The notes beneath the pieces were generated by a model. The model had not been told where the DNA came from. It saw only the letters and a program-made list of their open reading frames with translations, and did no database searches. 60,070 nucleotides of DNA from the NCBI RefSeq assembly GCF_002113885.1, contig NW_018404575.1:4725-64794 (forward strand), written 5' to 3'. How positions within the stretch are numbered: position 1 is the stretch's first letter; each line of letters begins with the position of its first letter. This document shows, in pieces, positions 1-60,070 of this stretch. This DNA is from Mizuhopecten yessoensis. Taxonomy: Eukaryota. The translations under genes were made by a program, and so were the position numbers.

Positions 1-551
1 GCTGCTGTACTGCTGCTCTTCCTCCTCCTCCTCCAAATCCTGTCCCCTATAAAGGCCGAGATAATATGGACTGAACAGTGTGTAAACTAGGTGGTGGAGA
101 TACAGGTTGCATTATAATGGTTGGTTCCGTTTATGTTTCCAATCCGGACCACTGGAGATCCTATTACCAGAAGTATTGGAGGGAGCGAACCCTAGGTATC
201 GGATTGAGGTAACTACTGACATGGGCGACGAAAATTCCGCTCGGGACAGTGAAGTTGTTCACATTTCACCGGTGGCTGCTGCTTTGGAAAGAACAAATTA
301 AGAATGGAAACAATTCCCGTGTTTCGATCATACAGACAGGTCGTGGTATAATTGAGCGAAAATTAAGAAAAAGGAACAATATAAAGAACGAAACTATGTC
401 TTACATATTCAAAATATACAAAAGAAAGCCGAATAATTAGCTATATGTTAGTGATGAGTTGGCTATAGCGCACATAGTATCATAAACAGTTATGATGGTT
501 ACAGTTGGTAATGTTAATCCATGCTCTACTGTACATATGATGTGTACAAAA

Positions 552-576
552 GGGGTTTCCCTTATTGGAAATTCCC
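552..576. promoter_or_regulatory. Tandem pair of NF-kB/Rel-like sites
   Basis: GGGGTTTCCC (552-561) and GGAAATTCCC (567-576, reverse complement GGGAATTTCC), 5 bp apart; both fit GGGRNWYYCC. Function unshown. Confidence 0.3.
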
Positions 577-1378
577 ACAGCTGATTGACATTCATTCACA
601 GCGTCGCGAGTGATCAGCAATATACACTTTTACGTACAGGGTCTATTTGTGAAATGGATCTATTCATCTTATGGACACGCATATTACATGTAACTGATTT
701 GTAAGAGAGTGAACATCTCTAGAACGGTCTCATTTCAAGACCCCGTTTTGTGGGAAAGGGCGTGCAACCCAATACAGATCGTCCCTATACCATGCCACGG
801 GTGGTAGATGACTCTCGGTATTGTAAATATTGTCCATGTTAGGCTTTATGTTGTACGGGTGGACGCGGGGTGGGTGTCTGACCCACGTCCGTTCTTATGT
901 CAGAGACAATTAAATACACGTGCATTGATATCGTCTTGATTAACATATTCGTATATCACAAACACGTCTTTTCGTTTTTATTTTAGCGTCTGGGATCCAT
1001 CTTAAACTCTGTACTATCGCAGTTACCAAAAAGGAGTATTGTGTTTTGGCATTCATATACTTTATTCAACTGTGTATTCACTGACACGATTGGTTAATTG
1101 TCACTTGTAATGTTATGTTACCATGACACTACGCCGTGTCATCTGTCGTTCTGGTAACATACAGTGGGGCAAATCATACCCATACAAATACTGTAGTATA
1201 TGACCCAAACAAACATAACAAAGGATATAAAGACATTTATACAAACAATTAGCAATATTATTAAATGTCAATACATGGAGACTGGGAAGGAGCTCCAAGC
1301 GCGCCAGTAAGAGCGCATGGAGCGCATGGAGCACCGGGAGGAGCACATGAAATGCCGGGAGTTCAGACATCGATTTTA

Positions 1379-2190
1379 AATAGCGATGATATAAATCACC
1401 CGGAACAGGTGTGTTTCTGTATACGTCCCTTAAAGGCAATGAACCAACAATATAATTAACCGATAATCAATTATCATAACAACACTTTTATAAGGGGCCT
1501 TTTAATTTACAAACAATCCTACATGTTCATGAATCATGTATTTTACATATCAACATACAAAAGATGGTTAATTAAACACGTAGGAAATATTGATTCATTG
1601 TTATTATGCATACATTAATCTAAGCCCTCTGAAAAATTCCCTCCTCAATCCATGATAGCGGCTTACATAGATAACGAGAGAAAAAAGTGTGAAATTATTT
1701 GTTTTTAACTAATTGATATATTACTTAAAATCAAAGTCGTAATTAACCAGCATGTTGTCAGTCATCGTTGTTTTTCAATGAAAATTCTTGTTATTGAAGT
1801 AGATTACCAACATCTGCAGTCTGAGACTTCAAGGATATGATACGTATAATGACATGGTTATTATATCATACAATGTTATGACTACATGGTGACATTGTCC
1901 CTAAATATGATGTACAATATCACAATACCTCACCGAGCGTGTAAATACATGGATTTAAAAAGTCGCTCACAAACAACGTCGCCACAATAAATTATTTTCA
2001 ATAGCGATGATGTAAATCATCCGGAACAGGTGCGGTATGTTTTTTTTTATAAAGGTTACTTTAAATTACAAACAATCACACATCATCACAATAGACCCAA
2101 CATCGATATTATCATATCAAAACCTATCATTTCCGGTTTCCCTTCCCAATCCAAGATTGCGGCTTACATAGATAAAGAGAGAAAAAAAGG
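1379..2190 (+). repeat. Diverged direct repeat pair (~1379-1690 and ~2000-2190)
   Basis: Shared blocks in the same order: aatagcgatgat(a/g)taaatca.ccggaacaggtg, ttacaaacaatc, gcggcttacatagataa.gagagaaaaaaag. Confidence 0.7.
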
Positions 2191-2529
2191 ACCTATCGAG
2201 ACGTCCTAGAGTACTACCGGGTTGAGACAGCGAGCGTCAGCTAATCGATGAGTTGCTTATTGACAGTGTTCACTTTGAAACAATAGGGGGATTTATTTGG
2301 TTTGTTTTAATTAAGTTTTGCCCCCATGTGTGTAGTGTATACGTGCTTGCGTTTATGTATGCAGGAGACAGGGTATATTGGTATGCTTTCCTCCTTGTGA
2401 TAGCCCGGATCTGATGCCGTCTTTGTAATGCTATCTCACTGAAAGACCATGCCAAAGTCACGTAGCACAGCAGTAGAAGGAACAGCTCGTGATATGTCAT
2501 GGTGTTCGCACGAACAATTTCTGTTGATT

Positions 2530-2975
2530 GGGATGACAATATTCCGCTTATATATCGTATACGTGTGCTGGTTCTGTTCTTATTATAACTTCGAATGCTC
2601 GCTTCATTCCGATGTCCGGACATCATCATGATCTGTCTACATTGAAAGCCTTCGTCATTCATTTTCTGAATGGCTGTCGCTCTCAGACATTGTATCGTTT
2701 GCTGTACTTCGCATACATTCATATATATGGCATGAACGTATGCCTAAGGCCTTAGCATTGTATCAGATGCTATCGTGCATGGGGTTGTTGATATCATCTT
2801 TTACACAATCATAGAGAAGAGCATGTGCAAAACTTTAGATAGATAAGTTTTTTTTCCAACAGACTCTTTCAACATGTTGAGTGAACAGTTTTTCCCCTGT
2901 TGCATTCATCCGTTTGGCAACGATAGCTTCATTAGTTGACAGTCCGCCTTGGATTGTGTTTCTGTTTAGGGTTTA
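2530..2975 (-). mobile_element. Crypton-type (DUF3504-like) tyrosine recombinase relic, frameshifted
   Basis: ORF 2270-2722 contains QCLRATAIQKMNDEGFQCRQIMMMSGHRNEASIRSY, matching the (H)xxR...SGH...Y catalytic C-terminus. Upstream frameshifted pieces QGGLSTNEAIVAKRMNATG, KTYLSK and YNAKALG fit Crypton YR motifs. Confidence 0.75.
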
Positions 2976-3125
2976 CCATCAAATTATGTAGTTATGCAGA
3001 TTAATTGTAACTCACATTCAATTATTTAAAAAAATATTGGTATTCATATCAGGAATGCATTGTTTCCACTGGCAGTGGGGAGATTTTTTTAAGTGTATAA
3101 CGTACATGTTTGTGTTACCTTGGGA

Positions 3126-3248
3126 AACTGTCATCTTTGTGTACATATGTCTTTGGGTTAATGTACATGTCACACGAGTATTTGTGTGGGTTTCTTCTTG
3201 TGCGAACATACATTAACCCAAAGACATATGTACACAAAGATGACAGTT
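3126..3248. repeat. Perfect 40-bp inverted repeat with 43-nt spacer
   Basis: 3126-3165 aactgtcatctttgtgtacatatgtctttgggttaatgta is the exact reverse complement of 3209-3248. Confidence 0.95.
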
Positions 3249-5315
3249 CCACACCGTGAACGGAGACAGTTCCCTGAAATAAAAGTACAATGTCTAAGTG
3301 TACATTTACGGACACGTGTAAACGTATAACTATATCCATATATATTAATACCATAAAGTATTTAATATTTAGACATTACTTGTAAACAAAATATTATATT
3401 TTATTTCAGAAACTTATATAACATATTTACACCATAATTTTAACCCTAAGACATGATGTTATAAAACCTGACCACGTGTACCTTAATTTAACTTATAGCC
3501 TCAGATATTTGACGGCAATATAATTCAAATGCAATATATTATAAAACCACAGTACTTTATTTAATAATTTGTTAAATAGAAGTAATAGTTTGTTCTATAT
3601 TATTTTAAATTTAATGAAATACTTACCTTGCACTGTGGCGGTAACGCACACAGGCAGTTAACATGCGACTTATCCAAGCCAAGGGTTGGTATAGAGTGAA
3701 CTAACTCACCTGGATAGAGCACATGGTGAGGCTTTTCACGTGCATGAACAGGGTCATAGGTCAAAACGTCAATATCAGCCAATATTTGCACCCACCTCTC
3801 ATACGTCACAATTATAACACAGGTACATTACCTGACACAGACATTTATACCATTATACACGATACACAGCGCAAGTATTAGCATGTACTCAAATTACATC
3901 GTATTTAAAATATATCATGTTAAATACTAAATTACTGGACAAACTGTTGATAAGTTTGGCCACCGTGACATACAAAATGATGGCAGGTAAACCAGTGCGG
4001 ATAACCCCATTTACCCAGGACAGTGGAATACGTTACCACTATTGTCTATGGAAAATCATTTGGTTCTGCGGTCGCTAAGGTCAATCTCTCTTTTAGCAGA
4101 CCGTTCAACAATGTATTTGCCTGTTTAATTTAGTTTCAAAACAATATCATTTTCTCTGTAGATATCTTGAATGTGCCGATGGACGGCTGTATTAATGGTT
4201 TCATGCTGTTTTGTGGTATTCCTGTGGCGTGGGAGTAGTCTCTTCTGATTTGGAGCTGACATCGCAATAAAATCTGCTTAGTTTCTATGACAATTTCACT
4301 TTAGGCACTGTGATCATGTCTATTTCTGTTTTAAAGCATTATGTCTAAAGAGAAAAGAAGGACTTACAGCAGTGTATAGGAAATTCCTATAGCCCGACTC
4401 CCAGGACTATAACATGTTATGGTTATTTGAAAATATAGATTCAGCTTGTAGAATTTTCAAAATATGAATATGCACACTCCTGCAGGCAACTTTTGTTTTG
4501 ATGTAGATTTTCTAGGTTATCGAGACGCTGAAATGACTACCAACTATATTTGAGTGCAATACAAAGTGTCGATACAATCGCAAGTGTAAATTATTAAAAC
4601 GACTTCATTGTATTTGTTTTTGCAATTAAATCAACAATCAACATAGTATTACATATTTTGTGGGGTTTTTTGGTGGACTTTAATTGGGTCATTACTTCAT
4701 ATGTTTTCAAGTCTGCACCAGTATCTTTATTGAACCTGCTCTCACAGTCACTAGTTCATGTAGTCGTAAGAACTCCAGATCTAGTGACTTCACTTCGTCC
4801 TAAATCACCCAAAGTCCGACATAGTGATGTTGGATGATGCATTTCGTATTACAATAAACGCTTCTAAATTGACAACTTTAAAATTACCAACAATTGACAT
4901 CTGAATAAAGTAGACGACAAGAGTGGAAAAAAACACTCGAACGAGATTTGATTTCCATGTTGTTAACTTTTTATATATTTACAAAGTATTTCTAATGTTT
5001 TCAAAATATTTTTTGATAATGTTGTATAATCATTACTCTTGATAAAATTAAATATTGAAGAAATGCAAATTGTTATGAGACTAAAAAATGTACTTTTTCA
5101 AACAAGAGGGAGGTAATTCATATTGATAATATGCTGTGTTTCAATACGCCAACTGGCAAGTTCTTGAGAAACAAACTTTAAAATGTGTAGTAGGTATATT
5201 GAGTCGAAGTTCAGTAGAAATGTAAATATGTATATTTAAATATTGTTTATTTGATTGTTTTAGGACGCAAAAATTGAAAGTGATCAATTTACTAAGGTAT
5301 TATTATTTATATCGT

Positions 5316-7295
5316 TTAAACAAGTGCAAAGACGGCAATATAATTATCCTCATCTGTATTACTAGTGCTAGTTACCACAAATGTATCACCACGAACAGCT
5401 AAAGAGCATGGATTGTGCACTCCTTCTGATGTCGTAAGTAGTTCCCTTACGTGTGCCCCATCCCTAGACATCTGAACGATGTTGTGTGAATCCATGCCGC
5501 ACACGTAGATGTTACCCTCCTTGTCCACGTCTATTCCCCTAGCTCCCATCACGACACCGACCGACATCACACTCCTGTGAGGTTTGTCAGCTGACAACCT
5601 AGACACAACGACGCTCCCCGGGTTGGTGTTACTGACACTGACAAATGTGTTTCTCGTCATTCGATCATGAGTGAGGGACCAACACGTGCTGTTATGTGTG
5701 TATAATAATACGGCTGCTCCGTTCTGTGTGATACTGTATACCTCTCCTCCACTAGTACCTATGACAAACTTTCCATCAGTATGCGTTATACCATAACAGT
5801 ATTTACGATTTGACATGTTGATCTCAGATGCTAGGAAGAGTTTTGAGGCCTTGACCTTTACGACACGTATACCACCGGGCCCCCCGACAGCGACCGCCAC
5901 CGTGTTGTTGGTCATCAGACACATATCCCTGGGATATCCTTGAACGGCCAACTCGTCCAGGTACTGCCCTTTGTCCGTAAACAACTTAAGCTTTTTGTTG
6001 TTATAATCACTTACTACTATGTGTGCACATGGCAGGTACACAACACCAACTGCGTAGCAATTCTTTCTATCTGACGGTGACTTGATGCTGAACTTTCCGA
6101 TTTCTTTCACACGTCGTTCTGACATTGGGTTTGCAAATTCGATATGACCCTCTGGGATGCATCGCGGTTGTTTCCGTACGACAATCTTTCCCATCGCGTC
6201 ATCGCTAATTATATCATTTCCAGAAGCAATATGATGCTCGATGCTAACGGATGTGAATGACTTGCGCATGTCTCTGACGAGGCTTTTACACGACTCTACT
6301 TCTGCCTGTCCTCTCTGATACAACACTATCGTCTCAGTGTCGTTGTTTCCTTCTACGGCTCTAATGGACGACTTCAGGGTATTTTTCATTCCGTTCATCA
6401 GACGTTCGCACTGCTGTGATGATGCCTCCATGTCTCTTTTCTCTTTTTTGAACAATGTAATCAAGTCGTCGGTGATGTCTTTCTGAAGCTTGTCTAGTCG
6501 TTTGTCGACCTTTCGACGTAGGTCGGAGATGATCTGCAGTGCTATTTCTTGGTTCTGTAACATCGCCTGGAGTTGTTGGTCAAAGTCCTTTACTACTGAG
6601 TCCATGACCTCTGCTCCTTTCTTCAGCGCAGCCTGCATCTCTTTTAGTTGTTCTCCTGACTTTAACTTTTTAAAATATTCCGTCGTTTTTGTCACCTCTT
6701 CACAACCTCTGTGGTCTTCGATCACACTTTCGGGGCAGCACAGAAGTTGGTGGTCTTCACAATACCAAATCATTTTCTCGTCGTGTCGGTCACATCGAGG
6801 GACAGACTTGTCATGTTTACAATGAGTATTTACGTAAACGGTGATATCCAATATATCACAGTCATTATGCAATATATCATGAAGTTGTACCTTACAAGAC
6901 TCACACAAACTGATATTCATCGTCTTGCACCAAAATTGTGCTGGGCTGGTTTTATTTCCTTTTGTCTGACATGGTTTGCAGTATATTGGTTCAGACGAAC
7001 GTTCCCCGAGCTGGATAATGTCATGGGCTACATTATTAGTCGGGAACTGTTTTGCCCATTTGTCCTTTGTTTCTGTCTGATTAACGGGAGAGGTCGTCCT
7101 CCTACAGACCGGACAAGGAAAGGATGTTGCCGACGCCATCTTCCCGGACAGCTCCTTGGTGATATAGATCCAGAGGCAATCCTGACAGAAGGAGTGGAGA
7201 CAGGGTAAGGACTTGGGTTGTTGAAGTCGCTCCAGGCAGATTGGACACTCCAGTAAGTGTAAGTCCAGGTCCGGAGGGAGACCACCTTCAGCCAT
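5316..7295 (-). CDS. TRIM E3 ubiquitin ligase copy 1 (RING/B-box1/B-box2/coiled coil/NHL-like propeller), 659 aa, intact
   Basis: RING CPICLERLQQPKSLPCLHSFCQDC...CPVC; B-boxes CKPC...CESC..LHDILH and CDRH...CEDH...DHRGC; heptad-rich region; NHL-like repeats (VVSDYNNKKLKLF, ARGIDVDKEGNIYVC). Confidence 0.93.
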   Translation of the reverse strand: MAEGGLPPDLDLHLLECPICLERLQQPKSLPCLHSFCQDCLWIYITKELSGKMASATSFPCPVCRRTTSPVNQTETKDKWAKQFPTNNVAHDIIQLGERSSEPIYCKPCQTKGNKTSPAQFWCKTMNISLCESCKVQLHDILHNDCDILDITVYVNTHCKHDKSVPRCDRHDEKMIWYCEDHQLLCCPESVIEDHRGCEEVTKTTEYFKKLKSGEQLKEMQAALKKGAEVMDSVVKDFDQQLQAMLQNQEIALQIISDLRRKVDKRLDKLQKDITDDLITLFKKEKRDMEASSQQCERLMNGMKNTLKSSIRAVEGNNDTETIVLYQRGQAEVESCKSLVRDMRKSFTSVSIEHHIASGNDIISDDAMGKIVVRKQPRCIPEGHIEFANPMSERRVKEIGKFSIKSPSDRKNCYAVGVVYLPCAHIVVSDYNNKKLKLFTDKGQYLDELAVQGYPRDMCLMTNNTVAVAVGGPGGIRVVKVKASKLFLASEINMSNRKYCYGITHTDGKFVIGTSGGEVYSITQNGAAVLLYTHNSTCWSLTHDRMTRNTFVSVSNTNPGSVVVSRLSADKPHRSVMSVGVVMGARGIDVDKEGNIYVCGMDSHNIVQMSRDGAHVRELLTTSEGVHNPCSLAVRGDTFVVTSTSNTDEDNYIAVFALV

Positions 7296-7324
7296 AGTAA
7301 AAGTAAGAAAGTGTCAACACAGAC

Positions 7325-8239
7325 CTGAAATTGAAAATGACAATAGTTATAATCAATTACCAATGAGAAAGACATCTATAGAAGCCGAAAAGTAACACAT
7401 GGAATACTATTTAATCATCATTAAATGTTGTCCAAGTAGTTTAATTGAGGTTAGTCATGTTTCCTATTTTTATTTTATAAACAATTCTGATTTAAAACAA
7501 ACTGTCTATAGACGACATTATGTTATATGGTGTGCAATGACTAGCATTTCTATAATACAAGTGATACCATTTGTTTTAAGTTTTTGAAAGGTTCCAGTTG
7601 TTTTTTGATAAATAGTTGTAATGTTGAAATTTGTAGTTCCTTATCACAAAGTAATATTTCCCGTATGGCCGATATACAAAGCATTTTTTTTTTGTAGCGT
7701 ATAATTCATGAAGCGGTATTGTTTACATTTCATATCGACCATCGACGATAACACAGTGTTTACTTGAACTTAAATGTATGTGTATGTCTGTGTATATGTA
7801 TAAGTCATAAGATCATTTAATCAGAAGTATACATTTGCTTTCTAATACATAAGTCGGTATTTTTATCACATCAATGCTAGCATTGAAGTCCTTTGACGCA
7901 GCAGGGGAGGTAACTCTTATGTATATCCAAGTCGCTAACATATTGTATACATGGATGCACATGAGAGCTTTCGTTTGATACTCATATAATACTATGCGTA
8001 CGTTCTTACATGCGTACGTTCTTACATGTAACGATGTTTACTAGCTTTTTGCTATCAATACAGACAATATATGCTACAAATGAAATAAGAAGTTTCGGTT
8101 TGTATTTTTCTAACAACAGCAAAGGTGTGTCTACATTGCAGTACAGGTACAACTGTGATATACACAGATTATCATTGACTGTTTGTAAAATAAACATCAC
8201 ATGTTAGGGTACATTATCACCTCTGTCTTATATACTCAC
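7325..8239 (-). other. Predicted 5'-UTR intron of TRIM copy 1 (non-coding exon 1 from ~8240 to ~8330)
   Basis: Minus-strand acceptor ttttcaatttcag| 29 nt before the ATG and donor G|GTGAGTA at 8240/8239. Equivalent sites: copy 2 (20791-21725), copy 4 (34474-35305), copy 5 (39760-41033). Confidence 0.65.
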
Positions 8240-8800
8240 CAAGGGGACACCTATTTACACGGGAGACACAAACTTCCATTCTATTAACAACCAGACATTG
8301 TTTACACCTTGAATCCTTCTCTCGAGACAAGGAAGTAAGTAGTGTAAATATCGAATGGAAAAGGCGGAGTCAAAATCCCGGATAGTGCACGCGTCGTATT
8401 ACTTAACGCTGATTTTTACAACATTACGTGTATTATTACTCACGATGTTTTTTTTGTATATGAAATAAAAAGAGGCTACATAGGTGCTGTGTTGTTGTTT
8501 GTATAATTTACGTTGAATAAGAAATATATAGTTATATAGTACAGTATAGACTTGCTTTAGTTATTTTCTTTTTATTTGGAAGTTTGGATAGGTCAATCGT
8601 AGTATAACAGAAGACATTTTATAAGGAAATGATAATGTGATTTGGTTAGATATGGGTATAAATACAGGTTCCATCACAGGAAAAGCTATGAGCAATCTGA
8701 TTATTTCCCTAAGAAAATTAGGCGTGATAACGGCGACCAAGAGGATAGAGTTAGGTTTATTTCGGCAGGTAGAATGAGGCTCTCTAAGACGGAATTAAAT

Positions 8801-9335
8801 AAGTACCGACATTAGAGATACAATAGGTTAGCCTGGAGCTGGTGTGAGTGGTGGCGACTATCCCTTTTCCTGTTAAGTTTGGTCAAATATAGGATAAGGC
8901 AACATTAGTCAAGTAGTCGTTTTTCATGAAACTATAATCTTAAAATAGTACATGAGGAATAGACGGCTCCTTCTTTCATCTATCATCACACTTCGTCCAT
9001 TTATTACTTACTTAATCCCCCTTACTCATTTTCTTGTCTTTTCTTTGTTTGTTGTATAACCAAACTAATCGGTAGTGAATTGATCACTCAAAAACAAACA
9101 AGGAGGAAACGCAGTCATAGTGAGAGGAACACTACTAAACGGAGGAAACGTTGAGAAGGCTAGTAGGGGTTATATTACGTCGTGTGTAGTCAAATTGAAT
9201 TACATAAGGTATATCAGTTGATAGTGTCTATAGTCGCATGGTATCGTAATGCAAGGCCAATTACAGGAATTCATAGTACATGCCGACGCACTGGGTATCA
9301 CGGAACAGGTCGAGGTACTGGGTTTCACATACCGA
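8801..9335 (-). repeat. Inverted diverged copy of 10830-11355 (unique core plus ~3 units of the 27-bp repeat)
   Basis: aagtaccgacattagagatacaataggttagcctggagctggtgtga is the reverse complement of tcacaccagctcctggctaacctgttgcatctgtaaagtcggtactt (~11308-11355) with few mismatches; colinear over ~530 bp. Confidence 0.9.
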
Positions 9336-10019
9336 ACGGACAAAATATCAAAATAAAACAAAAAAAGATAAATAAACATAGAATGAAATTGACAAACAGA
9401 TAAACATAAAAATAATAACAACAAAGCAATGTAAGGTTAAATTTTAATTTGTAATCCACATATATATACGTTACATGTATATACACACATACATGCTATT
9501 TATACAGTTATATATTATGTTATAAAAGTAAAAAGATAAACAAACACAAAAAAATAGATAATCTCAATATAAAAAAAGAATAACAACAAAATCAATAAAA
9601 AGTAGATAAATGATAATAATAATATAACCTTGTAAATATTCAGACAAAATATATCGAGTAAAAATGAAATCCGATTGATTCGTAAACAGGGGTAACATGA
9701 TAGTATACCATAAAAAATGTACTTTGGGGATAATGCTATTAACATTATTAACATCTTACTGTTAAAGGTCACGTTGTATTTTATGTCGAGATAGTATGCA
9801 TGAAAATCGATAGACACGAATATCTATCGCTATGACAACATGTATTACTTAAATGGTTGTTAAGCTTCCTAATTAAGAGTGTAATTGATTAATATGTAAT
9901 GAGCTTAGTATGTTCGTACGTCAAAGACGATATTGCTTGATAAGAACTTCAGAGACTGGACCAGTTCAACATTTAGATTTAATCGTAGCATTGACATTTA
10001 TTGAAACACACATTATACG

Positions 10020-10250
10020 GTATGATGACGTTTGTGTGCACTGATTGATGACGTTGTATGTACTTTATGATCACGTTTGTGTGCACGGATTGATGATATT
10101 GGCGTGGACTGGTCGATGCCGTATATGTACTATATTATGACGTTTATGTGCACTGATTGATGATGTGTATGTGCACTGATTGATGCCGTTTGTGTGAACA
10201 GATTGATGACGGTTATGTGTACTGATATATGACGTTCGTGTACTCTGATA
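10020..10250 (+). repeat. ~23-bp minisatellite (GATTGATGACGTTTGTGTGCACT), ~10 degenerate units
   Basis: Directly visible periodic units. Confidence 0.8.
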
Positions 10251-10258
10251 AACTGGAA

Positions 10259-10906
10259 GTCACCCTGTACTGTGATACCTAATATTTCGCCCTGTTCGTT
10301 GATATCCGATACGTCACCCTGTTTTCTGGTTCCAAGTGTACAGTAATACCAATTACATCGCCATGTACTGTGATACCCATTACGTCGACCTGTACTGTGA
10401 TACCAAGTACCTCGCCTTGTACTGTGATATCCAGTGCGTCGCCCTGTAATTTGATACGTAGTGCGTCGCCCTATACCGTGATACTAGGTACGTCGCCCTA
10501 TACTGTTTTACTCAGTACGTCGCCCTGTACTGTGATATCCAGTGCGTCGCCCTGTAATTTGATACGTAGTGCATTGCCCTATACCGTGATACTTAGTACG
10601 TCGCCCTATACTGTTATACTCAGTACGTCTCCCTGTACTGTGGTACCCAGTGCGTCGCCCTGTACTGTGATAACCAGTATGTTGCCCTGTACTTCGATAC
10701 CCTGTACTGCAATTCCCAGTACGTCGCCCTCTACCGTGATATATGCTATATCTACATATACGTGATATTCAGGACGTCACCCTGTACTAATATACCCAGT
10801 ACATCGCCATGTACTTTGATACCCAGTACGTCGCCCTGTACTGTTATACCCAGTACGTCGGCCTGTACTATGATTTCCTGTACTTCGCCTTGTACTACGA
10901 TACCAT
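10259..10906 (+). repeat. 27-bp tandem array (CCCTGTACTGTGATACCCAGTACGTCG), forward orientation
   Basis: Visible units; translates as the 9-aa repeat STSPCTVIP. Confidence 0.92.
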
Positions 10907-11354
10907 ACGACTATGTTCACTATCAAGTGATATACATTAATTATGTAATTCAACTTGACTATAAACTACACACGACATCATAGAACCCTTACTAGCCTTT
11001 TCACCGTTTCCTCACTTTGACTGCCAAAGTAAGAGATAGCGTTTCCTCCTTGTTTGTTTTTTAGTTGTCAATTCACTACCGATTAATTCGGTTACCCAAC
11101 AAACAAATAAAAGATATAAACAAATGAGTAGGGGGATTAAGTATGTAACAAATGGACCAAGTGGGATGATAAAGGAGAGAAGGAGCCGTTTATCCTTCAT
11201 GTATTAATTTAAGATGTAGTTTTATGAAAGACGACTCCTGGGCTAATGTTGCCTTATCCTGACTTTGACCCGACTTGACCGGAAGAGGGATACAAAGCCG
11301 CCATCAATCACACCAGCTCCTGGCTAACCTGTTGCATCTGTAAAGTCGGTACTT

Positions 11355-12810
11355 ATCACAGTACAGGGCGACGCACTGGGAATTACAGTACAATGCAACG
11401 TGCTGGATAACACAGTTAATGTTGACGTATAGGGTATCACAGTACACTGCGACATACTGGGCATCACAGTACAGGGTGACTTCCTGTGTATCAGAATACG
11501 GTATCAAAGTACAGGGCGATGTACTTGGTATCACAGTAGAGGTCGACGCAATTGGTTTCACAATACAGGGTCACGTGCTGGGTAACACAGTTAATGGTGA
11601 CATACTTGGTATTACAGTACAGGGCGACGTACTGGGTATCGAAATACAGGGTTACGTCCTGGGTATCGCAGTACATGGCGACGTACTGGGTATCAAGGGA
11701 CAGGGTGACCTCCTGGGTATCACATTATGTGCGACGTACTAGGTATCACGTTACAAGGCGACGCACTTAGAATCACAGTACAGGGCGAAACACCGGATAT
11801 CAAAGGACAGGGCAACGTACTTGGTATTACAGTACATAGNGGGGTATTACAGTACATAGTGACATACTGAGTATCACAGTACAGGGCAACGTACTAGTAT
11901 CACGTTACATGACGACGTGCTGAGTAACACACTTCATGGCGACGTACTGGTATCACAGTATATGGCGACGCACTGGGAATCACAGTACATGGGGACGTTA
12001 TGGGTATCAACTCACAGAGGGACGTACTGTGTATCAAAGTACAGGGCGACGTACCGGATATCAAAGTTTAGGTCGATGTACTGGGCATCGCAGTACAAGC
12101 CGACATACTGAGTATCACAGTACAGGGTGCCGCACTTGGTATCACAGTACAGGGTGACGTACTGGGTATATCCTGTACAGGGAGACGGACAGGGAATCCC
12201 AATACATTGTGACGTTCTAGGTATCAAGTTACAGGGCAATGTTCTTGGTATCACAGTACAGGCAGACACACTGGGTATCACAATACAGGGCGACATATTG
12301 GGTATCACAGTACATGGCGACATACTGGGTTTTACATGACAGGGTGACGTACTGGGTATCACAGTACAGGGCGACGCACTGGGAATCACAGTACAGCGTG
12401 ACGTACTGGGTATCACAGTACAGGGCGACCGACTTTGTATCAAGGTACAGGGACACCTATTTGTGTATCACAGTTCATGACAATGTTCTCGGTATCACAA
12501 TTTAGAATGCCGTACTGAGTAATAAAGTATAGGGCAAAACTTCGGTAATACAGTACAGAGCGAGGCACTGGATATTACAGAACTCGTACACAGACTGGAT
12601 ATTGCAGCACAGCGCGACGTATGTAGTATCACACTATGTGATTACGTACTAGGTTAACAGTACAGAGCTTGGTAACGAGTACAGGACGTCGCACATGGTA
12701 TCAGAGTACAGAGCGACGCACTTGGTATCACAGTGTAGGGCGTTGTCCTGTGTATCACAGTCCAGGGCAGCCTACTTGGTATGGCATTATAGGAAGAAGT
12801 CTAGGTAAAA
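11355..12810 (-). repeat. Same 27-bp array in reverse orientation (TATCACAGTACAGGGCGACGTACTGGG); contains an assembly N at 11840
   Basis: Unit is the reverse complement of the 10259-10906 unit; the minus-strand ORF again reads PSTSPCTVI. Confidence 0.92.
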
Positions 12811-12844
12811 TGTACTGGCTAAGGAGATATGTGTGGTAAATAAT

Positions 12845-13192
12845 TCTTATACTGACTACGAAGGTCGGTCGTCTGTCTTTACGGTACTTGGACTTGTACT
12901 GACTACGATATCGTTCGTCTGTCTGTACGGTACATATACCTTGTACTGACTTTGGAGGTTGAACGTCTGTCTGTCCGGAACATCAATATTGTACATACTT
13001 CAGAGTTATCTCGTCTGTTAGGACGGTACATACACATTGCACTGGCTACTCAGGTCAGCCGTCTGTCTGTACGGTACATACACATTGTACTGACTATGGA
13101 TATCGTTTGTCAGTCTGTGCGGTATATACATCTTGTACTGACCCCGTAGGTTTGTCGTCTGTCTTTACGATACATTCACCTTGCACTGACTT
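12845..13192 (+). repeat. 48-bp minisatellite, ~7 units
   Basis: Unit close to CTTGTACTGACTACGGAGGTCGGTCGTCTGTCTGTACGGTACATACAC; 16-aa period LSVRYIHIVLT; same family as 57535-58455. Confidence 0.88.
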
Positions 13193-13319
13193 TAACAACA
13201 CTCTCGGAAAACAATTGAATACTTAAGATAATTGCAGTGCTTGTAAAAAAGGCATTGTTGTGTACGGATAAAAAACTATTGTTTTCCTGTAAAAAGACGA
13301 CATTAAATATGTGATCAAA

Positions 13320-15465
13320 CAAAATGGCTGACACTCAGGCGAGATGTATTGCAAAATAATTGAGGGAATTTCCACAAAACATCAAAAGATGTAAATATCT
13401 TTGTTAAAATCCCACGCAATATTTCGCGTCTTTCTCAAATCCTGTTTTTTTATAAAGGCTCAAATTATACACTGTTTAGTTAATATCCAAATAAATTATC
13501 CCCGGTAGAGTGATTTTGAATAAAGCATTGATAAGTCATAGGATACCATTATATCAGGACAAGTCTGTAACAAGAGCTAGGTGCGTGTACATTTCATCTT
13601 CCCGGCATGAGTATTTGTCCAACCGTAACGAGTATAGTCATTACCAAAAGAAAATATCAACTCAACAAAATTTGTTAAGTGTTTTAAACCTAGGGACTAT
13701 GCACTATCTCTTAAAATATTGATAGTATATTCATAAACTAGCAGCAGATATAGTTCCACTAACGTAGAGTAGCCGTAGAAAAGGAACTATTTTCACGCAG
13801 CTTTTACACATTTATTGTTTTGAGACGATGGTGTGACTGAGAGGTAGGGATGCTTGTGTATGGTACACACTAAGTGTACGCTTATGTTGACATTTATATA
13901 TGTTCAGGGTCTTTTGTACTGGTAGAGTAAAATATACACGGCGGTATGTTTCCATAGGCGGTAAATGGTCAAAGATATGTACGTGTATGTACGTGTAAAA
14001 CGTTTAACAAGCAAATTGTGTACTTTAAAAAATCACAAACTGATAACAATATTATGACTATTAATCTTATACACCACATATCTGACATAATATAGTTTGA
14101 CTAGATATTATTCCCCCACAAATTATGTAATTTTGATATTGTAGATGATATCTAAATCATACTAAAGTAGGGTAACACATTAGATGTTCTATCATCATTT
14201 GTCGATCAAACATTTAGCTTTACGTCACAATTTCCAATTTTCTTTCTTTCTTAACATAGAACCCTGAAAAAACGCACCAATTAATTAATATAAACTAGCT
14301 ATTCAAGTGATTTTATCTAGAAGAAAAAGTTTCACTCGCCTCCATCGGGTCAATACTAAAACTAGTATTGCAGTTTGGTGTACATTATCGATACAATATT
14401 AAGCGCTGATGATTAAAGAGGAAGCAGTAGTTGTAGGTACAAACAAGCAGTGTGGGCAATGGTGTTAATAAATAAAGAGCGAGTTATCAATGCGTTGACA
14501 AACCACAATTCGCGAGTCAGGTAGACAAGCCAAAGGTTAACATGATAGTCAACATGTTACCAACAAGCATTTCCCCAAAAGGCGGAAGTTTATGAAGATG
14601 TTGTACATACTGATAGTTTTGCAAAATAATATAGAACTTCCCCATTCAATTCATTTCCTTTGAGGTAAGTGCGATTAAACATTTTTTGTTTTGCTGAATA
14701 GATATGTTCTGCCACACCCTAAACACGATCGTATCTACTTCAAAGAATACAACTGTGATGCTAATGACAAGATAATTATCCTTATTTGCTATAACTCACA
14801 TACTAGTGCTTATTCATTGAACTGTGCTGATCAACTATACAGCTTACAGTTACAGGTGTTGTATACGGAGAGTGACATAACTTGCTCCTCAAACAATGAC
14901 CAAGGCCACTGAAAATTATGGAAGAAAGATTCTAAACACAGGAATTTTGAAATCAAACACTCACACCCTTATCGTGTCTCTTTCTGTAAAAGTCCCTCTG
15001 ACAAACCATAAAGTAATGTTCATGGAGACAAGATGTGCTGATGCTAATGACAATCGAGCTACTAAATCGTACACAAGTAGCTATGTATCTCCTCACAATG
15101 TCATAATTAACCATTGTACTGGTTACCGAGTGTACTGTACATAATAGCATGAATACCTTTGAGGAGAAGCCATTTTTCTTGTGGAAAAAATGTCTTTGTA
15201 TACGGTATAAATATTATGTCGTCAAAAATACGGCACCGAGTTTGAGTGCCAAAAAAATGGATGCCGATCAGGCAAGAATATTGGACAATACTCGAGGAAA
15301 TTTCCACAAAACTACAAGCGGTATAATATCTCTGTGAGAAATCCATAGCATTTCTGATGTCTTTTAAATATCTTGTTTTTTATGGAGATTCAAATAATAC
15401 ACTGTTTAATCCTTATCCCATTGTAATTATCCTCGGTTGAGTGGTTTGGAATGAAGCTTTGATAA
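13320..15465 (+). repeat. Two diverged copies of a ~210-bp interspersed repeat (13320-13535 and 15255-15465)
   Basis: Shared colinear blocks aaaatgg..tcaggc..gagg(g/a)aatttccacaaaac..atacactgttta..ttatcc.cggt.gagtg..ttgataa. Confidence 0.7.
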
Positions 15466-15812
15466 CAAACACGACACAGTTAAATAAGGACAACAGTGAT
15501 CTCGGTTTAACGACGGTGTATTGGTCAATTTGATATTATCTCTGAACTCAGATATCAATGTACACATATACAAGCTATTTACTTGCATACCTATTGCATG
15601 TATTGCTACAAACATTAGGCAATAACGACTGGGTAATTCAGCTTTATTAATCAGTAGTATCCAAACAGCGCAGTCTAAAATCCGTAACAGGAGAGCGTAT
15701 GGCGTATACGGTGAACCGATCAGGCAAAAAACCTTGCCCCGCGTTAAGACAAAGACACAATTAAAACAGCAGAACTACCCTATCATATGTGTCATTGTTT
15801 ATTTAGAGACGT

Positions 15813-17298
15813 TTAACGGGGCATCAGGGTGAAGTAACTTTATTTTTTGCCTTTTTTTCAAATACTACATAAACATATCAAGTGAAACTCCTTATGGAAA
15901 ATAACGATCGGATTTGGCTGAAATAGATTCATAAAAATGATTAAATCTAAGAAAATCATCGGTATTTCTACCTGTCTGACCAACGTTATGTTCAGGGATT
16001 TCCCTCTATTAGCGCATGCGCATAGCACACCATTTCTTTGTAAACAAAATGACTGGCCGTGTGAAGTAAGCGAAAGAAAAGTGTTGTACCGTGTCAGCTA
16101 CGAAACGAAAAGTTGCCAAATGGTCAAAAGATAGCGCAAGGAGTACGTTACGGAATCATTATTGCAGGTGGGCAGTATTCAAAGGAGAAAATAACTGCCG
16201 TAGCAGTTAGTACGGTGCATGTATTCTTCCGGATAGCCGGTTAAGCTGAAATGGAATCGACAGAAATGCTAGCGCTGTTTATGTTATGAATAAATATCTA
16301 AAACTATTAAGCTCGCTAGTATCTTTGTCTGAGTTTGAACACAGATGAACTTAGTTTAATATGTTAATGGGCATGTATTGGAGAGAGTTTACTTTGTGTT
16401 TCTATAATTATACAGTGGTTTATGCGAAAGGAAGGGATAAGTGACTGGTTAGTTTGATTTTTCCATGAGGCCCTCCAAGGGATAACTGTTGTGATGGCCC
16501 ACGGCGTATTTTCTGGGTCACCGAGATACGTGTTATCGAAGTTCGTGGATTTACATAATTTATAATATTACCGGGTTCAATAAAATGGTATGATTTAATT
16601 ATATTGCTGAATTAAACGAACGATTATTTTTGTTTTTACATGCAAGATTTAAATTAGTACTAATATGAATACCCGGCCTCCTCTGCCCCGGCAACATATA
16701 AAAAAAATCAGAAAGGTTTGTCCCTTGGTGTAGGGAAGGTGTTTAGCCCCGCACCATCTGTACCGGCCATATTCCGGTACTAAATTCAATACATATTTAA
16801 ATATATCTACTTTATGTTTATGCCTATTATCATTGTTGACATTTAATTGTAAATGTATAACGGGAGAAGGCTGTGATAAATTGTAAAAACTTGTGCCCCA
16901 TCCCTTGTTTAATTTTATTGGCAACACATTTATGTTTAAAGCTAAATAAATTTAAATTCTGAATATTGGCAAGTGTGCAATTAACTTCTAATGATGAATA
17001 ATACTGTTCAAAAAACTTGGTTTCTTAGTGCGGTAAGAAGTTGCAGTTGCATGACGGCCCCTCTCTGGGGGCCCCCTTGGAAACCGTTTCATCTCGCTCG
17101 CACCACTTGTGTTTACTGCCTAGTCAGGTGACGTTATCGGCGCTATTTTTAGCAGGGCTTTCCCGAACAATTCAAGTGGTCAAACTGGACATTTGGAACG
17201 GACTATGAATATGGGGATAGCGAGGTAACATAAGTGGAAGTGCATACAATACATATATTCATTTAAAAAAACCGCCTTTTCACCTGATGTCCCTTTAA
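15813..17298. mobile_element. Possible non-autonomous TTAA-targeting DNA transposon (Kolobok-like)
   Basis: Left end TTAA-cggggcatcagggtgaag; right end read in reverse complement TTAA-agggacatcaggtgaaa. Imperfect TIRs flanked by TTAA; no transposase ORF. Confidence 0.45.
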
Positions 17299-17869
17299 AG
17301 CATTATCTCTGTATGTTTACTTTTCTTTAAATTTCAGTTGCAGTTTCTTGACCAATTATCTCCTGCTCCCTATCTCACCAAAAGTAAAGATTCTCTTGAA
17401 AATCATGTTGTATTGATAGTCTGTCGTCGCTGATTTATATATCCTTCTTACGTAGGATAACATTTAGGATGTAATCTAACCACTCGGCGAATCTATAATT
17501 GGCACGTTACGATGTTCAACATATTTCCTTCTTGCACAAACATGTAGACCTGAATGACTAATTAATTAGCTATACAAGTAATAAAAAAATAACCAAAAGC
17601 ATCAATCGGGCAAATAATAACATTGCGGTATGGTGCATACTATTTAATACATGTTAAACGATAACGATTGTATATGAAGGTATAGTTGCGAAGAAGTAGT
17701 GTTCAGAAAAAAATAAGTAAGCATGATCCACTTTTATTAAAAGTTGTCCAATTATCATTTAAATATTATGTAGCTGTTGCAAGGACGTTAAATAAATGAT
17801 CTCTACCGTAAACTGATCTCAGTGTATCAACTCATGTACTTATGTTGTAACCTTCCAATTAATGTGGTT

Positions 17870-18115
17870 AACAAATTAGTCAAAAACCTGTAGACAAGCC
17901 AAATATACAACATCATGATGTGGTATCCGTAGCTCTGATTTTGACCGAAACCTTATGACCATGAATTTTGACGGACTTTAGTGATTGATGTCAGAACACT
18001 TGTTCGAAGTTTCATAATGAACTTGGTTCAACGCTTTTATCAGAAAGTTACAGACAAGTCAAATCTTAACAGACGGACAGACAGACAGCATGACACCAGC
18101 ATACTCTCCTTTACA
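17870..18115 (+). mobile_element. Possible Helentron-associated non-autonomous (HINE/pearl-like) repeat fragment
   Basis: gaagtttcat... core followed by an acagacggacagacagacag microsatellite and a short tail, an architecture common in bivalve repeats. Confidence 0.35.
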
Positions 18116-18782
18116 ACCTCAGTTGCTGTATAAATAGATGTTTTAGATAATACAAACGTTGGCGAAACATAGAACAGAACTTCCATGTACATTGATTTGC
18201 CTACAAGGTAATTGAGAAGGACATGTTTGCCTTGACGATTACTTTTGTATTAAAGTTTTAATTTGCAATACCAACACATCGAATCCCATGGTGTGATTGA
18301 CCGTTAAATATATGTGTACTAGCAAGGTAGCGTACTGTTAAAACAATATGAAGAAGGTTATGACAATATCAGTTTTGACGAGATTTTACTGTTACTAAAT
18401 ATTTGTATTGATTAGTTTATTTAATTGAAAACATGTCTGTATTTGCTTGCTTTATTTAAACATTTAATTCAATACCGTTAAAGAGCAGACTCTACACCTA
18501 TTCTGATGATTTTAATAGACCTTTTTTATTGGATAGATAACTTTGTATTTTGATTGATAATACAACAAAACAGATACAAAAAAATATAACAATTTTTGTA
18601 TGTGGTATTGCAAAAATGAGTTGTATAAAGCGCAGTTCACAGAAACGTTTCTGGTTTGTTTGTCCACTAATTGTACACTTTGTTGACTATTATAAATGTT
18701 CGTTTGAAAATTGTTTATTCTAAAATAAGGGTAGATAAAACACTAAAATGACCAGTTTTCAAGATGATCACTCCCATACCTT

Positions 18783-20762
18783 TTACACTAACTGAAAGAT
18801 ACGGATATAGTCCCTCTCGTCGTCTGTAATACTAGTATTAGCTACTACAAATGTGTCACCACAAACAGCTATTGCCCGTGGATATGTTATTCCATCTGAT
18901 GACGTCAGCAGCTCTCTGACGTGTGTTCCGTCTCCTGACATCTGTACGATGTTGTTTGATTCCCCACCACACACGTAGATGTTACCCTCTCTGTCCACGT
19001 CTATTCCTCTAGCTTCCCTCACGACACCGACTTTCGCCACATCCGTACGACGTTTGTCAGCCGAAAGTCTAGATACCGCGACGTCCCCCGGGTTGGTGTT
19101 ATTGACACTGACAAGTGTGTCTCCCTTTTTGATATCATGAGTGAGGGACCGACATGTGTTGTTATATCTGTATAACAAGTCGGCTGCTCCGTTCTGTGTC
19201 ACACTGTATACTTCTCCCTCGCCTGTACCCACGACCAACCTCCCGTCTGTATGTGTTATACCATAACAGTTTTTACCATTTGACACATTGATCGCAGATG
19301 TCAGGGAGAGTTTTGAGGCCTTGACTTTCATGAGATGAACACAGCCAGGACTGCTGACGGCAACCGCTATCGTGTTTTTGTTTACCAGACACATATCCAA
19401 GGGATTTCCACGAACAATCACCTCGTTCAGGTACTGTCCTTTGTCTGTAAATAACTTCAGTTTTTTGTTGTAGAAATCACTTACTACTATCTGTGCACTC
19501 GGCATACACATAACGCCACGGGCATAGCTATTCTGTTTATCTGACGGGGACTTGATGTTAAATTTTCCGATTTCTTTCACACGTCGTTCTGACATGGGGT
19601 TTGCTAAATCGATATGGCTCCAAGGGATGCATCGTGGTTGTTTTCCGACGACGATCTTTCCCATCGCGTTATCACCAATGATATCATGTCCGGGAACAAT
19701 TTGATGCTCGATGCTGAGGGATGTAAATGACTTACACAACATAGTGACCAGAGTCCTACACGACTCTACTTCTGACTGCCCTCTCTGATACAACACTATC
19801 GTCTCAATGTTGTCGTTTTGCTTTACGGCGTTAATGGACGACTTCAGGGTATTTTTCATCCCGTTCATCAGGCGTTCGCACTGCCGTGATGATGCCTCCA
19901 TGTCTCTTTTCTCTTTTTTGAACAATGTAATCATCTCGTCGGTGATGTATTTCTGAAGTTTGTCAAGTCGTTTATCGACCTTTTGACGCAGGCCGGAGAT
20001 GCTCTGCAGTGCAATTTCCTGGTTCTGTATCATGGTTTGGAGTTGATCATCAAAGTCCTTCACTCAGGAGTTCAAACGATCATTTCCTTTCTTCAACGCC
20101 GCCTGCATGTCTTCTAGTTGCGATCCTGCTTTTACCTTATGGCAATATTCCTTCATCTTTGGTACTTTTCCACAACTCCTATGGTCTTCGATCACACATT
20201 CGTTGCAGCACAGACGTTGGTGATCCTCACAATACCGAACCATTTTCTCGCCGTGTTGATAACACCGAGGGGCAGACGTTTCCCTATTTAGTCGTTTGCT
20301 ATGGTTTCCGGTGACATCCAGTATATCACATTCAGTGTGTATGATATCATGAAGTTCTAACTTACAAATGTTGCAAAAGTTCTCGTTCATCGTCTTGCAC
20401 CAATAACTGGCCGGGTTGTTCAGGTTACCTTTTGTCTGGCAGGGTTTGCAGTACAATGGTTCAGACGAACGTTCCTTAAGCTGGATAAGATCCTGGATCA
20501 AACTATTAGTCGGGAATTGCTCTGCCCATTTAGCCCTTGATTCTGCAAGCTGAACAGGAGAGGTCGTCATCCTACAGATCGGACAAGGGAAGGATGTTGT
20601 CGACATCATCTTCCCGGACAGTTCCTTTGTAATATATGTCCCGAGACAATCCTGACAGAAGGAGTGTAGGCACGGTAAGGACTTTGGCAGTTGAAGTTGC
20701 TCAAGGCATATTGGACACTCCAACAAGTGTGAGTCCAGTTCTGAACTCACACTTGTAGCCAT
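18783..20762 (-). pseudogene. TRIM copy 2, full 660-codon frame with one in-frame TGA (20064-20066)
   Basis: ATG at 20762 (MATSVSSELDSHLLECPIC); span 1980 bp, equal to intact copies. AAC TCC TGA GTG AAG aligns to AGC TCA TTA GTG AAG in copies 4/5. No frameshift. Confidence 0.85.
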
Positions 20763-23700
20763 TGTTAAAGTCAGAAGAGTCAACACAGACCTGAAATAGA
20801 AAAGAGAAAAAACTGTGAATATAATATAATACCAAGTGATAGACAGCTATCGAGGCCGGTTAGTAAGACATGTATTCTTTAAATGATTACTGCATAGCTA
20901 ACAGTATAATGTAATCATCATGTGAGGTCGTTGATGTAATCAAGTAAAGGCTAGTTTTTTTTCTTTACATTAATTCTGACTTTAAACGAATTGTTTAAAG
21001 ACATAGATGTGTCTTTAATGATATAGGGTGCGTAATGGTGAAAGTTTCCTTACTACAAGTAGTACCATAGTTTAAGGCTTGGAATTGTTCGAGTCGTAAT
21101 TTTGGGAAATAATTTCACTGTTATCGTTTATACAACGCGTTTTACTTTTTTATTTTTTATTTTGCCTGGTGAATAGTTATGTTTAAGCGGTATTTTTTTA
21201 TAATTTATGTCGATCGTCACTGATAAGTGTTATTGTGTTATGTCTGTTTATATGCATACCTTTTCCATTCAAGAAATAGTGATACAGTTGTAACATCATT
21301 TAAACAGTCATACATGTGTTTTCTTATACATTATTATGTGAAATAATAATCTCAGATATAAGCATACTACCTAATTGTTTGTGAGTCGAGATGTCGTAGA
21401 AGGGGATGCAACTCTTACATTTCCTTGTGGCAAATGTACCGTAAAAATGAATGCAGCTTTCGTTTGATACCAACGATATATACTTATACGCATTAAACGA
21501 TGTTTACTCGCAGTTTTTTTTACAGTTAATCGATTTAGGACAGACAACAGAAAAAAACCTTTTACCGGAGTTTTGGTTTGTATACGTCTGACAAATCCAA
21601 TGTTACAGTTCACCGTGTACTACAAGGAAATCACACATACATGGGTCATTATGGTTTGTTTGTATCATTGACATAGCCTGCATAAAATATAAGTGGTTAT
21701 ACCACTCTTTGACCGTTATACTCACCAATGGAACTCTTATCTGCACAGCTAGGAAGCACAAACTCCTACATACCATACATCTGTTTATACCTTGAATCCG
21801 TATATAACACAGGAAGTATGTCAAGCATTGTATAAATATCGAATGGTCAAGGTGGTATCACAATTCCGGATACTAGACGATTTTCTATGAGTTGTTATAT
21901 TATGCTTTACTGGAAAAAAATACATACCAGTTTCATAAACAATGTTATATCTTTAATAGTATAGAAACTTTCAAAAACGACCTATACTATTTATAGAACA
22001 AATAAAAATATGAAGGCTCCACGATGGCTTATTGCCATGCGGCATTGTGTATTTATGACATTCTGATTACTGGAGCATGCGCTGAATTCATACTGGAAAT
22101 CTAAGCTCATCATGCTTTGTATTTTTTGCACTGAAATAATCAACACCGTGCAAACAAATAACATTGTACGTATTGTCCAGTAGGTAATAGAGTATAGACT
22201 TTGCAAATACAATCAAATGAGAACATTTGAATCTTAATGTTTTAGGGCAAGAATGTGCAAACTGAAGCAGACATTTATATATAAGAGTTCGTGCGAACAA
22301 CAAAACTTTTGTATTTATTATCGGTAATTAATAATATGGATTCCTGTCATTTAACTAACACGTGCCGAAGCGGTGAGGAATTGTGCCAGCCTATATCTGA
22401 ATGTATTTTGTATTTTTTTTGTAAAACTGAGTTGACCGTACTGTTTTCGAATAGGCAAACATATAGGAAAACTGACAATACTTTGATTATGGCGCCCCTT
22501 TAAATCTATATCAACGGAGTCATATTTCCAGCTCATTTACCTGATCTTCACACACTTGTCCCCATCTCAGGTGCCGGTACCTTTCAATATTCGTGTTTAA
22601 ATAGAGAACAGATCATATGTGTTATATGTTATATTGCATTCTATGCTTCAGAGAACAACATCACTTATATACGAAGAACTAATTATATTATGTAATAGTC
22701 AACTACACAACTATTAACGAGTTATCACCTTTGTGAATCTTTCTCTTATAGACATATTGTATGGCCTTATGTCACCGCTATACAATTGCAAAGTCACTCA
22801 AAGTGTTATGAATACTCAGAGAGTATTGACAACGTGCTGATAATTTTTTAAACTCTACCTCAGAGCGACCAAAGCATATTTGTGACATAAATAGAAAGGT
22901 ACCTTTGCGTCTATGTCATGTTATTATGGTATGTGTAGACAACGTTTTCATTTGGTGATTTAACCAAAAAAAAAGGAAAGGTCATCAAGTGCAGCAGATG
23001 TATACGTTCTTTGTGTTTCTGCATCAATCCTAATTGGTAAGTTGGTACTTCCTGACATTGTTTTCCAAGTAATATCCGTACACTCTAACAGTGTATATAC
23101 ATGTTAGTGTGGTTTTATATATCATCTTTCAATTGTAAGCTCCATTCACCATTTATATAAGCTGTAGTTTTCCAACATAATGTATTTCTGCAAATATCAC
23201 ATTATGAATATAAACTTCAGCATTACCAATTAAAATGTTCAATAGGTTTTTTTATCATTTGGAAATGCATAGCAATTTATATGCCTTGTATTGTTGAACA
23301 GTTTTACTATTTTGCTATATAAGAAAATACTGCATTTTATGCAGTTTAAGGCCAAACAAGTGCGAACGTTGTAATGACCTTCGTTTCCGAGATAATATAT
23401 ATTTTTAATATACCTCGACTCAGCGGCTATCGCCCCGATATGGGTACATGAAGCTCACATATGTGACGTCACAAGTTTAACGCTGCCTTATAGACTGTAC
23501 TGGGGCTGCGATCGTGAACTTTTTAGTTATGTATATTATATATCCCGTCATCATTGACTTATGTAGGTAAAGTTTAAAGTGATACATACACTGTACATAT
23601 AATGACTTTTTTTTACACAATTTAATGATGGAATGCGTTCCTTTTGAGAAGGCAAACGATGTGCTGTATGCGAGTGTCCGAACACAAATGCAGATGATAT

Positions 23701-26700
23701 ACAAATGATTGTGTGTAGGTACATAATTCGTTAATTTAGTGCTTGTAAATATTATACTTTTCATTATTCATTTGATCTCTAGAAACTATAATGAACCCCT
23801 ATATTCAACACAAATAATTTAATCTCGCTTGTAACAAACCTTTTCATTAGCCTAAACAATTATGTTATCAGTCCATACCATAAAAATGATGTCGCCGTGT
23901 GTAACGTCGCTTTTGATTGGCTGATACAGCGGCGTAATAATTTCTAAGACAAAAGTGTCCATCAATAAAAGTTGATTTCCACAGGGATCGTGTATAGTAG
24001 ATTAAATTATAAGGATTACAACAAAAATCCGGAGTGCACTCTCATCATTATTTAGAGTATACTCCGTTTTTTTGTGTTATAGATCCATAACATAAGAAAT
24101 GTATTGAAGTTATTGCTTAAATAAATGGATTAAAAATCGAAAAATCGAGTCAAATTAATGTAAGCGCACCTCTTTGTTTACAATATGCGGGAGATATACG
24201 ATTGAAATTGACAAAATAAACCATAAAAAAACAGTACAATAAATTATACCCAAAATGAACAGCAACTCATGTATTTTACCCCTATTTATAAATACTTGAA
24301 ATAATATTAATAAGCATGCACTATATGCGACATTAGTTGTCTTGTATAGTTACATTACACATAGAGGTATTAGGAAGGGGATACCTGTCCGTTCAGGTTT
24401 CACAAATATCTGTAATTTATCAATAAACCACCTGATCAGATGACAATGTGCATAGCATGATCCAGCATTATCTGTTTTGTTCCTGATTTTCATCTGTCGG
24501 GTGATGTAGTTGTACTGTGAATAGCGAACAGGTGAAAATCGTACACTTTGCACGTTAAAATCTCGTTATTGGGCTGACCAATTTATGCGGTTTTCGACCG
24601 TTTTGATATTGGATCATATATAATTATATTATGTGTGTTTCTCTGTTTGTTCAGGGTAGACGTTAAAAAAGAAATATTACACACAGACCAACAAATAAAC
24701 ATAAAATAGATGTCAACGCTGTAAAATGTGTATGGTATTGTTTAGATAACAACACATGATTAAGATTTATTCTATTGGTGTGTTACATACAAGATAAATA
24801 GGTATATTTACTATTGATAAAATGGTTGCGAGGAAATAGAAAATGTGAAAATGACGCAGATACCTTTTTCTTCTGTACCTTTTATATACCAACATTTTCT
24901 ACACAACCTGAACGTTATAATGGTTGCGGTATGTGCTTTGTACCCATTTCATTATATAACTGTTAACAAGTTGTATGATTTAATCTTTCGTCCTCGAGAT
25001 AAATGTATTCAACATTTCTTGAAGGAAAGATGCAATGGCATGAAATATATATGTTCAATTGTTAAATACAGAAGAACATTTTAAAAATAACAGATATTGA
25101 TTAAATGCCTCTTATAATGCAAAACCAGAAAATGCCAAAAGAGAATTTGACGCATAATTTCATATATATATATTTTATTTGAGGACAAATCTTTGACAAA
25201 TAAAATCGAACTAATTGATAGGCAGATTAATTGATTCCCCTGCCCTTTCTTATCAATGCATCATCGATAAGGGTTATGTCCTCTATAAGTACTATTGCCT
25301 GACATACGTTATGGGAGTGTGAGGTTTGTCAGAAACCAAAACAATTCAGATTTTCTAGTAAAGCAATGACTCATGCATTACGGTTTCTTACAAAAAGGGA
25401 CAAAACTATTAGGTTGTTATTTTGATATTAAGTTTTAGATTAAAGTATTGCAGATAGTATTTAAAACATTTATGATCAAAAATATAATGGATTTTATGGA
25501 TTCAGGTTTTGAATAAAAGTAGGTTGCTTTTTGTTTTCCGTTTAGTTGCCAATATAGAGTTGCATCGATGATGTTGGTTATAATGCCTTGAGGAGTTTAT
25601 GATGAAAACACGGAACTTGTTCATTGTCATTCATATTTACGTTTATGTAACCACCACGCCTACTCTGAGTGTATGGTAGATACGCCGGAGATACTTAGTG
25701 TGGTGGCACTTGCAACGTTTCATTTTGTGTGTGCAAGCAAGGTAAAATTACAGTGGGATATTATAATATGTTTGAACCTATTCATCACAGGATTGATTAA
25801 AAATAGAAAAAACAAAACTCACAAAAAAACAGTAACACCGACACAGTTGCGTATTTGTATTTTGTTTTTGTGGTACCCTATACAACACACATATCAATCA
25901 CAAGTGTCGATAACGACCTTCAAACATACTAACATATCTAAGATGTCCCAAATAAGCAACCAACAATGTTTTCGAAACGTTCACTAGACAGTTGTTGTGC
26001 TTTTACCCACTGTTGCTCGATAACTGACAAATACTGATAACATCACTAGATAAATGGCAAGAGACGCGTGTAACAAATATTGTACCTCGTTAACGTGTTA
26101 TCGTATGTTTATGGAACATAATAGTCATGACGTATTGGTAAAATATTTTTCTCAACATTAAATTAATCTGATCTCAACACAAAAGTGAATCTTTGGCGTT
26201 ATAATCATCAATTCATCAGTAATATACAGAACAGTTTGTATAAAAAAACCAATCGATATTGCCTATACAGGTATATAGAACAGAAAGTGTATGAACTGAA
26301 TCTGACAACAGCGATGCTGCATAACACTTGGCATCCCTATTGCAGTGTTTGTATCCGTATTAAAAGCAAATGTGTATGGTGTTTTGGTAGAGGAACCTGA
26401 TTATTTGTTTCCCTAATATTAAGCCTATCTTACAGAGTCAATGGGTAGTAGGTACTAAGCTATTATCATATCCTGCCTTGTCTCTACATTTTCTAGTACT
26501 TGTTATCCATATTTTCGACCTTAATTTAAGTATCTCTGTTTTTATATTGACAAAATGCAGTAAAAGGCTATCATTCCAAGGTCCTTACCAATGCTAATGT
26601 AAACTTAAGTAAGACTCTATATCTCAATAAAGTAGTATACCTCAACAGGTGTAATCGATGTATGCCCAATGTCATATTTGTTCATCAAGGTGAAATTAGC

Positions 26701-27475
26701 ATACCCATATATAAAACATATATATAAGCACAACTGTCTTTATGAAACATTCGCTGTTATCACGCATTTCCCGATACAAAGTGCTCTAGGTACATCGCAA
26801 AATCAAAGTTCATGACATATAATTCTTCATATTGGCATAAATTTGCCTGTCGGATAAACGAAAGAACCTGTTGATACCTATCTCTCAGTGAAATATTATA
26901 CAGGTATAATCAATGTTCGCTCATTGTCATATTTTCCCTTCACAGTGAAATCATCCATTCACGTATATAGCATATTCTGCACAATTGCCTGTATAAATAT
27001 TTCACAATATGTACACCAAAAGGTCAGAAGTAACGACAACTCAGTCTGTATATAGTTACATGCATTATATTTGCATGACTAATAAACGCAATACCATTTT
27101 GTTACCGACTTGGTTTCTTCTTGTTATCCTTATGAACTGAGTGTATTGCTACGTTAACTGCCCTTTTTTCTATAAGTAACACAGCTCAAATCGATTGGCA
27201 TTTTTTTCTACACCGTACGTAATTACCATCAATACAATCCACCAATTTCATATTTGACCTATGGATACAACAAAAACAATGCAATTTTAATGTTTTGTAA
27301 TTGTATTAAGCTAAAGGTTTTAGACAATCACATCAAAGCATTGCTGATACTTTGAGAAACTGATTCCTTTGGTGTTAACACGAGCTCTTTAATCTCTAAT
27401 TTACTGTTTATTATATCGCTAATTTATTGCATTCCTTTCAAGTGTACAGCACAATTTGTTTTATTTATATTTTAT

Positions 27476-29422
27476 TTAGCACAGCTGAAAGAAACGAATA
27501 TAGTTCTTCTCGTCTGTAGTACTATCATTAGTTATCACAAATGTGTCGCCACAAACAGCTATTGCCCATGGAGAGTTAATTCCATCTGATCAAGTCAGAA
27601 GTTCCCTGACGTGTGTACCGTCCGCAGACATCTGCACGATGTTGTGTGATCCCCCACCACATAGTATGTGTTACCTTTCCTGTCGATGTCTATTCCCCTA
27701 GGATCCCTCACGACACCGACCTTCATCACATCCGTGTGACATGTATCTGCCGACAGTCTAGACACCGCGACTTCCCCCGTGGTGGTGTTCCTGACACTTA
27801 CGAGTGTGTCACCCTTTATTGGATCATGTGTTAAAGACCAACAGTAGTTATTATATTTGTATAACAACTCGGATGCTCCGTTCTGGGTCACACTGTGTAC
27901 TGGTCCTCGACCTGTACCCAAGACAAACTTCCCGTCTGTATGTGTTATACCATAACAGTTTTTACCATTTGACATGCTAATATCAGATGCCAGGGAGAGT
28001 TTTGAGTCCTCGACCTTTACGACACGTATACCGCCAGGACTGTTGATTTCGACCGTCACTGTTTTGTCGTCCACCAAACACATATCCCAGGGATTCTCCC
28101 GCACCGTGAACTCATCCAGGTACTGTCCTTTGTCTGTAAACAATTTCAGCCTTTTTGTTGCTGTAATCACTTAGAACTATATGTGCACATGGCAGGTACA
28201 CAACTCCAACAGCTGAGCAATCATATCGATCTGAGGGTAGCTTGATGTTGAACTTTCTGATTTCTGTTACGTGTCGTTCTGACATTGGGGTAGCTAAATT
28301 GATATGGCCCCCAGGGATACATCGTGGTGTTTTCTCGAAGACAATCTGTCCCATCGCGTTATCGCTAATAATATCATGTCCGGGAACAATTTGATGATCG
28401 ATGCTGACGGATGTGAAGGACTTGTTATCTCCGTGACAAGTGTCTTACACGACTCCACTTCTGTCTGTCCTCTCTGATACAACACTATCGTCTCAATGTT
28501 GTCGTTTTCCTCTACGGCTTAAATGGACGACTTCAGGGTATTAAGCATACCATTCATCAGACGTTCACACTGCAGTAATGATGCTTCCATTTCTCCTTTC
28601 TCTTCTTTGAACACGATAATCAACTCGTCGGTGATGTCTTTCTGAAGCTTGTCTAGTCGTGTATCGACCTTTTTACGCAGGTCGGAGATACTCTGCAGTG
28701 CGATTTCTATATTTTTTATCATGGTTTGGAGTTGTTCATCCATTCATTCACAAGTGAGTTCATATTCTCTGTTCCTTTCTTCAACGCCTGCATGTCTTGT
28801 AGTTGCGATCCTGCTTTTATTTTCTGAAAGTATTCCGTCATTTTTTTTACTTTCTCCGCAATTCCTTTGGTCTTCGACCATGCATTCGTTACAGCACAGA
28901 CGTTGGCGATCCTCACAATACCGAACCCTTTTCTCGTCGTGTGTGTGGTCGTTTCCTATGGCTTCTGGTGACATTCATTATATCACAGTCATTATGTATG
29001 ATATCATGAAGTGTTACCTTACAAGTGTTGCAAAAAATATCGTTCATTGTCTTGCACCAGAAACTGGCTAGGTTGTTTGAGTTACCTTTTGTCTGGCAGG
29101 GTTTGCAATACAATGGTTCAGACGAACTTTTCTTTAGCTGGATAAGGTCCTTTGTCACCGAAATAGTCAGAAATTGTTCTGCCCATTTGTCCTTGGTTTC
29201 GGCCTGATTGACCGAAGGGGTCATCCTCCTACAAACTGGACAAGTGAATGATGTTGACGACGCCATCTTCCCTGATAGTTATTTGGTGATAAAGGTCCCT
29301 AGGCAATCCTGACAGAAGGAGTGGAGACAGGGTAAGGACTTGGGTTGTTGAAGACGCTCCAGGCAGATTGGACACTCTAGTAAGTGTAAGTCCAGTTCCG
29401 GAGGTAGACCACCTTCAGCCAT
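27476..29422 (-). pseudogene. TRIM copy 3, multiply disrupted pseudogene
   Basis: MAEGGLPPELDLHLLECPIC start; TAA at codon 48 (29279-29281); several frameshifts split homology across ORFs 28913-29266, 28744-28974, 28519-28743, 28112-28354 and 27595-28170; ends FQLC-stop. The 5'-UTR donor reads CT instead of GT (30380). Confidence 0.92.
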
Positions 29423-32400
29423 TGTAAGGGTAAGAAAGAGTCAACACAAACCTGAAATAGAAAATGACTGTGATTATAAATAAATACCAATAAGACAGAC
29501 AGCTATAGAGAAACAGAGGCCAGTTTATAGCACATGGAATATTATATACACGATTATCTAATAAATACAGATGCAATTTAATCAGTATGAAATTTAGTAT
29601 TTTTTCCTGTTTTTTTCTCATAGTTAATTCCGATATAAAACAATCTGTCTTTAGGCGGCACGGTGTCTAAAATGATATATGGTACGTAATGGTTATCGTA
29701 CAAATGGTATCATTTGAAGGTTTTGACAAATGATTTAAGTTTTGCCATTTAGGAAGCTTCATCACATAGTGGTGTTTTCCGTATGTCCGATATACAGCAC
29801 ATTTTACATTTTGTGTAGTGTGTAATTCATTTAGCGGTATTGTTTATATTTCATACTGATGATCAATAGTATTATCGTGTTTGAGTATTTATGTCTATGT
29901 ATATGCATAAACTTTCAATTTCATGAAACAGTGATAACATCATTTAATCAAAGACATACATTTGTTATCTTACACATAAGTATGTGACTAATCACCTCAG
30001 ATTTAAACAAATAGTTTAAGAACTTTGTCCTGCACAAACCCTAGGTGTTCATAAGACATTGAACCCTGAATAACCAATCACTTTTGAGAACCAATACTAT
30101 GCTAGTATTGAAGTCCATTTGACGTAGCAGAGGAGTTATCTCTTATCTTTTTTTGTCGCGAACAAACTGTATACATGGATGCACTCCTATATGCGTACGT
30201 ATTAAAATGTAACGATGTTTACTAGCCATTAGCTATCAATACAAACAGTACATGTATCAGCAAAAGTGTGCCAGCCTTGCAGTACAGGTAAAACTGTATT
30301 GTACACAGATTATCATAGATTGTTTGTAAAATAAACATCACATGATAGGGTACACTATCACAGTTGTCCATTACACTCAGCCAGGGAACAACTATTTACA
30401 CGGAAGACACAAACGCCTCTCCCAACAGCAACCGGATATATGGTCACACCTCGAATCTGTCTCTCCCCTAACGCGGGTTACATGTCTAATCCGTAATTGA
30501 TCTATATTTAGATCATGCCTATAAATACTATAACATGTTTCAACCGGATGTGTGCTCTGGAACATTCTATAATCTTGAGCAAAATAAAAAAAAACTAGAA
30601 CACGATAAATATATGTGTTTAATATTCAAAAACTAGACGCTAGTGTTGTTCTGGAGCCTTCTTCAAAAAGGATGGGGGATGAACCGGCAATATACTTAAT
30701 TGTATGCGACCTGTTCGGACTTGTCCTTTTATGTTAAAACGCTATATATGTCCGCCATATTTGTGTTACCGATATCTCATTTCTCTTATTGTATGATCAA
30801 TATTTGGACATCAATTCACCACTAAGTGAAGACATTTTATAATTTAGATATATTCTGATCATAATAACACCATGCCCTATGGCCTAATATCATCGTATAT
30901 CCAAACAAAATCGTGTATGTGTATCTCAACTGTATGCACACCTACACTACAAAGCAATAAATATCTGTGTTTTCTCAACCGGTAAGACACTTTGTATACA
31001 TACTTCGTTTTTAGTAACCATGGATCTTAAATTATGTCGGCGTTTTGCTTGTAAACGCTTCAGTGATATAACTATGCATTAGTGGGAAAATATCGCGATG
31101 CCCGATTGTGAGTTTAATACAATTGTTGTTCTATTTTCTGACGTTCTTATGCTAATTAGTCCAATTGTAATTACCTAAATTGTGAATATTTACATGCTAA
31201 AAATAGCACACCCGCCGATTCACATCATGCGTAACGTAGCTTGTAGCACCCACTACACCCGCTGTTACCTGAGGAAATCTATATTTTTATCATGTCATAT
31301 GATAGTGTCGATATAATCAAGCACTACTCTAAATATAATCCAGTAAAGCGATGTCTTAAGGTAAATGACAAATTGACTTTGCAATATTTATTTCATTTTT
31401 TATAATTGTTAATAGGGTGTATATCTCAATTGTTATGGTAACTTTACCAGGATTGTTATAATTATTTTATATTTAACAAGTGTTGTATCATTAGATGAAG
31501 AAAAAGAAAGAAAACAAATCAATGATTACTCATTTTCTCTATTTGTGTATATCTGTTATTCTTCGCGATATAAAGTTTACATGCATCAATATGAGACTGT
31601 CAAGACAAATCCAATTACCGTTTGGACGTAATTGCTAAATGTTTGTTCCTGGTGCCTGTGGCACACAATTCACTTTAATATTAGACATGTTAAACTGATA
31701 GTCTAAAGACATGTCGTCAGAGACTAACATTTCATGCTCAGGGTTCATTTGTATCCACTTCTAATTGATAATTGACATGCATCTATTTCATTACTAGATA
31801 ATTGACAGCTAGTCATTGTAAAAAAATACGTTTATTTCCAGTTGTTTAAGTGTCTGTATATTCAATAAATCAGATTAATATTGTAATATAATTATTGAAT
31901 ATAAGGAAAAGGGTGACAATTTAGAATAACAGCGACATTTTGTCTAGGTTCTTTAATTTTAAATTGAAACTGATGATTCCTGGCATATCTATGAAGACAT
32001 ACATTGTACTACATTGGTTGGATTATTTTCAGCGTATGTATCTTTGAGCATTGCTTGTTTTCTATCATAAGGATGAACAAAAAAATATTGTCAAATTTAA
32101 CTAACACGCAAAGTGTTCACTGTATACTATTTAAACTAGTTATATATACGAAAATAATTGTCTTCGTCTTTACCTGTAAAGTTTGTGATAACCACCACAT
32201 CACCCCTATCTCATATTTAAAGAAAACGAATGCAATTTAAACATTTGTTAATTCAATCTGTTTTGTTGTAAAACTATAGGTTTACTACAGTCACACTAAC
32301 ACATTGCTGATAGGTAAAGACACTGATTCCTCCAGCGTTTACACCAGCACTTACATGTTTGAAGTAAAGTTTGTATAGATGTATGCACGGTGTTTATTCT

Positions 32401-32464
32401 ATCGTCAAGATATAAGCATACATTTCAAGTGTCCAGCACACATCTACTTTTCTTTGTATTTCAT

Positions 32465-34444
32465 TTAGCACAGTTGAAAGACACGGATATAGTTGCTCTC
32501 GTTTGTAGTACTGTTATTAGTGACCACAAATGTATTACCACGAACAGCTATTGCACATGGCTTGACCATTCCATCTGATGACGTCAGCAGTTCCCTGACG
32601 TGTGTCCCGTCCATAGAGATCTGAACGACGTTGTGGGAATCAAACCCACACACGTAGATGTTACCCTCCATGTCCACGTCTATTCCCATAGCTCCCTTCA
32701 CGACTCCAACATTTAACACATCCGTACGACGTTTGTCAGCCGACAGTCTAGATACCGTGACGTCTCCCTGTGTGATGTTATTGACACTGACAAGTGTGTC
32801 TCTTCTTTTGATATCATGAGTGAGGGACCGGCATGTGTTGCTATATTTGTATACCAACCCGGCTGCTCCGTCCTGTCTCAAACTGTATACTTCTCCTCCA
32901 CCCGTACCAACGACCAACTTCCCGTCTATATGTGCTATACCATAACAGTTTTTATCATTTAACACCTTGATTGTAGATGTCAGGGAGAGTTTTGAGGCCT
33001 TGACCTTTATGAGGTTAACACATCCAGGACTGCTGAGAGCAACCGCTACCGTGTTGTTGTTTACCAGACACATATCCCAGGGATTTCCCCGAACATTCAA
33101 CTCGTCCAGGTACTGTCCTTTGTCTGTAAATAACTTCAACTTTTTGTTGTAGAAATCACTTACTATTATCTGTGCACTCGGTACATACACAACACCACGG
33201 ACATAGCTATTCTGTTTATCTGACAGGGACTTGATGCTAAATTTTCCGATTTCTTTCACACGTCGTTCTGACATTGAATTTACTAAATCGCTATGGCTCT
33301 CAGGGATGCATCGTGGTTGTTTCCCGACGACGATCTTTCCCATCGCGTTACCACTAATGATATCATGTCTGGGAACAATTTGATGCTCGATGCTGACGGA
33401 TGTGAATGATTTACTCAACTCAGTGACCAGGGTCCTACACGACTCCACTTCTGCCTGTCCTCTCTGATACAACACTATCATCTCAACGTTGTCGTTTTCA
33501 TCTACGGCTTTAATGGACGATTTCAGGGTATTTTTCATTCCGTTCATCAGACGTTCGCACTGCCGTGATGATGCCTCCATGTCTCTTTTCTCATCTTTGA
33601 ACAAGGTAATTAACTCGTCGGTGATGTCTTTCTGAAGCTTGTCTAGTCGTATGTCGACCTTTTGACGCAGGTCGGAGATGCTCTGCAGTGCGATTTCCTG
33701 TTTCTGTATCATGGTTTGGAGCTGTTCATCAAAGTCCTTCACTAATGAGCTCATACTCTCTGTTCCTTTCTTCAACGCCGCCTTCATGTCTTCTAGCTGC
33801 GATCCTGCTTTTACCTTCTGACAATATTCCGTCACCTTTGGTACTTTTACACAACTCCAATGGTCTTCGATCACGCATTCGTTGCAGCACAGAATTTGGT
33901 GATCCTCACAATACCGAACCATTTGTTCGCCGTGTTGATAACACCGAGGGGCAGACGTTTCTTTTTTTTGTCGTTTGCTGTGGTTTCCGGTGACATTAAG
34001 TATATCACAATCATTATGTATGATATCGTGAAGGTGAACCTTACAAGTGTCACAAAAGTTCTCGTCCATCGTCTTGCACCAAAAACTGGCTGGGTTGTTC
34101 ATGTTACCTTTTGTCTGGCAGGGTTTGCAGTACAATGGTTCAGACGAACGTTCCTTTAGCTGGATAAGTTCGTTTATCACAGTATTAGTCGGAAAATGTT
34201 TTGCCCATTTATCCTTGGTTTCTGTCTGATTAACCGGATGGGTTATCCTCCTACAAACTGGACAAGAAAATGATGTTGCCGACGCCATCTGCCCGGACAT
34301 CTCCTTGGTGATACAAGTTCCTAGACAATCCTGACAGAAGGAGTGAAGGCAGGGTAAGGACTTGGGTTGTTGAAGTCGCTCTAGGCAGATTGGACATTCC
34401 AGTAAGTGTAAGTCCAGTTCCGGAGGGAGACCGCCTTCAGCCAT
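32465..34444 (-). CDS. TRIM E3 ubiquitin ligase copy 4, 659 aa, intact
   Basis: Same domain motifs as copy 1; uninterrupted ORF. Confidence 0.93.
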   Translation of the reverse strand: MAEGGLPPELDLHLLECPICLERLQQPKSLPCLHSFCQDCLGTCITKEMSGQMASATSFSCPVCRRITHPVNQTETKDKWAKHFPTNTVINELIQLKERSSEPLYCKPCQTKGNMNNPASFWCKTMDENFCDTCKVHLHDIIHNDCDILNVTGNHSKRQKKETSAPRCYQHGEQMVRYCEDHQILCCNECVIEDHWSCVKVPKVTEYCQKVKAGSQLEDMKAALKKGTESMSSLVKDFDEQLQTMIQKQEIALQSISDLRQKVDIRLDKLQKDITDELITLFKDEKRDMEASSRQCERLMNGMKNTLKSSIKAVDENDNVEMIVLYQRGQAEVESCRTLVTELSKSFTSVSIEHQIVPRHDIISGNAMGKIVVGKQPRCIPESHSDLVNSMSERRVKEIGKFSIKSLSDKQNSYVRGVVYVPSAQIIVSDFYNKKLKLFTDKGQYLDELNVRGNPWDMCLVNNNTVAVALSSPGCVNLIKVKASKLSLTSTIKVLNDKNCYGIAHIDGKLVVGTGGGEVYSLRQDGAAGLVYKYSNTCRSLTHDIKRRDTLVSVNNITQGDVTVSRLSADKRRTDVLNVGVVKGAMGIDVDMEGNIYVCGFDSHNVVQISMDGTHVRELLTSSDGMVKPCAIAVRGNTFVVTNNSTTNESNYIRVFQLC

Positions 34445-37400
34445 TGTACGGGTCAGAATGAGTCAACACAGACCTGAAATATAAAATGGCAGTAGTTATA
34501 ATTTAATACCAATAAGAAAGACAGCTACAGAAGCCGATAAGTAACACGTGGACTATTATTTACGTGATTATGTAATAAATACCGATGCAATTTAGTCATC
34601 ATTAATATTGTCCAAGTAATTTAATTTAGGTTAAGTTATGTTTCCCTCTTTCATCTCATAGTTAATTCTGATTTTAAAAAACTATCTATGGAAGACATTG
34701 TGTCTAATATGATATATGGTGCGCAAAGGCTAGCGTTTCTATAGTACAAGTGGTACCATTTGTTTTAGTTTTTGAAAGCTTCCAGTCGGTTTTTGATAAA
34801 TAATTGTAATGTTGAATACATTAGTCTGTATTATAATCACCTCAAATTTAAACAAATATGTTGAAACCTATGTCCTGAAATGACCTTAAGTGTTGATAGG
34901 ACATTTTACCCTGAACAACCAACCATTGTTGAGAACTGATACTATACTAGGGTTGAAGTCCTTAAACGTAGCAGGGGAGGTAACTCTTATTTATTCATGT
35001 CGCCAAAATACTGCATACATGGATGCACATGAGAGCTTTCGTTTGATACGCATATAATAATATGCGTACGTTCCTACATTCGTACGTTCTTACATGTAAC
35101 GATATTTACTAGCTATTTGCTAACAGTACAAACAATATATGCTAAAAAATAATTAATAAGTGTCGGTATGTATATGTCTAACACAGCAAAAGTGTGTCTG
35201 CATTGTAGTACAGGTAAAATTGTATTATACACAGATAACATAGATTGTTTGTAAAATAAACACCACAGGCTAGGGTACAATATCACATTTGTCCATTACA
35301 CTCACCCAGTGAACAATTATTTACACGGAAGACACAAACTCCTCTCCCAACAGCAACCGTGTTTTTTGTCACACCTCGAATCCGTCTCTCACCTAACGTG
35401 GGGTACATGTCTTATCCGTAATTCATCTATTTTTAAATCATGCCTATAAATACTAAAACAGGTTTCAACCGGATGTGTTGCTCAGGAACATTCAATAATC
35501 TTGAGCAAAATAAGAAAAAGTAGAAGACGATAGATATATGTATTTCATATCCATAGACCAGTTCCTACTTGATTACAATGGCCCAGCAAGTCGAGACATG
35601 TTCAGGCGTGTGTTGGGCATTATCGTCAGCCATATTGAAAACCTATCTATTACGCATGTACTCAATCTATGTCTGTGCATAAAATTAATGATACAAAACA
35701 TGTATTATATCAAATAAAGGTTACCTTGTTCAAGCAAAATGTCTGCGGAATTAATCCATGACACATGTAGTTTTAAACCCACTAAATTTACCATAGAACA
35801 TGTATATAATCTATTATAGGTCATGACAGTATATTTACACATGTGTGCATACGGTACTGTATGCACACACCAGTAAAGACCTACCAGCCCCTTCAGCTTG
35901 AACAGTTACATAATTAGACGCCAGTGTTGTTTTGGAACTTTCTTTAAAAACAATGGGGTGAGGGGGGAGACGAAAAGACAATAAACTTAATTGTATGCGA
36001 CCTGTCTGGACTTGTCCTTTCATGTTCAAACATTATGTATGTCCGACATAATTGTGTTATCGATATCTCATTATTCTTACTGTATGATCCATATTTGATA
36101 TCAATTCACCACTAAGTGAAGAAATATTATAATTTAAATATTCTTATCATAATAGCACCATGCCCTATGGTCTAAAATCGTATATGTGTATCTCAATTGT
36201 ATGCACACCTACACTACGAAGCAATAAATACCTGTGTGCTTTCAACCGGTAAGACACTGTGTATACATGCTTCGTTTTTATTAGCCATGTATCATAAATT
36301 CTGTCGGAGTTTTGCTTGTAATTGCATCAGTGATATCACTATGCATTTGTGTGAAAATGTTATGATGCCCGATTGTAAGTTTGATACAATGGTTGTTCTA
36401 TTTTCTTGAGTTCTTGTGATAATTAGTGCTCTTGTAATAAACTAAAATATGAATTTTGACATGCTAAAAATAACACCAACGCCAATTCACAGCATGCGTA
36501 ACATATCCCCTAGCACCCAGGACACCCGCTGTCACCTTGTATCATTGTGAAATTACTGTATTTTTATCAGGTCATCTGATAGTGTATATCTAATCAAGCA
36601 CTACTCTAAATATAATTCAGTAATGCGATGCTCTTTAGGTAAATGATCAGTTGATTTGCAATATTTGTTTATTTTTCATAATTGTCATTAGGGTGCATAT
36701 TTCAATTATTATGGTAACTTTATCGGGATTGTTATAATTGTTTTATATTTAACAAGTGTTGTATCATGAGATGAAGAAAAAGAAATAAAACAAATCAATG
36801 ATTACTCCTTTTCTGTGATTGTGTATATCTGCTATTCTTCACGAAATAAAGATAACATGAATCAATATGGGATTGTAAAAAGTCAAATAAAAATGAGCCG
36901 TCTGGCCGTAATTGCTGACTGTTTGTTCCTGGTGCCTGTGGTACATAATTCACATTGATATTAGACATGTAAAACTGATAGTCTAAAGACATGTCGTCAG
37001 AGACTAACATTTAATGTTCAGGGTTCATTCCTATCCACTACTTATTGACAATTGACATATATCGATTACATCACTAGATAATTGACAGTTAGTAATTGCA
37101 AAAAATACGTTAATTCCCATTTGTTTAGGTGTTTGTATAGTTTATAGATCAGATGAATATTGTTACATAATTATTGAATATGATAAAAAGATGACACTCT
37201 AGAATAATAGCGACAGTGTGTATATGTTCTTTTATTTTAGTTGAAACTGATGATTCCTAGCGTATCTGTGAAGACATACTACATTGGTTAGATTATTTTC
37301 AGTGTATGCATCTTAGAGCATTTTTTTTTTTTTTTTTTTCGATCATAAGGATAAACAAAAAGTGTGAAAATTGACTAACAAACCAAGTGTTCACTGTATA

Positions 37401-37750
37401 CCATTTACACGAGTTATACATACGGATTTACTTGTCTTCGTCTCTACCTGTATAGTTCGTGACAACCAGCACATCACACCTATCTCATATTTATGATATG
37501 GATACAAGAAAACGAATGTAATTTAAACATTTGGTTATTTAATGTGTTTCGTTGTAAAGCTATAGATTTACTACACTCACACTAAAACATTGCTGATAGG
37601 TAGAGAAACTGATTCCTCCAGCGTTTATACCAGCACTTATATGTTTAAAGTAAAGTTTGTATAGATATATGCACGGTGTTTATTCTATCGTCAAGATATA
37701 AGCATACATTTCAAGTGTCCAGCACACATCTACTTTTCTTTGTATTTCAT

Positions 37751-39730
37751 TTAGCACAGTTGAAAGACACGGATATAGTTGCTCTCGTTTGTAGTACTGT
37801 TATTAGTGACCACAAATGTGTTACCACGAACAGCTATTGCACATGGCTTGACCATTCCATCTGATGACGTCAGCAGTTCCCTGACGTGTGTCCCGTCCAT
37901 AGAGATCTGAACGACGTTGTGGGAATCAAACCCACACACGTAGATGTTACCCTCCATGTCCACGTCTATCCCCATAGCTCCTTTCACGACTCCAACATGT
38001 AACACATCCGTACGACGTGTGTCAAACGACAGTCTAGATACCGCGACGTTTCCCTGTGTGATGTTATTGACACTGACAAGTGTGTCTCTTCTTTTGATAT
38101 CATGAGTGAGGGACCGGCATGTGTTGCTATATTTGTATACCAACCCGGCTGCTCCGTCCTGTCTCAAACTGTATACTTCTCCTCCACCCGTACCAACGAC
38201 CAACTTCCCGTCTTTATGTGCTATACCATAACAGTTTTTATCATTTAACACCTTGATGGTAGAAGTCAGGGAGAGTTTTGAGGCCTTGACTTCTATGAGG
38301 TTAACACATCCAGGACTGCTGAGAGCAACCGCTACCGTGTTGTTGTTTACCAGACACATATCCCAGGGATTTCCCCGAACATTCAACTCGTCCAGGTACT
38401 GTCCTTTGTCTGTAAATAACTTCAACTTTTTGTTGTAGAAATCACTTACTATTATCTGTGCACTCGGCACATACACAACACCACGGGCATAGCTATTCTG
38501 TTTATCTGACAGGGACTTGGTGCTAAATTTTCCGATTTCTTTCACTCGTCGTTCTGACATGGATTTTACTAAATCGCTATGGCTCTCAGGGATGCATCGT
38601 GGTTGTTTTCCGACGACGATCTTTCCCATCGCTTTACCCCTAATGATATCATGTCTGGGAACAATTTGATGTTCGATGCTGACGGATGTGAATGATTTAC
38701 TCAACTCAGGGACCAGGGTCCTACACGACTCCACTTCTGCCTGTCCTCTCTGATACAACACTATCATCTCAATGTTGTCGTTTTCCTCTACGGATTTAAT
38801 GGACGATTTCAGGGTATTTTTCATTCCATTCATCAGACGTTCGCACTGCCGTGATGATGCCTCCATGTCTCTTTTCTCTTTTTTGAACAATGTAATCAAC
38901 TCGTCGGTGATGTCCTTCTGGAGTTTGTCAAGTTGTTTATCGACCTTTTCACGCAGGTCTGAGATGCTCTGAAGTGCGATTTCCTGGTTCTGTATCATGA
39001 TTTGGAGCTGTTCATCAAAGTCCTTCACTAATGAGCTCATACTCTCTGTTCCTTTCTTCAATGCCGCCTGCATGTCTTCTAGCTGCGATCCTGCTTTTAC
39101 CTTCTGACAATATGCCGTCACCTTTGGTACTTTTACACAACTCCTATGGTCTTCGATCACGCATTCGTTGCAGCACAGAATTTGGTGATCCTCACAATAC
39201 CGAACCATTTGTTCGCCGTGTTGATAACACCGAGGGGCAGACGTTTCTTTTTTTTGTCGTTTGCTGTGGTTTCCGGTGACATTAAGTATATCACAATCAT
39301 TATGTATGATATCGTGAAGGTGAACCTTACACGTGTCACAAAAGTTCTCGTTCATCGTCTTGCACCAAAAACTGGCTGGGTTGTTCAGGTTACCTTTTGT
39401 CTGGCAGGGTTTGCAGTACAATGGTTCAGACGAACGTTCCTTTAGCTGGAGAAGTTCGTTTATCACAGTATTAGTCGGAAAATGTTTTGCCCATTTATCC
39501 TTGGTTTCTGTCTGATTAACCGGATGGGTCATCCTTCTACAAACTGGACAAGAAAATGATGTTGCCGACGCCATCTGCCCGGACATCTCCTTGGTGATAC
39601 AAGTTCCTAGGCAATCCTGACAGAAGGAGTGGAGGCAGGGTAAGGACTTGGGTTGTTGAAGTCGCTCAAGGCAGATTGGACATTCCAGTAGCTGTAAGTC
39701 AAGTTCCGCAGGGAGACCGCCTTCAGCCAT
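37751..39730 (-). CDS. TRIM E3 ubiquitin ligase copy 5, 659 aa, intact, very similar to copy 4
   Basis: Same motifs; differs from copy 4 only at scattered residues. Confidence 0.93.
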   Translation of the reverse strand: MAEGGLPAELDLQLLECPICLERLQQPKSLPCLHSFCQDCLGTCITKEMSGQMASATSFSCPVCRRMTHPVNQTETKDKWAKHFPTNTVINELLQLKERSSEPLYCKPCQTKGNLNNPASFWCKTMNENFCDTCKVHLHDIIHNDCDILNVTGNHSKRQKKETSAPRCYQHGEQMVRYCEDHQILCCNECVIEDHRSCVKVPKVTAYCQKVKAGSQLEDMQAALKKGTESMSSLVKDFDEQLQIMIQNQEIALQSISDLREKVDKQLDKLQKDITDELITLFKKEKRDMEASSRQCERLMNGMKNTLKSSIKSVEENDNIEMIVLYQRGQAEVESCRTLVPELSKSFTSVSIEHQIVPRHDIIRGKAMGKIVVGKQPRCIPESHSDLVKSMSERRVKEIGKFSTKSLSDKQNSYARGVVYVPSAQIIVSDFYNKKLKLFTDKGQYLDELNVRGNPWDMCLVNNNTVAVALSSPGCVNLIEVKASKLSLTSTIKVLNDKNCYGIAHKDGKLVVGTGGGEVYSLRQDGAAGLVYKYSNTCRSLTHDIKRRDTLVSVNNITQGNVAVSRLSFDTRRTDVLHVGVVKGAMGIDVDMEGNIYVCGFDSHNVVQISMDGTHVRELLTSSDGMVKPCAIAVRGNTFVVTNNSTTNESNYIRVFQLC

Positions 39731-40140
39731 TTTGAGGATCAGAAAGCGTCAGCACAAATCTAAAATAGAAAATGACTGTGATTATAATTCAATACCAATA
39801 AGATAGGCAACTTTAGAGAAACAGAGGCCAATTCATAACACATGGAATAGTATATACATGATTTGTTAATCAATTCCGATGCAATTTAATCAGACTGAAA
39901 TATTGTCCTCATAGGTTTATTGAGGTTTAGTCATTTATATGTTGCCTAATGGCTAGTGTTTCTATAAAACAAATGGTACAACTTTAAGATTTTGACAAAT
40001 AATTTCAGTTTTATCTTTATGAAGCCTTATCACATAGTAGTGTTTCCCGTATGACCGATATACAGCACATTTTCCATTTTTTGTAGTGTATAATTCATTT
40101 AGCGGTATTGTTTATATTTCATATCGATCACCTATAATAA

Positions 40141-40443
40141 TTTAATTTTACCTATCTCCACCATAATATTTGTTTTGGTATATATCGTATATACCTAAAA
40201 AGAAAAACAACTGATGACGGAACTACTTTTTACACTTCAGAATGCAAAATTAAAACGCAGCTGTTTTTTTTTTAGCGCAATTGTATAGTTGACGTAAAAA
40301 ATAAATAAATCTTTAACTGTGCATTTACAACGTGTTTGTTTACTTTTTTAAACTAAATCCGGTTCGCGGATTTATGCAAAGTGCACATTTTTTTTTCGGT
40401 ATATACCGTATATACAAAAAAAAATTATTGGTCATTCCTTAAA
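40141..40443. mobile_element. ~300-bp MITE-like insertion in the copy 5 5'-UTR intron
   Basis: Imperfect inverted arms 40161-40206 (ccataatatttgttttggtatatatcgtatatacc) and 40388-40431. The segment is absent at the paralogous site of copy 3 (~29860-29880). Confidence 0.65.
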
Positions 40444-42429
40444 TAACATCGTGTTTGAGTATTTAGGTCTGTGTAAAAGCGTACCGTTTCATTTTCATTA
40501 AATAGTGATAACATCATTTAATCAAAGCCATACATTTGTTATCTTACACATAATTTTGTGTCTAATCACTTCAAATTTAAACAAACATTTTGAGAACTTT
40601 GTCCTGAAATGACCCTAGGTGTTGATAGGATATTGAACCCTGTACAACCAATCATTAACTTTTTGAGAACCGATACTATGTTAGTTAACTGTTTAAGTCA
40701 TTTTGACGTAACAGAGGGGGAGTGTGTGTGTGTGTGGGGGCGGGGGGGGGATAACTCTTCTATTTCCTAGTCGCCAACAACCTATGTATACATGGATGTA
40801 CATGAGAGTTTTCGTTTGATACTCGTATATACATACGTACTAAAATGTTACCATATTTACTAGCTTTTTGCTATCAATATAAACAGTTCATGTTACAAAT
40901 GTTTCCAACATGTTAAAGGTGTGTCTGCATTGCAGTACAGGTAAACGTGTATAATAAACAGATTATCATAGATTGTTTGTAAAATAAACATCACATGCTA
41001 AGGTACAATATCGCATTTGTCCATAACACTCACCCAGGGAACAACTATTTACACGGAAGACACAAAGTCCTCTCCCACCAGCAACCGGGTATTTGCTCAC
41101 ACCTCGATTCCGTCTCTCACCTAACGTGCGGTACATGTCTTATCCGTAATTGATCTATTTTTAAATCATGCCTATCAATACTAAAACAGGTTACAACCGG
41201 ATGTGTTGCTCTGGAACATTCTATAATCTTGAGCAAAATAAAAAAGGCCTAGAAGACGATAAATATATGTATTAAACATTCAAAAACCAGTTCCAACTTG
41301 ATTACAACGGCCCGGCAAGTCGAGACATGTTCAGACGTGTGTTGGACATTTTCGTCAGCCATATTGAAAACCTACCTACTAAACATGTACTCAATATACC
41401 ATTGACAGGCATAACATTAATGATACACAACATATATTATATAAAATAAAGGTTACCTTATTCAAGTAAAATGTCTGCGGTATTAATCCATGACATATGC
41501 AGTTTTAAACCCACTTAATTTACCTTAGAACATGTATATAATCGAATATAGTTCATGACAGTATATATACACATGTGTTAATGTGTTTACTGAAGCGATA
41601 ATAAGGTACCCGATGCACACACAAGTAAGGACATACCGGCCCCCTTCACCTTGAGAAGTTAAATAATTAAACGCTAGTGTTGTTCTGGAACCTTCTTTTC
41701 AAAAAAGTAGGGGTGGGTGGGTNTACTGATCATCATATCACCATGCCTTATGGCTTAATATCATCGTATACGTGTATTTCAACTGTATACAGACGTACGA
41801 TACGAATCAATACATACCGTGCTTACTCAACCGGGCTTTTGCTTGGAATCGCATCAGTGATATAACTATGCACTTTTGAGGAGAATATAGTGATACCCGA
41901 TTTTAAGTTTGATACATTTGTTGTTTAATGTTCTTGAAAATCTACCTGAAGTTAATAAGTACTCTTGTAATTAACTTAAATGGGGTGAATGTTGACATGC
42001 TAAAAATAACACACACGCCAATTCACAGCATGTGTCACATAGCTCGTAGCACCCATTACACTGTGTGTGTGCACGCGAATCCATAGAGGTGTGTGCATAC
42101 ATAAGGTAAAACAAGGAGCGTGACATCCGTGTCTTACCAACACATCTCATTGAAAAAACTGTGTCATTGTTAAACTGGATAACAGAATTGATGCAATGTA
42201 TCTGGTTTCCGTGACCTGACAACATTATTCAGCAGTTTCAAGCCCTTTAATCATGTGCCTCTTTTGTGGATAATATTTTCAATATATTTGTCTATCAATG
42301 GTACATATATAATAACAATTCAAGCATTTTGTTTACAGGACGAAGAATACACAGAGGAAATCTATGGAACTACAACTGTTCATAAAGAAGGGGAAATGGG
42401 CTTGTCCTATATAGTATTAGACCACCGGA

Positions 42430-42620
42430 ACACTCTGCAGAGACACGTCGCCAAACATGGAGTAAGACAATGGAAATACAACGTATGCTACAAAGAGTTC
42501 ACAAGAAAGGATAAAATAACCAGATACATCAAATCCCAAGGTAAACCAACACACACCTATTGTAGGAAATTGTTTGGACGGGCCGACAAGTATCAACAGC
42601 ACGTTAAGACCCATAACGTG
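42430..42620 (+). pseudogene. Degenerate C2H2 zinc fingers at the element's 5' end
   Basis: NTLQRHVAKH; NVCYKEFTRKDKITRYIKSQ; YCRKLFGRADKYQQHVKTH. Confidence 0.65.
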
Positions 42621-43109
42621 AGTTAGACGATTGGTGATAAAGCAAGCCACGAGAAGATCATTAGATGTTTCTAATGGCGGTCAAACAAAAGTAACAACTG
42701 AAGAAAGTGTACCAAAACTAAATGAAGAAAATAACACAAACTATGGATGTACAACCATTATTTTTTCAAATGCGACCAAGCAAAAAGCAAATACAATACC
42801 AATTGTTGCTTCCGTAGACGACTAAAACGGAGAAAACTACAACTGGGTCAACTTTGACAGGTAATTTTGAATCTGGAGAATGTGGTTCTTTCAAAGTCAT
42901 GATCATGTCCATGCAGGGAGTTGTAAAAGTTGATACCATGTTCCTTTTGAAACATAAATATGACGACATCAAAAATGAATTAGACAATCTCTCCTCCAAG
43001 GGGTTGTCAAATGTTATCACTCTATTCAGGTTCAGTTTTCGAAACCCAAAAGGGAGATCGTGGAGCGCGTCATACTGCACTATAGATAAAATGCCAGATT
43101 AGTCTCAAT

Positions 43110-45347
43110 CCCGAAAACCTGGACAACGGCATGAACGAGTCCATCAAAAAGATATATCCCTCTTTCCTATAATATCAGAGACAGGGAAGTAACTGGAATC
43201 TCGACAAGGTTCTCAAAACTCAAATACATATAGTCCGTTACCAACCCATGCAGGCCTCTAGTTACATCTCTTCCGATTGAGTTGAGAACTAAACAAGCCA
43301 TCGTCAGTGTCTAAACTAACGACAAGAAATGTGTCATGTTGTCGGTGTTGGCTGTATACATTCGGCCAAAAATCATCCCGAGCGCGTCAGTAAATAAAAA
43401 AATCAAGAGATCGAGCTCAATTTCACAGGAATCTCATTTCCTGTGTTCATGGCCGACATACCCAAGTTTTAGACAGAAAAAAAAACATATCCGTCTAAGA
43501 CATGGAGTATGAAAATTGTTTCCCATGCACGTCACTAAACAGCGGTTTGATAGGCACGTCGACTTGCTCATAATAGCCAACCGAAAAAGTCGCCTTACTA
43601 TTGGATGAAAAACGCGGATCGGTACATAGAGAGTCGAACTTCCTAAATAGAATGACATATGGTTATTCTACAAAGACTTCAGGAAACAAATAAATGCGCC
43701 ATACATCATCTATGCCGATTTCGAATCGTTTCAAGTACCAATATTCGGATGTTGTAAAGACCCGAATGTAAAATACACAAATAAACGACGCAGCACGTGC
43801 ATTCCTGTAGTATTTCACAATTTGACGATTCACACCTTATCATACAGTCCATAGAGAAAAAGTCCAAAACAAAGAGAATATTTGCGTACCAAACATTATG
43901 GAGAAATATATATATATCTCCTTCTCATTTGGGTGTATGGATATAGTCGATATCTTGCTCCAAACCTCTTTTGATAAACTGATGATTAATCTGGTTAAAG
44001 AAGAAAGTGTAAAGTCTAAGCATATGGCCCTACATTTCGGCAAAGACCATCTCGATTTGTTGTTGCAGAAACAAGTATACCCATGCGATTATTTTGACGG
44101 ACCTCATAGGTCTCATGAAACATACCTTCCACCACAACAATTGTTCCATAGTAGTTTGTCTGGAGAAAGCATCACACAAGAGGCATACGACCACGATCAG
44201 TCTGTCTGGAACAGTTTTCAGATAATGAATTTCGGCAAATATTCTTACTTCTGTGTTCTATCAGATACATTGGGCATAGCTGACGTCTTTGTCAATCCGT
44301 ACGGTCTCGATTCAGCTCACGTTTACAAGTCTCCGGGCATAGTATGATGATAACCAATCAACATGCCGAGGCCAGCAACAGGTATATCCCCGGGTACGAC
44401 CCTAGCAAGGATAATGAGTGCATCACATATTTAGACGCAAATAATCTGTATGGCTTGGTTATGTCAAAATCCCTACCGACTCACGACTTTTGTTGGCTAA
44501 ACGATATCGAAAGAAAAACAATTGACGTTGCGAAAGGTTCGGACGATTCGCCCGAGACGTTTTAGTCCCATATAGACTTCAACACGGAGAGTAGAAAGAT
44601 AACATAAAACTAGTTCGAAAAGGATTTCTACAAGTTGATGAACAACAGCGTCTTTGAAGAGACCATAGGGAACCTGAGAAAGCCAGTGGGCGTAAAACTA
44701 GTAAATAGTGTAAAGCGAGCTCAGAAACTCAAACTGCAAACCATGATTCCGCACCTTTAATATATTATCAGACGACATCATGGCCATGCACACTTGATTA
44801 TACTTGAATCGACCTATCTACGTAGTCTTTGTCATCCTAGACATCTTGAAAACCTTGATGTATGATTTCCACTACAACTACGTCAAGGGAAAGTATGGAG
44901 AAAAAGCAACTCTTCTGTTCACTGACACCGATATTTTGACAGAAGACGTCTACGAGGACATGCTACAGGACCACCACCTAATAATATGACAAAAACATCA
45001 TACATACAGTGTTGCTAAACAGAAAGTCTTGGGAAAGATGAAAGACGAAACATTTGGAAACGCGGTCCATGTCTTCATAAAATTAAAAATTAAAATGTAT
45101 GCCTACGTCTACGACATAACATCTACGAAAGAGATAGACGGGGAGGTACACGAAATCACAACACACGTCGAGACTAAAAGAGCCAAAAGCATCAAGATAA
45201 ATGTCAGTAAGAAACATGCTCGGTTCGAAGAATACAAGCAGTGTTCCTTTGACCGGAAAGTACACAAATCAAACATGACGCAGATCCAGATTTACAACCA
45301 CAATGTGGGCAACGTCAACATTTACAAAATTTGGCTGTCACCCTTCG
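43110..45347 (+). pseudogene. Protein-primed family B DNA polymerase relic, copy A
   Basis: GSNW..YQPMQASSYI; IYADFES (Exo I); PVVFHNL (Exo II); YLDANNLYG (motif A); KDFYKLMNNSVF (motif B); LLFTDTD (motif C); GKMKDE; KMYAY. Many stops and frameshifts. Confidence 0.88.
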
Positions 45348-45730
45348 GGATACCGTCGCAGTTAGATCAGGATTTGTTAACCCCTGCAATAGAAATCTTG
45401 TCATAATTGACGACATCAACATCGAATCAAAGTTATTTGTGGAGGGAAGCCATCATAGTAATTTCGTTTTCGCCATCACACAAAATCGGTATTATAACAA
45501 AGATCCTACACAGAGGAGGAATTGCCACTACCTGGTATTGTTCAATAACCCTATCGACAAACAGGACGTCATGACTCTGGGTAGGCAGATGTACCCAGAA
45601 AATGTCCAACATTTAATGAGACACTTCAAAGAAGCTACCAGTCAACTGAACGGATATCTCCTCGTCGATTTGAAGCAGTCGACACCATAATCAGCACGAA
45701 TGTGCAGTGAAGTATTCAAGAACCAGCCTA
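45348..45730 (+). pseudogene. C-terminal half of an A32-like (FtsK-HerA superfamily) packaging ATPase, copy A
   Basis: RNLVIIDD (Walker B), LFVEGSHHSN, ITQN, HYLVLFNNPID, RQMYP, EATSQLNGYLLVDL; Walker A absent. Confidence 0.8.
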
Positions 45731-46499
45731 TAAAAGGTGCGGATATGGGATTGGAAAGTTGTTTCACACACAGCACTCCGACAAGACATACGCATTCTAC
45801 GAATCTGTCAGTGATTGAATAACCAAGAACAAACATAGCCAGAAAACATTCTTTGTAACGTTTTCGACAGGAGGACGTAGTGAAAGAAATGCCTTCATGT
45901 GGCGACTGTGGTCTGATGTTTGACAATTGGCTCGATCCGCAGAAGCATTTAACACGATGATATCCGGATAATATTACCCGTAAAAGAAAACTAGACTAGG
46001 AAGAAGTCCCAAGTCCGGCAAGGAGACAGAGGTCGGATATTTTCGATGGCCCCGATATCTCAGACGCTGAGAAGGATTCAGAAGAGGGGGAATACTTCAA
46101 CGAGATACGCCAAAGAGCAAATGCCAACAACACGAAATGGTGTGAGAAGGTAGAAAGAATATGAGGAGAATGTACACTGAAAGAAAGACGCTGTAAGTAA
46201 GGCTGATAACAAAATGCAAGAAGAAGATATGATGGAGTGTCTCAATTTATATGGGAGAACAGTCAACACTATTTTACAGCTAAGAGATGGTGAAATAGAC
46301 ACAAAAAACATGCAGCATGTGGAGAGGTACATGCGAAGCGATTACAAAACCCTCCTTGTCATACGCATGTTTCTAAGGATATACAGACACCAGGTACAAG
46401 AACATTTGTATGATGATGATGATGGTGATGATGATAAACCCGCAGATGAGGACAATGAATATGAAGAGGAGGACAGTGCCTCCGGCGACGACGTGTGAT

Positions 46500-47300
46500 G
46501 TTTCTCCCGACCCGACAATCTGTATAGATTCGAATGAAAGGCCGGGAAATAGTCATCAGCAAATATAGGACAAGGAAATGGTTACAACACAGGAAGCATA
46601 CAGAACAGAACAGTCGTTATTAGGATTGATGACCAATGGTGTGCCGATCTTATGGATATGGTACCAATCTGGAATGACAATGAGGGATATTCCTGTGTTC
46701 TTGTGGTCATCTATGTGTTCTCCTAGATCTTGTGGACAATGGTTAAGAAAGCGGTGTCTCTTACCAGCGCCGTTCGTGACATGCATAAGGAGGGGAGACA
46801 ACCGAGAAGGATTTGTACCGACAAAGGGCAATACTGTTAGGCCAGAGGGGTTCAGGTGATCCTCCGACAGCATGGCATCAGACACCTGTTCGTAGAGACC
46901 GAGTTAAAAACAGCAGTCACTGAAAGGGTATTGAAAACAATCAATACTCGCATGTACAGGTATTTCACACACAGAAGAAACTATGAATGTTTGGAAGAAC
47001 TCAAATTGTTTGCCGATAGTAACAACAATAACTACCATAGCACTAACGGCATGGCTCCATCAAAGGTCTTTAAGGCAACGACACCTCTGTCTGGTGGAGA
47101 ATTTACGAATTTAAGATGTTTGTCTACATACGACGAAGGTTGTGAGAAATTCGTTTAGGTTCATGATTGACAGATTGACACATCTCCGTAACCCATTTAG
47201 CCGTGAATACGACGAGATGTGGACGGGTGAAATATCTGCCGTGGCAGAAAGGATATTGCGAAGTGGACTACCCGTATATAGGGTTAAAGACTATGACACA
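46500..47300 (+). pseudogene. Maverick-type rve (c-)integrase relic, copy A
   Basis: IDDQWCADLMDM..NEGYSCVLVVIYVFS; ICTDKG; KTAVTERVLKTINTRMYRYFT; YHSTNGMAPSKV; FSREYDEMWTGEI..PVYRVKD. Confidence 0.85.
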
Positions 47301-48458
47301 TGGTGCGCACAGCTGTGCGATTAAACAATCGTTCGTCCCGTTGTGCGCTTCTTTCCGAACACATGTGAGATTTGGTACAATTGGTTGAACAACATTACGG
47401 AAGGAAGAAAATTCGGAACTCTCGTATAGAATAAGAAACACTATATATATATGTATATATATATATAGTTCTCATCAAATTAATTAGGATTATGTTAAAT
47501 TGTACAATACATGTTACATGTACACAGCATAACAGTGACCGTTATACTGTCAATAATGGGTTTATCTCCCAGGTAACAGAACAGGCAAATAACATTTTGA
47601 TTATTGACAGGAGTTTTACCTAGCATGTGTCTAACAAAGACAGCTGATATGTGATACCGTATGACAGTTATGAAAACACAACTGGACGTTAAGTATTTGG
47701 TATTTGCATTCGGTTTGGTCTATAGCTCCTCTTTATCTGGTTTTCACACTTTCGCAAGTTACGTAAATGCCCCGGGTTGAGAAAACTAAAGTACAGGTAC
47801 AAAGTGGCTATATTTTCCTGGATACGTGACCATGTCGATATGTTTTATTTTAAATATGTCGATTTGTAATCTATTTGATGCCTCTTATAATGCAAAACGA
47901 GAAACTGCCATAAGATAACGTGACGCATACTATTCAACCCAAATGAAAGCATATGGCATTCACAGACCCGATAGGGAACGCATATGGCATTCACAGACCC
48001 GATACAGAGAATTGCTAGAACATGCATACCCCTTAATATACTGTATATAGATATGAACCTGGGCTTGATATGTGTCATCGTATTATCATCTCAGGGTTTT
48101 TAATTACACAAATGTATACAAAACAATATCTGAGTCTTGTTAACAAGGACAAGAACCTTGTTAAAACAAGTACATTGTAAATATTTTTGTTTTTATTTGA
48201 ATACAAATGTTTAACACACACCTGATATACTGACTACAAAAGTCGGTCGTTTTACTGTACGGTACATGCACGTTGTACTGTCTACTGAGGTCGGTAGTCT
48301 TTCTGTATAAACACATTGTACTGAAATTTGAAACGAAATTAACATGCTCGTGTATACAATACTTTGCTCAATTTCTTTATAACATATTCTGTCTGTACGG
48401 TGTTTTCACATTGTGCTGACAACACGTACCAAATTTCTACGGAATCAATATATTTAAA

Positions 48459-51400
48459 AAAAGGGAGATCGTGGAGCGCGTCATACTGCACTATAGATAA
48501 AATGCCAGATTAGTCTCAATCCCGAAAACCTGGACAACGGCATGAACGAGTCCATCAAAAAGATATATCCCTCTTTCCTATAATATCAGAGACAGGGAAG
48601 TAACTGGAATCTCGACAAGGTTCTCAAAACTCAAATACATATAGTCCGTTACCAACCCATGCAGGCCTCTAGTTACATCTCTTCCGATTGAGTTGAGAAC
48701 TAAACAAGCCATCGTCAGTGTCTAAACTAACGACAAGAAATGTGTCATGTTGTCGGTGTTGGCTGTATACATTCGGCCAAAAATCATCCCGAGCGCGTCA
48801 GTAAATAAAAAAATCAAGAGATCGAGCTCAATTTCACAGGAATCTCATTTCCTGTGTTCATGGCCGACATACCCAAGTTTTAGACAGAAAAAAAAACATA
48901 TCCGTCTAAGACATGGAGTATGAAAATTGTTTCCCATGCACGTCACTAAACAGCGGTTTGATAGGCACGTCGACTTGCTCATAATAGCCAACCGAAAAAG
49001 TCGCCTTACTATTGGATGAAAAACGCGGATCGGTACATAGAGAGTCGAACTTCCTAAATAGAATGACATATGGTTATTCTACAAAGACTTCAGGAAACAA
49101 ATAAATGCGCCATACATCATCTATGCCGATTTCGAATCGTTTCAAGTACCAATATTCGGATGTTGTAAAGACCCGAATGTAAAATACACAAATAAACGAC
49201 GCAGCACGTGCATTCCTGTAGTATTTCACAATTTGACGATTCACACCTTATCATACAGTCCATAGAGAAAAAGTCCAAAACAAAGAGAATATTTGCGTAC
49301 CAAACATTATGGAGAAATATATATATATCTCCTTCTCATTTGGGTGTATGGATATAGTCGATATCTTGCTCCAAACCTCTTTTGATAAACTGATGATTAA
49401 TCTGGTTAAAGAAGAAAGTGTAAAGTCTAAGCATATGGCCCTACATTTCGGCAAAGACCATCTCGATTTGTTGTTGCAGAAACAAGTTTACCCATGCGAA
49501 TATTTTGACGGACCTCATAGGTCTCATGAAACATATCTTCCACCATAACAATTGTTCAATAGTAGTTTGTCTGGAGAAAGATCACACAAGAGGCATCCGA
49601 CCACGCCCAGTCTGTCTGAAACAGTTTTCAGATAATGCATTTCAGCAAATATTCTTACCTCGGTGTTCTATCAGATACATTGGGCTTAGCTGACGTCTTT
49701 GTCAATCCGTACGGTCTCGATTCAGCTAACGTTTACAAGTCTCCGGGCCTAGTATGACAAGCGGCACTTAAAATGACGGGCGTTCAGCTCGAACTCCTGG
49801 CAGAAATCAATGTCCATTTGTTTATCGAGAAAGGCCTCCGCGGTGGTATAGTTATGATAACGACTATTGTTGGCTAAACGATATAGAAAGAAAAACAATT
49901 GACATAGACCTCAACACGGAGAGGAGAAAGATGACCTAAAACTAGTTCGAAAAGGATTTCTACAAGTTGATAAATCACAGCGTCTTTGAAGAGACCATGG
50001 AGAACCTGAGAAAGCCAGTGAGCGCAAAAACCAGTAAATAGTGTAAAGCGAGCTCATAAACTCAAACTGCAAACCGTGATTCCACGCCACAATATATTGT
50101 CAGACCTCATGGCCATGTATACTTGTTTATACTTGAATCGACCTATCTAGGTAGTCTTTGTCATCCTAGACATCTTGAAAACCGTGATGTATGATTTCCA
50201 CTACAACTACGTCAAGGGAAAGTATGGAGAAAAAGCAGCAACCATTCTGTTCACTGACACCGATATTTTGGCATATGATGTACAGACAGAAGACGTCTAC
50301 GAGGACATGCTACATGACCACTACCTGATAATATTACAAAGAACACCATATAGACAGTGTTGCTTACACGAAAGTCTTGGGAAAGATGAAAGACGAAACA
50401 TTTGGAAACGCGGTCCATGTCTTCATAACATTAAAAAGTAAAATGTATGCTTACGTCTACGACATAACATCTACGAAAGAGAGATAGACGGGTAGGTGGA
50501 CGAAATCGCAACACGTCGAGACTAAAAGAGCCAAAAGCATCAAGAGAAACGTCATTAAGAAACATGCTCGGATCGAAGAATACAACCAGTGTTCCTTTGA
50601 CCGGAAAGTACACAAATCAAACATGACGCAGATCCCGATTTACAACCACAATTTGGACAACGTCAACATTTACAAAATTTGGCTGTCACCCTTCGTGATA
50701 CCGTCGCAGTTAGATCAGGATTTGTTCATTAACCCCTGCAATAGAAACCTTGTCATAATAGACGACATCATCACCGAATCAACAAGTTATTTGCGGAGGG
50801 AGGCCATCATAGTAACTTCGTTTTCGCCATCACACAAAATCTGTATTACAACAAAGATCCTACTCAAAGGAGGAATTGCCACTACCTGGTATTGTTCAAT
50901 AGCCCTATCGACAAACAGGAAGTCATGACTCTGGACAGGCAGATGTACCCAGAAAATGTCCAACATTTAATGAGACACTTCAAAGAAGCTACCAGCCAAC
51001 TGAACGGATATCTCCTCGTCGATTTGAAGCAGTCGACACCAGAATCAGCACGCATGCGCAGTGAAGTATTCAAGGACCAGCCTATACAAGGTGAGGATAT
51101 GGGATTGGAAAGACGTTTCACACCCAGCACTCCGACAGGACATCCGGATTCTACAAAATTGTCAGTGATTGAATAACCAAGAGCAAACATAGCCAGAAAA
51201 CATCCTTTGGACAGTTTTCGACAGAAGAACGTAGTGGAAAAAATGCCTTCGTGTTGCGACTGTGGTCTGATTTTTGACAATATGCTCGATCTGCAGAGGC
51301 ATTTAAAACGATGATATCCGGAGAATATTACCCGTAAAAGAAAACTAGACCAGGAAGAAGTCCGAAGTCCGGCAAAGAGACAGAGGTCGGATTTTTTCGA

Positions 51401-53823
51401 TGGCCCCGATATCTCAGACACTGAGAAGGATTCAGAAGAGGGTGAATACTTCAACGAGATACGCAAAAGAGCAAAGGCTAACAACACGAAAATGGTGTGA
51501 GAAGGTAGAAAAAATATGAGGAGAATGTACACTGAAAGAAAGACCCTGTAAGTAAGGCTGATAACAAAATGCAAGAAGAAGATATGATGGAGTGCCTCAA
51601 TTTATATGAGAGAACTGTCGAAATTTGTTTACAGCTAAGAAATGGTTAAATAGACACAAAAACCAAGCAGCCTGTAGAGAGGTACATGCGAAGCGATTAC
51701 AAAACCCTTCCTGTCATACGCATGTCTCTAGGGAAATACAGACACCAGATACAAGAACATTTGTATGATGATGATGATGACGATGATGATGATGATGAAC
51801 CCGCAGATGAGGACAATGACTATGAAGAGGAGGACACTACCTCCGGCAACGACGAGTGATGTTTCTCCCGACCCGACAATCTCTATAGATACGTATGAAA
51901 GGCCGGGAAATAGTCATCAGCAAATATAGGACAAGGAAATGGTTACAACACAGGAAGCATACAGAACAGAACAGTCGTTATTAGGATTGATGACCAATGG
52001 TGTGCCGATCTTATGGATATGGTACCAATCTGGAATGACAATGAGGGATATTCCTGTGTTCTTGTGGTCATCTATGTGTTCTCCTAGATCTTGTGGACAA
52101 TGGTTAAGAAAGCGGTGTCTCTTACCAGCGCCGTTCGTGACATGCATAATGAGGGGAGACAACCGAGAAGGATTTGTACCGACAAAGGGCAATACTGTTA
52201 GGCCAGAGGGGTTCAGGTGATCCTCCGACAGCATGGCATCAGACACCTGTTCGTAGAGACCGAGTTAAAAACAGCAGTCACTGAAAGGGTATTGAAAACA
52301 ATCAATACTCGCATGTACATGTATTTCACACACAGAAGAAACTATGAATGTTTGGAAGAACTCAAATTGTTTGCCGATAGTAACAACAATACCTACCATA
52401 GCACTAACGGCATGGCTCCATCAAAGGTCTTTAAGGCAACGACACCTCTGTCTGGTGGAGAATTTACGAATTTAAGATGTTTGTCTACATACGACGAAGG
52501 TTGTGAGAAATTCGTTTAGGTTCATGATTGACAGATTGACACATCTCCGTAACCCATTTAGCCGTGAATACGACGAGATGTGGACGGGTGAAATATCTGC
52601 CGTGGCAGAAAGGATATTGCGAAGTGGACTACCCGTATATAGGGTTAAAGACTATGACACATGGTGCGCACAGCTGTGCGATTAAACAATCGTTCGTCCC
52701 GTTGTGCGCTTCTTTCCGAACACATGTGAGATTTGGTACAATTGGTTGAACAACATTACGGAAGGAAGAAAATTCGGAACTCTCGTATAGAATAAGAAAC
52801 ACTATATATATATGTATATATATATATAGTTCTCATCAAATTAATTAGGATTATGTTAAATTGTACAATACATGTTACATGTACACAGCATAACAGTGAC
52901 CGTTATACTGTCAATAATGGGTTTATCTCCCAGGTAACAGAACAGGCAAATAACATTTTGATTATTGACAGGAGTTTTACCTAGCATGTGTCTAACAAAG
53001 ACAGCTGATATGTGATACCGTATGACAGTTATGAAAACACAACTGGACGTTAAGTATTTGGTATTTGCATTCGGTTTGGTCTATAGCTCCTCTTTATCTG
53101 GTTTTCACACTTTCGCAAGTTACGTAAATGCCCCGGGTTGAGAAAACTAAAGTACAGGTACAAAGTGGCTATATTTTCCTGGATACGTGACCATGTTGAT
53201 ATGTTTTATTTTAAATATGTCGATTTGTAATCTATTTGATGCCTCTTATAATGCAAAACGAGAAACTGCCATAAGATAATGTGACGCATACTGTTCAACC
53301 CAAATGAAAGCATATGGCATTCACAGACCCGATAGGGAACGCATATGGCATTCACAGACCCGATACAGAGAATTGCTAGAACATGCATACCCCTTAATAT
53401 ACTGTATATAGATATGAACCTGGGCTTGATATGTGTCATCGTATTATCATCTCAGGGTTTTTAATTACACAAATGTATACAAAACAATATCTGAGTCTTG
53501 TTAACAAGGACAAGAACCTTGTTAAAACAAGTACATTGTAAATATTTTTGTTTTTATTTGAATACAAATGTTTAACACACACCTGATATACTGACTACAG
53601 AAGTCGGTCGTTTTACTGTACGGTACATACACGTTGTACTGACTACTGAGGTCGGTAGTCTTTCTGTATAAACACATTGTACTGAAATTTGAAATGAAAT
53701 TAACATGCTCGTGTATACAATACTTTGCTCAATTTCTTTATAACATATTCTGTCTGTACGGTGTTTTCACATTGTGCTGACAACACGTACCAAATTTCTA
53801 CGGAATCAATATATTTTAAAAAA
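48459..53823 (+). repeat. Tandem duplicate of 43048-48458 (Maverick relic copy B: PolB ~48520-50695, ATPase ~50697-51085, integrase ~51860-52660, plus host flank)
   Basis: Identical or near-identical ORFs recur at offsets 5411 (43434/48845) and 5361 (46556/51917; 47845/53206); the junction lies in a shared AAAA. Confidence 0.93.
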
Positions 53824-53971
53824 CTCGGATTTCATATCTCTCCTATGGATGCAACACAAAATATAGTCCAATTGTTTTACAATTGTATTTATTGTGTTGT
53901 AAAGCTATAGGTTCGTTGACTTTTTGAGGAACTGATTCCTGTAGTGTTTACCCGAGCTCTTAATTGTATGA

Positions 53972-54082
53972 CGTAGTTCTCTGACGTGTGTCTAGTTCAT
54001 GGACATATGTTTGACATTCTGTGAATAATGACCACACAGGTAGATGTTACCTTCCCTGTCCACGTCTACTTTCATAGCTCTC
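53972..54082 (-). pseudogene. Short degenerate TRIM propeller relic (DVDREGNIY..THVREL); second partial copy at ~54520-54585
   Basis: tagatgttaccttccctgtccacgtcta matches the coding sequence of the full copies. Confidence 0.7.
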
Positions 54083-55041
54083 CTTGTTATTACTTACTTG
54101 GTTTTATCAAACATTTATCTATATATGTGAATGTGTTTTAGTCGTTCTCATGCTATGTCGATAACACCACACGAAAATAAAGATATAATCAGGTGGTGTT
54201 TATTCATTCATTTTATAAATCACGTATAACTATCAATACACTAAACATACTATTTATATGTATATATAATATAAAATAAAGATAAAACAATCAATGTATT
54301 TCAAATATATGATTGTATTTGTTTAGCTTTGTTATAAAGCTATAGATTTTACACAATCACACTAAAACATTGCTAAACATTTTGAGAAACTGAATTCTTT
54401 TGTGTTACCACCAGCTCTTTAAAGTCTGAAGTACAATTTATATAAATCTATGCACGGTGTGTATTCTGTCGTTACGATATACGCCTACATTCTAAGTGTT
54501 CAGCACACATTGTTTTACGCTGTGTGAATAATGATCACACACATAGATGTTACCTTCCCTGTCCACGTCTATTTCCATAGCTCTTCTTGTTATTACTTAC
54601 GTGGTTGTATCAAACATTTATCTTTATATGATTTTATAATCGTTCTCACGCTATGTCGATAACACGCATATCTATTGGTTTTATAATTCACATGGAAACA
54701 AAGATATAATCAGGTGGTGTCTATTTACTCATTTTATAAAGCACGTGTACTAATTATCAATACACTTAACATACTTTGTACAAATGATAAGTAATACAGA
54801 TAAAACAATGTAATTTAAGTATCTGATTTGATTTGATTTGCTTTGTTGTACAGCTATAGGCTGTACACAATCACACTAAAACGTCCTAAACATTTTGAGA
54901 AACTGATTGCTTTTGTGTTTACACCAGCTCCTAATTGTCTGAGGTAAAATTATATAAATCTATGCACGGTGTTTATTCTGTCTTTACGATGTGCACCTAC
55001 ATTCTTAGTGTTCAGCACACATTGATTTTCGTTTATCTTAA

Positions 55042-55198
55042 TTAGTACAGCTGAAAGACACGGATAAAGTTATCGCCTGTAGTACCAGTACTAGTTACCA
55101 CAAATGTGTCACCACAAACAGATATTGCATGTGGAGATTGAATTCCATCTGATGACGTCAACAGTTCCCTGACGCATGTTCCGTCCCAAGACATCTGT
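55042..55198 (-). pseudogene. TRIM 3'-end fragment (last ~52 codons)
   Basis: QMSWDGTCVRELLTSSDGIQSPHAISVCGDTFVVTSTGTTGDNFIRVFQLY-stop; homology ends abruptly at 55198. Confidence 0.88.
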
Positions 55199-55273
55199 TG
55201 TAAAGCGCCTTAGAGTAATATTACAAATCATATAGGGCGCTATATAAATGTTGTATATTATCATTATTATTAT
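55199..55273 (+). mobile_element. L2/CR1-group LINE or SINE 3' tail
   Basis: TGTAAAGCGCCTTAGAG...GGCGCTATATAAAT stem-loop followed by a (TTA)n-like tail, the characteristic L2-type 3' end. Confidence 0.6.
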
Positions 55274-57534
55274 ATGAGGAAAAAGCGTGAGACCAAAAAT
55301 GTCAAATTGGGCGGGGTTTGGAAAATTTGTCAAAAATCCATCGATTGAATATTCTAAAAAAATTGAGCAACTGGCACGTTTTAATTGACGTTGAATTTAT
55401 CTATTGATCATAATAACAATTCGTAATTGCCCTTAATAGTTGTTGGGTATCCATTGGACGCCCGTGTTAATATAAAGCTTCAGGAAGGAGAGATGCTCCC
55501 ACTTGTTATAGTGATTGAAAGTGTTCTGCAGACATTTGTATACACGCAGCCACCGGGTGAATGTCCATCTTAATACATAATAAGAAACTGTCACGTGGTA
55601 ATTTGACTGACTTATTCAAACTAATGAGGTCTTGCTGCATCTGTGGCACTGGAAAAGAAATTGTAAAATCATATAACCTGAAATAAACTTTCTTAAAATG
55701 TGATCCTTATATGTGTCATCGTTTAACTATTTCAGGACGAAATTCCAAAGGAAAATACAACACTGTGCTAAATATTACATATGACCTCGGAGACATATCT
55801 TTAACAGGAGGAGGGGGATAATGTTAAAATCAATTATATTTTACCTGTAGTCAACATGAACACAAGTTTAAAGCAGTCAATACGAAGTAATTCAATGTCA
55901 GTTGAATCGATTGTCCCCTTTCCCATTAACATTATCAAGTATTAACATTATTAGTTATGACAATGGTCCTTTCACACTATAATACGTTGTTTTAACCAAC
56001 GCCACCTTTACCCATCGTTTGCATCTATTAACAATTAATACGACCTTACATACACAATGCTATCCGTTATGCTAATAATGTTGTAAATACACAACATGAG
56101 ATATATTCACCAGCAATTACTTTGGATTTAATCCGGAGTGAGATTCCAATGCGACCTTGAAGGCGAGGGTGTGAGTATTAAACATGAAATGTATTAACGG
56201 AACGGGCTTTAAAAGAATTGTCTGGGATATAATGTGTAAATGGTTACTGCGATGGGGTGTAAGTAAACGTTAGTATGTTGTAGTTACGTTTCGGTAGAGA
56301 GGTAGTAATGTGGACGAGGATGGGGCCGATTATGGCGGTAGTATCCTTACCTTGAAAGGGATAGGCGAGGAAAATATGTCCTTTGATAGAAGGTGTTTGT
56401 TATCTTGAATAGGGTCAAACAATAGTCGTCACTAATGAGAGGATGACACAACTGCTACTAATGTCACGGGTAGGGTAATATGTACCTGTGAAAAGGTGGT
56501 GTACGTGTGTATTTGACAGAGATAGAAAGAGGGAGAGAGGGGGTATATTATAACTGAAATGAAAGGTATGGACATTGTAATGTAATATCGGTTCTATAAC
56601 GGCTACTGAACGAGGTCAGAATTGGAACCAACAATCAGAGACAAAACCACATAATATTTGTATTTTGTTCTGTTGTGAAGCACACGTGACCTATTACATG
56701 TGCACCCATCCACACACACATAAATTGTATTGATGTACCTTATCAATACCCAGCACGGTATTATATACGACCACATAAGTGTAGGGTTTGATTTTAATCT
56801 TAACTGCCTGATACCCGACAAATACCGATAACATCCCTAGATAAATGATAAGAAACGCTGTTATATGAACATGTGTCAGCTAAGTATCGTTATGTTATCT
56901 TTTGTAAAATATTGGTCATACACTTTTCTCAAAATTGAATCGGTCTGCTCTCAATAAAAAGTGACAGCTTTGACGTTTCAATTGTTAATACATCGTTAAT
57001 ATTCCAAACATATTTTACAAACAATCCATATTGCCTATACAGGAAAACAGTACCGAAAGTGTATCCAATATTGTCTATCGGAGTTTTCGCTCAATGGAAA
57101 ACTTGAGTTATGCTTTTTTAACAACTTTTATCGGCATGATAATGAATGAGATCATGTATACACTTAGTTCGCTGCACAACTATATTGCCAAATGGCAACT
57201 AAACATAATGAAAGTATTCATAACATGAATATTTGTATAACTGTAAAACAATATGTATTGTGTTAGCTATGAATTATTTCTTTATCATTATACTCTAACA
57301 TTTGGTAGTCACGTAATGTCTGCATTGAAATATATTAATGATACAATGTGCAACTGCGTCAAATCAGGCAAAACCTAAAATATTGTGTAGTTCATTTTTG
57401 TTTCCGACCTGACAGCGACATTAGTACTGTATCTACATGGTACAAAATCCATGATTTGATTACAGAGGTCGATCGTGTATATGTAAGGTAAATATACTTT
57501 GCACTGATAAATAAGGTCAGAACTCCATCTGTTT

Positions 57535-58455
57535 CCTTGTACTGACTAGGGAGACAAATCGACTGTTTGCACGATACATTTTCATTTACTACTGGCGTCA
57601 GCCCTATGTCTGTACGGTACATGGATATTTTATTGGCTACAAAGATCGGTCGTCTGTCTATGGGGTACATGCACCTGGTAATGACTACATATATCAGTCG
57701 TCTGTTTGTGCGATTCATACACCTTGTACTGACTACGGAGGTTGCACGCCTCTCTGTACGGTACATACACATTGTACAGACAACAGAGGTCAGTAGTCTT
57801 TCTGTACGATATATACACCTTGTACTGACTACGGATGTCTGTTGTCTGTCTGTACGCTACATACATCTTGTACAGACAACAGAGGTCAGTAGTCTGTCTG
57901 TACGGTACAAACACATTGTACTTACTACGGGGATCACTTGTCTGTCTGTACGGTACATACACCTTGTACTGACTACGGATGCCTGTTGTCTGTCTGTACG
58001 GTACACATATCATGTACTCACTATATAAATCGGTCGTCTGTCTATATGGTTTATACACCTTGTGCTGACTACAGAGGTTGATCGAATGTCTGTACGGTAC
58101 ATATACCTTTAACTGAAAACGGAGGTATGTCGTCTGTCTGTACGGGACATACTTCGTGTACTGACTACGGATGTCGGTCGTCTGTCTGTACGGTAAATAC
58201 ACCGTGTACTGACTCCGGGGGTCGGTCGTCTGTCTTTACGGTACACACACCTTGTACTGACTACGGATACCTGTCGTCTGTCTATACGGTACATACATTT
58301 TGTACTGGCTACGAAGGTCGGTCGTCCGTCTGTACAAGCACCTTTCACTAAAATTTGAAATTAAATTGCCATTCTCGTGTATACAATACTTTGCACAATT
58401 TCCTTTATGATATATTCTGTCTGTACGGTATATACACCTTGTGCTGACAACACGT
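57535..58455 (+). repeat. 48-bp minisatellite, ~17 units (remnants also at 48225-48325 and 53586-53685)
   Basis: 16-aa periodic translation LSVRYIHLVLTTDVCC / LSVRYIHIVQTTEVSS. Confidence 0.92.
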
Positions 58456-58712
58456 ATTTCAAAAACCATACGTGATTACAATCAATACACTTTAAAAAAC
58501 TCAGAAGATTTCAAATCTCTAATATGGATGTACCCGAAAATATAGTCCAATTGTTTTACATTTTGATTTATTGTATTGTAAAGCTAAATGTTCGTTGATT
58601 GTTTGAGGAACTGATTCCTGTAGTGTTTACCCGAGCTCTTAAATGTCTGATGCATCGTTAAGATATCAGCATTTATTTCAAATACACATTTGTTTTTTTC
58701 ATTTTTACTCCT

Positions 58713-58884
58713 TTAGCACAGTTGAAAGTCCTCTCGTCTCCTCATGGATTAGCCATTCCATCTGATGATGTCAGCAGTTCTCTGACGTGTGTCCCGTCCA
58801 TGGACATAAGTTAGAGGTTGTGTGAATAATGACCACACACGTAGATGTTACCTTACCTGTCCACGTCTATTTCCATAGCTCTCC
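58713..58884 (-). pseudogene. Degenerate TRIM 3' relic with internal deletion
   Basis: GAMEIDVDR.GNIYVCGHYSHN..MSMDGTHVRELLTSSDGM..FQLC-stop. Confidence 0.75.
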
Positions 58885-59338
58885 TTGTTATTACTTACTT
58901 GGTTTTATCAAATATTTATCTAAATATGTGAATGTTTTTAATCGTTCTCATGCTGTGTCCATAACACGCATATCTATTTTTTCATAAACCACATAAAAAT
59001 AAGGATATAATCAGGTGGTGTTTATTTATTCATTTTATAAATCACGTGTAATAATGATCAATACACTTAAGATGCTATATATATGTATATATGATATATT
59101 ATAAAGATAAAACAGTCAATGTAATTTAAATATATGATTTTATTTGATTTGCCTTGTTGTAAAGCTGTAGGTTTCACACACATCACACCTTTTGAGGAAC
59201 TGATTTTTTTTGTGTTTACACCAGCTCTTTATTGTCTGAAATAAAATGTATATAATTGATGCACGGTGTGTATTCTGTCGTTACGATATACGCCTATATT
59301 CTAAGTGTTCAACACACATTGATTTTCCTTTATTTTAA

Positions 59339-60070
59339 TTAGTACAGCTGAAAGACACGGATAACGTTCCTCTCGTCTTTACTACTATTACTAGTTACCA
59401 CAAATGTGTCACCACAAACAGATATAACCCAGGGAGATTGAATTCCATATGATGACGTCAGAAGTTCCCTGACGTGTGCTCCGTCCCCAGCCATCTGTAC
59501 AATGTTGTTTGATTTCCCACCACGCACTTAGATGTTTCCCTCCCTGTCCACGTCTATTCCCCTAGCATCCATCACCACACCGACCGTCATCACATTCGTA
59601 TGGCGTTTGTCAGCCGACAGTCTAGACACCGCAACGTCCCCCGGGGTGGTGTTACTGACACTGACAAGTGTGTCACCCTTTATTGGATCATGAGTGAGGG
59701 ACCAATACATCCGGTTATAATTGTATAACAACTCGGCTGCTCCGTTCTGTGTCACACTGTATAATTCTCCTCCACCTGTACCCACGACAAACTTCCCGTC
59801 TATATGTGCTATACCATAACAGTGTTTACCATTTGACATGTTGATCTCAGATGCTAGGGAGAGTTGTGAGGCCTTGACCTTTACGACACGTACACCACCA
59901 GGCACCTCGACAGCGACAGCCACCGTGTTGTTGTCCACCAGACACATATCCCTGGGACGTCCCCGAACAGTCAACTCGTCCAGGTACTGGCCTTTGTCTG
60001 TAAACAACTTCAGCTTTTGGTTCCAGTAATCACTTACTAATATTTGTGCACATGGTAGGTACACAACACC
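59339..60070 (-). pseudogene. TRIM copy 6 (propeller part; continues beyond the window) with in-frame TAA at 59528-59530
   Basis: GNI-TAA-VRGG aligns to GNIYVCGG (TAC to TAA); the frame continues to FQLY-stop. Confidence 0.85.

Follow-up and report, generated by a model that had tools for sequence, protein, structure and literature searches.

The scallop genes analysed here resemble, in architecture, the TRIM-NHL proteins (TRIM2, TRIM3, TRIM32, TRIM71, Brat and Mei-P26; class C-VII, or Marin subfamily C, which includes TRIM56), in which a RING, B-boxes and a coiled coil are combined with a six-bladed propeller whose circle is completed by its first strand. Unlike them, the scallop proteins have no filamin domain (optional in C-VII), share only 15-18% identity with them, carry degenerate NHL repeats and occupy more than 100 loci rather than being few conserved genes; their propeller face is diversifying and not uniformly basic. 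Large birth-and-death families of ubiquitin-ligase components are also found in nematodes and plants, where the substrate-binding domains of F-box and MATH-BTB proteins are positively selected and have been proposed to act against foreign proteins. Those proteins are cullin adaptors, whereas in the scallop receptor and RING share one chain. In the fungal NWD receptors HET-D and HET-E the effector is a HET/NACHT death module instead of a RING. Their WD40 propellers offer a close parallel, with diversifying selection on a few equivalent residues per repeat of the interaction surface in a multigene family (sections of PMC1805685). The HET repeats undergo homogenisation and shuffling, both inside a gene and from one gene to another, whereas the six scallop blades differ from each other and duplication involves entire genes. 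FinTRIMs and TRIM5alpha (RBCC and B30.2) show clustered lineage-specific expansion, a conserved RING/B-box part and positive selection at the C-terminus (sections of PMC2657112), and the scallop genes share all of these features in a mollusc host and with an NHL-fold propeller as the recognition domain. FinTRIMs were discovered as virus-induced transcripts; by analogy, the scallop proteins may work like finTRIM/TRIM5 restriction factors, without being members of either group.

The window, i.e. the whole analysed stretch of 60,070 nucleotides from Mizuhopecten yessoensis, contains head-to-tail RING/B-box/coiled-coil and NHL-fold propeller genes, of which three are intact, three recently broken and four fragmentary (Table 1); genome-wide, there are at least 148 propeller matches. 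Copies are made and removed by tandem duplication and deletion. W5 and W6 arose by a 5.3-kb tandem duplication, and the W6 counterpart on contig C76580 carries a 16-base frameshifting deletion. In the W2 counterpart on C76580, a single stop is likewise present and two bases differ, and ~22 kb of C76580 sequence is absent from the window just past the 50-codon fragment. Within subfamilies, the paralogs group mostly by species. The mixture of intact, broken and fragmentary copies, the differences from C76580 and the species-wise grouping bear out the birth-and-death turnover that the original prediction had proposed. A functional truncated product of W2 is unsupported, as omega was 0.42 before and 0.52 after the stop, with no difference from background. 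An origin of the array as intronless retrocopies was rejected, given the spliced 5' non-coding exon in transcripts and the flanks common to neighbouring copies.

Table 1. Features of the TRIM array, in window coordinates.
Feature	Position	Strand	Evidence
W1, intact TRIM gene, 659 aa, single coding exon	5316..7295	-	ORF; Pfam RING and NHL above cut-off; structure models; RNA contigs with 0 differences
W1 propeller, residues 396-659, blade 6 closed by first strand	5319..6110	-	Structure model and structural match
W1 span of 18 hypervariable register codons (residues 414/416/431, 454/456/471, 499/501/515, 537/539/555, 584/586/601, 628/630/644)	5364..6056	-	Site models and register analysis
W1 C3HC4 RING, residues 17-64	7104..7247	-	Pfam zf-C3HC4 34.3 bits (cut-off 21); omega 0.19 in clade A
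W1 non-coding 5' exon, 5' boundary provisional	8238..8321	-	Joint 7322/8238 in contigs of runs X1 and X2; canonical splice sites
W2, full-length, one nonsense codon at codon 233 (20064-20066)	18783..20762	-	
W3, broken by frameshifts and stops	27476..29422	-	tblastn, several frames
W5, intact, 659 aa	32465..34444	-	ORF; splice joints; identical copy on C76580
W6, intact, 659 aa	37751..39730	-	95% identical to W5
Blade-5 fragment with stops	53884..54090	-	
Blade-5 fragment	54510..54593	-	
Final 50 codons of a gene	55048..55197	-	Same gene intact on C76580 (75568-77538)
Blade-5 fragment with stops	58745..58891	-	
W7, propeller part, nonsense codon in blade 5, truncated by contig end	59342..60070	-	

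From N- to C-terminus, W1 consists of a RING, two B-box-type zinc modules, a coiled coil and the propeller. Pfam zf-C3HC4 was above cut-off in W1, W5 and W6. Six of the eight RING ligands were invariant in 63/63 intact genes and the remaining two were kept in 62/63, a set in which 26 later genes had been chosen by RING pattern. The original prediction described the RING as constant; it is under strong conservation (omega 0.19) without being constant. Two Cys/His clusters after the RING were kept in 58-63 of the 63 genes; the Pfam zf-B_box matches (E 3e-4 to 7e-4) lie under the Pfam cut-off, and the spacing of the first module is atypical. The coiled coil was modelled as helices 216-315 and 319-346 and matched the TRIM28 RBCC profile. 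With the RING, B-boxes and coiled coil of a TRIM/RBCC protein all present in sequence and model, the protein is a predicted ubiquitin ligase. The W1 propeller model (pLDDT 92.8, pTM 0.91) superposed on the TRIM2 NHL domain 7qrv with Z 30.9 and rmsd 2.6 over 253 aligned residues, and the ten best structural matches were all NHL domains, of TRIM2, TRIM3, TRIM71/LIN41 and Thin (Z 30.1-30.9). The C-terminus is therefore a six-bladed NHL-type propeller as in class C-VII, and not the B30.2 (PRY-SPRY) domain of TRIM5 and finTRIMs. NHL PF01436 scored 21.7, 17.5 and 19.7 bits in the three intact copies, so that only W1 passed the cut-off of 20. Pfam gave no filamin match, and only ~49 residues separate coiled coil and propeller. 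COP1, ranked first by Foldseek for the full-length model, was rejected, as it shares only the coil-plus-propeller layout (rmsd above 30).

The variation within the propeller follows a fixed register of three positions per blade in all six blades, forming an 18-residue ring on the top face. The original prediction had recognised recurrent hypervariable positions, but counted two per blade and did not list the pre-strand-A loops of blades 1 and 3, which are included. Every motif it quoted is present on the minus strand; QGYPRD, RGNPLD, RENPWD, RGNPWD and RGRPRD were traced to W1, W2, W3, W5 together with W6, and W7, respectively, and QSPHA to the 50-codon fragment. Of these five compared sequences, three come from broken genes. 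The newest duplicates, W5 and W6, do not differ at any of the 18 register positions but show 31 changes elsewhere, a point against the diversifying reading. The variation is nonetheless real and beyond chance: in pairwise comparisons of W1, W2, W5 and W7 over residues 417-659, differences amounted to 66/96 in the register, 72/264 in the bottom loops and 185/777 in the strands. Outside the top face, omega was 0.42-0.52 on the branches leading to W2 and W7 (terminal branches), indicating that both broke recently, and the broken genes among the compared sequences therefore do little harm. The strand cores, with omega 0.40, are not nearly invariant as had been claimed.

Site models were fitted to intact genes only, with M0 branch proportions fixed and sites assigned by naive empirical Bayes. 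In clade A (16 intact paralogs), the LRT was 139 for M1a/M2a, 184.5 for M7/M8 and 137 for M8a/M8, and 0.0 for the N-terminal 395 codons. Every one of the 22 sites with PP>0.9 fell within the propeller. The top face, with 81 codons, accounted for 21 of them and the bottom loops, with 44 codons, for none (top against bottom, p=3.8e-5); a strict loop definition gave 16 against 0 (p=1.7e-4). Positive selection is thus concentrated on the recognition domain, as in restriction factors of the finTRIM/TRIM5 type; their B30.2 domain has no counterpart here. Register omega was 3.54 in clade A, and the signal recurred in five further paralog clades with omega 1.4-4.4: 2.36 in B, 4.38 in C, 1.36 (1.01-1.83) in D, 1.89 (1.40-2.43) in E and 1.66 (1.17-2.36) in F. 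In clades D, E and F, bottom-loop omega was 0.37-0.47, and the position after the proline reached 0.67-1.04, not above 1; the M8 sites of clade D were scattered across the gene. Moreover, in proteins of two further scallop genera, Argopecten and Pecten, the register differed more than other top-face positions in 5/5 clusters (p<=1.2e-3). Selection repeatedly replaces three positions per blade, while the RING, coiled coil, strands and bottom loops are under purifying selection.

Tyr, Arg, Ser, Asn and Trp are abundant in the ring. Over 37 genes, net charge ranged from -2 to +5 in the ring and from -6 to +4 across the entire top face, with Arg or Lys making up only 14% of ring residues. The ring therefore has no conserved basic RNA patch; a conserved basic top face as in Brat, LIN41 and Mei-P26 was not found in these 37 genes, in which even the sign of the charge varies. 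For this reason we consider it unlikely that the paralogs are RNA-binding regulators like those proteins, with selection retuning which host or transposon transcripts they recognise. The closest fold is that of the TRIM2/3/71 NHL domains, and Tyr, Trp and Arg could stack on bases. The register positions also lie at intervals like those of the RNA-contacting LIN41 residues listed in sections of PMC5908797 (Arg564/Arg581, Arg611/Lys628, Tyr658/Trp660/Arg676, Arg752/Arg770), a mapping based on spacing and TRIM2/3 alignments. The cavity through which LIN41 reads RNA is, however, basic (same sections), so the RNA-binding analogy of the original prediction keeps the contact spacing but is weakened by a ring that is not consistently basic. 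Given its aromatic and polar character and its variable charge, the ring would more likely have a protein as ligand than an RNA backbone.

We interpret the window as one cluster of a large scallop TRIM family, in which a conserved RING/B-box/coiled-coil part (predicted ubiquitin ligase) is joined to a six-bladed propeller with a diversifying top face, and which probably serves as a cytosolic receptor repertoire tagging foreign or selfish targets. The fast-changing ring likely fits a built-in detector family with shifting targets, e.g. pathogens. As TRIM biology in general would suggest, the coiled coil may dimerise the protein and present two propellers, the ring would bind the target surface, and clustering would switch on the RING; pathogens or genomic parasites may drive the diversification. 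More tentatively, scallops, and probably other molluscs, might possess a germline-encoded repertoire of ~100 or more cytosolic antibody-like ubiquitin ligases, with the 18-residue ring of the NHL propeller as a tunable paratope for proteins of pathogens or selfish elements and with copies gained and lost between haplotypes. If true, this would be an invertebrate counterpart to TRIM5/finTRIM on another fold, and the NHL fold, familiar as a conserved RNA reader, would act here as a putative diversifying binding scaffold. The ligases could instead diversify against endogenous protein partners, as in germline conflict, self/non-self discrimination or stress proteostasis. Selection reveals a shifting partner, not its origin, and the propeller-face residues selected in fungal het genes are used in allorecognition (sections of PMC1805685). 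We regard this as rather improbable, since fast birth-and-death with species-specific clusters is the finTRIM pattern (sections of PMC2657112).

In favour of the receptor-repertoire reading, bivalve TRIM-like genes recur among disease resistance or tolerance genes without an attached mechanism; those of oyster include TRIM multigene families, which the consulted sections of PMC6971885 and PMC9892467 do not tie to the scallop propeller family. A search mostly outside subscription journals and confined to main texts turned up no account of selection acting on the propellers of bivalve TRIMs, and the consulted sections of PMC7653742, PMC12373286, PMC8382680 and PMC9334734 hold no description of it. 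As the 18 residues predicted to set specificity are named, ring swaps and pull-downs would be direct tests, and the copy-number-variable cluster is a genotyping target for breeders.

We must also consider how far the codon models could mislead. Terms for multi-nucleotide hits and synonymous-rate variation strongly improved the fit; with both, the LRT was 15.4 in clade A, 13.4 in C and 0.0 in B, and the signal thus outlasted both corrections in two of the three clades tested. When the synonymous rate was free per partition, whole-top-face omega was 1.32 in A, 0.73 in B and 0.91 in C. Beside the hot sites, the synonymous rate was not raised in A (0.90) and C (0.62) and was raised in B (1.56, 0.99-2.32). 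Clade B shows recombination (PHI on synonymous sites, p=0.006, against p=0.10 in A and p=0.56 in C, with few informative sites: 74, 63 and 34 in A, B and C). As the sole cause, recombination was rejected, because the clade A signal was kept when each propeller third had its own tree (LRT 39.5, 43.8 and 39.1). Pseudogene drift was rejected as well, the models covering only intact genes and the W2 and W7 branches being still constrained. A loss of constraint on the face after duplication, with dN/dS inflated by multi-base changes and short gene-conversion tracts, would agree with the better fit of the corrected models, the erased signal and the recombination of clade B, but is very unlikely and largely refuted for A and C by the surviving signal, by its restriction to three positions per blade beside constrained neighbours (proline position omega 0.5-0.7, P+3 0.01-0.40), by omega of about 0.4 in the equally exposed bottom loops, and by variation at identical positions in other clades and species.

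Transcripts were taken from unlabelled assembled contigs, whose depth is unfit to rank expression and was not used; a missing spliced joint for W2, W3 or W6 carries no meaning in them. Spliced transcripts were found for two intact copies, W1 and W5. The original prediction had named silent intact copies, evenly spread variable sites and loop dN/dS of 1 or less as evidence against it; we found transcription, an uneven spread, and dN/dS above 1 at the loops and below 1 elsewhere. In W1, a 915-base GT-AG intron separates the 5' exon from the coding exon, and W5 was spliced to alternative upstream exons near 35304 and near 35723 (joints in run X11).

The diversifying recognition face put forward in the original prediction proved real and well supported; the system is of a known kind, carried by a different fold, with a putative function. 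Codon models (our own GY-type, F3x4, M0 branch proportions with free scale, naive empirical Bayes) were applied to 48 of 63 genes in six paralog clades (A-F), a set that excluded the identical W5 partner, the C-terminally altered copy L099 and long-branch singletons or pairs. In clade A (16 genes, including the window copies W1, W5 and W6), the M7/M8 comparison gave an LRT of 184.5, M1a/M2a 139.0 and M8a/M8 137.0. The M1a/M2a, M7/M8 and M8a/M8 values were 29.6, 51.0 and 25.1 in clade B (8 genes), and 74.8, 94.2 and 71.1 in clade C (8 genes). The top face of the propeller is formed by loops D-A and B-C; structural classes were set from the model secondary structure without prior sight of the site lists. 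On the predicted structure, 21 of 22 clade A sites with PP > 0.9 mapped to the top face, where variation had been expected to concentrate, and none to the RING, B-boxes, coiled coil or bottom loops; the top-face share was 9/12 in clade B and 11/14 in clade C. Partition omega in clade A was 0.19 for the RING, 0.33 for the coiled coil, 0.40 for both strands and bottom loops, 0.46 for the B-boxes, and 1.39 for the top face. The clade A M8a/M8 LRT was 0.0 for the N-terminal 395 codons and 39-44 for the propeller thirds, each with its own tree.

With double and triple hits and synonymous-rate variation included, the M1a/M2a-type LRT dropped to 15.4 in clade A, 13.4 in C and 0.0 in B, meaning that plain M8 overstates the strength of the signal. 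The corrected values (2 df) correspond to p ≈ 5e-4 in clade A and 1e-3 in clade C; the clade B signal is not secure, given its corrected LRT and recombination in that clade. Amino-acid-invariant codons adjoining the hot positions had normal synonymous rates in clades A and C, which argues against local hypermutation.

The scaffold and RING are constrained, and a ring of 18 residues is diversifying. Each blade contributes three hot positions: two flank the proline-equivalent where strand A starts, and the third directly follows strand B. Their pooled omega was 3.54 in clade A (18 codons), 2.36 in B (17) and 4.38 in C (17), and that of the proline position 0.5-0.7. This register, fixed after viewing clades A-C, was used unaltered on clades D, E and F, giving 1.36, 1.89 and 1.66 (lower bounds 1.01, 1.40 and 1.17), with F not fully held out because three of its five genes had been displayed beforehand; omega at the post-proline position did not exceed 1 in D-F. 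Among five Argopecten/Pecten protein clusters, pairwise difference was 0.56-0.75 in the ring, 0.29-0.45 in the other top positions, and 0.08-0.34 in the bottom loops.

AlphaFold modelled a long coiled coil together with a propeller of six blades (pLDDT 92.8 for the propeller alone), whose top structural matches (Z 30.1-30.9, 15-18% identity) were NHL domains, from TRIM2, TRIM3, LIN41/TRIM71 and Thin. In Pfam, the C3HC4 RING scored above cut-off, and the B-box and NHL matches were weaker. In 36 genes, the ring consisted of Tyr (18%), Arg (10%), Ser (8%), Asn (7%), Trp (6%) and Phe (6%), among others; aromatic residues or His made up 34% of it vs 5% of the bottom loops, and its net charge ranged from -2 to +5. 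Antibody binding sites have a similar make-up. Such a composition would favour varied protein ligands, with nucleic acid possible for basic members. LIN41 contacts RNA through Arg564/Arg581, Arg611/Lys628, Tyr658/Trp660/Arg676 and Arg752/Arg770 (PMC5908797). These contacts are spaced by 2 and 17-18, the scallop ring by 2 and 16-18, and HMMER aligned the W1 register with the TRIM2/3 motifs P-x-G and A-D-x, suggesting that the ring corresponds to the residues with which the NHL fold contacts ligands.

The family probably consists of immune or defence receptors, in which the coiled coil would form dimers, the ligand would activate the RING for ubiquitination, and a pathogen or selfish element would be the driver. 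It is unlikely that the paralogs are RNA regulators; Brat, LIN41 and Mei-P26 carry a basic NHL patch (PMC9070667), from which the scallop ring differs in composition. Endogenous protein conflict is less likely still, and relaxed constraint the least likely. The family resembles finTRIMs in evolutionary pattern (PMC2657112) and fungal het WD40 receptors in structural pattern (PMC1805685), and its architecture fits Marin's subfamily C (PMC3503706). Published work on bivalves covers B-box expansions and the expression of TRIM genes in disease (PMC8382680, PMC9892467, PMC6971885); in the mostly open-access literature searched, we found no report of selection at a bivalve TRIM propeller face.

The propeller query gave at least 148 matches in the Mizuhopecten yessoensis genome, a lower bound that counts fragments and duplicate contigs. 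Contig C76580, collinear with the window, and 87 further gene-sized stretches picked for long matches were sampled. The 63 genes recovered intact or nearly so (three from the window, three from C76580, 31/47 and 26/40 from the first and second batches of stretches) do not give a pseudogene rate, as the sampling favoured long frames. Among the best 120 homologs, all species-labelled proteins were from scallops, the nearest from M. yessoensis; look-alike clusters in the ESM Atlas were mostly molluscan. In a 96-protein tree, paralogs clustered mostly by species, within subfamilies common to species.

Six-frame translation and tblastn located six TRIM copies of gene size plus four short 3' fragments in the window, all on the minus strand.

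Features of the array by window position
Feature	Position	Strand	Observation
W1	5316-7295	-	intact, 659 codons
W2	18783-20762	-	single nonsense codon
W3	27476-29422	-	frameshifted
W5	32465-34444	-	intact, 659 codons
W6	37751-39730	-	intact, 659 codons
W7	59342-60070	-	nonsense codon; runs off contig end
W1 codon 190	6726-6728	-	Ser
W1 intron joint	7322 to 8238		915 bases, GT-AG
W1 block	5316-10894		matches C76580 31002-36467, flanks 88.7% identical
N	11840		between W1 block and 98.6% block
27- and 48-base minisatellites	10239-12782, 12835-13191, 57607-58335		27-base array in both orientations
Probable transposon remnant	2273-2743	-	weak match to tyrosine recombinase PF00589 (E 0.002, below cut-off)
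Probable transcribed repeat	about 23300-24600		between W2 and W3; contig depth high in all four runs mapped
1.7-kb contig	30674-32353		downstream of W5
Decayed Polinton/Maverick-like element, tandemly duplicated	43048-48462, 48459-53823	+	copies 95-99% identical

One frame of the Polinton/Maverick-like element matched proteins with the A32 packaging ATPase family PF04665; further pieces are presumably polymerase-like and integrase-like.

Transcription of the intact copies, also anticipated, was confirmed for at least two of three, as presence rather than level, tissue or induction. For the W1 region, 20 runs from 11 studies contained 50% or more of the words sampled (one run recorded as RNA, the others guessed or unlabelled). 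Contigs from two studies crossed the W1 intron with no mismatches, and in one RNA run W5 was spliced to two alternative upstream exons; the genes thus consist of a non-coding first exon and a single coding exon. The 1.7-kb contig suggests a long 3' untranslated region for W5.

Copies arise by duplication and disappear by loss. A 5.3-kb tandem duplication carries W5 and W6 (95% mutual identity). C76580 was 98.6% identical to the window across 27.5 kb, with identity declining to some 91% at the right end; it represents either a segmental copy of very recent origin or the second haplotype. W5 was identical on both and the W2 stop was shared; the W6 counterpart was frameshifted. That of W1, broken and only about 80% identical, must be a different paralog or else a very old allele. 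The window lacks a stretch of about 22 kb that on C76580 contains one intact and one broken gene; it retains just the final 50 codons of that intact gene and has no N at the junction. C76580 also carried a single Polinton/Maverick-like element where the window has two. Terminal-branch omega of W2 and W7 was still 0.42-0.52 outside the top face, so both broke recently.

Truncated copies (L016, L021, L031, L032 and W2; 232-566 aa) end after the B-boxes, coiled coil or partial propeller. With the coding sequence in a single exon, they might evade decay and work as shortened partners; for W2, a functional truncated product was not supported. We also note that 62 of 63 genes have a B-box-2 Cys at the position of W1 Ser190. 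The spanning RNA contigs showed no differences there, and the second B-box of W1 may be weakened.
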